Shown in pieces: positions 1-44,797 of a stretch of DNA of 44,797 bases. Under the pieces are notes generated by a model. That model was not told the DNA's origin and ran no database searches. It was given only the letters and a program-made list of their open reading frames with translations. The stretch comes from a bacterium (GTDB lineage: Bacteria > Ratteibacteria > UBA8468 > B48-G9 > JAFGKM01), in the NCBI GenBank assembly GCA_026416755.1, contig JAOAEP010000069.1, positions 1 through 44,797 on the forward strand. The letters are read 5' to 3'. How positions within the stretch are numbered: position 1 is the stretch's first letter; the number at the start of each line of letters is the position of its first letter. A program made the position numbers and the translations under genes.

Positions 1-590
1 CCACCATGTTCTTTATTCCAAGGATTTCTCCCTATATCCCAACCATAATTCAACCAAGGCAAATTAATTCCAGAATTGATAACGAAATCTGTATTTCTTA
101 AATTTATTTTTTCTATTTTCTTTCCATCTACTGAAAGATAAATTTTTTCTCCTTTTTCATCAAAAACAAAGTAGTGATAAAAATTTCCCACAATTATTCT
201 TCTCAAAAGTTCTCCATTAAAAACTTCAAATAATCTTAAATCTGAATATCCGTTTTTATGGTAAATAACACCTACAACATAACTATTAGGATGCCAAGCA
301 ATACCTTTTATATCATTATTTTCTTCTTCCTCTCCCAAAGTATTAATTTCTTTCAAGAGTTGACCATTTTTTGAAAATATCCCTATCTTACCTGAATTAT
401 ATGGTTGTAATTGCCTTGTAAAATACTCCCCATTTAAAGAAAAGGCAACATCGGATGGATTTATACTGCCTTCTGGAGAAAATATTGCATCTTTTCTATT
501 TACAAATATATCACACTTTTCTTTTTCAATCGTAGAAATTTGAGAAATACAACCAGTTAGAAAAATAAATAGTAAAATATATTTTTTCAA
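1..590 (-). CDS. lipoprotein, truncated by the window edge (N-terminal ~196 aa present)
   Basis: Absent from the supplied ORF track because it has no stop in the window. The reverse strand from TTG (590-588) reads LKKYILLFIFLTGCISQ..., with an L-T-G-C lipobox, and the frame stays open to position 1. An in-frame TAA at 602-600 excludes an earlier start. It begins 1 nt after the stop of the upstream gene. The ...GINLPWLNYGWDIGRNPW end weakly resembles the start of a clan GH-A glycosidase barrel. Confidence 0.6.
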   Translation of the reverse strand, partial: MKKYILLFIFLTGCISQISTIEKEKCDIFVNRKDAIFSPEGSINPSDVAFSLNGEYFTRQLQPYNSGKIGIFSKNGQLLKEINTLGEEEENNDIKGIAWHPNSYVVGVIYHKNGYSDLRLFEVFNGELLRRIIVGNFYHYFVFDEKGEKIYLSVDGKKIEKINLRNTDFVINSGINLPWLNYGWDIGRNPWNKEHG

Positions 591-591
591 T

Positions 592-1311
592 TTATTTTTT
601 TAATTTATTTTTTTCTTTCTTTTCTATTACAATTTCTGATATTTCATAATCTTTCAAAAGTTTTATAAGTTTTTCTGCTTCTTGGGGAATTTTCACTTTA
701 TTTTTAAAAATTATATCCTTCAGTTTTAAATCTTTTTTTCCATAAAATTCTTCGTTTGCTTTATCATCAGAAAAAATTACTCCTCCTTCAATTGACATCC
801 CACCAAAAGCTCCTTTACTTCTACCATATGCAAGAATCCCTGTTCCTGGAGATACCTTACCTTCAAAATTCCTCCCAACAGGCCCAGCAGAAATTCCCAT
901 GTCTAATCCAAGTTTTATCTTTGAATTCACAAGCATTTCAAGACCATTTTCATTCATTATTAAAAGTATCAAATCTGTCATCTGTGCTCCTAATTGCCAT
1001 CCTAAACTCACCTCAATAGATGCGACAAATCCTGGAGCACTCCATGTTTCTTTTTCTTTATCTCTTGCAATAACTATTCCTTCACCCCCTTTCCCTGCGA
1101 GTAAGAAACCACCTTTAAATTGTCTCATAAAAATAATACCATAACATTCTTTTATAAGTGATAAGGGAATACCAATATCTGGTTGTCTTAACATATATTC
1201 AAGTAAATCTTCTGCAACCTTTATTCTTCTTATATATTTTTCTTTTGTGTCTGCAAAACCAAATAAAGATAGAAAAAGAAATGATAATAATAAAATTTTT
1301 TTGTATTTCAT
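592..1311 (-). CDS. SYLF (Ysc84/DUF500) lipid-binding domain protein with signal peptide
   Basis: 239-aa ORF with an N-terminal hydrophobic signal (LLLSFLFLSLFGFA). Gly-rich segments (FLLAGKGGEGIVIAR, GISAGPVGR, GGMSIEGG) are typical of the SYLF fold, recalled from memory. Confidence 0.55.
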   Translation of the reverse strand: MKYKKILLLSFLFLSLFGFADTKEKYIRRIKVAEDLLEYMLRQPDIGIPLSLIKECYGIIFMRQFKGGFLLAGKGGEGIVIARDKEKETWSAPGFVASIEVSLGWQLGAQMTDLILLIMNENGLEMLVNSKIKLGLDMGISAGPVGRNFEGKVSPGTGILAYGRSKGAFGGMSIEGGVIFSDDKANEEFYGKKDLKLKDIIFKNKVKIPQEAEKLIKLLKDYEISEIVIEKKEKNKLKK

Positions 1312-1350
1312 CTTATTCTCCTTTTATATAAATTTTAAAATAAATTGTTC

Positions 1351-1743
1351 TCAAGGTAAACCCTCCACAGCAATATATGTATCTTTCGGTGGCACAGAAA
1401 ATCCTTTTTCTTTCTTCATTATATCAAACTTGATAATTTTAAAATTTTTGTCAAGATAGTAAATTTTAATATCTTCTTTTACTGAACCATATCCCTGGTC
1501 CATATTTGTAAACATAACATTTTTAGGAATATTTGGAAAAATAATAATGGTGTTTTCCATTTCTTTTAAACTGGCTCCAGCAAAACCTTGATTTGAAAGA
1601 AATTCATTATTTGCAATTAAAATCCTTACATTTTTAAATTTCATCTGTGGCCAATTTTCAAATTTAATCCTTTGGTTTTTAGGTGAACATATAATACCTG
1701 TAATAAAACCTACTATAAAAATATAAATAATCTTTCTATTCAT
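1351..1743 (-). CDS. small membrane-anchored or exported protein, possibly DUF192-like
   Basis: 130-aa ORF with an N-terminal TM or signal segment. It overlaps the ridA stop by 4 nt. The resemblance to DUF192 is loose, so the product is uncertain. Confidence 0.4.
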
Positions 1744-2126
1744 TTTCCCTCCGGAATCACAGCAATAACTTCAATTTCAATAAGAACATTTTTTGGTAGA
1801 TTAGAAACTTCAACTGTTGTCCGTGCTGGTTTATGTTTAAAATACTGTGCATAAATAAAATTCATATTCTCAAAATCTTTTATATTCTTCAAGTATACAG
1901 TAGTTTTAACTACATTTTCAAGTTTTAGTCCCGCTTTTTCTAAAATATTTTTAATATTTTCTATAACCTGTTTTGTTTGAACCAAAATATCCCCATCCAC
2001 CACTTGATTTGTTTCAGGATTAACAGGAATCTGCCCAGAAACAAAAATTAAATTCTTACAGATAACAGCCTGTGAATAAGGCCCAACTGGTAAAGGTGCT
2101 TTTTCTGTTATAATTCTTTCAAACAT
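1740..2126 (-). CDS. ridA: RidA/YjgF family reactive-intermediate deaminase
   Basis: 128 aa. Contains [12 protein letters not shown]...IFVSGQIP...TTVYL...ARTTVEV, which are classic RidA family motifs. Confidence 0.9.
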
Positions 2127-2578
2127 TTTTTTATCTCTTCAATTTTTTCATCAATTTTTTTACCTTTTATTTGAATTTTCCCTATTATTTTTCCACCTTT
2201 CTCTTGAACATATTTTCCAAATTCATTCATTGCTTTATCTTTTAAAAAACCACTGCCATAAGTTGTAAAAAGAAAAACCTTTTTTCCAGTTAGGTCAATT
2301 TCCTCTATAAACTTTCTGATATATGGCGTAATTTTCCCTACCCAAACAGGTGTTCCTAAAAATATAATTTCATAATTTGAAAGATTCGGAACCTTTTCAA
2401 TTTCTACTTTTTTTTCAAAAAGAGTATCAAAACAGTTTCTAAAAAAACTCTTTTTTTTATCACATGCTATTTCAAATAAACTGATGTCATAATTTTTTGA
2501 TTTAAGTGTTTCATATATCTTTACAGCAAGTTTTTTAGTATTACCTGTTAAAGAGAGATAGATTACAATGATTTTCAT
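2108..2578 (-). CDS. flavodoxin family protein
   Basis: 156 aa. The N-terminus [18 protein letters not shown] carries the flavodoxin FMN phosphate-binding loop (S/T-x-T-G-N-T). Confidence 0.75.
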
Positions 2579-2635
2579 TAATTAAATTATAACACAAAGG
2601 GATAAAAATTTGAAAAAATTTTTAAAATGATTGCT

Positions 2636-3730
2636 TCAATAATCTCTTAATTTTACACCTGTTTCAACAAATACTTTATAATTTTCAATGTGCCGTGGCA
2701 AGAGAACAGGAAAAGTATTTGGTGTGGACGTTGGACATAATACAAATCCACCTCCTGGTTTCCCTTCTTCTATAATTTTCTCCACAATCTCTTTCATTTG
2801 TTGTGGTCTTAAAGTATCAAAATAACCATCTTCTACTCCTCCTTCAAGACACATTTTACCTTTACATATTCTTTTCATTTCTTTTAATGTGATTTTTGAA
2901 ACTGGAGGAGGTTCTACTGGATTCAAACAATCAACTCCCATTTCTATAAACCTTTCTATAACAGGTGCCATATCTCCATGACAGTGAACCCAAACCAATT
3001 TGTTCTCATTATGGATTAAATCAATTAATTTTTTATCATAATTAAAAACAAACTCCATAAAATCTCTCAGAGAAGCAAGTGGTGGTATACATAATTCTGG
3101 CCCAACATATCCAAAACCGTCTCCAATTTTTTTAGAAAGAATATATTTAACATATCTTTCTATTTTTTTAAATTCTCTTTCAACCATTTTATGTAAAGTT
3201 TCTCTATAATCATAGAGAAAATAACTGAAAATTTCTGAACCCATATATCTGTGGATAGCATACATTGCCTCATCAATACCAATTAATATTAACCCTCTTT
3301 CTCCAACTTTTTTCTCAAATTCAAAGTATGAATCAATCTTAGGTAATTCATCAGTTTCTGGTAAGGCAAAGTATTTTTCTACATCCTTTATATCTTCAAT
3401 AAAATGTTTTATCACTCTTCCAGTAGAACCATCAAGTTTATATTTTGAAATTTGAGTTAGATTTCCTTTTGGAGTTTTAATTTTTGTAATTATCTCTTTC
3501 ATATCACCCACAATTTTTTCTTCACTTTCAACTTCATATGGTAAAGAAGGCCATTCTTCTCTTTGAGGATGCCATATTTCAATTGTTTCAAGGTCATATT
3601 TTTCAACTAGTTCACATAAAGGTTTAAAATTTTCAAAAGGGAAAATTGGACTTACCCCCCATATTCTTATGGGCATTCTATCAACTTCTTCACATTTAAA
3701 AACTCTTTTAAGACGTTCTCTATGCGTCAT
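2636..3730 (-). CDS. uroporphyrinogen decarboxylase (URO-D) family protein, MtaA/CmuA-like
   Basis: 364 aa. The length and the N-terminal ERLKRVFKCEEVDRMPI pattern, plus the C-terminal H-C-H-G...NP.EPP region, are typical of URO-D-like TIM barrels. Confidence 0.65.
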   Translation of the reverse strand: MTHRERLKRVFKCEEVDRMPIRIWGVSPIFPFENFKPLCELVEKYDLETIEIWHPQREEWPSLPYEVESEEKIVGDMKEIITKIKTPKGNLTQISKYKLDGSTGRVIKHFIEDIKDVEKYFALPETDELPKIDSYFEFEKKVGERGLILIGIDEAMYAIHRYMGSEIFSYFLYDYRETLHKMVEREFKKIERYVKYILSKKIGDGFGYVGPELCIPPLASLRDFMEFVFNYDKKLIDLIHNENKLVWVHCHGDMAPVIERFIEMGVDCLNPVEPPPVSKITLKEMKRICKGKMCLEGGVEDGYFDTLRPQQMKEIVEKIIEEGKPGGGFVLCPTSTPNTFPVLLPRHIENYKVFVETGVKLRDY

Positions 3731-4548
3731 TTATAAAAAACATTTCTATATTCTGGCACTACATCTTGAACAAATTTCCTCATTCCTTCTGCTGTTTTAT
3801 TATGAACAAGCATTTCTGAAAGGACATAAAATGGAACTGTGGCTATATGAACTCCTGTTTGAGCAAGTTCTCTAACTTGTCTTGAATTTCTTATAGAAGC
3901 GGCAATAATTTCTGTCTCAAAATTGTATTTATTAAAGACATCTACAATTTTTCTTACAAGGTCAACTCCACTTAAAATTCCTTCATCGTTAATTACTTCC
4001 TCTTTAAACTTTATCCCATTTTCTGGATAATAATCTTCTTTTTTAAAATCATTCCATTTTATTTTATTCCTTAAATAATCATCAATTCTTCCTGCAAAAG
4101 GACTTACATATTTTGCTCCTGCCTTACTTGCTAAAATTGCCTGTTCAACTTTCATTATTAAAGTTACATTCACAGGAATCCCATCCTTTGATAATTTATA
4201 AATTGTTTTCAATCCATCATAATTCCCTTTTTCCCCTAAAGATGGATTTATAGGAATTTTTATAACTACATTATTTGAAATTTTATTAAATTTTTCATAA
4301 AGAATTTTGGCTTCTTTATACATCTCTTCAAAATTAGATCCTATCACTTCTAAACTAACAGGAAATCCTTTTGCAATTTCAAGTATATTTTTTATATACG
4401 TTTCAATATCTATTTTCTCACCTTTATTTTTTAATTCATCAAGTGCACTCTTTATTAAAGAAGGATTTGTGGTAACTCCATCAATTATACCCCAAGAAAA
4501 TGCTTCTTGGATTTCATCTATTTTTGCAGTGTCTATAAATATCTTCAT
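3727..4548 (-). CDS. transaldolase / fructose-6-phosphate aldolase family protein
   Basis: Motifs MKIFIDTAKIDEI...GVTTNPSL...VVIKIP (Schiff-base Lys)...SPFAGRIDD. The start is moved to the ATG at 4548 because an AAGGAG lies 7 nt upstream, whereas the track start at 4572 has no SD. Confidence 0.8.
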   Translation of the reverse strand: MKIFIDTAKIDEIQEAFSWGIIDGVTTNPSLIKSALDELKNKGEKIDIETYIKNILEIAKGFPVSLEVIGSNFEEMYKEAKILYEKFNKISNNVVIKIPINPSLGEKGNYDGLKTIYKLSKDGIPVNVTLIMKVEQAILASKAGAKYVSPFAGRIDDYLRNKIKWNDFKKEDYYPENGIKFKEEVINDEGILSGVDLVRKIVDVFNKYNFETEIIAASIRNSRQVRELAQTGVHIATVPFYVLSEMLVHNKTAEGMRKFVQDVVPEYRNVFYK

Positions 4549-4615
4549 CTTAATCTCCTTTTTTAATATCAAGATTTTACTTTAAATGTATTTGAAAATC
4601 AATTATAATTTTTTT

Positions 4616-5750
4616 ATGAAGATAGTTATATGTCCAAATTCCTTTAAAGGGTGTTTAAATTCTATTGAAATTACAGAAATTATTGTAAAAGAAATTAAAA
4701 ATTTTATGTTATGCAAAAATTTTTAAATTTCCTATTGCAGATGGAGGGGATGGAACACTTGAAGTTTTAAAAAAATTAATTGGTGGTGAATATATCGAAG
4801 TCATAGCAACTGACCCTCTTGGAAGAAAAATAAAAACAAAATATCTCAAGAAAGGAGATGTGGCCTTCATTGAAATGGCTAAAGTTTCAGGTCTATCATT
4901 ACTTAAGGAAAATGAAAAAAACCCTCTAAAAACAACTACTTTTGGATTAGGTGAAATGATAAATAATGCTATAAAAAAAGGATTTAAAAAAATTTATATA
5001 GGAGTTGGAGGAAGTGCTACAAATGATGGAGGAATTGGGGCTTTAACTGCTCTTGGATTTAAATTTATAGATAAATATGGAAAAATCATTTTTCCTGGAA
5101 AAGGAGAAGACATTTTAAATATAAAAAAAATTGAATTTCCCTATAATTATGAAGATTTTAAAAAAATTAAATTTATTATTCTCTCAGATGTTAAAAATCC
5201 CTTATATGGAAAAAGAGGCGCTTCATATGTTTACGCTCCACAAAAAGGTGCAACAGAAGAGATAGTAAAACTTCTTGATAAAGGATTGAAAAATTATGGG
5301 AAAATTATTAAGGAATATACTGGTATTGAAGTAAATAAGATTAAAGGTTCTGGTGCCGCAGGTGGAGTTGTGGCAGGGTTTATTTCTTTTCTAAATACAA
5401 CTATTCTATCAGGTGTGGAAGAAATTTTAAAAATTGGAAATTTCAAAAAGAAGATAAAGAATGTAAATCTAATGATTACAGGAGAAGGGAAAATAGACAA
5501 ACAGACATTTTATGGAAAAGGAGTTGGTACCATTTTAAATTATTCACTTAAATATAAAATACCCACTATAATTATTGCAGGAATTATAGAAAAAGAATTT
5601 TACCAGATTATAAAAAGTCCTTACATTTCGCTGTTTTCTATTACTCAAGGACCTGTGACATTAGAGGAATCTATAAAAAATGCTAAAGAATACCTAACAA
5701 TTAAAATACGAGAACTATCAAAATTAATCTTTTCTGTCTGCAGATTGTAA
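4616..5750 (+). pseudogene. glxK: glycerate kinase interrupted by a frameshift (pseudogene, assembly error or slippage)
   Basis: The ATG at 4616 opens MKIVICPNSFKGCLNSIEITEIIVKEIKNFMLCKNF and stops at TAA 4724-4726. A different frame, open from 4689, continues FPIADGGDGTLEVL...GVGGSATNDGG...GEGKID to 5750. Together these form a complete glycerate kinase. Removing one T from the T5 run at 4720-4724 restores ...CKNFKFPIADGGDG.... Confidence 0.75.
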
Positions 5751-6236
5751 ATTTTTTAAATGTATATTATATACTTTAAACCATTCATCATCATCTACTC
5801 CTTTGACTTCCCCATCTACAAAAACTACATGTCTTATGTTTTTCCTGCCACAGGAATTTTTATGATTTTCACCTTTTTCATACAGAAGAAGTAATTCAGA
5901 AGGACTTTTTTTAGTCAACCCTTTATTATAAATATAACAAACTTCAAAGTTTTTGAGAATATCTTCTTCTTTAATCTTTTTTGATTTAGATGGACAAATA
6001 AAAACCTTTAAGTTATTTACATATTTTGGATAAAGCATGGATAGTTCAACAGGATAAAAACCATCATAATCTCTTGCATATTGACTGAGTGCTATACTTA
6101 TAATTTTTACATTTGAAAAACAAATGGCAACTCTTATACATTTTCTCGCATTATATAAAGCAGGAAATAAGAGAAAGGAAATCAAAAAAAATATTACAAT
6201 AAGAAGGATAAATATTTTTAATTTTTTACTATACAT
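5724..6236 (-). CDS. pseudopilin-like protein (H-X9-DG/DUF1559-like) lacking a prepilin cleavage motif
   Basis: 170 aa. LFPALYNARKCIRVAICFSNVKIISIALSQYARDYDGFYP mirrors the LLPAL.KAREKAR...C.SNLKQIGLAL..YA.DYDG helix of type II/IV pseudopilin-like proteins. The C-terminal RHVVFVDGEV resembles their NVLF.DG.V end. No G-FTLIE motif is present. Confidence 0.45.
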   Translation of the reverse strand: MYSKKLKIFILLIVIFFLISFLLFPALYNARKCIRVAICFSNVKIISIALSQYARDYDGFYPVELSMLYPKYVNNLKVFICPSKSKKIKEEDILKNFEVCYIYNKGLTKKSPSELLLLYEKGENHKNSCGRKNIRHVVFVDGEVKGVDDDEWFKVYNIHLKNLQSADRKD

Positions 6237-6319
6237 ATTTTTAAATCCTGTTTTTAAACGGATTTTTACTAAAATATTATACTTTCAAATCAAAATTTTC
6301 TAAATATAAATAAAGAAGA

Positions 6320-6348
6320 TTGACAAAAATCTCTCAAAAAGGTAAATT
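6320..6348 (+). promoter_or_regulatory. candidate sigma-70-type promoter for nrdJ
   Basis: TTGACA (6320-6325), a 17-nt spacer, then TAAATT (6343-6348). The nrdJ ATG is 8 nt after the -10 element. Consensus match only. Confidence 0.35.
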
Positions 6349-6356
6349 TAATATCA

Positions 6357-8417
6357 ATGGTTGAATATATAAGAAAAAGGGATGGAACCCTTGAAAAATT
6401 CCTACCAGAAAAAATAGAATTTGCAATTTATAAGGCCTTAAAATCAGAAAATATTGATGATTTAAATCTTGCAAATAAATTAACATTACAAGTTATTGAA
6501 AAAATAAATAAAGAAAAAATCCCAACAGTTGAAGATATTCAAGATATAGTTGAAGAGGTCCTAATTAAAAACGGTCTATATAATGTTGCAAAAAGTTATA
6601 TCCTTTATAGGGAAAAAAGAAAAGAAATCAGAGAACATAAAAAAATCCTTGGAATTGAGGATAGATTAAAACTTTCTGTAAATGCTATCAATGTTTTGAG
6701 AAAAAGATATTTATTAAGAAATGAAAAAGGCGAAATTATTGAAAGCCCTGAAGAACTTTTTAGAAGAGTATCTAGACATGTTGCTTCTTGTGAAAGAGAA
6801 AAAAATAAATATGAAGAAGAATTTTTCAATATTATGAGAAACCTTGAATTTTTACCCAATTCTCCAACTTTAATGAATGCAGGAACCTCTCTTGGACAAC
6901 TTTCTGCATGTTTTGTTTTACCTGTTGAAGATTCAATAGATGGTATATTTACTACCTTAAAAAATATGGCTATTATTCATAAAAGTGGAGGCGGTACTGG
7001 TTTTTCATTTTCAAGAATAAGACCAAAAGGAGATATTGTTGGTTCTACAAAAGGAATTGCCTCTGGACCAATTTCTTTTATGGAAATTTATGATAAAGCA
7101 ACTGAGATTGTAAAACAAGGCGGCAAAAGAAGAGGTGCTAATATGGGAATTTTAAATTGTAATCATCCAGATATCTATGATTTTATTATTTCAAAAAGAA
7201 AAAATATTCTTACAAATTTTAATATTTCAGTAGCAGTAACAGATGAATTTATGGTAAAAGTATTGAATAAAGAAAAATATTCTCTTATTAATCCAAGAAA
7301 TGGAGAAAAAGTAAGAGAGGTTTATGCAAATGAGATTTTTGACTTAATTGTTCAAACTGCCTGGGAAACAGGGGACCCTGGAATTATATATATTGATGAA
7401 ATAAATAGACATAATCCAACACCTGAAATTGGTAAAATCGAAAGCACAAATCCTTGTGGGGAACAACCTTTACTTCCTTATGAATCATGTAATCTTGGTT
7501 CAATAAATTTAACAAAAGTAGTAGAGGATGGAAAAATAAATTGGGAAAAACTTGGAAAAATTATTCATATAGCGATAAGATTTCTTGATGATGTAATTGA
7601 AGTTAATAACTATCCTATACCTGAAATAGAAAAAATAACAAAAAATAATAGGAAAATTGGACTTGGAATTATGGGGTGGGCTGATTTTCTTTTCGAACTA
7701 AATATCCCTTATGGAAATGAAGAAAGTTTTATTTTGGCTGAAAACTTAATGAAATTTATAAATGAAAATGCTTTTAAATATTCAGTTTTACTTGGACGAG
7801 AAAAAGGTTCTTTCCCTAACTTTGAAAAATCAATTTATTATGGAAAAGTAGATAGTTTAAGAAATGCGACCAGAACTACAATTGCCCCTACTGGAAGTAT
7901 AAGTATAATTGCAAATTGTTCAAGCGGAATTGAACCTGTTTTTGGTATTGCTTTTATAAGAAATATTCTTGAAGGGACTAAATTTGTTGAAATAAATCCT
8001 ATATTTGAAAAATTGGCTAAAAAAGAAGGTATTTTAAATCCTTTTATTGTAAGACAGATTATAAAAAATGGTTCTTTAAAGGATATAAAAGAAATCCCAG
8101 AAAATTATAAAAAGATATTTCTAACTGCTCTTGACATTCCTCCTTTGACTCATCTTAAAATGCAAGCAGTTTTTCAAAAATATACTGACAATGCTGTATC
8201 AAAAACAATAAATCTTCCTTATGAAGCAACAATTAATGATGTTAAAGAAATTTTTATCAACGGATGGAAATTGAAAGTTAAAGGAATTACTGTATTTAGA
8301 TATGGAAGTAAGGAAAGGCAAGTATTATATTATGGAGAAGATTTTAAGGAAGAATTAGATTATTTTGTAATTGGAGAAGAAGTTTCAAGTTGTTCAAAAG
8401 GAATTTGTTTTTATTAA
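6357..8417 (+). CDS. nrdJ: adenosylcobalamin-dependent ribonucleotide reductase (class II) with N-terminal ATP-cone
   Basis: 686 aa. ATP-cone (VEYIRKRDGTLEKF), NSPTLMNAG, LSACFVL, GGGTGFSFS..RPKG and TNPCGEQPL motifs are present. Confidence 0.9.
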   Translation: MVEYIRKRDGTLEKFLPEKIEFAIYKALKSENIDDLNLANKLTLQVIEKINKEKIPTVEDIQDIVEEVLIKNGLYNVAKSYILYREKRKEIREHKKILGIEDRLKLSVNAINVLRKRYLLRNEKGEIIESPEELFRRVSRHVASCEREKNKYEEEFFNIMRNLEFLPNSPTLMNAGTSLGQLSACFVLPVEDSIDGIFTTLKNMAIIHKSGGGTGFSFSRIRPKGDIVGSTKGIASGPISFMEIYDKATEIVKQGGKRRGANMGILNCNHPDIYDFIISKRKNILTNFNISVAVTDEFMVKVLNKEKYSLINPRNGEKVREVYANEIFDLIVQTAWETGDPGIIYIDEINRHNPTPEIGKIESTNPCGEQPLLPYESCNLGSINLTKVVEDGKINWEKLGKIIHIAIRFLDDVIEVNNYPIPEIEKITKNNRKIGLGIMGWADFLFELNIPYGNEESFILAENLMKFINENAFKYSVLLGREKGSFPNFEKSIYYGKVDSLRNATRTTIAPTGSISIIANCSSGIEPVFGIAFIRNILEGTKFVEINPIFEKLAKKEGILNPFIVRQIIKNGSLKDIKEIPENYKKIFLTALDIPPLTHLKMQAVFQKYTDNAVSKTINLPYEATINDVKEIFINGWKLKVKGITVFRYGSKERQVLYYGEDFKEELDYFVIGEEVSSCSKGICFY

Positions 8418-8441
8418 AATAAGTTAAAATAAGGAGAGTAA

Positions 8442-9455
8442 ATGGAAATTGCAAAATGGTGGAAAAAAATTGGAAATGAAAAAGTCCAATGTTATCTTTG
8501 TAATCATTTTTGTATAATTGAGATTGATAAAACTGGAAAATGTGGAGTTAGATTAAACAGAAATGGAGTTCTTTATTCTCTTGTTTACGGAGAAATTATT
8601 GCTGAAAATATAGATCCTATTGAAAAAAAGCCCTTTTATCATTTTTTTCCAGGAAGTTTTTCTTTTTCAATTGCTACATGTGGATGTAATTTTTTCTGCC
8701 CTTTCTGCCAAAATAGCGATATTTCTCATCCACCAAAAGAAGGGAGAATTTTTACAATGAAAAAAAGGAAACCTGAAGAAATAGTAAAACTTGCAAAAAA
8801 TTATAATTGTATTTCTATTTCATATACTTATACAGAACCAACAGTTTTCGGAGAATTTGCTTTAGATACTTGTAAAATTGCTAAAGAAAATGGACTTTAT
8901 AATAATTTTGTAACAAATGGTTATATGAGTAAGGAATTTTTGAAAGATATTTCTGAGTTTTTAGATGCAGCAAATGTTGACTTAAAAGGAGATGAAAAAT
9001 TTTATAAAAAATTACCACAAGCAAATCAAAAGTTTGTTCTTGAGAATATTGAATTAATGAGAAAATTAAATATATGGGTAGAAGTAACAACTCTTTTAAT
9101 TCCTGAATATAATGATAAAGAGGACCAAATAAGAGAAGTTGCTAGAAAAATCAAAAATATAGAGAAAACAATTCCTTGGCATGTAAGTAGGTTTTTCCCT
9201 GCATATAAAATGGCAAACCATTATCCAACTGAAATTGAAAAAGTAAAAAGAGCAAGAGAAATTGGTTATGAAGAAGGATTGATTTATGTTTATACTGGTA
9301 ATATTGTTGGAGATGAAGGGGAAAATACTTATTGCCCAAAATGTAAAAATCTATTGATAGAAAGATATGGATATAGAATTATAAAGAAAGAAATAAAAAC
9401 TAATAGATGCAATTTTTGTGGTGAAATAATAGATGGTGTTTTTGAAAAAAAATAA
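8442..9455 (+). CDS. amrS: AmmeMemoRadiSam system radical SAM enzyme
   Basis: 337 aa. Contains C.LC...C.I......CGVR.N..G, DPIEKKPFYHF.PGS and the CGCNFFCPFCQN radical SAM cluster, plus a C-terminal CPKC...C.FCG ribbon. An AAGGAGAG SD lies upstream. Confidence 0.8.
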   Translation: MEIAKWWKKIGNEKVQCYLCNHFCIIEIDKTGKCGVRLNRNGVLYSLVYGEIIAENIDPIEKKPFYHFFPGSFSFSIATCGCNFFCPFCQNSDISHPPKEGRIFTMKKRKPEEIVKLAKNYNCISISYTYTEPTVFGEFALDTCKIAKENGLYNNFVTNGYMSKEFLKDISEFLDAANVDLKGDEKFYKKLPQANQKFVLENIELMRKLNIWVEVTTLLIPEYNDKEDQIREVARKIKNIEKTIPWHVSRFFPAYKMANHYPTEIEKVKRAREIGYEEGLIYVYTGNIVGDEGENTYCPKCKNLLIERYGYRIIKKEIKTNRCNFCGEIIDGVFEKK

Positions 9456-9490
9456 AAAAGATTTATAATAAGAATTAAAAGGAGGTGGGT

Positions 9491-10255
9491 ATGAAAAAAA
9501 TAGGATCAAAAATAATGGTATTTATGTTTCTATTTTACATAAAAATTACTTTCTCTATAGTAGAATTCGGTTATAAATTTACACCAGAAAATGATGTAAT
9601 GTTTATAACAAAAGAAAATAACTTTCTTGTTCAACCTCAAAGTATTATAGCACATGGGAATATGTTATATTTTGCAGCACAAGATTTCACAAAAAATAGA
9701 GAATTATTAGTGAAAAAGACAAAAGAAGTAAAAGTGATAAAAGATGAACCCAAAAGAAAAATAATAAGAATTACTTATTCATTAGGAGATAAAACAGAGT
9801 ATCCTGAATATTCACTTGTACTTTTTCTTGAAATTAGAGAAGAGTTTTCATTTTTAGCGATATATTCAAAATTTATTTATAATGGAGAAGGAACTTCAGA
9901 ATGTGGAATAAACTGGGCTATGGAAAGCGCTTATGAACCCTATAAATACTATACAATACCTGAAAAAGGTAAAATTATGACTTATAAACTTGAGAAAACT
10001 AAGAAGACAAAAATCGGACAAGCAAATTGGATTTTTGCAAATACAGGAAAAGGAGAAGGAGGTGGATTAATTGCTCCAGCAGTTATATTAGGGAAAGGAG
10101 AGGATTTCATTTTTATCAATAGTGTACCGCCAAAGAAAAAACTTTCAAAAGGTGAATCAATTGATGTATTTATGATCTTTATGCCAATACAGAAAAATTT
10201 TAAGATTCTTGAAGAAATTTTTGATAAAATAAAAACAATAAAATGGGAATATTAA
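9491..10255 (+). CDS. hypothetical exported protein
   Basis: The ORF has a hydrophobic N-terminus. The ATG at 9491 is preferred because GGAGGTGGGT precedes it, and the track GTG at 9485 lies inside that SD. No family recognised. Confidence 0.6.
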   Translation: MKKIGSKIMVFMFLFYIKITFSIVEFGYKFTPENDVMFITKENNFLVQPQSIIAHGNMLYFAAQDFTKNRELLVKKTKEVKVIKDEPKRKIIRITYSLGDKTEYPEYSLVLFLEIREEFSFLAIYSKFIYNGEGTSECGINWAMESAYEPYKYYTIPEKGKIMTYKLEKTKKTKIGQANWIFANTGKGEGGGLIAPAVILGKGEDFIFINSVPPKKKLSKGESIDVFMIFMPIQKNFKILEEIFDKIKTIKWEY

Positions 10256-10268
10256 AAGGAGGTGGAAG

Positions 10269-10751
10269 ATGGCATTTACAGAGGAAGAAAGAAAAAAAAT
10301 TGAAGAAGAAGAAAAATTAAGAATAAAATTAAGATTAAAATACGAACAAAAATCATCAGGTCTTGCTGGAGTATTATCAAGTATTTGTCCTGGACTCGGA
10401 CAAATTTATAATGGTCAGTTTGGAAAAGCAAGTTTAATTATGTTTTTAATTCTTTTATTTTTGGTTGTTTTTTCTTTAGGGATTACATTTATGGTTAAGG
10501 GTCTCCCTCAAAAAGGAGAAAAGGTAGGTCTTATTGAAGAAGAAAAACCAGTAGAAATTACAGAAGAAGGAATAGTTATAGAAGAAACAGAAAAAGAAGA
10601 AAAGAAAGATGAAGTAAAGGAGAAAGCCAAATCACCTTACATTTTAACAATCATAGGTCTTGTTGGGTTATGTTATACTTGGAATTATAATGTTAAAGAT
10701 GCAATAAGAACTGCAAAAAAGATAAATGAAGAAATATTAAAAGAATTATGA
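10269..10751 (+). CDS. hypothetical membrane protein
   Basis: 160 aa, preceded by an AAGGAGGTGG SD. It has two hydrophobic segments and a PGLGQIYNG motif, with a Glu/Lys-rich loop between them. Confidence 0.6.
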   Translation: MAFTEEERKKIEEEEKLRIKLRLKYEQKSSGLAGVLSSICPGLGQIYNGQFGKASLIMFLILLFLVVFSLGITFMVKGLPQKGEKVGLIEEEKPVEITEEGIVIEETEKEEKKDEVKEKAKSPYILTIIGLVGLCYTWNYNVKDAIRTAKKINEEILKEL

Positions 10752-11369
10752 ATTCTTTAATTTGCAAATCAAAGCACCAAGTTCTGAAGCCATATCTACA
10801 TAACTTACAAAAATATGGGGAGGCAAATTTAATCTAACAGGAGCAAAATTTAATATTCCTTTTATCCCTACTTGAATAATAGTTTTAGCCACTTCCTGTG
10901 CCATTTCACTAGGAACAGTAATAATCCCTATTTGTACTTTCTCTTTTTCTATAAATTTTTTCAATTCTTTCATTCCCATTATTTTCATTCCTTCAACTTC
11001 TTTACCTATTTTGCTAGGGTCATTATCAAAAATTCCAATAATTTCCATATTTAAAGATGAAAATCCCTTATATCTTATTAGTGCAGAACCCAATCTACCA
11101 ACACCAATAAGTATAACTTTCACTTTTTTATCAATTCCTATAATTTTCTTTAATTCTTTTATAAGTAAATTTACATCATATCCAATACCTCTTTTCCCAA
11201 ATTTACCAAAATATGATAAGTCCTTTCTAAATTGTTCTGAAGGAATATTTAAAAAATTTGTAATTTCAGATGAAGAAACAATCTTTTTCCCTTTCTTTTG
11301 AATGTCAATTAAATATCTTAAATAAACTGGTAATCTTTTTATTGTATCGTAAGGTATATATTTTTTCAT
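10746..11369 (-). CDS. rex: redox-sensing transcriptional repressor Rex
   Basis: 207 aa. Contains IKRLPVYLRYL, SSSEI......P.QFRKDLSYFG.FG.RG.GY and the Rossmann motif ILIGVGRLGSAL. Confidence 0.9.
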   Translation of the reverse strand: MKKYIPYDTIKRLPVYLRYLIDIQKKGKKIVSSSEITNFLNIPSEQFRKDLSYFGKFGKRGIGYDVNLLIKELKKIIGIDKKVKVILIGVGRLGSALIRYKGFSSLNMEIIGIFDNDPSKIGKEVEGMKIMGMKELKKFIEKEKVQIGIITVPSEMAQEVAKTIIQVGIKGILNFAPVRLNLPPHIFVSYVDMASELGALICKLKNS

Positions 11370-12175
11370 GCTCTTGATTTTCCCCCAGAAATATTTATAG
11401 TTGTACCTGTAATGTAACTTGCAAGGTCTGAAATTAAAAAAACGACAAGATTAGCAACTTCTTCAAGGGTACCTACTCTTTTCAATGGTATTGAAAGTTT
11501 TTCATATGATTTTTTTAATTCTTCCACTGTTATACCACGAGTATAAGCAAGCGCTCTTTCATATTCCTCACTTCTTAAAGCAGTAGGTTCAAGTATTCCA
11601 GGAGCAACTCCTACAACTCTTATATTGTATTTCCCCAATTCTTTTGCCCAACTCCTAGTAAAAGAATAAATTGCAGCCTTTGTGGCTGCATAAACACTTT
11701 GTCCTTCTGAACCTTCAAGAGCAGATTCAGAAGCCATATTTATTATTACTCCTTTTTTATTTTTTATCATTTCCCTTGCTACTGCTTGAGCGCATAATAA
11801 ATATCCTTTTTGATTAATGTTAACCATCCTATCAAAAATTTCCTCTGTAATTTCTTCTTTACCATTAGGATCAACTAAAAGTCGCGGAATTAAAATTCCT
11901 GCATTATTAACTAAATAATCTATTTTCCCAAAAATTTCTTTTGTCTTTGTAATAAGGTTTAAAACCTCTTTTTGGTTTGAAACGTCTGTTTTAAAAAAAT
12001 AAATTTCTCCCCTTTTTTTCAACTCTTCAACTGTTTTTTCTCCTTCTTTTTCATTTATATCAGCAATCATTACTTTACCATGTGCTTGAATAATTTTTTC
12101 TACTATGGCTTTCCCAATACCTCCTGCTCCTCCGGTTACTATTCCTGCATAATTTTCTAAATTAATTTCAATCAT
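11366..12175 (-). CDS. SDR family oxidoreductase
   Basis: 269 aa. Has TGGAGGIGKA cofactor-binding and YAATKAA (YxxxK) active-site motifs. It overlaps the rex start by 4 nt. Confidence 0.85.
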   Translation of the reverse strand: MIEINLENYAGIVTGGAGGIGKAIVEKIIQAHGKVMIADINEKEGEKTVEELKKRGEIYFFKTDVSNQKEVLNLITKTKEIFGKIDYLVNNAGILIPRLLVDPNGKEEITEEIFDRMVNINQKGYLLCAQAVAREMIKNKKGVIINMASESALEGSEGQSVYAATKAAIYSFTRSWAKELGKYNIRVVGVAPGILEPTALRSEEYERALAYTRGITVEELKKSYEKLSIPLKRVGTLEEVANLVVFLISDLASYITGTTINISGGKSRA

Positions 12176-12235
12176 TTTCTCTCCATTTATGTCATAAATT
12201 TAGTTTCATTTTTGGATATTACAAAAAAATTATTT

Positions 12236-12263
12236 TTGACTTTATCATTTTAAATACTATATC
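12236..12263 (+). promoter_or_regulatory. candidate promoter for the ROK kinase-fmt operon
   Basis: TTGACT (12236-12241), a 16-nt spacer, then TATATC (12258-12263). It is followed by an AAAGGAGG SD and the ATG at 12294. Consensus match only. Confidence 0.3.
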
Positions 12264-12293
12264 ATTATATATGAAATTTAAAAAGGAGGCAAA

Positions 12294-13232
12294 ATGAAAA
12301 AAGCTATTGGCATTGACCTGGGTGGAACTTATATAAAAGCAGGTCTTGTCAATGAAAAAGGTGAGATTTTAAAAAAAGAACAATTTCCAACACTTGGTGA
12401 AAAAAATGACAGAAATTTAGTTCTTGCACAAATTGAAAAAAGTATTGAATTTGCCTTTGAAGAAGATATTGATGGTATTGGTATTGGAACACCTGGAGTA
12501 GTAGATGACAAAGGAATTGTTTATGAAGCACCAAATTTACCGGGATGGGATAACTTAAATCTTAAAAAAATATTTGAGGATAGATTTAAAAAGAAGGTTG
12601 TTGTTGAAAATGATGTCAATGCAATTGCTTGGGGTGAATATCTTTTTGGAGCAGGAAAGGGAAGTAACACAATGATATGTATAACACTTGGAACAGGTCT
12701 CGGTGGAGGAATTGTTAAAGATGGTAAACTTTTAAGAGGGGGAAAATATTCAGCTATTGAAATAGGGCATATTCCAATTGATTATAGGGGACCGAAATGT
12801 AAATGTGGAAATTATGGATGTATTGAAAGATTTGTTGGTAGAGATTATATAATAGAAAGAGCAATTAAAAAAATCAAAGAAGGAGAGAAAACAAAAATTT
12901 ATGAACTTGTAAATGGTGATTTGGATAAAATTACTCCCAAAACAATTTCTGAAGCGTATGAGTTAGGGGATAAATTGGCAGAAGAAATATGGATAGATGT
13001 TGGTATATGTCTAGGTGCAATGTTTTCTGGGCTTGTAAATCTTTTAAATCCTGATTTAATAATAATTGGTGGAGGTATTGCACAAGTGGGGAAAATTTTA
13101 TTTGAAACAATAGAAAAAGTAATAAAAGAAAGGGCGATGAGAATTTTAACACAAAATTTGAAAATTCTTCCAGCGGGTCTTGGAATAAACTCAGGAATAG
13201 TTGCTTCTGCAGCGTTAGTATTTCAAAAATGA
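12294..13232 (+). CDS. ROK family glucokinase/sugar kinase
   Basis: 312 aa. Contains IGIDLGGT.IKAG, DVNA.A.GE and the ROK zinc motif CKCGNYGCIE. Confidence 0.8.
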   Translation: MKKAIGIDLGGTYIKAGLVNEKGEILKKEQFPTLGEKNDRNLVLAQIEKSIEFAFEEDIDGIGIGTPGVVDDKGIVYEAPNLPGWDNLNLKKIFEDRFKKKVVVENDVNAIAWGEYLFGAGKGSNTMICITLGTGLGGGIVKDGKLLRGGKYSAIEIGHIPIDYRGPKCKCGNYGCIERFVGRDYIIERAIKKIKEGEKTKIYELVNGDLDKITPKTISEAYELGDKLAEEIWIDVGICLGAMFSGLVNLLNPDLIIIGGGIAQVGKILFETIEKVIKERAMRILTQNLKILPAGLGINSGIVASAALVFQK

Positions 13233-14158
13233 AAATAATATTTTTTGGAAGCGATATTTTTGGTTTACCTTGTCTTGAAGTTTTAAAAAGGAAATATAAC
13301 CTCGTTGCCATTGTAACAATTCCAGATAAACCAAAGGGAAGAGGTTTAAAGATGTCTCCAACACCAGTAAAAGAATGGGGATTTGTAAATAATATAGAGG
13401 TTTTAACTCCAGTAAATTTTGACAATGAATTTATAAATAAAATAAAAAAAATTTCACCACATTTTATAGTTGTCATTTCATATGGAAAAATTCTTCCTGT
13501 CTCAATAATTAAAATACCTAAAATCGCTTGTATAAATCTTCATCCTTCTCTCTTACCAAAATATAGAGGACCTGCTCCGATAGAATGGGCAATAATAAAT
13601 GGAGAAACAAAAACAGGAATAACTACTATAAAAATGAATGAAAAAGTTGATGAAGGAGAGATTATATTACAAAAAGAAATTGAAATTTTACCATCTGATA
13701 ATGTCATCACTTTAAAGAATAAACTTTCACAATTAGCACCTGAAGTTTTAATAGAAAGTATTGAAATTTTACTTAAAGAAAATAGAACTTATCCTCAAAT
13801 TGGTATTCCATCTTATGCTCCCAAATTAAAAAAAGAAGATGGACTTATAAATTGGGAAAAAGATGCAGAAAAAATTCATAATCTTATAAAAGGAATTATG
13901 ATATGGCCAACTGCATATACTTACTTAAATCAAAATTCAACAAAAAAACTTGTAAAAATATTTAAAACAGAAATTGGAGAAAAAGAAAAAGTATTGGGAA
14001 AACCAGGAGAAATAATAAAAATTGAAAAGGATTATATTGAAGTTTCTTGTGGTAGAGGAAGTTTAAAAATAAAAGAATTACAGATTGAAGGAAAAAAAAG
14101 AATGTCTGTTTCTCAATTTCTGTGTGGATATAGGAATGTTTTAAAAAGTTTTGGTTAA
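13229..14158 (+). CDS. fmt: methionyl-tRNA formyltransferase
   Basis: 309 aa. Contains MKIIFFGS..FG...L and NLHPSLLPKYRGPAPIEWAIING, plus a C-terminal IKELQ.EGKK..S..F domain. Confidence 0.9.
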   Translation: MKIIFFGSDIFGLPCLEVLKRKYNLVAIVTIPDKPKGRGLKMSPTPVKEWGFVNNIEVLTPVNFDNEFINKIKKISPHFIVVISYGKILPVSIIKIPKIACINLHPSLLPKYRGPAPIEWAIINGETKTGITTIKMNEKVDEGEIILQKEIEILPSDNVITLKNKLSQLAPEVLIESIEILLKENRTYPQIGIPSYAPKLKKEDGLINWEKDAEKIHNLIKGIMIWPTAYTYLNQNSTKKLVKIFKTEIGEKEKVLGKPGEIIKIEKDYIEVSCGRGSLKIKELQIEGKKRMSVSQFLCGYRNVLKSFG

Positions 14159-14185
14159 AGTAAGCGGATAAAATAAAAAAACAAG

Positions 14186-15034
14186 TTGAATTTAAAAAAT
14201 ATGAAACTTGGGGGACCTGTTTTTGAAAAATATACTACTCCAGAAGAATGGATTAACTTATTAAAAAAAGAAGATTATAAAGCAGGTTATTGTCCTGTTG
14301 ATTTGGATACACCTGAAGAAATTATTCATGAATACCGGAAATTAGCTTTTAAAGAAAAAATTATTATTGCAGAAGTAGGTACATGGTGCAATCCTTTAAG
14401 TTCTGAAATTGAAGAGAGAAAAAAAGCAATAGAAAAGTGTAAAAAAGGTCTTTATTTAGCAGAAAAAATTGGGGCAAATTGCTGTGTAAATATCTCTGGC
14501 TCAAGAGGTAAAAAATGGGATGGACCTGATAAGAAAAATTTAACAAGGGAAACTTTTGATATGATAGTAAAGACAGTAAGAGAAATTATAGATGAAATTA
14601 AACCTAAAAATACATATTATACATTGGAAACTATGCCATGGATGTATCCTGATTCTGCTGACATATATTTAAAACTCATCAAAGCAATAGATAGAAAATC
14701 ATTTGCGGTCCATTTTGATCCTGTGAATCTTATAAATACTCCGAAAAAATATTTTTTCAATGATATTCTGATAAAAGACTTTATAAAAAAACTGGGTTTT
14801 TATATAAAATCATGTCATGCAAAGGACATTATAATCAGAGAAAAACTGACATTGCATCTCGAAGAAATAAGACCTGGATTGGGAAATTTAAATTACAGAA
14901 TACTTTTAAAAGAACTTAATAAATTAGATAAAAATATTCCTTTAATGCTTGAACATCTACCTTCCTATGACGAATATAAAAAAGCAAAAGAACATATTAG
15001 AAAAATTGCTTTAGAAGAAGGAATTGAATTATAA
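14186..15034 (+). CDS. sugar phosphate isomerase/epimerase (xylose isomerase-like TIM barrel)
   Basis: 282-aa ORF. The pattern of AP-endonuclease-2/xylose-isomerase-like barrels is present (LE.MP, HFDP.N, H.KD, ..EH.). The track start is a TTG, and the ATG at 14201 (MKLGGPVFEK) is an equally plausible start. Confidence 0.6.
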   Translation: MNLKNMKLGGPVFEKYTTPEEWINLLKKEDYKAGYCPVDLDTPEEIIHEYRKLAFKEKIIIAEVGTWCNPLSSEIEERKKAIEKCKKGLYLAEKIGANCCVNISGSRGKKWDGPDKKNLTRETFDMIVKTVREIIDEIKPKNTYYTLETMPWMYPDSADIYLKLIKAIDRKSFAVHFDPVNLINTPKKYFFNDILIKDFIKKLGFYIKSCHAKDIIIREKLTLHLEEIRPGLGNLNYRILLKELNKLDKNIPLMLEHLPSYDEYKKAKEHIRKIALEEGIEL

Positions 15035-15052
15035 ATTAAAAGGAGGTTAATT

Positions 15053-15739
15053 ATGAATTACAAAAAGGTAATCATTTTTGGAGCCCATCCTGATGATGAA
15101 ATAACAATGGCAGGAACTATATATAAAATGTCAAAAAAGGGAACAAAAGTAATAGTTATCACAATGACCAATGGATGTGAAGGTTACTCTGATTTAAAAA
15201 TGAAAGATAAAATTGTAGACATTAGAAAAAAAGAAGCAGAAGAATGTGATAAAGTATTAGGAATCACCAAACGGATATTTTTAGATATCCCTGATATGGC
15301 ACTTACTAACAATAAAGAAACATTAAAACAATGCATAAAAATTATAAGAGAAGAAAAACCAGATGCAATATTTACACATGGACCAGTGGATAACCATAGA
15401 GATCATATAAATACATATTTTATCTCAGTTGAAGCAAGATGGCATGCGGGAGAACCAGTGGCAATAGAACTTGGAAACCCTTGGTATACAAAATATTTGT
15501 ATTATTATAAAGGTATTATGGATGGATTACCTTCTATAATAGTTGATATAACAGATGTCGCAGAAAAAAAATATGAGGCCTTGATAACTCAGGTATCCCA
15601 ATATAAAATTTTTAGAAAGAATAAAAAGGATTTTTTATCTGAAATTGAAATAATAAAAAAGACACGACCTAAAAAAATAGAACAATTTTGGATTTCTGAT
15701 AAGGTTATAATATCTGACTTTTTACCTAAAGAAATTTAA
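15053..15739 (+). CDS. PIG-L (LmbE) family deacetylase
   Basis: 228 aa. Contains IIFGAHPDDEI..AGT and HRDH zinc-binding motifs. An AAAGGAGG SD lies upstream. Confidence 0.8.
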   Translation: MNYKKVIIFGAHPDDEITMAGTIYKMSKKGTKVIVITMTNGCEGYSDLKMKDKIVDIRKKEAEECDKVLGITKRIFLDIPDMALTNNKETLKQCIKIIREEKPDAIFTHGPVDNHRDHINTYFISVEARWHAGEPVAIELGNPWYTKYLYYYKGIMDGLPSIIVDITDVAEKKYEALITQVSQYKIFRKNKKDFLSEIEIIKKTRPKKIEQFWISDKVIISDFLPKEI

Positions 15740-15743
15740 CAAT

Positions 15744-16586
15744 TCATTTTTTATAGAGACATAAATTATTCAAAATCCTCTCACATGATATTTTTTCTTT
15801 TTCTTTATATAATGAAATCCTCCTTAAAAGTTCATCAAAATCAACAAGATGTGCATCAAAATCAGGACCATCAACACAAGCAAATTTAACAACACCTCCT
15901 ACAGTAACCCTACATCCACCACACATCCCTGTTCCGTCTATCATTATTGGATTTAAACTTGCGATGGTTTTTATATTATAATTTTTTGTGATTTCTGCTA
16001 CTTTTTTCATCATAGGAACTGGACCTGCTGTTAAAACCAGATCAAATATTTCACCATTTTTAAGCAATCTCTCAAGTATCTCAGTATTAAATCCTTTTTC
16101 TCCATAACTTCCATCATCTGTTGAGATGTACAGATTATCACTAATTTGTCTCATTTCTTCTTCAAGTATTATTAAGTTTTTACTCCTTGCCCCAATAATT
16201 GTTGTTATTTTATTTCCTTTTTCTTTAAATGATTTCCCCATCCAGAAAACAAATGCAGAACCTACCCCTCCAACAATTATACATACATGTCCATAATTTT
16301 TTATCTCAGTAGGTTTCCCTAAAGGACCAACAACATCAAGAATCTCATCTCCCTCTTCTAAAAGTCCAAGTTTTATCGTTGAAGTCCCAACCTCTTGAAA
16401 AATTAATGTAATAGTCCCTTTTTCTACATTTTTCCCAGCAATAGTCAAAGGAATTCTTTCTCCTCTTTCATCAACTCTTAAAACAACAAATTGACCTGGT
16501 AATGCTTTTTCAGCAATTAAAGGTGAGTATATTTCAATTCTTTTAATCTTTTCCGCAAGTTCCTCTTTTCTTATAATTTTATTCAT
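15744..16586 (-). CDS. sulfide/dihydroorotate dehydrogenase-like FAD/NAD-binding protein (NfnA/SudB-like)
   Basis: Contains PGQFV.LR....GERIPLTI, a GGVG NAD(P) loop and the C-terminal [2Fe-2S] motif CGGCRV......FACVDGP.FD. The start is set at the ATG at 16586, which forms an ATGA overlap with the upstream stop. The track start at 16601 is also possible. Confidence 0.75.
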   Translation of the reverse strand: MNKIIRKEELAEKIKRIEIYSPLIAEKALPGQFVVLRVDERGERIPLTIAGKNVEKGTITLIFQEVGTSTIKLGLLEEGDEILDVVGPLGKPTEIKNYGHVCIIVGGVGSAFVFWMGKSFKEKGNKITTIIGARSKNLIILEEEMRQISDNLYISTDDGSYGEKGFNTEILERLLKNGEIFDLVLTAGPVPMMKKVAEITKNYNIKTIASLNPIMIDGTGMCGGCRVTVGGVVKFACVDGPDFDAHLVDFDELLRRISLYKEKEKISCERILNNLCLYKK

Positions 16587-17884
16587 TTGGTTTTCTCCCA
16601 TTTAAGAAGTTCCATTACACTACTTAAAGTTCCTCCTTCAAGTATCTCTTTTCTTATTCTATTTTCTCTTTCAAAAACATCCATAGCCCTATTTGTAATT
16701 TCAACTATTTTTTCTTTAGGTATTACAACAACACCATCCAGATCCCCAACTATCCAATCTCCGGGTATAATTAATTGTCCACCTATTTTTATTGGAATAT
16801 TTATTTCTCCAAAACCCTTTGGTTCACCTGCAGAAGGAGTTATAATTTTGGCAAAAACAGGAAATTTAAGTTTAATTATCTCCTCTATGTCTCTCACTCC
16901 TCCATAAATTACTACCCCTTCAATTTTTTTAATAATAGCACTATGTGTCGCAAGTTCTCCCCAACAAGCAGGTCCAACCCCTCCTGCATCAATTACAATA
17001 ATATCTCCCTCTTCAGCAATGTCTATTGCTTCAACTGGTTTTGCCCAATCTCCTGGATAAGTTCTCACAGTTATACATTTCCCCGCAATTTTGACATTAT
17101 CTTTTAATATCGCCTTAATTCCTTTTATCCACCCCCCTCTATGTAAAGCATCAGAAATATTAGCAGTTGAAATGTTTTTAAGAATTGTTTTTACATCTTC
17201 AAGTCCTACTCTTTTATAAAGTTTTGTAATAATTGGTTTACTTGTCTCTATTGCTTTTTTTATTTCTTCAATAGATTTTTTTACATTTGGTGATTTTGTT
17301 ATTGCTCCTCCTATTATCAAAATTGAAGCTCCTGCTTTAAGTGCCTCTACTACATTTTCAGAATTTAATCCACCAGCAATTGCCACAGGAATATCAATAT
17401 TTTTTACCACTTCACTCAGAAATTCAAAAGAAATTTCTCCTTTCATCTGTTGGTCTATTGGTATATGAACTCCTAAATAATTTATCCCAAGTTTTGCTAC
17501 TTCTTTTGCTCTTTTTAAGTTCGCTGATTCTTCCATTAAATCCACCATTACCTCTCCACCATAATTTTTAGAAGATCCAATGCATTCCATTATCGTTTCA
17601 TTTGATGCATTTCCCATAACCACTACTACATCAGCACCTGCTTTAAATGCCATTTCACTTTCAATTCTCCCTGCATCCATAATTTTCATGTCTGCAATTA
17701 TTTTTTTTCTTGGAAATAGTTTTCTAAGTTTTCTTATTATTTCAACCCCACATGATTTTATCAAAGGAGTACCTGCTTCAATCCACTCAATACCACATTC
17801 TACTGCTTCCTTGGCAAGTTTTAACGCTCTTTTTTCATCAACAAAGTCAAGTGCAAGTTGAATGATAGGAAATTTGCTATTCAT
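16583..17884 (-). CDS. bifunctional 3-hexulose-6-phosphate synthase / RraA-family (aldolase or RNase-regulator-like) fusion protein
   Basis: 433 aa. The N-terminal half is IIQLALDF......A......IEAGTPLIK...ADMKIMD (the HPS/OMPDC-type barrel). The C-terminal half is ISDAL.R.G...GIK...G.....GELAT.....K.EGVVIYGGVRD (RraA/DlpA-like). Confidence 0.8.
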   Translation of the reverse strand: MNSKFPIIQLALDFVDEKRALKLAKEAVECGIEWIEAGTPLIKSCGVEIIRKLRKLFPRKKIIADMKIMDAGRIESEMAFKAGADVVVVMGNASNETIMECIGSSKNYGGEVMVDLMEESANLKRAKEVAKLGINYLGVHIPIDQQMKGEISFEFLSEVVKNIDIPVAIAGGLNSENVVEALKAGASILIIGGAITKSPNVKKSIEEIKKAIETSKPIITKLYKRVGLEDVKTILKNISTANISDALHRGGWIKGIKAILKDNVKIAGKCITVRTYPGDWAKPVEAIDIAEEGDIIVIDAGGVGPACWGELATHSAIIKKIEGVVIYGGVRDIEEIIKLKFPVFAKIITPSAGEPKGFGEINIPIKIGGQLIIPGDWIVGDLDGVVVIPKEKIVEITNRAMDVFERENRIRKEILEGGTLSSVMELLKWEKTK

Positions 17885-18624
17885 TTCGCCTTCCTTGCTA
17901 TCATAATAAAACCAGTATGCCCTCTCATCAAATCCACTGGTCTTGTTCTTTTCTCATCAACAAGCCATTTTCTTTCTAATATTTCAAAAACGTTTATGTC
18001 TATAAAACCATTAATTTCTTCAATAAATCTTTTAATCTGCATAATCTGTGGATTATAGTTTACCAGAATTCCTCCTATTTTCAAATATTTTAAAACACCT
18101 TTTGCTCTCCATGGCTCTGATAAGTCTAAAAATATCTTGTCTGCCCATTTTTCTTCAATATTAAGGTTAAAATTTTCATCATATACATCCCCAATAACAA
18201 ATTGTAAATTTTCTGGAATTTTCCCAAAATAGTTTTCCACATTTTTTTCTGCAATATTTTTAAATTCTTCTTTTTTTTCAATTGTTATAATCTTACCTTT
18301 TTTTACTCTAGATAGAATACCAATTAATAAAGAACCTGAACCTGTTCCTGCTTCAATAACATTATCTGTTTCAGTAAGATCAGAATAAAACAATATTATA
18401 GCCAAATCTTTAGGATAAATAATCTGAGTTTTTCTTTTTATTTTAAAAATGAAATCAGAAATTGTAGGTGAAAAGAAATAGCAATCTTTACCACAAATTA
18501 AACTACTTTTAATTCCCTCTTCAAACTCTGGAATTTCAATATCTCCAAGATGAGTTGAAAATTTTTTTAAATTTTTATCAACGAGCCATTTTCTTCCATT
18601 GTAATAAATGATTATTTTTTTCAT
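17881..18624 (-). CDS. trmI: tRNA (adenine-N1)-methyltransferase (TrmI/Gcd14 family)
   Basis: Contains RKTQIIYPKD, the SAM motif VIEAGTGSGSL, D.VFLDL..PW and RP......HTGF......K. The start is moved to the ATG at 18624 (MKKIIIYYNG), which abuts the upstream stop. The track start at 18684 would overlap the SDR gene by 58 nt. Confidence 0.75.
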   Translation of the reverse strand: MKKIIIYYNGRKWLVDKNLKKFSTHLGDIEIPEFEEGIKSSLICGKDCYFFSPTISDFIFKIKRKTQIIYPKDLAIILFYSDLTETDNVIEAGTGSGSLLIGILSRVKKGKIITIEKKEEFKNIAEKNVENYFGKIPENLQFVIGDVYDENFNLNIEEKWADKIFLDLSEPWRAKGVLKYLKIGGILVNYNPQIMQIKRFIEEINGFIDINVFEILERKWLVDEKRTRPVDLMRGHTGFIMIARKAK

Positions 18625-18626
18625 TT

Positions 18627-19397
18627 TTAAAGACAAGTCCATCCACCATCTATAAGAATTGTGCTTCCTGTTATAAAAGGACAAGCATCAGAGGCAAGAA
18701 ATACAGCCAAAGGTCCAATTTCTTCTGGTTCTCCTATTCTGCCAACTGGAATTTTTTCAATAAATGATTTTTTAATGTCTGGATCTTTTAATATCTTTTC
18801 ATTTATTTCAGTATTAAAAACCCCTGGACATATACAATTAACTGTAATATTGTATTTAGCCCACTCAACAGCAAGGGTTTTTGTAAGTTGAATAATTGCT
18901 CCTTTTGTAGATGAATAAATACTTCTCCCAGGAATTGTTACGAAACTTAATATTGAACCTACCGTAATAATTTTCCCATATTTTTTCTCTATCATATGCT
19001 TTCCAACAATTTTACATGTATACCAAGTTCCAAAAAAATTTGTATCAAATAAATCTTTTGCTTCTTCAATAGTAAATTCTTCTGCATTTTTTCGAATATT
19101 TATTCCTGCGGAAGTTATAAGAATATCAATTTTACCAAACTCCTTTATAGTTCTTTCAACAAAATTTTCAATATCCTTATATTTTCTAACATCACCTTTT
19201 ATAAAAATTATTTTTTTTCCAGTTTTTTCTGATAACTCTTTTTCCACCAATTCCCCTACCTTCTCATCCCTTCCAATTATAGAAACAAAAGCACCTGCAT
19301 CTGCAAGTGACTTAGCCATTTCTTTTCCAAGCCCTTTTGTCCCTCCTGTCACAAGTGCTATTTTCCCATCCAAAGAAAATTTTTCTAAAATTTTCAT
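18627..19397 (-). CDS. SDR family oxidoreductase (FabG / gluconate 5-dehydrogenase-like)
   Basis: 256 aa. Has VTGGTKGLGKEMA, NAG-like TSAG and the YSSTKGA active site. Confidence 0.85.
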   Translation of the reverse strand: MKILEKFSLDGKIALVTGGTKGLGKEMAKSLADAGAFVSIIGRDEKVGELVEKELSEKTGKKIIFIKGDVRKYKDIENFVERTIKEFGKIDILITSAGINIRKNAEEFTIEEAKDLFDTNFFGTWYTCKIVGKHMIEKKYGKIITVGSILSFVTIPGRSIYSSTKGAIIQLTKTLAVEWAKYNITVNCICPGVFNTEINEKILKDPDIKKSFIEKIPVGRIGEPEEIGPLAVFLASDACPFITGSTILIDGGWTCL

Positions 19398-19795
19398 TTT
19401 TTATTTTTCCTTTTGTTTTTTTTAAGAATCACAATATTATATCCGTTTTCCCTTTTATATTCAGAATAATCAACCATTTCCTTTATCAGATGGAAACCTA
19501 ATCCATAATCTATTTCTTGTTCTTGAACATTTAAAGGATTAAAAGGTGTACCATCATCAATTATTTCTATATTTATTGTATTATCTATAAGTTCCCAGGT
19601 TACCTTTATAATATTAGGGTCATTATTTTTACATGTAATTATCTGACTGCAAATTTCATCAACTGTTAACATTAGTTCCCACGTCTTTTTGAAACTTAAA
19701 TTTAAAATAGCACACTGCTTCTGAATAAAATTTGAAATTAATTCTAATCCTGCATAACTCGCTTCAACAATAATATAATCTTTTTCTTTTCCCAT
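19394..19795 (-). CDS. GHKL ATPase-type anti-sigma regulatory factor (RsbW/SpoIIAB-like)
   Basis: 133 aa. The E.C.N. region, the D.G..F N/G1-box-like IIDDGTPFNP and GLGFHLIKEMVD resemble small anti-sigma Ser kinases. Confidence 0.5.
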   Translation of the reverse strand: MGKEKDYIIVEASYAGLELISNFIQKQCAILNLSFKKTWELMLTVDEICSQIITCKNNDPNIIKVTWELIDNTINIEIIDDGTPFNPLNVQEQEIDYGLGFHLIKEMVDYSEYKRENGYNIVILKKNKRKNKK

Positions 19796-20948
19796 TATAT
19801 AAAAATTTTATATATATTTTTTCAATCTCGTCAACCATTTTTTCAACAGGAAACAGTTTTTTAATTAATTTTTGCCCTTCTTTTCCCATTTTCTCTGCAA
19901 TGTAGGGATTCTCAAGAAGAAAAAGAATTTTTTCTTTTAACTTCTCTATATCCTTTGGTGGAACAATAAAACCTGTTTTTCCATCTATCACAATTTCCTT
20001 TGCTCCATCAATATCAAAAGAAACTACTGGTTTCCCTCCAGCAAGTCCTTGAGCAACAGCCTTTGGTAATCCTTCTCTTAAACTTGTATGAACAACTATA
20101 TCAATAATACTTACATATTCTGGAATTTTCTCAGGTGGCACAAGTCCTGTAAAAATTACCTTATTATAAATTTTATATTTTTTGGCATAATTTTCAAGTT
20201 CTTCTCGTAAAATCCCATCACCCACAAAAACTAATTTTGCTTCAGGATGAATAGATGAAATTTCTTTAAATGCTTCTAATAAATAGTTCTGTCCTTTTAA
20301 GTAAAATAATCTTCCTATCATTCCAATTAATTTTTCATCTTTCCCTATACAATACTTTTCTCTTAAAATTTCTCTTTTTTCTGCACATTCAATATAAGGT
20401 TTAATTTCAAAACCACTATAAATTACTGTATAATCTTCTTTACGCCCAATACCTGCTTGTAGAGATTTTTCTCTCATAATTTCACCAACACAAATAAAAT
20501 GGTCTGTGAAATAATAAGCGATTTTTTCTAAAAAAATATAAAGGAAGTTTAGAATTTTACTTTGATATGGATGAAAAGGAAGGCCATGAATTGTATGAAT
20601 TACTAAGCATTTACGATTTGCAAATTTTGCAGCAATTCTTCCAATTATACCTGCTTTTGCACTATGTGTATGAACAACATCATATTTATTTTTCCTAAAA
20701 ATAAAAAAGAGTTTGAAAAAAGCAATAATATCATAAAAAGGATTAATTTCTCTTACAAGTTCTTTTATTATTATGAGTGGATATTTTTTTTCTATAATTT
20801 TTTTTTCAAGAGAACCTTCAGGACCTTTTGTAGGCCCACTTATTAAATCTACTTTGTATCCTTTCTTAATTAAACCCTCAACTGTATAAATAGTATTTTC
20901 TTGTGCTCCACCAACTATAAGTCGTGTTATAACATGGGCAATTTTCAT
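19764..20948 (-). CDS. glycosyltransferase family 4 (GT-B)
   Basis: 394 aa. Has the N-terminal GGAQ motif, HTHS and a C-terminal SLREGLPKAVAQGLAGGKPVV..D..G..E.V (E-x7-E type) region. Confidence 0.85.
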   Translation of the reverse strand: MKIAHVITRLIVGGAQENTIYTVEGLIKKGYKVDLISGPTKGPEGSLEKKIIEKKYPLIIIKELVREINPFYDIIAFFKLFFIFRKNKYDVVHTHSAKAGIIGRIAAKFANRKCLVIHTIHGLPFHPYQSKILNFLYIFLEKIAYYFTDHFICVGEIMREKSLQAGIGRKEDYTVIYSGFEIKPYIECAEKREILREKYCIGKDEKLIGMIGRLFYLKGQNYLLEAFKEISSIHPEAKLVFVGDGILREELENYAKKYKIYNKVIFTGLVPPEKIPEYVSIIDIVVHTSLREGLPKAVAQGLAGGKPVVSFDIDGAKEIVIDGKTGFIVPPKDIEKLKEKILFLLENPYIAEKMGKEGQKLIKKLFPVEKMVDEIEKIYIKFLYNGKRKRLYYC

Positions 20949-20951
20949 AAG

Positions 20952-21641
20952 TTATCTCACTTTACACTCTAAAACATATTTTTTCATTATTTCTTTTATT
21001 ACATCAAATTCTTCATCACTATAAGTAGTTTCTTTCATAAAATTCTCATTTACTAATTTTGAGGGGATAAATTTTTGTAAATAATACATTTTACTTCCCT
21101 CTATTATTCTTCCAATTTTTTCAAAATCATCAAAGGAAATCTGTTTTTTTACTACTGTAGTTCTAAATTCATATTCAATATCTGAATTTTTTATTAATTC
21201 AACTGATTTCAATATTTTCTTGGTATCAATTTCAACACCTGTAATTATTTTATATTTTTCTAATGGGCCTTTCAAATCCATTGAAATATAATCAATTAAA
21301 TTTTCTTTTAAAATCTTTTCTATTATTTCAGGATTTGAACCATTTGTATCAATTTTAACCTTAAACCCAAGTTCTTTTATTTTTTCAATAAATGCAATTA
21401 TATCATATTTAATAGTTGGTTCTCCTCCTGGTATACATACACTTTCAAGATACTTCTTCCTTTTTTCTAAAAAAAAGAAAAATTCCTGTTCTGAGTAAAT
21501 ATTTCCAAATTTTTCAGGTAAAACAAGTTCAGGATTATGACAATAAGAACATCTAAAATTACATCCTTGAGTAAAAACAATACAACAAATAGAACCTGGA
21601 AATTCAATTAATGATGTTTTCTGAATTGCTCCTATTTTCAT
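20952..21641 (-). CDS. nrdG: anaerobic ribonucleoside-triphosphate reductase activating protein
   Basis: 229 aa. Contains SLIEFPG......VFTQGCNFRCSYCHNPEL (radical SAM CxxxCxxC). It overlaps the nrdD stop by 4 nt. Confidence 0.9.
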   Translation of the reverse strand: MKIGAIQKTSLIEFPGSICCIVFTQGCNFRCSYCHNPELVLPEKFGNIYSEQEFFFFLEKRKKYLESVCIPGGEPTIKYDIIAFIEKIKELGFKVKIDTNGSNPEIIEKILKENLIDYISMDLKGPLEKYKIITGVEIDTKKILKSVELIKNSDIEYEFRTTVVKKQISFDDFEKIGRIIEGSKMYYLQKFIPSKLVNENFMKETTYSDEEFDVIKEIMKKYVLECKVR

Positions 21642-23728
21642 TTAAGAATAAATGTTTTTCTTATTTTGAATTCTTCATATTTCCCTTTATTCCACTGACT
21701 TATAGGTCTTAAATAACCTACAATTCTTGAATAAATTTCTGTTGTTTTCTCACATTTTGGACAGGTAAAAATTTCTCCATTTAAATATCCATCATCAGGG
21801 CAAATACTAAATGTTGGTGTTAATGTAAAATACGGTAAAGTAAAGTTTTCACATATTGTTTTAACCAGTTTTTTAATACCCTCTTTTGATTCTATTCTTT
21901 CTCCAACAAAAATATGAACAACTGTCCCACCAGTATATAAGGACTGTAATTTATCTTGTTTTTCCAAAACTTCAAATATATCGTCTGTATAATTTACAGG
22001 TAAGTGTGTGGAATTGGTATAAAATGGCTCTGCACCTTTTTTATATTCTATTTCATTTGCAACTATTATATCAGGATATTTATTCTTATCTATTCTTGCA
22101 AGACGATAACTTGTTCCTTCAGCAGGAGTTGCTTCAAGATTGTAAAAATTCCCTGTTATTTCTTGAAACTTAATTAACTTTTCTCTCATAAAATTCATTA
22201 TTTCAATTGCAAAATCAATACCTTCTTCTGTCCCTATATCTTTCCCAAAAAGATTCAAACATGCCTCATTCATACCAACAATTCCTATTGTAGAAAAATG
22301 ATTAATCCAATATTTCCCAAATCTTTCTTTAACATTTCTTAAATAGAATTTTGAATATGGATAGAGACCTTCATCTGTAAATCTTTCAAGAATTTTCCTC
22401 TTTATCTCTAAACTTTCCTTTGCTAGTTCCATTAAATCATTCAATCTACTTTTAAATTCCTCTTTTGTTTTTGATAAATATCCAATTCTTGGTAAATTAA
22501 TAGTAACTACACCTGTACTACCAGTTAATGGATTGGCTCCAAATAATCCCCCTCCCCTTTTCTTCAATTCATCTGTTTGTAATCTTAACCGACAACACAT
22601 ACTTCTTACATCATCTGGTTTCATATCTGAATTTATAAAATTTGAAAAATAAGGAATTCCATATTTACCCGTCATTTCCCATAATAAATCTAAATTATCA
22701 TTATTCCAGTCAAAATCCTTTGTGATATTATATGTAGGGATAGGAAATGTGAAAACTCTACCCTTTGCATCTCCTTCAAGCATAACTTCAAAAAACGCCT
22801 TATTTATCATATCCATTTCTTTTTGAAATTCACCATAAGTAACATTCTGAAATTTACCACCAATAATAACTGGTTGATCTTTATAAATATCTGGAACTTT
22901 TAAATCAAATGTTAAATTAGTAAAAGGGGTTTGAAATCCAGTTCTTGTTGGAACATTAAGATTAAAAAGAAATTCTTGAATTGCCTGCTTTACTTCTTTA
23001 TAAGTTAATCCATCATATCTCACAAACGGAGCCAAAAGTGTATCAAAATTACTAAATGCCTGGGCACCTGCTGCTTCACCTTGTAACGTATAAAAAAAGT
23101 TAACAATTTGACCTAAAGCAGAACCAAAATGTTTAGCAGGACTACTTTCAACCTTACCTTCAGCACCTTTAAAACCTGTTAAAAGTAAATCTTGTAAATC
23201 CCAACCAACACAATAAACAGATAAACATCCTAAATCATGTATATGAAAATCCCCTTCAACATATGCTTTTCTTATTTCTGGAGGATATATGTGGTTTAAC
23301 CAATATGTTTTTGTTATTTCAGAAGATACATAATTATTTAATCCTTGAAGTGAAAAACTCATATTACTATTCTCTTTAACTCGCCAATCAATTTGGTTTA
23401 AATATTTGTCAACCAGGTCTAAACTTGCTTTTGTCGTTATTTCTCTTATTCTTGCATGTTGTTCTCTATAAATTATATATGCTTTTGCTGTTTTTTTATA
23501 AGGGGATGTTAAAAGAACTTCTTCTACAATATCTTGGATTTCTTCTACAGTTGGTATTTTATCTTTTATTATTTCTAATGCAAGGTCAAGGACTTTTATT
23601 GTTAATTTTTTGGCAATTTCTATTCCAAATTCTCCAGTTGCTTGCCCTGCCTTTAAAATAGCATTTGTTATTTTGCTTGAGTCAAAATCAACAATTCTTC
23701 CATCTCTTTTGATAATTTTCTTAAACAT
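21638..23728 (-). CDS. nrdD: anaerobic ribonucleoside-triphosphate reductase (class III) with ATP-cone
   Basis: 696 aa. Has an ATP-cone (IIKRDGRIVDFD), the CCRLRL thiyl region, a C-terminal CP..G......CPKC zinc ribbon and the glycyl-radical motif SRIVGYLRP. Confidence 0.92.
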   Translation of the reverse strand: MFKKIIKRDGRIVDFDSSKITNAILKAGQATGEFGIEIAKKLTIKVLDLALEIIKDKIPTVEEIQDIVEEVLLTSPYKKTAKAYIIYREQHARIREITTKASLDLVDKYLNQIDWRVKENSNMSFSLQGLNNYVSSEITKTYWLNHIYPPEIRKAYVEGDFHIHDLGCLSVYCVGWDLQDLLLTGFKGAEGKVESSPAKHFGSALGQIVNFFYTLQGEAAGAQAFSNFDTLLAPFVRYDGLTYKEVKQAIQEFLFNLNVPTRTGFQTPFTNLTFDLKVPDIYKDQPVIIGGKFQNVTYGEFQKEMDMINKAFFEVMLEGDAKGRVFTFPIPTYNITKDFDWNNDNLDLLWEMTGKYGIPYFSNFINSDMKPDDVRSMCCRLRLQTDELKKRGGGLFGANPLTGSTGVVTINLPRIGYLSKTKEEFKSRLNDLMELAKESLEIKRKILERFTDEGLYPYSKFYLRNVKERFGKYWINHFSTIGIVGMNEACLNLFGKDIGTEEGIDFAIEIMNFMREKLIKFQEITGNFYNLEATPAEGTSYRLARIDKNKYPDIIVANEIEYKKGAEPFYTNSTHLPVNYTDDIFEVLEKQDKLQSLYTGGTVVHIFVGERIESKEGIKKLVKTICENFTLPYFTLTPTFSICPDDGYLNGEIFTCPKCEKTTEIYSRIVGYLRPISQWNKGKYEEFKIRKTFILK

Positions 23729-24179
23729 TTTTTCCTCCTATTTTTTCTATCTCTTTTAGAAACTGATTTATATTATCAAATTCCTGATAAACAGAGGCAA
23801 ATCTAATATACGCGACTTTATCAAGTTTTTTTAATTTTTTTATAACAAGTTGCCCTATTTCTTTTGATGTAACTTCATCTTCATATCTTTGTCTTATATC
23901 TTTTTCAACTTCTTCTACAATTTTGTCAATTTTATCAATACTTATAGGTCTTTTCTCACATGCCTTCTGTATCCCAATTCTTATCTTATCTCTATTAAAT
24001 TTTTCTCTCCTTCCATCTTTTTTTACTACAACTAATGGCTTTAAATCAATTTCTTCATAAGTTGTAAATCTTTTCCTACATTTAAGACATGCTCTTCTTC
24101 TTCTTATTAATAAGCCATCATCTCTTTCTCTTGAATCAATTACTTTATCTTTAAGATAACCACAATAAGGACATTTCAT
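23721..24179 (-). CDS. nrdR: transcriptional repressor NrdR
   Basis: MKCPYCG....VIDSR......IRRRR.C..C..RFTTYE zinc ribbon followed by an ATP-cone. The start is set at the ATG at 24179, since the family begins M-x-CP-x-C. The track start at 24212 adds 11 non-homologous residues. Confidence 0.9.
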   Translation of the reverse strand: MKCPYCGYLKDKVIDSRERDDGLLIRRRRACLKCRKRFTTYEEIDLKPLVVVKKDGRREKFNRDKIRIGIQKACEKRPISIDKIDKIVEEVEKDIRQRYEDEVTSKEIGQLVIKKLKKLDKVAYIRFASVYQEFDNINQFLKEIEKIGGKNV

Positions 24180-24195
24180 TTTCAATATATAGTAT
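24180..24195 (-). promoter_or_regulatory. candidate NrdR box (proximal)
   Basis: The gene-sense sequence is ATACTATATATTGAAA, versus the remembered consensus acaCwAtATaTwGtgt. The core CTATATATTG differs by 1 nt from the palindrome CAATATATTG. It abuts the nrdR start codon. Confidence 0.5.
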
Positions 24196-24211
24196 TTTAT
24201 AAAAAATTTCA

Positions 24212-24227
24212 CATCAATATATTGTAT
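24212..24227 (-). promoter_or_regulatory. candidate NrdR box (distal)
   Basis: The gene-sense sequence is ATACAATATATTGATG, containing the perfect 10-bp palindrome CAATATATTG (24215-24224). It lies exactly 32 bp from the proximal box, which is about three helical turns and typical of paired NrdR boxes. Confidence 0.55.
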
Positions 24228-24238
24228 TTTTTAAAATT

Positions 24239-24266
24239 AATATAACACCTCAAGAAATTTTGTCAA
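24239..24266 (-). promoter_or_regulatory. candidate promoter of the nrdR-nrdD-nrdG operon
   Basis: Minus-strand TTGACA (24266-24261), a 16-nt spacer, then TATATT (24244-24239). The distal NrdR box starts 12 nt downstream of the -10 element. Confidence 0.4.
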
Positions 24267-24292
24267 GTGAATTTCTTAAAATAGAATTTTAT

Positions 24293-24577
24293 TTACTTTT
24301 TACAAGTTGAACAAGAAGAAGAACTACAGGTAGAACAAGAACTTGAAGAAGAGGTTAAACCTTTTTCTTCTTTCTCTCTTCTTTTATATTCTTCACTTCT
24401 ATATTCTGTTGTATAAAAACCAGGACCTTTAAAAATTATACCACCACCAATTCCAACTAATCTTCTTAAACTATCGTTTTTACATTCTGGACATATTTTT
24501 AATGCTTCTTCTGTCATTTTTTGAAATTTTTCAAATTTGTATCCACAATTTTTACATTCATAATCATATGTGGGCAT
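24293..24577 (-). CDS. FmdB family zinc-ribbon protein (CxxC_CxxC_SSSS type)
   Basis: 94 aa. Contains MPTYDYEC..CG..FE.........CP.C and a Ser/Cys-rich C-terminus. An AAGGAGGA SD lies upstream. Confidence 0.8.
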   Translation of the reverse strand: MPTYDYECKNCGYKFEKFQKMTEEALKICPECKNDSLRRLVGIGGGIIFKGPGFYTTEYRSEEYKRREKEEKGLTSSSSSCSTCSSSSCSTCKK

Positions 24578-24627
24578 CTTCGTCCTCCTTTTTTATTAAT
24601 TAGATGTAATAAATAACAAAAAGTTTC

Positions 24628-25149
24628 TTATATGTCAAGTATAGTTTTTTTATAACAAGTAAGAATTTTGCCAATATATAATCGATGATAATCACCAGAT
24701 TTATAAATTTTTTCCTTTATTTCCTTTGCTATCATTTCTGGTTTTATATCTATCTTTCCAATAACTTTACATTCATAACTAATTATACTTTCTTCAACAA
24801 GTGGAGATCTTACATATTTTGATTTTAAAGGAGTTAATTTTGTTTCTTTAAATTTATCAATATTTCTTCCTGAAACTGTTCCACAGTAATTAATAATATC
24901 TTTATATTTATCATCAAAAACATTTAAAGTAAAATCACCAGTCTGTTCAATTAATTCATAAGTATATCTTGATGGTCTAATAAAAATGATAAAAACAGGT
25001 TCGCCCCACACGATACCAATACTTCCCCAACCAATAGTCATAAGGTTTGGCTTATTATTTTTATCAATTGAACAAACAACAACTTTCCCTTCTCTTAAAA
25101 ATTTAATAGTTTCTTTTACAAGTTCAATATAATCTTCTATCTTTTCCAT
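24628..25149 (-). CDS. flavin reductase-like (FMN-binding split-barrel) protein
   Basis: 173 aa. The pattern PNLMTIGWGS.G..WG.P.F...IRPSRYTYELI..TGDFTLNV is typical of flavin reductase domain proteins. Confidence 0.7.
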   Translation of the reverse strand: MEKIEDYIELVKETIKFLREGKVVVCSIDKNNKPNLMTIGWGSIGIVWGEPVFIIFIRPSRYTYELIEQTGDFTLNVFDDKYKDIINYCGTVSGRNIDKFKETKLTPLKSKYVRSPLVEESIISYECKVIGKIDIKPEMIAKEIKEKIYKSGDYHRLYIGKILTCYKKTILDI

Positions 25150-25152
25150 AAT

Positions 25153-25935
25153 TTACTCCTTTTTTAATGTGTCTTTAAAAAATTTTGTAGTTTCTTCTAA
25201 AACTTTTTTTTCGCTTTCTTCTGTTGTAAAAACATGCCCACCTTTATCAAGGATTAACATTTTTAAACTTCTTGCATTTATATGAAATTTTTCAAAATAG
25301 AAAAGTGAATGGTTTAAATCAAGAGTGATATCATCTTTCGTATGAATGATAAAAACGTCACCTTTATATCTTTCAACAAATTTTTCTATTTTCAATTTTT
25401 CAGTTGATTCTATAAATTCTCTTCCAATATAATGTCCTGTTCCTGGAATATAACATTTTCCATATTTTTTAAGTTTTATAATCATCTTTTTAGTTATTAA
25501 TTTCTTCTTAATAATCTCTGGAAAAGCAAGAGGAGACCATAAACATAAAGATCTTATCAAATCAAAATTTGAAGCAACATAAGTCGCAGTTAATGCTCCC
25601 ATTGAAAGTCCCAAAACACCAATTCTTTCAATATCAATAAAATCAAATGTTTTTAAAAATTCTACTGCTTTTTCTCCATCCTTAATTTCTGTCATTAATG
25701 TCATGTCCTCAAAATTCCCTTCACTATCTCCAGAACCATAAAAATCAAATCTTAAAACAGAAATTCCCTCTTTATATAATTTTCTTGCAAGTTTAGTAAA
25801 TAAAAAATGGCTCTCACACTTATTCCCTGTAAAACCATGAAATAGGATAACTCCAGGTGATTTTACTTTTTCATAAATATGAATTACCCCAAACAATTTA
25901 CCTTTACTACCGGTAAAAGTTACTTGTTTTTCCAT
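25153..25935 (-). CDS. alpha/beta hydrolase
   Basis: 260 aa. Has the HGFTG oxyanion region, the GLSMGA nucleophile elbow (GxSxG) and a late D...H (GGHVF). Confidence 0.8.
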   Translation of the reverse strand: MEKQVTFTGSKGKLFGVIHIYEKVKSPGVILFHGFTGNKCESHFLFTKLARKLYKEGISVLRFDFYGSGDSEGNFEDMTLMTEIKDGEKAVEFLKTFDFIDIERIGVLGLSMGALTATYVASNFDLIRSLCLWSPLAFPEIIKKKLITKKMIIKLKKYGKCYIPGTGHYIGREFIESTEKLKIEKFVERYKGDVFIIHTKDDITLDLNHSLFYFEKFHINARSLKMLILDKGGHVFTTEESEKKVLEETTKFFKDTLKKE

Positions 25936-25974
25936 TTATTCTCCTTTTAAAATTCAGATTCCATTCACTTTAAT

Positions 25975-26868
25975 TTATGATTTTTCTTTTGATAAAAAGG
26001 TAATTATATCTTCTATTGTAATTGAATTTAGACATTTTCTTTCTTTACATTGTTTCATTTTTTCCTTTTCACATGGACTACAACCAACTTTTTTATGGAT
26101 AATTTTAACATTTTCACCTTTTGGTCCCCAAATAAATGGAGAAGTTGGACCAAAAATTGCAATTGTTTCTACCCCTGTAATACTAAATAAATGTGTAATT
26201 CCAGAATCGTTTCCAATATAGGTTATAGTTTCTTTTGCTATCTCTATAATAGTATCAAAACTAGGATTTATAAGTATTTCACCTTTGAAATTTTCTTTCC
26301 AAAAGTAAATTTCTTCCTCTTCTGCAGGACCAAGTAATATTTTAACATTTTCTAATTTTTTACTTAATTGCAAAAAGTTTTCTCTATTCCAATTTTTACT
26401 TTTATTTCCACTCCCAGGATGAATTACATAAAATTTACCTTTATTGTCAATTTTAATTCTGTATATTTCTTCAATTTTACTAAAATAATTTTTTATTGGC
26501 TGAAGTAGATAATCTGAGATGTGGATATTTAGTTCTTTTATTATAGGATGAAAGATTATTTCTTTAGTAAAATTCTCTTCTAAATTTATCCCTAAAATTT
26601 CTTTTCTATCACAAAAAGCATAAATAAGGTCAAAATTCTCCAAAAATTTTTTTAAAACTTTATTATTTTTTTCAAAAAAGAAAACAAATTCATAAGAATC
26701 AATAGGAAAAAACTTATCAACACTTCCATAATTTTCAACAAAACTTTTGTAAATACCTTTACCACATACAAAAACCTGATATCCATTATTTTTAAAAGTA
26801 GCAAAAACAGGAAAAGTAAGAATTAAATCACCAAGAGAACCTTCTCTAATTATTAGTACTTTTTTCAT
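25975..26868 (-). CDS. glycosyltransferase family 9 (heptosyltransferase-like)
   Basis: 297 aa. Has the N-terminal LIIREGSLGDLILTFPVF, IGNDSG..HL and the C-terminal CSPC......C....CL..I motif. It overlaps the upstream ORF by 23 nt. Confidence 0.8.
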   Translation of the reverse strand: MKKVLIIREGSLGDLILTFPVFATFKNNGYQVFVCGKGIYKSFVENYGSVDKFFPIDSYEFVFFFEKNNKVLKKFLENFDLIYAFCDRKEILGINLEENFTKEIIFHPIIKELNIHISDYLLQPIKNYFSKIEEIYRIKIDNKGKFYVIHPGSGNKSKNWNRENFLQLSKKLENVKILLGPAEEEEIYFWKENFKGEILINPSFDTIIEIAKETITYIGNDSGITHLFSITGVETIAIFGPTSPFIWGPKGENVKIIHKKVGCSPCEKEKMKQCKERKCLNSITIEDIITFLSKEKS

Positions 26869-28834
26869 TTTTCATTATCTTTAAAATTTCTTCAAAAATT
26901 ATTTTACTTCCTTCTTCATTAGGTAAATTCACATAAACAAATTCATTCTTTTTAAAAAATTTTTCTCCATTTTCAACTTCCGAAAAAATTTTGTATATAT
27001 CTAAAAAAATAAAACCTCTTTTTTCTGAAATTTTTCTTAGTTTTTCTCTATAAGGTTGAAAAGTTTCTAAATAAGGATAAGAAGGAAATGGTGAAGTCAA
27101 AATTATATTTGACGTTTTTTGAGACAAAAGCCAAAGCATTCCATCATAAACTTTTTCCCATTCATTTAATCTATGTCTTCTTAAAAGTGAGTTTAAAAAA
27201 GGGAAGAAAATAATAAAAGTACTATCATCAATTTGATTTAAAATGTTCTGTATAAATTTAAATTCATTTAAAAGATAATTTACATACTTTTCTTCGGATA
27301 TTTTAAAAATTTCTATTCTCTTTTCTTTATAAAAATCTTTCAACAGTTTATATAAATCTAATGGGAAATCTCCAATAATAACTATTTTAAAAAATTCTTT
27401 TTCTTTTGTCTTCATATTTGAATATTCAGGGATTTTAAAAATAATAAATTCATCACCTTTTTTAAAAAATATCCCATCTATTGAATACTCACTTTCTGTA
27501 AGTCCAACCATCTTTATAATTTTTTCTTCTATTTCTATATCATTAAAATAAATTTTTATTTTAACTTCATTTTGTTGGTCAATAGGTAAAGTCAAAGATT
27601 TGCCGTTTTCTTTCCCAGGTAGAATATATAATTCCTTTTCATTTTTTCCGCTTTTAATTAAACATTTAATTGGAACTGCTGATAAATTTTCAATTTTAAC
27701 TGGAATATACAAAATTTCATAACCATAAACAAAATTCTCAAAAGGAAGAATGTCAAAATTTACTTTAATTTCATTTATGTCTCCTAAAACTATTTTATGA
27801 GAAAATTCACCGTATTCCTTATTTTTCTCTGTTTTAAGTAAAATATTTATTTCTTTTTTTATATCTTCTAATTTAACTATAATTTTTTCTCCAGTATAAG
27901 TTTTCCCTTCAATTTCCCAAAAATATCTATCAGAAGAAGACAAAGTTGCATCAAGTTTTATATAAACAAATTCCATATTTTTAACCTTAAATGGACCTTC
28001 AATTTCATAATCAAAATATGAAGTTTTTTTAGAAATCAAATTTTCAACCTTTCTTAATTTTAATTTTACTGGAACTTCATTTATAGAGGTCATATCCCAA
28101 TATACTTTCCCTTTATCATTATAAAATCCAATCCCTTCTAAATTTCTTTCTCTAATTTTCAAAAGTGGAATTTCTATTTTTACCCACTTTCCCCTTTCAG
28201 GTAAATCACCAATTTTTTCTTTCTTTATACTTTTTATTTTTATATTATCTTTTCCAAAAGAAAAATAATAATGTCTTCTATATCTTGAAATAATTTCCAC
28301 CATAATTTCTTCAGTATTTTCATCTTCAATAAAAACATAAGTGATAACTTTATCTTCAGAAGTAATAGGGAACTGTTTTGGAAAACTAATTCTATGAAAT
28401 GAAAAACCAGCATTTCCTGTATGAGAAAAAATTCCATTTAATGGTTTTTCAACCCATACCCAGACTCCTGATTTTATTGAATTTGGCAATATGTAATCAT
28501 CAATTAAAAGTTCTCCTTTTTTAAATTTATTATACTCTTTATTTTTTTCACTATATCCAAGGAAAACTTTATAATTTATTGAATTGGTAGGTTTGAAAAT
28601 AATCTCCATTTCATTATTTAAAAAATCAACACCTAAAACTTCACATTCTTTCCCATTTTCATCTATAATTTTTATATCATTGTATTTTTCTTTTCCCACA
28701 ATAAATCTAAAGGAAGCAAGTTTTACAGTTTCAATTAAGTTTTTATTTTCACATGAAAGATTTATCATATATTTATATTCAGCAGTAAAAGAAAAAATCT
28801 GTAAGATATAAAAAATAAAGAATATTCTTTTCAT
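26846..28834 (-). CDS. hypothetical secreted protein with a C-terminal degenerate SGNH/GDSL-like domain
   Basis: 662 aa with a signal peptide (IFFIFYILQIFSFTA). The N-terminal 480 aa match no family I recognise. The C-terminal ~175 aa follow the SGNH block order but with substitutions (IIGDF instead of GDS, and VNLPNEEG instead of D..HPN..G). Confidence 0.55.
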   Translation of the reverse strand: MKRIFFIFYILQIFSFTAEYKYMINLSCENKNLIETVKLASFRFIVGKEKYNDIKIIDENGKECEVLGVDFLNNEMEIIFKPTNSINYKVFLGYSEKNKEYNKFKKGELLIDDYILPNSIKSGVWVWVEKPLNGIFSHTGNAGFSFHRISFPKQFPITSEDKVITYVFIEDENTEEIMVEIISRYRRHYYFSFGKDNIKIKSIKKEKIGDLPERGKWVKIEIPLLKIRERNLEGIGFYNDKGKVYWDMTSINEVPVKLKLRKVENLISKKTSYFDYEIEGPFKVKNMEFVYIKLDATLSSSDRYFWEIEGKTYTGEKIIVKLEDIKKEINILLKTEKNKEYGEFSHKIVLGDINEIKVNFDILPFENFVYGYEILYIPVKIENLSAVPIKCLIKSGKNEKELYILPGKENGKSLTLPIDQQNEVKIKIYFNDIEIEEKIIKMVGLTESEYSIDGIFFKKGDEFIIFKIPEYSNMKTKEKEFFKIVIIGDFPLDLYKLLKDFYKEKRIEIFKISEEKYVNYLLNEFKFIQNILNQIDDSTFIIFFPFLNSLLRRHRLNEWEKVYDGMLWLLSQKTSNIILTSPFPSYPYLETFQPYREKLRKISEKRGFIFLDIYKIFSEVENGEKFFKKNEFVYVNLPNEEGSKIIFEEILKIMKNEKSTNN

Positions 28835-31065
28835 TTTTGTCTTTTAATTTTTATAGCAATGTCCTTTTCAAAAGGAATAATAGGAATCAAAAGCCCATCT
28901 TTATTTTCAATTATAATTTCTTTAATAACTTCTCCCTTATATGTATCCCAAAATTCTACTTTATATATACCCTCATTCAAATTTTTAAGTATAAGTTGAG
29001 CATCTTCAATCTTTATTGGATTAATTCTTTTAATTTGACTATTAAATACCTTCTTATCATAAATCCAAAAAAATCCTTCGTCTCTATTCTGAATTCCCAC
29101 AAAATCAACATCCTTTCCCATAATCTTACCATCAGAAATTTGTAAAAATTTTCCCCTCCTATCTTCATTTTCCCAGAATTTTGATAGTGCTTTGTAATGA
29201 AAATATAAGTTAAAGTGTTCAATAAAAGGCCACCACCAGAAAAGAGCAACACCAAACATTGGCATCATTGAAGAAGACCAAATTCCTCCATGTAAATTAT
29301 CCTCAAGATAAACTCTATCTTTGCCAACGCCAAATTCATTTATCATCATTGGTTTACCATATCCCTTTCTTTTCATATAATAGTCCATTACACTATTTAC
29401 TATTAAACTATCATATGCATTCCCAACAAGTGATTCAAGTTCAGGTATAACCCAAACCATTGGATCATCAGGTCTTCTACAGTAATGAGTTGTTATTGCT
29501 CTTTTATAAGGGTCAATTGATTTTAAGTAAGGATACATAATTTTATGCCAATATCTCACTTTATCAGATGAATAAAATCCAGTTAAATCTACTTCATTCC
29601 AGAACTCCCAGAAAACTATATTTGGTGAATAACCCCATCTTGAAACAATATAATTCAATCTCTGTTTAAAATATTCAATCGCTTTTTCATTATCAAAAAA
29701 TTCGTCAGGTGATTTTAAAAAACCTCCATTTATTTCATTATAAGGATTGTCCCACCATTCTGCGTCAGGATGAATGCTAAATTGTCCATGATTAATTAAA
29801 GTTAAAACCATAAAAATTCCATACTTTTCAGCAATATCACAAATATAATCAAGTTTCCATGAATTTTCCAAACTATATTTCCCAAGATTTTTATAATGAG
29901 GGGCATAATTATAATTCCATTCAATCCCAACCCACCAGGCACCCATCCATACCCTTGCATAGTTTTCTCCATTTTCAGCCATTTTTTTAAAATATTTATC
30001 ATAAGCAAAAGTTCCAAGCCCCTTTTTATATGTAAATTCATAAGGATAGGCACTTCTTTCATCATCTGGAGACCTCAAAGTATGCCCTATTGGATAGAAA
30101 AATTTACCATTTGAAAAAGAAAGGTAATATTTATCATTTTTATCCCAATTAACAAAACCATTTCTATCACTTTCAACAACTTCAAAATTCCCTTTATATA
30201 TCTCCATTTCTTTTTCTTTTCCATGTAGTTTTATTTTATATTCATACAAACCAACTTCTTGAGGAGTAAATCTAATTTTCCATTCACTTTTACCATATGG
30301 AATTAATTTTTCTCCTTCTTCATAAAGTGTTCTTAAATAATCATGATAAAAAAAGGCAGATGTTTCAAATAAATTTCCAGACGGAGAAATGAAAATTCCT
30401 TTTAATTTTAAATCAGGATTAAAAGGGTTATTAAATAAATAAGAAACTTCAAATGTAATTTCAAACTTCTCATTTCTTCCTATTTTTTTTGAATTTTCTC
30501 TAAAATTATATATAAAAAATTTTTCTTCATTTTCTCCTTTAAAACCTTCAAAAGAATCAATGTATAATTCACCGTTATAACTATTCCAAAACCATATGAT
30601 TATCCCTATTTCAGTTATATTTTCTTTCACATATGAATCAAAAACTTTAAGATGAGAAACAGGTTGCCAGAAATTAGTATTTTCTTTTAGATTTAATATA
30701 ACTTTTTTTTCTTCGCCTCTTTTTAATTTAATTTTTTCTGTTTCAAACCAATTCCATTCATCATCTTTTATGTATACAATAAATTCACCATCAATTCCAT
30801 CTTCTTCTGGGATATAAATTCTGAATGATAAATAATCAAAATCTTTACAATTAAATCTTCCTTCATGAAAAATTTTTACAATTTTTAAGTTTCTAATTTC
30901 TGCACATAAAGAATATTCGCCAGTACTTGAATATTTTTTGGATGAATAAAGTTTTGAATTTTCATCTTCTATTTTCCAATTGTTTATACTATTTTCAAAA
31001 TCAAAAATTATTTCAGAAAAAAGAGAAATAACAAAAATAAAAGAACAAAAAATTAGTTTTTTCAT
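28831..31065 (-). CDS. secreted DUF5060 + GH5-like (clan GH-A) glycoside hydrolase
   Basis: 744 aa with a signal peptide. It has an NPF.P-type DUF5060-like beta-sandwich (NNPFNPDLKLKGIFISPSG...FFYHDY). The barrel follows, with ENYARVW, FWEFWNEVD (candidate acid/base NE) and MMINEFG (candidate nucleophile E). Confidence 0.7.
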   Translation of the reverse strand: MKKLIFCSFIFVISLFSEIIFDFENSINNWKIEDENSKLYSSKKYSSTGEYSLCAEIRNLKIVKIFHEGRFNCKDFDYLSFRIYIPEEDGIDGEFIVYIKDDEWNWFETEKIKLKRGEEKKVILNLKENTNFWQPVSHLKVFDSYVKENITEIGIIIWFWNSYNGELYIDSFEGFKGENEEKFFIYNFRENSKKIGRNEKFEITFEVSYLFNNPFNPDLKLKGIFISPSGNLFETSAFFYHDYLRTLYEEGEKLIPYGKSEWKIRFTPQEVGLYEYKIKLHGKEKEMEIYKGNFEVVESDRNGFVNWDKNDKYYLSFSNGKFFYPIGHTLRSPDDERSAYPYEFTYKKGLGTFAYDKYFKKMAENGENYARVWMGAWWVGIEWNYNYAPHYKNLGKYSLENSWKLDYICDIAEKYGIFMVLTLINHGQFSIHPDAEWWDNPYNEINGGFLKSPDEFFDNEKAIEYFKQRLNYIVSRWGYSPNIVFWEFWNEVDLTGFYSSDKVRYWHKIMYPYLKSIDPYKRAITTHYCRRPDDPMVWVIPELESLVGNAYDSLIVNSVMDYYMKRKGYGKPMMINEFGVGKDRVYLEDNLHGGIWSSSMMPMFGVALFWWWPFIEHFNLYFHYKALSKFWENEDRRGKFLQISDGKIMGKDVDFVGIQNRDEGFFWIYDKKVFNSQIKRINPIKIEDAQLILKNLNEGIYKVEFWDTYKGEVIKEIIIENKDGLLIPIIPFEKDIAIKIKRQK

Positions 31066-33335
31066 TTTCTATATATTCTTCCCTTAAAAATATATGTCTT
31101 TGATATTTCTTCAATAATTTTTACATTTTCTGGGATAAAGTTTGAAATTTTTAATTCAAAAATATCAAAAACAAAATTATCTTTCTTTTCTTTAATTATT
31201 TTTTCTTCATTTTTCTTCTTATTTATTTCTATCTCTGGAAAGTAGAATGTAACATCTTGATTTTCAGGATATTCAATTTTAATTTTTAAATTTTTAGTTT
31301 TTACATTCCAGACTAATGCATCACCCTCTTCTTCTGCTAATGGTTCAATCATCAAAGGGCTATCATAATTTCTATAGTTTTTAATCTTCACTTCCCAGTC
31401 TTCTTCTTTAAAAGTAAAATCAAAATAGAGAATAAATTTATTATTAGTTATTTCATTTTTAAATTTTAAATCAAACTCGTCAGAAAACTTTTCTATGACA
31501 GGATAAAAAATCTTATATATATTTTTCTTTTTCCACTTATTTTTATCAATAAAAATTTTATCCTGCCATTTTAAATAAAACTTATCAAGGTCTTTGTTAA
31601 TCATCACATAAGGTTCACTTAGAAAATTTTCATTTTCAATCCAACTTTTTAAAATAAATTCTGTTTCTTTCTCGGGTTCTCCATAAGGATAAAATTCAAA
31701 TTCTTTATTTATATGATTTAAAAAAGGTACTTTTTCTGAAGGAATTAATCTTGTTATATTAGTTTCATTTTTTCTTATAATAATATAAAGTAAATTATCA
31801 GTTGCATCTTTCAATACAAAAAAATTCTTTTTTAAATTCTCTATTTCTCTTTGAATTCCTCTATCTCTTGTTATTGTCTCAATTTCATTTAAAATTTCCA
31901 CTCCTTTTTTTATTTCTCCTTTCTCAATTAATATTTTTGCAAGTAAGAATTTGGCATTTTCATTTTCTTTGTTTTTAAACAAAAATTCTTCAACTATCTT
32001 TTTAGCGTCTTCAAGTTTCCCTTTTTTCAGATAACATTCTCCTATATTTAGATAATAATTTTCTTTTTTAAACAACTCAATTAATTTTTGATATTTCTCT
32101 ATTGCTTTCTCATAATCTTCTAATCTTATATAGTGCTCTGCAATTTTTTTTATTATTTCTTCCTTATATTTATCATCATCTATTTTTTCAAGTAACTTCT
32201 CATATTCATTTATTTTTAGGATATAATCATCAACTGTAGAAAGGCGCCTATCAAATTTTCTTTCAATTGTATTTACTGTAAGTTCAATAATAGTCCTTTT
32301 AATTCTTTCATTTTTTGACAAATAATTGAACAAATCCCAAACATCATTTTCCAAAATTTTTCTTTCATTTTCCTCTGTTATATTATTAAATAAATTTGTA
32401 AGAATTGTTTGATTTTTTGGTGAATCTGGAAATATTTTTATAAATTCAATGTAATATTTTGAAAATTTCAAATTATAAGGAAAAACCTTATTAATTATAT
32501 TAAAAATTATATCTCCATTTGTATTTCTCTTTATTTCTTCTTCCTTTAAAATATCAAAACCTTCTTTAATTTTCTCTGAATAAAAATATTCAAAACTTCT
32601 GAAAATTTTATACGAAAGGGTATCTTCTGATAATTCATTCAAAGTTAAATTTCTTTCTTCAGGATTTGAGATTTCTCTATAATAAAAAATTGAAAGAAAA
32701 AGAATATACCAATTATTCTTCTCATTTTTAATTACTTTAAGAAAATTTTCTTTACTATTTTCGTATTCTCCTAAATTGTAATAACTTTCTCCTAAACGTG
32801 CTATTACTTGATAATTTTGTGAATTATGATTTATACAATTAGTATAGTTTTCAATTGCTCTTTGATAATTTTGATTCCAAAAATAATTATTCCCTTTTTC
32901 TTCATATGCTCTTGAAAGATTATTCTTTACATTTTGTAATACGGATACAAATTTAAGATTGTTACCATATTTTTTTAATATTTCTTCGCCTAATTTTATT
33001 ACACTATCCACATTCCTCTCTTTCCACCAGTAGATTTCAGAAAGAACTCTAATTGTTTCCTGAATTATAAATGGATTATCTGTAACTGTTTCATAAATCA
33101 AGTTTTCAAGATACTTTTTTGTTTTCTCTATATTTTTAAGGTAATAATAAGAAAAACCAAGATAAAAGTTTAATTCTGGATTATTTTTATCTTTTGCTTT
33201 TTCAAGGATATTTATTACATTTTCATAGTTTTTTTTATTAAACTCTATTTTTGCTTTTTCAACTACAGATTCTTCTCCACTTAAATAAAAGATAATGAAA
33301 AAAAGGAAAGTAAAAATATAAAATTTTTTTTTCAT
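31062..33335 (-). CDS. secreted tetratricopeptide (TPR) repeat protein
   Basis: 757 aa with a signal peptide. It carries multiple A/Y/N-patterned 34-aa repeats (for example YENVINILEKA..., NYQRAIENYTNCI, YEKAIEKYQKLIE, LEDAKKIVEEFL). Confidence 0.75.
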   Translation of the reverse strand: MKKKFYIFTFLFFIIFYLSGEESVVEKAKIEFNKKNYENVINILEKAKDKNNPELNFYLGFSYYYLKNIEKTKKYLENLIYETVTDNPFIIQETIRVLSEIYWWKERNVDSVIKLGEEILKKYGNNLKFVSVLQNVKNNLSRAYEEKGNNYFWNQNYQRAIENYTNCINHNSQNYQVIARLGESYYNLGEYENSKENFLKVIKNEKNNWYILFLSIFYYREISNPEERNLTLNELSEDTLSYKIFRSFEYFYSEKIKEGFDILKEEEIKRNTNGDIIFNIINKVFPYNLKFSKYYIEFIKIFPDSPKNQTILTNLFNNITEENERKILENDVWDLFNYLSKNERIKRTIIELTVNTIERKFDRRLSTVDDYILKINEYEKLLEKIDDDKYKEEIIKKIAEHYIRLEDYEKAIEKYQKLIELFKKENYYLNIGECYLKKGKLEDAKKIVEEFLFKNKENENAKFLLAKILIEKGEIKKGVEILNEIETITRDRGIQREIENLKKNFFVLKDATDNLLYIIIRKNETNITRLIPSEKVPFLNHINKEFEFYPYGEPEKETEFILKSWIENENFLSEPYVMINKDLDKFYLKWQDKIFIDKNKWKKKNIYKIFYPVIEKFSDEFDLKFKNEITNNKFILYFDFTFKEEDWEVKIKNYRNYDSPLMIEPLAEEEGDALVWNVKTKNLKIKIEYPENQDVTFYFPEIEINKKKNEEKIIKEKKDNFVFDIFELKISNFIPENVKIIEEISKTYIFKGRIYRK

Positions 33336-33338
33336 TTA

Positions 33339-34127
33339 TTATCTACTTAGACGGTAAGTTAGAAGTATTGGCCTATTTTCTCTAAGAACTTCAATTGTTA
33401 CAATGTCGGTATTTGAGTTTTTAATTTGAGTATAAACTTTTAGTCCAGTAGCAACGCTATCAATTAATATCCCGTTAACTCTCCTTATTATATCTCCATT
33501 TCTCAAACCATATTGATAAGGTAAACTATTTTCAGGTAAATTTGAAATTTTAAAACCTTCCACTCTACCTTCTTTTACATTTGGTAATAAATTTAAGTTT
33601 TCAATAAGTTTTTGGTCATTTATAAGAGAATTAATTGTTTTATTAAAATCAACATTCATTGAAACTACTTCTTCTGGAAAAATAGGATTTTCTACTTTTG
33701 GTGAAGAAATAACAACCTTAGATGTTTCTTCTTTTGAAATCACTAATGGTGTATTAGTTGATTTATTTTCAAGATTAAGAGAGATATTTTTCCCATCATA
33801 TTCAAAAATAACTTTATCTTTTAAAATTTTTATAATTTTACTTTCGCCAACTTTCTCTTCTTCTTTATATATATTTTCATTATTTGTTTTTTTATCTTTT
33901 ATAATAGCAAAAGAATTGCCCTGGGGAAAATAAATAATACCAGTAATTTCTATAATTGTTTCAAGTGAAGGTAACGGAAGTGGTTTTAAAATATTTGTTG
34001 GTTCAGTTTTTGGCGTTGGAGGAGGTGGTAAAGGAGCAGTAAATATATTTCTTTTTAATATTATTGACTCTCTACCAAATACTGTATTAAGCACAACTAA
34101 AAGAAATATAAACTTTGCCCACCTCAT
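33339..34127 (-). CDS. GspC-like protein (N-terminal TM, Pro-rich linker, HR/PilP-like domain, C-terminal PDZ)
   Basis: 262 aa. Has a TM anchor, PLPPPPTPKTEP, IEITGIIYF..GNSFAIIKD......IYKEEEKVGESKIIKI..DKVIFEYDG (HR-like), and GLRNGDIIRRVNG..I.......L.......I.IEVLRENR...L.Y (PDZ). Confidence 0.55.
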   Translation of the reverse strand: MRWAKFIFLLVVLNTVFGRESIILKRNIFTAPLPPPPTPKTEPTNILKPLPLPSLETIIEITGIIYFPQGNSFAIIKDKKTNNENIYKEEEKVGESKIIKILKDKVIFEYDGKNISLNLENKSTNTPLVISKEETSKVVISSPKVENPIFPEEVVSMNVDFNKTINSLINDQKLIENLNLLPNVKEGRVEGFKISNLPENSLPYQYGLRNGDIIRRVNGILIDSVATGLKVYTQIKNSNTDIVTIEVLRENRPILLTYRLSR

Positions 34128-34132
34128 TTTTA

Positions 34133-37100
34133 TTATTTTACCCTTTTTATCAACAAAATTAAACCACTTATAAAGATAATAAAAGGTAAAATGTTTGTTA
34201 TGTATAAAATAACCAAAACTATAATAAAGTAAAGAGCAAATTTAACAGGAATTATAAATATTGAATGTTTCTTTAAAAATTCTGCCAAATTAGGAGAATG
34301 AGTATAATAAAATTTTATGAATAATTTACCAAATTTATTTTTTATCAAAAATCTATCCCTAAATTCTCTCAATATCCTTACTTGCCAACTATTTTCTCCA
34401 AAACAAGCACTTGCAATAAAACAACCTCCAGCAGTTTGGGTAGATGGAATCCCTGCAGTATCAATCCATATGTAAAAATATTTTGTCTGTTGGTCATAAC
34501 TTAAACCAGATGGAACAGTTTCTTTATTGGAAAAAGAAGCCAGTGGTCTTGCATACCAAGAATATCCAAATAAAGCATTCCTATGTTGTGCCCTCACTCT
34601 TATATACCACCTTGCATTTTCCCATAGAATATGTGTATCATAGATTATAATTTCACATAGACCTGTAAGATAATTATAAACTCTATCTGCAATTACCTGC
34701 AATTCTGTATCTGGTCTTGTTACATCATCCGGTTTTCTATTTTTCCAGAATTCTATATAATAATAACTTTCACTTTGAGTATTATCGCTCCATTTTATCA
34801 CAAGAGAATTCCAGCCACCATATGCTTGTAAATTTGTTGGATTCTCATTAAATGGAAAAGCAGTTGGAATCGCCCAAGAAGGATTTGAATCGCTTGACGC
34901 CTCATTTGTCTGTTGATTAACTGCTCTTATAACATAATAATAAGGTCTACTATCTGAATAGATAGGAGTATCAATATAAGTAGTTGCATCTGCTGGAACT
35001 ATTTTAATTGTAGTATAAGGTGGATTAGGATTACCTATTGTTGGATGCCTTCTTCTTATTTCAAAACCAGTATGAGTTGAAAATGATAATTGATCCCACC
35101 TCAAATTAACTCGTCTTTCTCCACCTGTGGTTTTAAGACCTGTTGGTGTCAATAATTGAGTTGGTAAATCTTCTAAAACCCAGTAAAGAGAGGTATTATC
35201 ACTAAGAAAAGGAGAACGATAACTATATAATTTTCCTGCTTTACTACTTACCTGAATACCAATAACTGCATTTGCTCCAAAATCATAACTTACATTCCCA
35301 AATTCTACATCTTTATAACTGAATAAAATATCTGATTTGTTTTCAAAAAATACAACCTGAAAAGTTACTCCATTTGTTCCTCCTACATTATAATGAGGGA
35401 CATTTCTCCATTCAATAACAAGTTTTCTATTTGGAGCATTTCCTAAAACAGCCCAGTAGACATTATTACTCCCTTGTGAAGGTAATAAATCATCTCTAAA
35501 AGGTGCTATTTGAATATTTAAGGATGCATCAGGAAGTCCATATAATGAATTTTGTGTCCAATAATAACTTTTTATATCATCAAAAAAACTTATAATTCCA
35601 TTAGAATCAATGTAAACCTCTGTAAAGCCAGTGTCATATCCTCCAAATTTTATTGGAAAAGGAGCCCTTATTTTTACAACCTCATTATCCCCTAAATTTA
35701 GATTTGTCTCATAACCAGTAATATCTTCCCATCCAAAGGCAGTAGGATAGTAATTGTAACTTTTTAAAAAATAACATTCAAAAGAATCATTATTTGGCAA
35801 AGTAAACTTCCTTTTTCCTACTGTCTGGGTAGTGTTGTCATAACTTCCTGAATAAACTCCATCATTACTCATAATATCAAAACCATTCCCATTATCATAA
35901 AGAGTAAATGTCTCTCCTGAATCAATATTCACAATAACATCTCCTGCACCTCTTTCATCAATTAAATTTAAAGCAGATATATCAAGTTTTTCTTTATAAT
36001 AACAACTAACTTTATCTCCAATTGGTCTTAATCTTGCCATAAGTGTTTTCCCTTTTGGAGATACAGCATCTAAAGCATTTATTCTTTTTCCTGTTATTGA
36101 AATATCTTTTAGAGAGGGGATATCATCTCCACTTGTCAATATCAAATTTTTTATTTTTATCCAGTCATATGTAGTAAATTTTGATTTTATCAAAGCAGCA
36201 AGTCCTGTAACAAAAGGAGCAGCCATACTTGTACCATCCATACTTCCGTAAGAATTGGTTGGTAAAGTACTGTATATACCTTTTCCAGGAGCACCAACAT
36301 GAACTTTAAATTTCCCATAATTTGTTCCACCCCCCAAAGTGGAGAAAATTGCTGGTTGGTCATTTATATCTGTTGCAAGAACTGTAATTACATTTGGTAG
36401 ATAAATTCCAGCAGGATGAACTGGATCATAATCTATATTACGAAGTCCATTACCTGCTGCTGTGATAAACAAAATACCTCTTTCCATCAATTTTTCTATT
36501 GCCTCTTCAAGTGCTTGCATTCTAACATAACCACCAAATGACGCATTCACAGCAATAATATTTTCTCCTTCATCTTTCTTTTTCAATATATACTCAATAC
36601 ATTCAATAATCCAGTCAACTGTTATAGTTCCGGAAGAAGTACCTACTTTTAAGGGCATAAGTCCTACTTTCCAGTTAACACCTGTTACACCAATTCCATT
36701 ATTACCAACTGCTCCTATAATTCCTGCAACATGAGTTCCATGTCCTCTATAAAGACCGCTAATAGGTTCAATAAATTCTGAAGGTGCTCCTCTTTGATAA
36801 CTACCTATATTTGCAATTGTAGGATTTATACCATAAAAATCATCAACATAACCATTTTTATCATCATCAATAGAATTATAGTTTATTGTATTGAATATTA
36901 GTTCCCCTTTATTTAGCCATAAATTACTATCAAGGTCTGGATGTTTCCTATCATTTCCTCCTGCCATAGGAGCAGGTGTATAATCAATTCCGGTATCAAG
37001 TATAGCAACTACAATTGATGTATCACCTACTGTTATATCCCATGCTTCTGGTGCTTTAATTTTAGTAAGTCCCCATTGTTGAGGGAAATTTGTATCATTT

Positions 37101-37414
37101 GGAGTTGCGAAGAATTTTAAAATATAGTTTGGCTCAGCGTATTCAATATCATTTTCTACTTTTAAACTCTTAATTTTATTTTCAACACTTATCCCATCTT
37201 TAATTTTTAAGAGATATAAATTTTGAACTACTCCAAGTACCTTTTCTATCTCAAGATTATATTTCTGACAAATTGAATTTACCGCTTGAGAATTTTTAAA
37301 CTTAACTATAATTTTATCTACAATATATTCTGTCTCTAATCTGCCTTTCTCCCATCTTTGTTGAGATAAAGATAAAAATGAAATAAATATAAGAAGAAGA
37401 AATATCTTTTTCAT
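34133..37414 (-). CDS. secreted S8 (subtilisin) family serine peptidase with I9-like propeptide, NIDO-like region, two FN3 domains and the shared CFIAS C-terminal anchor module
   Basis: 1093 aa with a signal peptide. The catalytic triad motifs are VAILDTGID (Asp140), HGTHVAG (His225) and GTSMAAP (Ser396). The tail from Cys998 reads CFIASACFGENSWQVRILREFRD...KFYYTHSP...hydrophobic...KRVK. An AAGGAGG SD lies upstream. Confidence 0.9.
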   Translation of the reverse strand: MKKIFLLLIFISFLSLSQQRWEKGRLETEYIVDKIIVKFKNSQAVNSICQKYNLEIEKVLGVVQNLYLLKIKDGISVENKIKSLKVENDIEYAEPNYILKFFATPNDTNFPQQWGLTKIKAPEAWDITVGDTSIVVAILDTGIDYTPAPMAGGNDRKHPDLDSNLWLNKGELIFNTINYNSIDDDKNGYVDDFYGINPTIANIGSYQRGAPSEFIEPISGLYRGHGTHVAGIIGAVGNNGIGVTGVNWKVGLMPLKVGTSSGTITVDWIIECIEYILKKKDEGENIIAVNASFGGYVRMQALEEAIEKLMERGILFITAAGNGLRNIDYDPVHPAGIYLPNVITVLATDINDQPAIFSTLGGGTNYGKFKVHVGAPGKGIYSTLPTNSYGSMDGTSMAAPFVTGLAALIKSKFTTYDWIKIKNLILTSGDDIPSLKDISITGKRINALDAVSPKGKTLMARLRPIGDKVSCYYKEKLDISALNLIDERGAGDVIVNIDSGETFTLYDNGNGFDIMSNDGVYSGSYDNTTQTVGKRKFTLPNNDSFECYFLKSYNYYPTAFGWEDITGYETNLNLGDNEVVKIRAPFPIKFGGYDTGFTEVYIDSNGIISFFDDIKSYYWTQNSLYGLPDASLNIQIAPFRDDLLPSQGSNNVYWAVLGNAPNRKLVIEWRNVPHYNVGGTNGVTFQVVFFENKSDILFSYKDVEFGNVSYDFGANAVIGIQVSSKAGKLYSYRSPFLSDNTSLYWVLEDLPTQLLTPTGLKTTGGERRVNLRWDQLSFSTHTGFEIRRRHPTIGNPNPPYTTIKIVPADATTYIDTPIYSDSRPYYYVIRAVNQQTNEASSDSNPSWAIPTAFPFNENPTNLQAYGGWNSLVIKWSDNTQSESYYYIEFWKNRKPDDVTRPDTELQVIADRVYNYLTGLCEIIIYDTHILWENARWYIRVRAQHRNALFGYSWYARPLASFSNKETVPSGLSYDQQTKYFYIWIDTAGIPSTQTAGGCFIASACFGENSWQVRILREFRDRFLIKNKFGKLFIKFYYTHSPNLAEFLKKHSIFIIPVKFALYFIIVLVILYITNILPFIIFISGLILLIKRVK
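34353..34429 (-). repeat. nucleotide-conserved core of the C-terminal anchor module, copy A (S8 peptidase)
   Basis: About 80 nt align with copies B and C at roughly 85-90% identity by eye. The identical 26-mer acttgccaactattttctccaaaaca lies at 34380-34405. Confidence 0.85.
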
Positions 37415-37543
37415 TGGTTTACCTCCTTATATACATACGTTTCTACTGTAAAAACTCTTTCTTAGCCTAATTCCCTTACAATTTTAACTGTTTCTCTAAA
37501 ACTATATTCTTTGTTAACATTTTTATTTTCTAACCTTTTTGTT

Positions 37544-40500
37544 TTATTTAACCCATTTTTTGCAATAATTGCTTTTTCTTTTCCATTTCCAGAATAAAGT
37601 TAAGAATATAAGAATTATAGAGATATAAATGAGAATTTTAGAAAGAGCGACACAAACTAAAATTATAATAAAATAAAGTAAAAACCTTGTAAAAAGAAGC
37701 ACCAGTTTATGGGTTCTCAAATATTCAGCAATATCTGGAGAAATTTTATAATAAAACTTTACAAACTTTTTACCAATATAATTTTTAATTAGAATTTTAT
37801 CTCTAAACTCTTTAAGTATCCTTACTTGCCAACTATTTTCTCCAAAACAGACACTTGCAATGAAACAACCACCTCCACCAGGCTCTGGAGGAGGTGGTGG
37901 TGTAATGGTTAATGTTGTAAAATATGTTGGGTCGCTCCATTCAGACCACATTCCATCTGAATCCTGATATCTAACCTGCCAGTAATATGTTTTCCCTTCT
38001 TGAAGGGATGCACTTACTAATATTGAAGTTACTGCACCTGCGTTGAGATTTTGCCAATAAGGAGAACTTGAAGAACCAGTACTTTCCCATAATCTCCATT
38101 GTGAATTACTCATAGTATCCCCATCTTGGTCATAAAATCCAGTTGCTACAAGTAAAGGAGTTAAACTTACACCTGTTGCTCCATTTACAGGATATAAATT
38201 TTCTGGTTTTCTTGGAGGATTTTGTGGTTTTGGCATTGTTGTAAAACTTGCTTCATTACTCCAGTTAGACCACGTACCCCACTGGTCTTGATACCTTACC
38301 TGCCAGTAATAAGTAGTAGAATATAAAAGAATTCCAGAAGGGACAGAAATTGATGTTGTAGTAGTTTCAGCCTGCCAAATATATGTAGAACTTCCACTTT
38401 GTCTAATTCTCCATTGTGCTTTTAAAAAACTATCTCCATCAGGGTCACTAAAAGCAGAACCTGTCAAAGTTGGAGTTAATGTAATACCTACTGCTCCACT
38501 GGTCGGTGATTGACCTGTTGGCGTTAAAGGAGCACTATTTGTTCTTGTTGTAAAACTTGTTTCATCACTCCAATCAGACCAACCACCATTTACATCTTTA
38601 TATCTAACATGCCAGAAGTATTTTGTATTAAAACTTAATCTACCAGAAGGAACCTGATGGGAAGTAACTGCTCCTATTTCACCACTATCATAAACAGGAT
38701 TATTATAAGTTGAATTTTCTAATCTAATCTGCCATTGAGAACCTGCAAAGTTAACATTTGTTGGATGAGAATAATTAGATGCTTGCAAAGTAGGTATTAT
38801 AGAAACACCAGTTGCATTGTTTGGTGGTAGTAGATTTGTTGGTTTATTTGGTCTTGTTGTAGTTAATGTTATTTCATTTGTATAGTTAGAGTATTGCCTC
38901 CCTGAAACAATATCTCTATAACCTCTTACTCTATATGAATAAGATGTATTTTCTGTAAGACCAGCCCCATTTTCATCATCTATATATGTAGTAATATCTC
39001 TTCCGACCGTTCCTATCTCCACAAAATTACCACTCCCTATTTTTCTTTCTATTATAAATCCATCTTCTTCTGGATTCTCAGAATTATCAGTCCAGTTTAA
39101 TACAATGCGCCACTTCCCATTTAAATATTCAGCATAACCAGTTAAATTTGTTGGATCTTGTAATTGTCCTGTACTTGTTGTTACATTCACTATATTAGAC
39201 CATGTTGAGTAAGTAGGAGGGGTTGTAATAAATGCTCTTACTCTGTAATAATAAGTTGTATCAGGAGCAAGCCCATTTCCACTATTATCATCTGTAAATG
39301 TTGTTATATCTCTACCGACTTGTCCTATTGTCTGCCATGTTCCAGTTGTTCCTATTCTTCTCTGTATTTCAAAGCCATCTTCATCTGGATTTTCTGAATT
39401 ATCAAGCCAGTTTAAAACAACCTGCCATTTTCCATTTACAAATTGGGGAGTTGCTGATATAATCTGTGGCGCATTTAATACAATTGGTTGCCCAATTATA
39501 ATTGCATTTGTTCCTACTAAATATTCTCCTGATGTCCCCTGGTCAAACTTTATTCTATCACCGGCAAAGCCTAAAGGAACGGATAAATCATTTCTAATTT
39601 CAACTCTAAAGGTCTCTCCCGTAACTGCATTTTCAGAAGTCCTTAAAATAATATAATAATCGTCTCCTGAATTAGAACCAGTATCATCATTGGGGATAGC
39701 ATAAACACTATCAGGCAAAGTTAAAACAATCTTATTACCTGAAAAACTTATTGATTTAAGATTAATTGGAAGGTCATCAATATCCCAACCAGAATTTATT
39801 CCACTTTCTTTAAATAATGCAATTCCACTTAAACTTCCATCTGTTGTTAACTGTTTTAGATTATATAAGTTTCCTGTATAATAAATCACAATTTCCTTTA
39901 AATATCTACCTCCGTCTGTCCCATCTCTTTTACCATCAAATAAATTAATTCCAATTGCAGGACAATCATAGGTTGGTGGAATAACATAATTGTTACTTGG
40001 AATTAGGTATGTAAGTTTAACATTTAAATTTCCAGTTAATGTATGGGTTTTTAAATTTATATTTGCGAAAGAATAACCAGAAGAAAAAACAAGTCCATTT
40101 GAAGGTAGAGAAATAGAAAATTTATCTCCATATAATAGATTATTACTTGTCCTTATTGCAACAAAAAATTCATTTCCAGTATTTGTTGTAGGTAATGAAA
40201 TATTTTGAGGAAAAACGCCATCTAAATACCAACCAAGACAGTTTCTTCCTCTTCCTACAAAATAAATATCATCTCCATCTGTATACTTTCCATCCTGGTC
40301 TTCATCATAAAATACAAAACCAAATGCTCCTTGGTGTAATTTTTCTCCAAATGTTCCTGATGAAGGAGTTGTTCCAACTATAACTTTATCAGTTTGTGAA
40401 TTAAATATACCGTCATCTTCATTGTCAAGCCATAAACAATCTTCCAAACTCCATATACTATCATTATTAGCATCATACCAGTAAACTCTATCATCCCAAT

Positions 40501-43500
40501 TAAAATAAGAAAGAACTTTCCCTTGCCAATTTATTATCTGTGTCTTATATCCTTGACCAGAAGTTGTAGTTCCATCTCCATCAACAAATCCATCAACATA
40601 ATCTGACTTCCAACTTGACCAACTAACGGGAATTAAAGTATCTGCTCTCCAATCAAAAATATCATTATTATTTGTATCTCGCCATATTGAAACACCACTT
40701 AAAATATTATTTGTTAAAGGAGCAATTATTTCAGAAAAAGGGGTAGTGTCAGGGAAAATTCCTTCTTCTGGATTGAAATAAACTCTTATTTTTTGAAGTT
40801 GATTTGTTCCTGTTGAATGGTCCCATGCACTTATTCCTATTACTCCAATTGGGTCACTTGTAGCATCTATAATTTGACCTGAAGTTGTTAGGTCTGTAAA
40901 AATTGTTGCAGTTACTGTTGTATTTGTTAAGGTATATGTTATTACTCTTTTATAAGTTATTCCACCTGCATCTCCAGTAAAAGTCAAGGTATTTTCACCA
41001 ACAAGATTACTTCCCCAAAGCAATATATGAAACCTATCACCTGGGTCCATGTTTTCATTTGGTTGAATTACAAGAAAATAATCAGGTCCAGCATTCTGTC
41101 CAACATCATTTGTTGGAATATAACCAACAGATGTATGATTTGTAAAATTAGGAGGAGGGTCTCCAAATTCTAATCTTACTCTAAATCTTCCTTGTGGGTC
41201 ATCTGCTGCTCTTGGTAATAAATAGGGTAATTTTGTCATCCACACTCTTTTATCAAGCGGGTCAAATATTCCATTTCTATTTGTATCCTTATATAAAGCA
41301 ATTCCACATCCACCATCAGGATCATTTGGATCTGAATTTGGTTTAACAAGTTCTGAAAAATCTAAAGTAGGAGGATTGTTGTTATCAATTATTATTAAAC
41401 TCATAGAACTAAAAGAAATATTTTTACCAGGAGGAGCAACAAGATTTATTCCAATTACTGGTGTCTTTGTAAATCTATTAATTGATTGTTCAGAATAAGT
41501 TAAATTTGTAAAGAAAGTTGGAACTGTCGCAGGGAAAGTAAAAGTTTCAATTGGCTCATATATTCCATCTCTATTATTATCAGGGAAAATCCTTGCCCAA
41601 TAACCATTTGTAAAAAGTATATCTTCCCATGGATAATTATTTATTATTGAAGGTCTATCATTATATTTTGTTAAACCAATTGCTGCTCTTACACTCATTC
41701 CATAGTCAATCCCTCTTTCAAAAGTATTATTTGATTTATATGCTGTCTCAGGGACACTAATCCCTCTTGGTTTAATACATATAAATAAATCAAATCCACG
41801 ATTTTCTTGTCTTCCTGGATAATCCGTTCCTCTTATAAAATCATCATTGGGAAGAGGTATAGGATTTTTCGGCTTTAAAACTACAAAATATCTCTTATCA
41901 TCATCATTTGGATTTGCAGGGTCATCATTTGTAGGAGACCATTTTGTTCCATCTGAGTTATACCATTCAAGAGAACTTGCATCAAGAGGAACAAAAGTAT
42001 CTGAAATTGTAACTCTATGAATACTGGAAAGCATATCATTTTCAGTAATTGTTCTACTATCAGGAAGTCCAAGAGTTCCACCTGTTTTATTATCAAGCCA
42101 TAAACTTACACCAGAGTCCTGGTCATCACTTAAAGGCATCAATTTATTTGGTTTAAATCCATTTTCTCCTTTAAACCAGACCCTTATCCATTGAAGTGCC
42201 TCATTTTGTGCAAAAGGTCCCCAACTATCTGTCATATTAATGTGAAAAATTGGAATTGGAACTCCATCTGCTTCAATAGGTCCATCTATTAGATTTGGTT
42301 TTATATCAAAAGCAATCCTTACATCTTTTACCTTATCTCTTGTTCTCGTTAAAGTCGGTGAACGATAAATACTCGGGTCAGGACTTTCTCCAATAGGTCT
42401 TGTTACAACAATGCCATCATCATATACAGAAGGATCTATATAAATTTTAAAATCAGAACCATACCAGGGTCTATTTGTAACCCAACCATGGCTTGGATCA
42501 GTAGCAATAACAACAAAAAAGTCAACAAGCCCATCAGCGGTTTGATCAAGATTAATCCCTGAAAAATTAAAAGTAACTTTCCATCTATTATTTCCCTCAG
42601 GTGAAGGAGGAAGGGGGTCAATCTGCATATGAGGAGTCCCAGGTATCACATTTGAAGCAAGTATTCTTATATCATTTGCAGGATTAAAATAACCATCTCC
42701 GTTATCCCTGTAAATTGCTATGTTTGAATAAGGAGAAAGTTGATGAGAAGCAAGCATACCTGGGTCAAAATTTCCAGGAATTCCTGTATCTTCTATAATA
42801 ACAGTTACTCTTGAAAGTTGCTCATTATCATTTCCTGAATATGTACTTCTTCCTTTTAAACTAAATCCAATAACTCTATAAGGAATACACATACCACATA
42901 ATTCAGGAACTGCCAGAGTAAAATCAATATCTTGTGCAACAAATTGAAATAATGGATGGTCCTGTTTATATGCTCTATAATTATAAAGTGGACCATAAAG
43001 GTAATGACGAAAAACTCCAACATTTGAACTTATTGTAGGATACCCATTTATTTCAGTTAAACTACTTGGGTCATAGGAATCACTTCTCATAGGAACTAAA
43101 TCAACAACTCTTGAATCACATATAATCGTATTTGTACCTATAGACAGAGGCCAACCAACTCTTACTATAAACTTATTTCTATAATCATAACCTCCAGGCA
43201 TATCTCCTGAAATTTTATCAGAGGTAAAAATAACAACCCATAGGTCTGGTCCTTGCGTCCCATTTTGAGCATCGTCAGAACCATATATTGAAAAATTTAT
43301 TGGAATATCAAAAGATAAACTGCCTAATTGACTTGGGTTAACAGAACCAATTTCATAATCCGCTGGGTCAAAAACTCCTTTCGCTCCTACATCCCTATAA
43401 ATTGCAACTTTCCTAAAATCTTCAGGTAATATGGGATGATTAGCTCCTGGAGAAGTATAAATGGATACATAAACACTATTAAGAACATCTCCTGGTTGAG

Positions 43501-43687
43501 GCCAGCCAGCAGAAGTATTTGCTGAAAGATTTAAACCAATAACAGCAGTAGGACCGCTCATTGGAAGAATTGCTTGATTGGGTTGTGTTAAATCTACTCC
43601 TGACCTTACTGCCCATGCACCAAAACAAATTTGTGGTATAAAAAGAATAAAAAATAAACAAAGGAAACCCTTTCTTTTATCTTTCAT
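37544..43687 (-). CDS. giant (2047 aa) repeat-rich secreted surface protein with two FN3 domains, three ~100-aa tandem repeats and the shared CFIAS C-terminal anchor module
   Basis: A single uninterrupted ORF with a signal peptide (FLCLFFILFIPQICFGA) and a GAGGAGG SD. The domain layout was read directly from the translation. The tail from Cys1941 reads CFIASVCFGENSWQVRILKEFRD...KFYYKISP...hydrophobic...KRK. Confidence 0.85.
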   Translation of the reverse strand: MKDKRKGFLCLFFILFIPQICFGAWAVRSGVDLTQPNQAILPMSGPTAVIGLNLSANTSAGWPQPGDVLNSVYVSIYTSPGANHPILPEDFRKVAIYRDVGAKGVFDPADYEIGSVNPSQLGSLSFDIPINFSIYGSDDAQNGTQGPDLWVVIFTSDKISGDMPGGYDYRNKFIVRVGWPLSIGTNTIICDSRVVDLVPMRSDSYDPSSLTEINGYPTISSNVGVFRHYLYGPLYNYRAYKQDHPLFQFVAQDIDFTLAVPELCGMCIPYRVIGFSLKGRSTYSGNDNEQLSRVTVIIEDTGIPGNFDPGMLASHQLSPYSNIAIYRDNGDGYFNPANDIRILASNVIPGTPHMQIDPLPPSPEGNNRWKVTFNFSGINLDQTADGLVDFFVVIATDPSHGWVTNRPWYGSDFKIYIDPSVYDDGIVVTRPIGESPDPSIYRSPTLTRTRDKVKDVRIAFDIKPNLIDGPIEADGVPIPIFHINMTDSWGPFAQNEALQWIRVWFKGENGFKPNKLMPLSDDQDSGVSLWLDNKTGGTLGLPDSRTITENDMLSSIHRVTISDTFVPLDASSLEWYNSDGTKWSPTNDDPANPNDDDKRYFVVLKPKNPIPLPNDDFIRGTDYPGRQENRGFDLFICIKPRGISVPETAYKSNNTFERGIDYGMSVRAAIGLTKYNDRPSIINNYPWEDILFTNGYWARIFPDNNRDGIYEPIETFTFPATVPTFFTNLTYSEQSINRFTKTPVIGINLVAPPGKNISFSSMSLIIIDNNNPPTLDFSELVKPNSDPNDPDGGCGIALYKDTNRNGIFDPLDKRVWMTKLPYLLPRAADDPQGRFRVRLEFGDPPPNFTNHTSVGYIPTNDVGQNAGPDYFLVIQPNENMDPGDRFHILLWGSNLVGENTLTFTGDAGGITYKRVITYTLTNTTVTATIFTDLTTSGQIIDATSDPIGVIGISAWDHSTGTNQLQKIRVYFNPEEGIFPDTTPFSEIIAPLTNNILSGVSIWRDTNNNDIFDWRADTLIPVSWSSWKSDYVDGFVDGDGTTTSGQGYKTQIINWQGKVLSYFNWDDRVYWYDANNDSIWSLEDCLWLDNEDDGIFNSQTDKVIVGTTPSSGTFGEKLHQGAFGFVFYDEDQDGKYTDGDDIYFVGRGRNCLGWYLDGVFPQNISLPTTNTGNEFFVAIRTSNNLLYGDKFSISLPSNGLVFSSGYSFANINLKTHTLTGNLNVKLTYLIPSNNYVIPPTYDCPAIGINLFDGKRDGTDGGRYLKEIVIYYTGNLYNLKQLTTDGSLSGIALFKESGINSGWDIDDLPINLKSISFSGNKIVLTLPDSVYAIPNDDTGSNSGDDYYIILRTSENAVTGETFRVEIRNDLSVPLGFAGDRIKFDQGTSGEYLVGTNAIIIGQPIVLNAPQIISATPQFVNGKWQVVLNWLDNSENPDEDGFEIQRRIGTTGTWQTIGQVGRDITTFTDDNSGNGLAPDTTYYYRVRAFITTPPTYSTWSNIVNVTTSTGQLQDPTNLTGYAEYLNGKWRIVLNWTDNSENPEEDGFIIERKIGSGNFVEIGTVGRDITTYIDDENGAGLTENTSYSYRVRGYRDIVSGRQYSNYTNEITLTTTRPNKPTNLLPPNNATGVSIIPTLQASNYSHPTNVNFAGSQWQIRLENSTYNNPVYDSGEIGAVTSHQVPSGRLSFNTKYFWHVRYKDVNGGWSDWSDETSFTTRTNSAPLTPTGQSPTSGAVGITLTPTLTGSAFSDPDGDSFLKAQWRIRQSGSSTYIWQAETTTTSISVPSGILLYSTTYYWQVRYQDQWGTWSNWSNEASFTTMPKPQNPPRKPENLYPVNGATGVSLTPLLVATGFYDQDGDTMSNSQWRLWESTGSSSSPYWQNLNAGAVTSILVSASLQEGKTYYWQVRYQDSDGMWSEWSDPTYFTTLTITPPPPPEPGGGGCFIASVCFGENSWQVRILKEFRDKILIKNYIGKKFVKFYYKISPDIAEYLRTHKLVLLFTRFLLYFIIILVCVALSKILIYISIILIFLTLFWKWKRKSNYCKKWVK
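37797..37876 (-). repeat. nucleotide-conserved core of the C-terminal anchor module, copy B (giant protein)
   Basis: Same block as copy A. The identical 26-mer lies at 37824-37849. Confidence 0.85.
37913..38854 (-). repeat. three tandem ~100-aa coding repeats inside the giant gene
   Basis: Residues 1612-1714, 1715-1817 and 1818-1925 each run P..P.N..P..GA.GV...P.L.........D......QW.I...............S..V.......T.Y.W.VRY.D..G.WS.WS....FTT. Confidence 0.8.
38855..39475 (-). repeat. two tandem FN3-like coding repeats inside the giant gene
   Basis: Residues ~1405-1503 and ~1509-1611 share NGKW(Q/R)(V/I)VLNW.DNSENP(D/E)EDGF.I.R.IG......IG.VGRDITT..DD..G.GL...T.Y.YRVR. Confidence 0.8.
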
Positions 43688-43738
43688 TTTACCTCCTCAT
43701 TCTTTTATTTTTATTATATTTAGACAACTTTTTTAATT

Positions 43739-44797
43739 TTATAGTTTAGCGAGAATTCTTTTTTGTAAAAAATAAGAAAGAAAGACCAAGCAAATTAATA
43801 TTAATAATATCCCATGGTGAACTATAAAATAAGAGACAAAAATTAAAGGATAAAGGATTGCCTTTAAAAGTGTTTTAATTACAATTTTATCCTTTATATA
43901 TTCTTTAACATAAGGAGAATATTTATAATAGAATTTAACAAACTTTCTACCTAATTCAAATTTCATTAAAACTCTATCTCTAAACTCTTTCAATATTTTA
44001 ACTTGCCAACTATTTTCTCCAAAACATACACTTGCAATAAAACACCCTCCTCCACCTTCTTCTACTGGTATGGTTTCTCTATATTCAATTAAATAACTTG
44101 GTGGATTTGTACAGTCAACTTCTCCATAATCATTAAATGCACTTACTTTATAATACCACATTCCAACTGAAGGTGGAGTATCCACTGCTGTCCTTGCATT
44201 CGGGTCATAAATTATTTTAACATGACTACCCCAATTAGATGGGTCTAAACTTCTATAAATCTTAAATCCTCTTAATGTCCCTGTTGTTGGTACATAATTC
44301 CAGTAGATGTTAATATTATTTATTCCAAGTTCACACCTTAAATTTGTTGGTACATTTGGTAAATCAAGAGTTGTTGTGGGTCTTAAAATATATGTTTTTG
44401 ATGCAGAAGTGGCAATTATCTCAATTATTCCATCATTATTTATGTCTGAAACAATAATTTTCTTTATATTATCTTGTAGATTATAAGACATAATTTCATT
44501 TAAGGTATTGTTAAGGATCTTAACATATGTCCCATAACTCACTATAATTTCTTTCCCTGCTTTGCCATCAAAATCAACACATGCCCATACTTTTCCTATA
44601 CCTTGTTTTTCAAGAGTAAACTGATTCATATCTATAAGATAAAGATTTTCATAAAGATCAGATATTAAAAGTTCTTTAACATTATCGTTATCTATATCAC
44701 TTAAAGCATATTTAACCTCTTGAGTATAAACAGTTAAAGAAGATTGGGCTAAAACATTTCCATTTTTGGGGTCAAATCTATAAATTGTCAATGGAAC
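43739..44797 (-). CDS. FG-GAP/VCBS-like repeat + FN3 protein with the shared CFIAS C-terminal anchor module (5' end outside the window)
   Basis: The frame is open to the window edge, and the track M at 44791 is an internal TTG. DIDNDNVKELL, VDFDGKAGKEII and SDINNDGIIEII are FG-GAP-like Ca loops. An FN3 domain follows (PTNL...YYKVSAFN). The tail reads GGGGCFIASVCFGENSWQVKILKEFRD...KFYYKYSP...hydrophobic...KR. Confidence 0.8.
   Translation of the reverse strand, partial: VPLTIYRFDPKNGNVLAQSSLTVYTQEVKYALSDIDNDNVKELLISDLYENLYLIDMNQFTLEKQGIGKVWACVDFDGKAGKEIIVSYGTYVKILNNTLNEIMSYNLQDNIKKIIVSDINNDGIIEIIATSASKTYILRPTTTLDLPNVPTNLRCELGINNINIYWNYVPTTGTLRGFKIYRSLDPSNWGSHVKIIYDPNARTAVDTPPSVGMWYYKVSAFNDYGEVDCTNPPSYLIEYRETIPVEEGGGGCFIASVCFGENSWQVKILKEFRDRVLMKFELGRKFVKFYYKYSPYVKEYIKDKIVIKTLLKAILYPLIFVSYFIVHHGILLILICLVFLSYFLQKRILAKL
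43974..44053 (-). repeat. nucleotide-conserved core of the C-terminal anchor module, copy C (FG-GAP/FN3 protein)
   Basis: Same block as copy A. The identical 26-mer lies at 44001-44026. Confidence 0.85.

Follow-up and report, generated by a model that had tools for sequence, protein, structure and literature searches.

A 19-kb block of genes for exported proteins in a Ratteibacteria genome as a probable juxtaposition of three units

The locus and its genes

The window, that is, the whole stretch of DNA analysed here (44,797 nucleotides), comes from a compact genome (27% GC) of the Ratteibacteria lineage. Between positions 25975 and 44797, all genes lie on the minus strand, and the ORF coordinates and junctions of the preliminary description were found to be correct: three pairs of genes overlap (by 23, 4 and 4 nt), two are separated by 3 and 5 nt, and the only wider gaps measure 51 nt (43688-43738) and 129 nt (37415-37543). 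The genes can be sorted into three units, A to C.

33339-44797 and beyond, minus strand: unit A, tailed surface-protein array with the GspC-like gene (variable cargo)
43739..44797, minus strand: 3' part (352 codons) of a gene for an FG-GAP-like beta-propeller/FN3-like surface protein with a CFI-box-CTERM tail (translation, profiles)
37544..43687, minus strand: 2047-aa exported multidomain protein with a CFI-box-CTERM tail (signal peptide, domain profiles)
34133..37414, minus strand: 1093-aa S8 subtilase with a signal peptide and a CFI-box-CTERM tail (Peptidase_S8, 150.7 bits)
34136..34450, minus strand: CFI-box-CTERM tail at the end of the S8 protease (three paralogous tails in the window)
37547-37891 and 43742-44056, minus strand: the other two paralogous CFI-box-CTERM tails (tail comparison)
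33339..34127, minus strand: 262-aa GspC-like protein with an N-terminal anchor, proline-rich linker, HR-like domain and C-terminal PDZ domain (profiles)
26846-33335, minus strand: unit B, the TPR-GH-unk662 cassette (conserved three-gene exported cassette)
31062..33335, minus strand: 757-aa exported TPR protein, first gene of the cassette (profiles, family HMM)
28831..31065, minus strand: 744-aa exported glycoside hydrolase, DUF5060, clan GH-A (profiles, PDB match)
26846..28834, minus strand: 662-aa exported protein (unk662), a beta-sandwich array (GH2-N-terminal-like/Ig-like) with a C-terminal dead SGNH domain (AF2 model, motifs)
25153-26868, minus strand: unit C, GT9 and alpha/beta-hydrolase (syntenic backbone)
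25975..26868, minus strand: 297-aa cytoplasmic GT9-family glycosyltransferase (Glyco_transf_9, 60.8 bits)
25153..25935, minus strand: 260-aa cytoplasmic alpha/beta-hydrolase with a GLSMG nucleophile elbow (profiles, motif)

That seven exported products follow one another is a genuine feature of this region. Hydrophobic N-termini are present in the six complete products; the truncated FG-GAP product ends in a membrane tail, and its 972-aa orthologue in the related locus L014 carries a signal peptide. The gene for the FG-GAP product extends past the window end (orthologues are about 972 aa or longer), and its FG-GAP_3 match is weak (E=0.0038). The domains proposed at the outset (S8 protease, GspC-like HR and PDZ, TPR, DUF5060/GH-A glycosidase, dead SGNH and GT9) were all recovered.

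The 2047-aa protein carries five "IAIYRDxNxNGxFD" motifs within its N-terminal 1300 aa, FN3-like domains and three Rha78A-N-type Ig domains. The S8 subtilase has a fervidolysin-type pro-domain, a catalytic domain with an intact triad (D139/H225/S396), and NIDO-like and FN3-like domains. The most telling feature common to the products, left unused in the preliminary description, is that three of them end in the same CFI-box-CTERM tail. Against a curated cutoff of 40 bits for NF041770 (CFI-box-CTERM), the tails of the FG-GAP product, the 2047-aa protein and the S8 protease score 72.2, 68.8 and 72.9 bits. The pattern GGCFIAS.CFGENSWQV..L..FRD ... YY..SP is followed by a hydrophobic stretch of about 45 aa and then by basic residues; 26 columns are invariant in an alignment of eight tails, and at the DNA level the tails appear as a 159-nt repeat with 77-81% identity.

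Tight same-strand packing had been regarded as distinctive of the block, which was thought to end at 25975. In fact, tight minus-strand packing carries on as far as 15744, across housekeeping genes (alpha/beta-hydrolase, flavin reductase, NrdR/NrdD/NrdG, GT4, SDR and others), and the median spacing is 3 nt inside the block and -0.5 nt outside it (Mann-Whitney p=0.72). The tight spacing of the 19-kb block is the normal packing of this genome. Strong Shine-Dalgarno sequences precede the giant-protein and S8 genes, and promoter-like and terminator-like matches occur at chance level only.

Gene order in related loci

The block was compared with about 40 related loci from MAGs of uncultured Ratteibacteria and "Omnitrophica". 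The full A-B-C order is kept only in close relatives (at least eight, with 54-78% identity), in which the junctions are equally tight and housekeeping synteny is kept too. At 29-37% identity, only the TPR-GH-unk662 cassette stays together, with or without the GT9 and hydrolase genes, and the genes upstream are unrelated. Unit B stands alone behind unrelated or divergent genes in L003, L004, L008 and L009 (34-37% identity) and in L007. It is absent between the GspC-like gene and the GT9 or hydrolase gene in L046, L047, L050 and L010, the first three of which have GT9 directly after the GspC-like gene; depending on the relative, the GspC-like gene runs straight into a GT9, hydrolase or radical-SAM gene.

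The cargo of unit A varies as well, around a constant tail and a conserved GspC-like gene at the end of the array. FG-GAP, M6 peptidase and C25-like proteins are encoded in L010 and L014, the 2047-aa giant is missing from L015 and the S8 protease from L044 and L045, other tailed proteins serve as cargo in L046, and L052 has a tailed array followed by the GspC-like gene and then a radical-SAM gene. In at least 15 distant loci, homologues of the window genes at 6357-8417 and 8442-9455 come next after the GspC-like gene. Since RNR and radical-SAM genes, 24 kb away in the window, follow the GspC-like gene in distant relatives, the junction between units A and B, with its 3-nt gap, represents a rearrangement joint.

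The preliminary description had named a failure of gene order in relatives as a finding that would count against its proposal, and such a failure was largely observed: the block decomposes. We therefore favour, with moderate confidence, the interpretation that it is a lineage-specific juxtaposition of units A, B and C and not one co-evolving machine. With the full order and tight junctions kept in the closest relatives, the three units might nevertheless be co-transcribed and cooperate functionally within this lineage.

Unit B and a possible link to envelope glycans

The TPR protein consists of about 500 aa of helical repeats and a conserved C-terminal domain of about 250 aa. Its structural model has a pLDDT of 58.7 (below 50 in the C-terminal domain), and its family HMM matches far relatives, including L007 at E=1e-19. 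The glycosidase comprises a CBM-like domain, a DUF5060 Ig-like domain, a clan GH-A TIM barrel and a C-terminal beta-sandwich, with the catalytic motifs WNE489 (acid/base) and INE577FG (nucleophile) intact. Residues 192-741 match PDB entries 9gmj/9gpc at E=5e-83, and there are weak matches to GH5 mannanases and GH158. The window protein has in common with these solved DUF5060 glycosidases and related entries the Ig-like domain, the TIM barrel with its NE and E motifs and the C-terminal sandwich; it differs from them in its signal peptide and in an additional CBM-like domain of some 190 aa at the N-terminus. A literature search yielded no substrate for the solved DUF5060 glycosidase. The unk662 gene always adjoins the glycosidase gene, and its AF2 model (pLDDT 84) confirms a C-terminal SGNH fold (4rw0, TM 0.74) in which GDS has become GDF and no DxxH is present.

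Synthase-dependent exopolysaccharide systems (Pel, Psl, alginate, cellulose, PNAG) include exported sets of a TPR scaffold, a glycosidase or lyase and an SGNH-like protein. The same trio of exported protein types is found here, and unit B with GT9, perhaps also the nearby GT4, could form the periplasmic processing arm of a pathway for an envelope glycan or exopolysaccharide of the cell itself instead of a nutrient-degrading set. The combination of the TPR protein, a periplasmic clan GH-A hydrolase and an SGNH-fold protein suggests such a function, as does the translational coupling of unit B to GT9 in most lineages. The best sub-threshold matches point the same way: PrsT for the TPR protein, exosortase-associated hydrolase 1 for the hydrolase and a PEP-CTERM system glycosyltransferase for GT4. 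However, these PrsT, exosortase-associated and PEP-CTERM NCBIfam matches lie far under their cutoffs, and no gene for a synthase, polymerase, flippase or outer-membrane exporter was found in the window or any related locus. Unlike the synthase-dependent systems, the window also has neither a c-di-GMP receptor nor a porin; the SGNH domain lacks both catalytic residues, Ser and His; the TPR protein showed no porin-like barrel, although its model is poor; and GT9 is missing from the cassette in L049, L005 and L007. A processing arm of this kind for the cell's own glycans is unlikely. The GT9 protein itself scores under the equivalog cutoffs of LPS heptosyltransferases I, II and III.

The GspC-like gene and the tailed proteins

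The GspC-like protein has the anchor-linker-HR-PDZ architecture of T2SS GspC (EpsC/OutC/PulC; NF041515 GspC_delta), but falls under every curated cutoff: NF041515 matches nearly its full length with 104.9 bits (E=6.5e-30; cutoff 150) and TIGR01713 with 64.1 bits (cutoff 101.6). Its family profile matches the GspC HR structures 2lnv/7oio and the OutC/PulC PDZ domain, and its homologues form 38 clusters, some of which were named "T2SS protein C" by JGI. In contrast to T2SS gspC, the gene follows surface-protein or glycosidase genes and precedes housekeeping genes. It is an orphan that never adjoins gspD-M in the roughly 40 loci. Neither the window nor the region upstream of the array in L014 holds a gene for a secretin, sortase or rhomboid, or any other T2SS gene.

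CFI-box-CTERM tails occur on single proteins in many phyla. Like NF041770, those of the window sit at the C-terminus, have a Gly-rich lead-in, carry the CFIA(S/T), FRD and YY..SP motifs and close with a hydrophobic stretch and basic residues; the difference lies in two to three tailed genes in tandem with exchangeable cargo and the GspC-like gene last. A literature search turned up no publication on this domain.

Unit A might be a secretion and display module in which the tail holds the proteins in the inner membrane, processing takes place near the GGGC motif, and the GspC-like PDZ domain hands the proteins, via their Ig/FN3 domains, to a T2SS for display on the outer surface. A precedent is VesB of Vibrio cholerae, which needs its C-terminal sorting domain (GlyGly-CTERM), rhombosortase and the T2SS (PMC6219818) and is the only substrate to depend on the PDZ domain of EpsC, by way of its own Ig fold (PMC12369372). 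The window shares with it a serine protease, an Ig-type domain, a C-terminal membrane sorting region and a link to a PDZ-bearing GspC. Ig/FN3-type domains stand just before the tail in every cargo protein, and some 14 loci with several downstream contexts, L052 among them, have tailed genes immediately before the GspC-like gene; in L048, a 573-aa ORF without tail or match lies between them. Yet the two are neighbours only where the GspC-like protein is 48% or more identical to that of the window, which fits inherited synteny in one clade; where identity is 46% or lower, the GspC-like gene is still present but has no tailed genes beside it. In 24 tail-bearing loci of other phyla, the tailed gene stands by itself; these loci share no neighbour and contain no GspC-like ORF. 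No processing enzyme, rhombosortase included, or secretin was seen nearby, and the tail is of another family: a basic spacer of some 45 aa separates its Cys motif from the hydrophobic stretch, an arrangement that sets it apart from known tripartite sorting signals. Display through a T2SS is quite improbable.

In Omnitrophota, T2SS-like loci adjoin giant genes (bioRxiv 10.1101/2023.11.21.568195). The likeness is that attachment and carbohydrate-active domains occur in large exported proteins whose genes lie near a T2SS-type gene, and Ratteibacteria are a neighbouring phylum of the PVC group. In the Omnitrophota loci, however, more than ten secretion subunits (gspD/E/F, pilins) lie upstream of genes for proteins of more than 10,000 aa with many TM segments, whereas the window has a single GspC-like gene downstream of genes for proteins of one to two thousand aa. 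For 34 Ratteibacteria genomes, the same study reports that no protein reaches 5,000 aa (bioRxiv 10.1101/2023.11.21.568195).

Possible functions of the three units

That the whole 19 kb is one operon for a single new cell-surface attachment or degradation machine, with parts that assemble and act together, is very doubtful: the common strand, the tiny gaps and overlaps, the seven exported products in a row, the order kept in close relatives and the 51-nt and 129-nt gaps without a convincing terminator are in its favour, but the block splits apart in relatives, cargo genes are gained and lost even among close ones, units A and B meet at a rearrangement joint, and tight spacing is genome-wide, reaching into nrd and other housekeeping genes. 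Of the original proposal, the exported envelope or surface proteins with an intact protease and glycosidase are supported, while the single coupled apparatus is not. Its parts, moreover, can be assigned to known families: the CFI-box-CTERM domain, GspC of the T2SS, S8 subtilases and a DUF5060 glycosidase whose structure has been solved. With an intact protease and an intact glycosidase among the exported products, a role in polymer attachment or degradation is a reasonable prediction.

For the three juxtaposed units, the domain content, catalytic motifs, tails and conservation pattern found suggest a scheme in which localisation, anchoring, substrate and interaction between parts are inferred. 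Unit A would provide, for export via Sec, a variable array with the beta-propeller/FN3 protein, the 2047-aa protein and an S8 zymogen, which the hydrophobic stretch and basic end of the CFI-box tail may hold on the envelope. By homology, the GspC-like protein would connect a platform in the inner membrane with a secretin whose gene lies outside the locus, a T2SS elsewhere in the genome being assumed. The translationally coupled unit B would provide a TPR scaffold, a predicted active retaining clan GH-A glycosidase (DUF5060) and a non-catalytic beta-sandwich/pseudo-SGNH partner that may bind or present the glycan substrate. Together, the units would supply the cell with envelope-bound proteolytic, glycan-cleaving and binding activities. 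The cytoplasmic GT9 and alpha/beta-hydrolase of unit C are part of the conserved backbone. The alpha/beta-hydrolase gene lies outside the coordinates originally drawn for the block, yet it travels with the block in relatives.

The region as a probable composite of three units

The minus-strand region 25975-44797 is best explained as a composite of three units. Unit A (33339-44797 and beyond) consists of an array of tailed proteins, so called because they close with the CFI-box-CTERM domain (NF041770), and a GspC-like protein. Unit B (26846-33335) comprises a TPR protein, a glycosidase (GH) and a protein of 662 aa termed unk662. Unit C (25153-26868) comprises a GT9 glycosyltransferase and an alpha/beta-hydrolase and is predicted to be cytoplasmic. 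The preliminary description had regarded the region as one coupled surface apparatus; this view is not borne out, since the region decomposes into these units in relatives. The ORF map reproduced all of the coordinates first reported, and the earlier domain calls agree with Pfam and NCBIfam.

43739-44797, minus strand: FG-GAP protein, ORF running off the window
37544-43687, minus strand: giant protein, 2047 aa
34133-37414, minus strand: S8 protease, 1093 aa
33339-34127, minus strand: GspC-like protein, 262 aa
31062-33335, minus strand: TPR protein, 757 aa
28831-31065, minus strand: GH (DUF5060-type glycosidase), 744 aa
26846-28834, minus strand: unk662, 662 aa
25975-26868, minus strand: GT9, 297 aa

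The ORFs of the region overlap at three junctions, by 23, 4 and 4 nt, and are separated at the others by gaps of 3, 5, 51 and 129 nt; each of the two largest gaps ends in a strong Shine-Dalgarno sequence. The GC content is 22-35%. As proposed earlier, the products upstream are of the exported type: the six complete ones have hydrophobic N-termini, which most other products of the window lack. The tight coupling of the minus-strand run, in contrast, is not distinctive. The run has no boundary at 25975 and goes on, equally packed, to 15744, through genes for the alpha/beta-hydrolase, flavin reductase, an FmdB zinc ribbon, NrdR, NrdD, NrdG, GT4, an RsbW-like protein, SDR, a methyltransferase and an HPS/RraA fusion. 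The median same-strand spacing is 3 nt inside the region versus -0.5 nt outside (Mann-Whitney p=0.72). Even recent rearrangement joints in very compact genomes show gaps of 3 nt and overlaps of 4 nt, and tight spacing is therefore no evidence of a functional unit. Scans for promoter-like and terminator-like elements gave matches at the level of shuffled sequence, that is, of chance, in the AT-rich DNA of the window, and Rfam and tRNA scans detected no RNA genes in it.

Under the longest-ORF rule, the ORFs at 17881-18684 and 18627-19397 overlap by 58 nt, and the methyltransferase gene starts with TTG. Because its orthologue in the related locus L001 is called at 250 aa and leaves a gap of 3 nt, translation probably starts further downstream.

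Gene order in related genomes

About 40 related loci (designated by L numbers), anchored on unk662, the GspC-like protein or the tail, were collected, and every protein of the window was mapped onto them. The only sources of homologues were MAGs that carry the label Candidatus Ratteibacteria, 'Candidatus Omnitrophica/Omnitrophota' or 'bacterium'; several were recovered from hot springs. According to a preprint, genomes listed by BV-BRC as Omnitrophica are placed in Ratteibacteria by GTDB (bioRxiv 10.1101/2023.11.21.568195).

Conservation of gene order, which the preliminary description had named as its own test, holds only for close relatives (54-78% protein identity; L001, L042, L043, L048), which keep the whole order; the block splits in others. 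Since nrd and other housekeeping genes also stand in the same order in the close relatives, their agreement is plain synteny. The cargo, meaning the tailed proteins of the array, differs even among close relatives. The giant protein is absent from L015 and the S8 protease from L044/L045; L046/L047 carry other tailed proteins, and L010/L014 encode an FG-GAP protein, an M6 peptidase and a C25-like protein of 1824 aa, all tailed. Relative to 34133-44797 of the window, the turnover in L015, L044, L045, L046 and L010/L014 is one of presence/absence and replacement.

The unit conserved across relatives is TPR-GH-unk662. At 34-37% identity (L003/4, L008/9), this trio has a divergent ABC-ATPase gene before it and neither a GspC-like nor a tailed gene. 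GH and unk662 are still present at 29-34% identity (L005-L007), and the ORF upstream of them in L007 matches the C-terminal domain of the TPR family (E=1e-19). In its place between the flanking genes, the trio is also dispensable: the GspC-like gene leads directly into GT9 and the hydrolase in L046, L047 and L050, and directly into the hydrolase in L010. L049 has the hydrolase after the trio and lacks GT9 there.

In at least 15 distant loci (36-50% identity), a radical-SAM gene comes after the GspC-like gene, in some of them with a ribonucleotide reductase (RNR) gene between the two. These RNR and radical-SAM genes are homologues of 6357-8417 and 8442-9455 of the window and are regarded as the neighbours that the GspC-like gene had ancestrally; in L052, it stands between a tailed array and the radical-SAM gene. 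Because the distant loci place RNR and radical-SAM genes after the GspC-like gene, its joint with the TPR gene (33335/33339, a 3-nt gap) is a lineage-specific rearrangement point.

In about 14 Ratteibacteria loci, the GspC-like gene has a tailed gene immediately before it, and in all of them the GspC-like protein is at least 48% identical to that of the window. In L048, an unrelated ORF of 573 aa separates the two. None of the loci whose GspC-like protein is at most 46% identical has a tailed gene directly upstream; what stands there are glycosidases (GH2, DUF5060 + apiosidase-like, GH39), dockerin and Flg_new proteins, or a divergent Tol-Pal cluster. A tailed gene in L062 is about 6 kb off, on the opposite strand. 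This pattern is explained by inheritance in a single clade no less well than by a functional link.

In L058 (3107-4732) and L069 (8201-9826), a different DUF5060 glycosidase, with an apiosidase-like catalytic domain, precedes the GspC-like gene in the company of GH2 and GH39 genes. These contexts indicate that glycosidase genes often adjoin the GspC-like gene even without tailed genes.

The CFI-box tail and its cargo

The FG-GAP protein, the giant protein and the S8 protease score 72.2, 68.8 and 72.9 bits against NF041770, all above its curated cutoff of 40 bits. In each, the tail occupies the extreme C-terminus, where the Cys-Phe-Ile motif comes first, then a hydrophobic segment, then basic residues. 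Its pattern is GGGCFIAS.CFGENSWQV..L..FRD...G...V..YY..SP; in the alignment of the tails (A1), the invariant columns are GGCFIAS.CFGE.SWQV, FRD and YY..SP. By hydropathy, about 45 residues after the motif form a hydrophobic stretch, and basic K/R residues follow at the end. The tailed products of unit A would be Sec-exported, tail-anchored binding and proteolytic proteins.

The S8 protease matches Peptidase_S8 with 150.7 bits (Pfam cutoff 21.8), has an intact triad of D139 (LDTGI), H225 (HGTHV) and S396 (GTSMA), and carries a fervidolysin-type pro-domain. A PDB sequence search with the giant protein returned nothing informative. This protein contains five motifs of the 'IAIYRDxNxNGxFD' type, at aa 94, 323, 796, 999 and 1289 and thus about 200-470 aa apart, all confined to its N-terminal 1300 residues. 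This part of the protein matches nothing in Pfam or PDB, and the motifs may form calcium-binding loops in a repeated module that has not been described. The three tails of the window share a DNA segment of 159 nt with 77-81% identity (34277-34435, 37721-37879, 43898-44056). This repeat could act as a recombination substrate.

When GTDB representative genomes were scanned with a tail profile, the domain turned up in Nitrospiria, Gammaproteobacteria, Bacteroidota, Thermodesulfobacteriota, Bdellovibrionota, Campylobacterota, Methylomirabilota, Myxococcota and Chloroflexia. In these other phyla the tailed gene is solitary and has no GspC-like ORF nearby. No partner gene common to tailed loci across phyla was found, only lineage-local synteny. 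A literature search for 'CFI-box-CTERM' yielded nothing useful.

The GspC-like protein

[quoted passage not shown] The architecture is that of GspC, namely an N-terminal hydrophobic segment as putative TM anchor, an HR domain and a C-terminal PDZ domain. A family profile was built from 24 homologues. Profile A3 matches the GspC HR structures 2lnv (E=1e-3) and 7oio (E=0.04) over residues 56-126, and PDZ domains including those of OutC (6hcg_e) and PulC (5hj1) over residues 169-264. Some homologues have been named 'type II secretion system protein C' by JGI.

No T2SS core genes (gspD, E, F, G-M) occur in the 44.8-kb window or in the flanks of the approximately 40 related loci, and the partners of the GspC-like protein, if any, would be encoded elsewhere. 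The window contains no rhomboid, sortase or exosortase genes. Upstream of the array in L014 there is neither a secretin nor a sortase gene; this stretch encodes a small membrane protein, a MATE transporter, an SGNH-like protein and a divergent citramalate synthase.

That T2SS genes precede the GspC-like gene in distant relatives was considered and ruled out: the ORFs at this position encode GH2, DUF5060 + apiosidase-like and GH39 glycosidases, URO-D-like proteins, and dockerin and chitobiase-C-terminal-domain proteins.

The TPR-glycosidase-unk662 trio

Unit B would be an exported glycan-processing trio in which a scaffold and a non-catalytic binding partner accompany an active retaining glycosidase. 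Residues 192-741 of the glycosidase match PDB 9gmj/9gpc ('DUF5060 domain-containing protein') with E=5e-83, and there are weak matches to GH5 mannanase and GH158. The clan GH-A motifs WNE489VD (acid/base) and INE577FG (nucleophile) are present and kept in orthologues. A literature search on DUF5060/PF16586 and on 9gmj/9gpc found nothing useful.

The protein unk662 has no family at the sequence level, and PDB sequence searches with it and with the TPR protein were uninformative. Its AF2 model (18-sequence alignment, pLDDT 84) shows successive beta-sandwich domains resembling GH2 N-terminal and Ig-like arrays. It ends in an SGNH fold (residues ~480-660) that matches 4rw0 (TM 0.74) and also 3hp4 and PatB (7trr). 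This domain had been called a dead SGNH, rightly so, because GDS is replaced by GDF (GDF488P) and DxxH is missing; the family consensus also reads GDFP. Judged by these motifs, it is a pseudoenzyme.

Full-length unk662 is rare, with about 17 clusters at 50% identity among 1.84 billion representatives. The family profile matches 1114 representative proteins at E<=1e-3, and in nearly all of the non-full-length matches listed, the aligned stretch is a domain of about 140 aa. This domain (residues ~107-249; window 28090-28516, minus strand) has invariant Trp, His and Asp positions, has no match in Pfam or NCBIfam, and does not recur in other proteins of the window. It is often repeated or C-terminal in secreted proteins of 500-4600 aa, such as a GH84/GH20b/CBM4_9 protein and an NHL propeller protein, and looks like an undescribed glycan-binding or surface module.

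The TPR protein is helical up to about residue 500, followed by a C-terminal domain of about 250 aa. Its AF2 model is poor (pLDDT 58.7, below 50 in the C-terminal region), because the homologue search with this domain gave a single fragment; in this low-confidence model the domain has only a few short strands.

A role of unit B in exopolysaccharide processing is possible, but neither a synthase nor an exporter is present. Synthase-dependent systems of the Pel/Pga/Bcs/Alg type require a membrane synthase (GT2 or PelF type) and a TPR-porin exporter, whereas no synthase occurs in the window or the related loci. The glycosyltransferase of unit C passes the Pfam cutoff for Glyco_transf_9 (60.8 versus 22) and reaches 44 bits in the heptosyltransferase I/II/III equivalog models, which have cutoffs of 135-185 bits.

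Relation to known systems

A display route for unit A has a low probability in view of the distribution of tailed and GspC-like genes. The tail would act as a C-terminal sorting signal, and a dedicated PDZ-bearing GspC homologue would pass the cargo (proteases, propeller and Ig-rich binders) to a T2SS, the cargo being kept on the outer surface. The presence of Ig/FN3 domains before the tail in every cargo protein speaks for such a route, with VesB of Vibrio cholerae as a precedent. The surface localisation of VesB requires its GlyGly-CTERM domain, rhombosortase and the T2SS (PMC6219818), and VesB is the only substrate that needs the PDZ domain of EpsC, via its Ig fold (PMC12369372). The adjacency of tailed and GspC-like genes, however, is also what inheritance in one clade would produce. 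Moreover, the tail differs from GlyGly-CTERM, in which a Gly/Ser motif abuts the TM helix: it belongs to another family and has a spacer of about 45 aa, and the rhombosortase gene that GlyGly-CTERM requires has no rhomboid counterpart in the window. If the display route were real, the widespread CFI-box-CTERM domain would gain its first functional context. It is quite unlikely that cargo array and orphan GspC-like protein form an unrecognised display route and that, at the same time, the trio forms a new periplasmic glycan-processing complex specific to Ratteibacteria.

Among published locus types, the giant-gene loci of Omnitrophota (bioRxiv 10.1101/2023.11.21.568195) come nearest, but differ in scale and content. 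There, a protein of more than about 10,000 aa follows a T2SS/T4P-like locus of more than 10 subunits, whereas the largest protein here has 2047 aa; no protein of at least 5,000 aa was found in Ratteibacteria in the same study. All parts of the composite come from described families (CFI-box-CTERM, GspC-like, S8, DUF5060 of clan GH-A with a solved structure, the SGNH fold, TPR and GT9). New are the tandem arrangement of exchangeable CFI-box cargo with an orphan GspC-like gene at its end, the conserved TPR-GH-pseudoSGNH trio, and the domain of about 140 aa inside unk662, which is not in Pfam yet widespread.

Ratteibacteria are uncultured, and almost nothing is known of their dealings with polymers or other cells. 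The locus yields three testable items: an exchangeable array of tailed envelope proteins, namely a protease and binding proteins that are putatively anchored by one common C-terminal tail; an orphan GspC-like protein conserved across the lineage; and a conserved exported-glycosidase cassette of three genes.

Other genes of the window

The window encodes two ribonucleotide reductase systems. The first is represented by an ATP-cone large-subunit-type gene (6357-8417) that adjoins the radical-SAM gene, the second by NrdR-NrdD-NrdG (anaerobic class III; 20952-24212). Two predicted membrane or exported proteins have no Pfam match, one of 170 aa (5724-6236) and one of 256 aa (9485-10255), the latter being conserved beside the radical-SAM gene in relatives (L052).

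Follow-up and report, generated by a model that had tools for sequence, protein, structure and literature searches.

The CFI-box C-terminal tail of three adjacent exported proteins: a candidate envelope-anchoring unit

C-terminal sorting tags of exported proteins include those of the PEP-CTERM, PGF-CTERM and GlyGly-CTERM systems. [quoted passage not shown] The window analyzed here, a stretch of DNA of 44,797 nucleotides, encodes three adjacent exported proteins that end in a common tail. In this tail the conserved motif lies far upstream of the transmembrane (TM) segment, as previously noted, which sets it apart from the PEP-CTERM and LPXTG signals.

The three tails and their family

The ORF list gives the three proteins, all on the reverse strand, as an S8 (subtilase) peptidase of 1093 residues (34133..37414), an exported repeat protein of 2047 residues (37544..43687) and the C-terminal part, at least 350 residues long, of an FG-GAP/β-propeller-like protein that continues past the window end (43739..>44797). 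Counted from the Cys, their tails comprise 96, 107 and 101 residues, respectively, exactly as in the initial annotation, and alignment confirmed the order of motifs given there: GG or GGGG, CFIAS(A/V)CFGENSWQV, (R/K)IL(R/K)EFRD, G..F(I/V)KFYY..SP, hydrophobic residues and a basic terminus. The tails are homologous, as proposed: those of the S8 and FG-GAP proteins are 55% and 48% identical to that of the 2047-residue protein, with BLASTP E-values between tails of 1e-22 to 1e-28. Outside the tails, BLASTP gave no matches among the three proteins, in agreement with unrelated ectodomains. A six-frame search found exactly three copies of the tail in the window. At the DNA level they are only ≈70% identical and are therefore not the product of a fresh duplication.

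All three tails match the NCBI model NF041770 (CFI_box_CTERM) over its full 69 positions at 74.8–77.9 bits, well above the cutoff of 40 bits; the module is therefore already catalogued, and it is the one that NCBI labels “CFI-box-CTERM”, as suggested. In the S8 protein, the match (72.9 bits, positions 1–67 of 69) covers residues 998–1063 (34226..34423), preceded by GG at 34424–34429. In the 2047-residue protein it covers residues 1941–2007 (68.8 bits; 37667..37867), preceded by GGGG at 37868–37879, and in the FG-GAP protein residues 250–317 of the listed ORF (72.2 bits; 43841..44044), preceded by GGGG at 44045–44056; all of these features are on the reverse strand. Relatives are named “CFI-box-CTERM domain-containing protein” at NCBI. 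Judged by sequence, the window tails are ordinary members of this catalogued, uncharacterized family. Searching the literature by name and motif gave no relevant paper, which agrees with the earlier statement that no function or processing enzyme is on record.

The family extends far beyond three paralogs. It comprises 26,643 protein clusters (E ≤ 1e-3) from many bacterial phyla; the proteins are 130–4045 residues long, and in nearly all clusters the match is located at their very C-terminal end. At least 544 loci occur in species-representative genomes of Omnitrophota, Nitrospirota, Desulfobacterota, Chloroflexota, Gammaproteobacteria and others. The carriers are nearly always signal-peptide-bearing Ig-repeat proteins, proteases and lipases, and a hydrophobic N-terminal segment is present in 62 of 77 full-length ORFs. 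Passengers include InlB-type B-repeats, FN3, PKD, S8, C25, GDSL lipase and M6 domains, and fusions to an outer-membrane barrel also occur. These data support the idea that the tail is a tag dedicated to the C-termini of exported proteins that are not otherwise related.

The S8 protein has an N-terminal signal-like segment and a fervidolysin-type prodomain (Pfam Peptidase_S8, 150.7 bits; Fervidolysin_NPro, 42.7 bits), and its D/H/S catalytic motifs (DTGID, HGTHVAG and GTSMAAP) could be read from the translation. The 2047-residue protein contains FN3/Ig-like repeats near its C-terminus (Pfam Ig_Rha78A_N and Pur_ac_phosph_N) and is 44–49% identical to proteins of L001, a syntenic locus in Omnitrophota. 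The FG-GAP protein has weak FG-GAP Pfam matches and is 37% identical over 350 residues to L001_7397_10315; the L001 ortholog of this truncated protein is 972 residues long. L001 encodes the other two proteins and a GspC-like protein, but no S8 peptidase, and S8 peptidases are one recurrent passenger among others (8 of 71 proteins). Both observations speak against the suggestion that the protease is co-localized with its neighbors for processing.

Fold and membrane topology

The family consensus starts with GGGG-CFIATAAYGS. Both Cys residues of the window motif had been described as invariant. The first was indeed present in all 339 members examined, a sample biased towards top-scoring matches, whereas the second (CFIASxC) was found in 26 of the 339 and marks a subfamily. 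The Gly run directly before the first Cys is 90–95% conserved, and the other invariant residues are an Arg, an Asp, Tyr-Tyr and Ser-Pro. The AlphaFold2 model of the tail of the 2047-residue protein was all-helical, with five helices and a pLDDT of 91.1. Neither its sequence nor its fold has a relative in the PDB.

The hydrophobic stretch of 40–45 residues had been taken as sufficient for two TM helices, but it is better explained, and most likely formed, by a conserved juxtamembrane helix and one membrane helix. The first hydrophobic helix (helix 4) carries conserved Arg/Lys, Thr and Pro residues and often ends in K/E-Y-P; in the family consensus, Y-P (71% and 92%) directly precedes the TM; the window tails do not have this junction. 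Downstream of the TM, the mean net charge is +3.7, and 94% of members reach +2 or more. In natural fusions (L007, L008, L017, L056, P0003-5, P0045, P0100, P0130 and P0151), the CFI domain is followed by the TM, a basic loop, a signal-peptide-like segment with an AXA site and a second exported domain or CFI protein; L056, P0045 and P0151 belong to the Cys+6 subfamily, as do the window tails. Such an order is workable only if the TM crosses the membrane once, from outside to inside, and together with the polar and Pro residues of helix 4 it calls for a single span with an external N-terminus. As far as can be read from sequence, the fusions and the basic tail fix an orientation in which the C-terminus is inside. 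For the three window tails, whose subfamily has a helix 4 more hydrophobic than that of the family consensus, a two-helix membrane hairpin is a less likely alternative. The even number of helices in the model is the one guide to where the Cys would lie relative to the membrane.

Single TM helices are predicted by hydropathy in all three tails, on the reverse strand: ILPFIIFISGLILLI in the S8 protein (residues 1075–1089; 34148..34192), followed by KRVK and also indicated by analogy to the fusions of the same subfamily; ILIYISIILIFLTLFW in the 2047-residue protein (residues 2018–2033; 37589..37636), followed by KWKRK and located inside helix 92–120 of the AlphaFold model; and ILLILICLVFLSYFL in the FG-GAP protein (43766..43810), followed by QKRILAKL.

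Proposed anchoring role and the GspC-like neighbor

With moderate confidence, we interpret the CFI-box tail as a C-terminal envelope-anchoring and sorting unit, a reading that includes Sec export, arrest by the TM, association through the Cys and docking to a GspC-like protein; its most likely role is to keep surface proteins attached to the cell membrane. The module would proceed from a flexible Gly run to a four-helix domain of ≈70 residues that opens with the invariant Cys (CFIA[T/S]...FRD...YY..SP...R..L.P), usually one stop-transfer TM helix and a basic cytoplasmic tail. Proteins exported by Sec via their N-terminal signal peptides would be arrested by the TM helix in the cytoplasmic membrane, N-terminus out and C-terminus in, and the passengers (Ig/FN3 repeats, S8 protease, propeller) would be displayed on the Gly tether above the small helical domain, which would lie on the external face of the cytoplasmic membrane. 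The CFI domain would serve for more than anchoring: its invariant Cys, with the Arg and Tyr residues, may mediate covalent or tight association, either to lipid or to a second CFI domain, and this would account for the attachment of TM-less members encoded next to TM-bearing ones.

The candidate docking protein is a GspC-like inner-membrane PDZ protein of 262 residues (33339..34127, reverse strand; NF041515, TIGR01713), whose gene starts 5 nt after the stop codon of the S8 gene. It scores below the NCBIfam GspC cutoffs (NF041515 GspC_delta, E = 6.5e-30, 104.9 bits against a cutoff of 150; TIGR01713, 64 bits) and is matched weakly by Pfam PDZ and T2SSC. Homologs adjoin CFI genes in L001, L002, L009 and L084 (GC content 52%), so that, with the window included, a GspC-like neighbor occurs in 5 of ≈87 loci and in three gene arrangements; in L025, a prepilin-type gene occupies its position. 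No gspD, gspE, gspF or gspG was found near the GspC-like gene. This adjacent, operon-linked protein may dock CFI cargoes that would then reach the cell surface in the manner of type II secretion. The EpsC PDZ domain and VesB, a C-terminally tagged protease, offer a precedent; however, the PDZ-dependent signal of VesB resides in its Ig fold and not in the C-terminal tag, which counts against such docking. The window also encodes a GT9 heptosyltransferase, which points to LPS and hence to an outer membrane, and the host, an Omnitrophota-like organism, is probably LPS-bearing.

Alternative roles of the tail

About 10% of CFI members lack a membrane helix. Among the locus ORFs, 10 of 92 are TM-less and end ≈77–92 residues after the Cys (at most 82 in eight of them), an observation that favors the anchoring reading above and indicates that the core domain can function with no TM. 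L002_4709 and L025_1654 are TM-less orthologs of the TM-bearing L009_356, and the next gene downstream of each encodes a TM-bearing CFI protein; in L087, one TM-bearing and two TM-less proteins are encoded in tandem. Such pairing, the two or three CFI copies present in 10 of 81 loci, and the 48–55% identity between tails of unrelated passengers despite ≈70% identity in DNA might be expected if the domain were mainly a homo- or hetero-oligomerization stalk, in which the domains of neighbors pair, possibly through a disulfide or metal at the Cys, and build surface complexes (protease, giant adhesin-like protein, propeller) on one or a few TM anchors. No lineage-specific partner would be needed, in keeping with the very wide phyletic spread. 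We nevertheless consider this unlikely as the main role. Only TM-less copies occur in L033 and L050 (both Dehalococcoidia) and in L080 (Omnitrophota), many CFI hosts are obligate anaerobes, where a disulfide outside the cytoplasm is less likely, and pairing explains the invariant Arg, Asp, Tyr-Tyr and Ser-Pro no better than the other hypotheses.

It is similarly doubtful that the tail is a cleavable sorting signal like PEP-CTERM, PGF-CTERM and GlyGly-CTERM, cut near K/E-Y-P or Gly-Cys by an exosortase-family or other sortase-like enzyme that removes the TM and attaches the protein covalently to lipid or polysaccharide. The tail does have a tripartite appearance (motif, TM and Arg/Lys cluster, with Y-P before the TM in the consensus), several paralogs occur per genome and locus, the passengers are typical of sorted surface proteins, and a “choice-of-anchor X” domain was detected in the S8 protein. 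Furthermore, 6 of ≈87 loci have exosortase/PEP-CTERM system genes no more than 10 kb away from a CFI gene, compared to about one expected by chance in a rough estimate: L051, L080 (EpsI and an EPS sugar transferase), L047 (a PrsK-like kinase), L006 and L071 (PrsK, 540 and 525 bits) and L087 (exosortase, PrsK-like and PrsR-like genes and a PEP-CTERM protein). However, the CFI proteins in L047 and L080 and two of the three in L087 are no exosortase substrates, because they lack a TM. The window tails lack the Y-P junction and match neither PEP-CTERM nor other known sorting-signal models, and the window contains no exosortase, rhomboid or CPBP-type gene. No recurrent polytopic enzyme was found across 80 CFI neighborhoods, nor any universal partner enzyme across ≈87. 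A folded domain of 70 residues with ≈40–50% identity across phyla also exceeds the needs of a recognition motif.

That no universal partner was found would fit a self-processing site at Gly-Cys, where an N-to-S acyl shift would form a thioester that is resolved by lipid or water, so that the passenger is lipidated or released without a partner enzyme. Hedgehog proteins are cleaved at GG|CF, which GGGG-CF resembles, and the universal Cys, the conserved Gly run and the occurrence of the module in reduced genomes (a Dependentiae/Vermiphilus MAG, for example) are consistent with such chemistry. Yet the domain is predicted to be all-helical, in contrast to the Hint β fold, the three proteins have no Hint or intein match in Pfam, and no precedent is known for a small helical bundle that carries out an acyl shift. 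The single His close to the Cys, that of DPH, is 66% conserved and missing from the window tails. In the sample biased to top-scoring matches, the Cys is never replaced by Ser or Thr, which often stand in for Cys as acyl-shift nucleophiles. Self-processing is thus very improbable. Finally, the adjacency of the three copies might suggest a mere local duplication of a generic membrane anchor without wider significance, but this reading, to which we give practically no weight, is refuted by the match to a curated NCBIfam model, the number of clusters, the spread of loci over many phyla with dozens of passenger types, and the modest DNA identity of the tails.

The CFI tail and its family

Three adjacent genes on the minus strand encode proteins with the tail: an S8 peptidase (34133..37414, 1093 aa), a repeat protein (37544..43687, 2047 aa) and an FG-GAP-like protein (43739..>44797, at least 350 aa), the last of which is truncated by the end of the window. 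Alignment confirmed that the three tails, which measure 96, 107 and 101 residues, respectively, from the first Cys, are homologous, as proposed in the initial annotation. Each runs from GG or GGGG into CFIAS(A/V)CFGENSWQV, then (R/K)IL(R/K)EFRD and G..F(I/V)KFYY..SP, and ends with a hydrophobic part and a basic terminus. The TM-like segments have hydropathy windows above 2.0 and are followed by KRVK, KWKRK or QKR. The tails of the S8 and FG-GAP proteins are 55% and 48% identical to that of the 2047-aa protein; BLASTP among the three proteins found matches in the tails only (E-values from 1e-22 to 1e-28), and a six-frame search found exactly three copies of the motif in the window. At the DNA level the tails are ≈70% identical to each other, which rules out a recent duplication or gene conversion. 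The S8 protein matches Pfam PF00082 with a score of 150.7 bits, compared to a gathering score of 21.8, and the triad motifs DTGID, HGTHVAG and GTSMAAP are present in its translation. Between the protease domain and the tail (residues 503-529 and 661-702), there are a borderline “choice-of-anchor X” match (26 bits, cutoff 25) and a NIDO (nidogen-like) match (26.4 bits, cutoff 25).

The NCBI label “CFI-box-CTERM” that the initial annotation had proposed for a related tail proved to be the right one. All three tails match NF041770 (CFI_box_CTERM), a “domain” model with a curated cutoff of 40 bits, over the full 69-position profile, with scores of 77.9, 74.8 and 75.6 bits for the isolated tails and 72.9 (S8), 68.8 (2047-aa) and 72.2 bits (FG-GAP-like) in the full proteins. 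By score, by the C-terminal Cys-Phe-Ile after a Gly run, and by the hydrophobic and basic segment that follows, all three belong to this family, and their relatives already bear the NCBI name “CFI-box-CTERM domain-containing protein”. A Pfam scan of the tails returned no model, a full-text literature search with the family name, accession and motif returned no relevant paper, and two preprints on Omnitrophota giant proteins make no mention of the tag. The family is catalogued by name only, and the window adds three members to it, all from a subfamily with two Cys.

A profile built from the tails was used for an exhaustive search of 1.84 billion representative proteins, yielding 26,643 clusters with the tail at E ≤ 1e-3, of which 15,309 also passed E ≤ 1e-10. 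Nearly always the match sits at the extreme C-terminus of the host protein, which ranges from 130 to 4045 aa. A scan of one genome per species gave at least 544 confirmed CFI loci, found in Omnitrophota, Nitrospirota, Desulfobacterota, Geobacter relatives, Gammaproteobacteria, Chloroflexota/Dehalococcoidia, Spirochaetota, Nitrospinae and one Dependentiae MAG; the best species-genome match to the tails (54% identity) was from Omnitrophota. With these numbers, the suggestion that the tail might be limited to three paralogs arising by local duplication does not hold. The viral contigs searched contained no CFI relatives. One CFI gene is on a contig labelled Aenigmatarchaeota (L082, JAWBNO010000003.1, 30% GC), where it is flanked by prepilin N-methyl/DUF1559 (SBP_bac_10) and LacI genes. 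This contig is probably misbinned bacterial (PVC/Omnitrophota-like) DNA, and the bacterial PVC-type neighbours make archaeal membership of the family doubtful, at least in this case.

A strongly hydrophobic, signal-peptide-like N-terminus was present in 62 of 77 full-length CFI ORFs, and both complete window proteins also start with such a segment. Pfam scans of 71 CFI proteins identified passengers with InlB-type B-repeats (12 proteins), Peptidase_S8 and FN3 (8 each), HYDIN/ASH Ig (7), PKD (6), DUF11 (5), Peptidase_C25 and GDSL lipases (4 each) and M6 peptidase (2), a repertoire that would be expected for sorted surface proteins. Nitrospirota, Trichlorobacter and other lineages also have S8-CFI proteins (L043, L004, L045, L031, L076 and L018), with an identity of 28-42% in the catalytic region. 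The idea that the tagged protease processes its neighbours at the cell surface was not borne out: S8 is one passenger among many, and there is no S8 gene in the syntenic locus L001, from an Omnitrophota hot-spring MAG. The S8 protease was accordingly rejected as the processing enzyme.

Tens of thousands of proteins predicted to be at the cell surface bear the tag, adhesin-like giants, lipases and proteases of the S8 and C25 types among them. They come from uncultured anaerobic and subsurface phyla, with hosts that include ultra-small, possibly predatory Omnitrophota. To know whether the tag is a plain anchor, serves as an assembly stalk or is processed as a sorting signal would reveal how these hosts build their cell surface, and would improve localisation calls in metagenome annotation.

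Fold, topology and the optional TM helix

Conservation was evaluated by column statistics over 242 tails. The Gly run before the Cys is 90-95% conserved, C-F-I-A and T/S-A-A-Y/F-G are invariant, and V..L-R-x-F-R-D, L-L, G, F-V, Y-Y, S-P and A..I are invariant or nearly so. Helix 4, the last helix of the core, follows the pattern L-R-x-x-T-R-x-A-L-T-P-V-V...Y-A-V-(K/E)-Y-P, and beyond it lies a poorly conserved hydrophobic stretch of 16-20 residues, followed by R-R-(R/K). The window tails resemble the rest of the family in their C-terminal position, in the Gly run and CFIA(T/S) box, in FRD and YY..SP, and in the TM with its basic end, but have CFIASxCFGENSWQ where the family has CFIATAAYGSYLDPH. 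In addition, their helix 4 is more hydrophobic and the Y-P junction is missing; the TM junctions read TN, SK and HHG. The initial annotation had described two invariant Cys residues. However, the second Cys (CFIASxC) occurs in only 26 of 339 members, comprising the window proteins, L001, L027, L056 and some metagenome proteins, and is a subfamily marker.

An AlphaFold2 model of the tail of the 2047-aa protein, made from a 62-sequence alignment, was all-helical, with a mean pLDDT of 91.1 and a pTM of 0.66. Counting the Cys as residue 15, the helices comprise residues 16-22, 27-40, 44-66, 68-89 and 92-120. Searches of the PDB by sequence profile and, with the pLDDT-91 model, by Foldseek found no solved relative. 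As four helices precede the TM, the N-terminal Cys is predicted to lie at the membrane-proximal end of the domain. The Cys, R-D, Y-Y and S-P residues are strictly invariant, from which it would follow that the domain carries out specific chemistry or binding at the membrane surface.

The hydrophobic part had been considered long enough for two TM helices. Helix 4, however, is part of the conserved domain and contains conserved charged and polar residues. Just past the last hydrophobic helix, the net charge of the 15 following residues averages +3.7 and reaches +2 or more in 94% of members, a positive-inside signature. Furthermore, there are natural fusions (L007, L008, L017, L056, P0003, P0004, P0005, P0045, P0100, P0130 and P0151) in which a short basic loop and, after it, a signal-peptide-like segment with an AXA site connect the CFI tail to another exported domain or to a second whole CFI protein. 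From this order, the hydrophobic helix of the tail must therefore span the membrane once, from outside to inside. The polar and charged nature of helix 4, the basic end and the order of the fusions together argue for one TM helix in the CFI tail, and the two-helix arrangement, which conflicts with all three, was rejected. In the three window tails, where helix 4 is unusually hydrophobic, a membrane hairpin, though unlikely, is conceivable; the fusions in L056, P0045 and P0151 belong to the same subfamily, in which the second Cys is six residues after the first, as these tails. In the metagenome proteins P0003, P0004 and P0005, two complete CFI-tagged proteins are arranged head to tail in each ORF, with a signal-peptide-like segment of the second coming after the TM of the first. 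Either natural polyproteins or read-through of adjacent genes may explain them.

A TM was found in 299 of 339 family members by a strict criterion. In the fetched loci, 10 of 92 CFI ORFs stop ≈77-92 residues past the Cys (≤82 in eight of them), right after helix 4, and have no TM. The ten come from L080, L002, L025, L047, Dehalococcoidia L016, L033 (two), L050 (two) and L062, and TM-less ORFs are located at L002:4709-6526, L025:1654-3516, L080:7703-10234 and 966-2912, L047:8252-10291, and L087:4740-6959 and 7431-8078. The TM-less proteins L002_4709 and L025_1654 are full-length orthologs of the TM-bearing L009_356, and each is encoded directly upstream of an orthologous TM-bearing CFI protein of ≈1200 aa, while L087 has one TM-bearing and two TM-less CFI proteins in tandem. 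The existence of such members means that the folded core must have a function of its own. We infer that lipid, a modification of the Cys, or CFI partners with a TM may keep the TM-less copies in place. The Dehalococcoidia TM-less copies terminate in a conserved ...VEATGDxWRN motif.

Together, these observations strongly support a CFI-box-CTERM module that anchors Sec-exported passengers in a type I topology and in which a Gly tether leads into a folded four-helix juxtamembrane domain, usually followed by one TM, with a basic tail at the end. The topological evidence from natural fusions and the separation of the folded core from an optional TM helix are new here.

Candidate partners and known sorting systems

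BLASTP clustering of 995 ORFs from 80 loci and the window revealed no universally recurrent CFI neighbour; the only large cluster consisted of generic histidine kinases and response regulators from 21 loci. Clustering of 60 polytopic ORFs with phmmer yielded PrsK-type kinases (5 loci) and exosortases (3 loci) and again no universal partner, and a scan of the window genes found housekeeping genes and no sortase-like enzyme. Three candidate partners, each with a partial association, did emerge: exosortase/EPS loci, a GspC-like PDZ protein and a fused outer-membrane barrel.

The exosortase loci bear on a rival explanation, in which the tail is a sorting signal that is cleaved by a partner enzyme. 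Like the PEP-CTERM/exosortase and PGF-CTERM/archaeosortase signals, the CFI tail is C-terminal, has a TM followed by an Arg/Lys cluster, and occurs on diverse surface proteins with many paralogs per genome. Exosortase/PEP-CTERM system genes (exosortase, EpsI, PrsK/PrsR-type regulators or a PEP-CTERM protein) were found within 10 kb of CFI genes at six loci (L051:1014-1919, L080:11162-12646, L047:13451-15945, L006:3990-6059, L071:7582-9642 and L087:9679-16275), more than we would expect by chance. An exosortase is present in L047, L051, L080 and L087, whereas L006 and L071 have PrsK without an exosortase; EPS genes flank L081. However, the conserved part of the CFI tail is a folded domain ≈55 residues upstream of the TM, with no PEP or PGF motif, and the PEP-CTERM models in NCBIfam and Pfam did not match the tails at E ≤ 1. 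Some of the CFI genes in exosortase/EPS loci are next to exosortases and encode TM-less members: there is no TM in the nearest CFI proteins of L047 and L080 or in two of the three of L087, which therefore cannot be exosortase substrates. No exosortase or rhomboid genes were found within the 44.8-kb window.

Alternatively, the module could be a stalk that assembles through CFI-CFI contacts. The TM-less copies encoded next to TM-bearing CFI proteins would fit such a stalk.

A related known system is the GlyGly-CTERM/rhombosortase/T2SS surface display of Vibrio VesB (PMC6219818, PMC12369372). As in the window, whose host is probably a diderm too, a serine protease and other exoproteins of a diderm host have a C-terminal Gly-rich motif, a TM and a basic tail. 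VesB, itself a GlyGly-CTERM serine protease, depends on the T2SS (PMC6219818) and on the PDZ domain of EpsC (PMC12369372). A GspC-type PDZ protein is involved in how the tagged protease is handled, and in the window a GspC-like gene is operon-linked to the S8 gene. The product of this gene (33339-34127, minus strand, 262 aa), an inner-membrane protein, combines a PDZ domain with an N-terminal TM and a Pro-rich stretch; the gene starts 5 nt past the S8-CFI stop codon. The protein matches NF041515 (GspC_delta) with 104.9 bits (cutoff 150; E = 6.5e-30) over profile positions 60-309 of 311, and TIGR01713 with 64.1 bits (cutoff 101.6). On sequence grounds it is a clear GspC homolog, filed as “GspC-like” since it falls below both equivalog cutoffs. 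Homologs lie directly beside CFI genes in L001 (18441-19223), L002 (10897-11673), L009 (5677-6387) and L084 (8920-9909; 52% GC, split into ORFs of 224 and 91 aa), which makes five loci with the window, in three gene arrangements. In L025, a prepilin-type gene takes the place of the GspC-like gene of related loci. Neither the window nor the flanks of L001 and L002 contained gspD-G or any other gsp genes. Large Omnitrophota proteins with a signal peptide and a TM have been described as flanked by T2SS or pilus genes (two preprints, including bioRxiv 10.1101/2023.11.21.568195). In the window operon, by analogy with VesB, the GspC-like PDZ protein may pass anchored cargo to a T2SS.

There are also differences from the GlyGly-CTERM system. 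The GlyGly motif abuts the TM with no folded domain, whereas in CFI proteins a 70-residue helical domain separates the two, and in the window tails ≈75-80 residues lie between the Gly run and the TM. The PDZ-dependent information of VesB resides in an Ig fold (PMC12369372). The GlyGly-CTERM model of NCBIfam did not match the tails, and a rhombosortase was not found near any CFI locus examined.

The third candidate is an outer-membrane beta-barrel of ≈260 aa, with weak PF13557/DUF3187 matches and a C-terminal Phe, which follows the CFI tail via an internal signal peptide in L007, L008, L017, L056, P0100 and P0130. Read from the N-terminus, these single ORFs (L007:1-2409, L008:2-2065, L017:7622-11155 and L056:2-2467) encode a passenger, the CFI domain and its TM, a basic loop, an internal signal peptide with an AXA site, and the barrel. 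L030 has the barrel as a gene of its own (1746-2699) next to the CFI gene, and a PF13557-type barrel is fused to or beside CFI proteins in at least five of the 80 loci.

A more elaborate scheme, which we consider improbable, is an undescribed sorting and anchoring route in which the invariant, membrane-proximal Cys after the Gly tether is joined covalently to lipid or to another CFI domain. The GspC-like PDZ adaptor and the PF13557-type barrel would then serve in diderms as accessory parts that bring proteases and large adhesin-like proteins out of the inner membrane and onto the surface. For the family as a whole, testable leads now come from the barrel fusions, the GspC-like neighbour and the partners that lack a TM.

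The T9SS CTD resembles the CFI domain in being a folded C-terminal domain of ≈70-80 residues on many unrelated secreted and surface proteins, including C25 and S8 proteases. However, the CTD has a beta-sandwich fold, lacks a TM and is cleaved off by PorU, whereas the CFI domain is all-helical, usually has a TM and occurs in phyla without T9SS. Self-processing at the Gly|Cys junction, recalling the G|CF site of Hedgehog/Hint proteins, where Gly-Gly-Cys-Phe likewise marks the border between passenger and C-terminal module, is disfavoured by the modelled helical bundle, which has no Hint fold and no conserved TxxH or Asp blocks; nor did the tails have a Hint or intein match in Pfam. A lipobox ([LVI][ASTVI][GAS]C after an N-terminal h-region) was also rejected, as the Cys is ≈100 residues from the C-terminus and is preceded by GGGG and hundreds of passenger residues.

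The operon and other genes in the window

The window has a GC content of 28%. L001 is syntenic with it and encodes an FG-GAP-type CFI protein (37% identity), two relatives of the 2047-aa protein (44-49%), the GspC-like protein (48%) and the alpha/beta hydrolase of window 25153-25935 (66%). The TPR, DUF5060 and 662-aa genes, like the S8 gene, have no counterpart there. Given this synteny, the window probably derives from an Omnitrophota lineage related to that of L001. From the S8 gene down to a GT9 heptosyltransferase gene, the window genes are at most 5 nt apart or overlap, indicating an operon. The heptosyltransferase suggests LPS, and hence an outer membrane.

For the window by itself, this is an annotation-level result that adds little beyond the family assignment. 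Scans of the region for Rfam families, tRNAs and promoters or terminators gave nothing notable. The same tight operon includes (26846-31065, minus strand) a 744-aa protein with DUF5060 and mannanase-GBD matches only and a 662-aa protein with no family match, both of which are missing from L001. Elsewhere, an ATP-cone Ribonuc_red_lgC protein is encoded next to a radical-SAM gene (6357-9455, plus strand), and an anaerobic NrdD with an NrdG-like activase and NrdR (20952-24212, minus strand) makes up a second ribonucleotide reductase system. A 433-aa protein (16583-17884, minus strand) is a fusion of an OMP-decarboxylase/HUMPS-type domain and an RraA-like aldolase domain.
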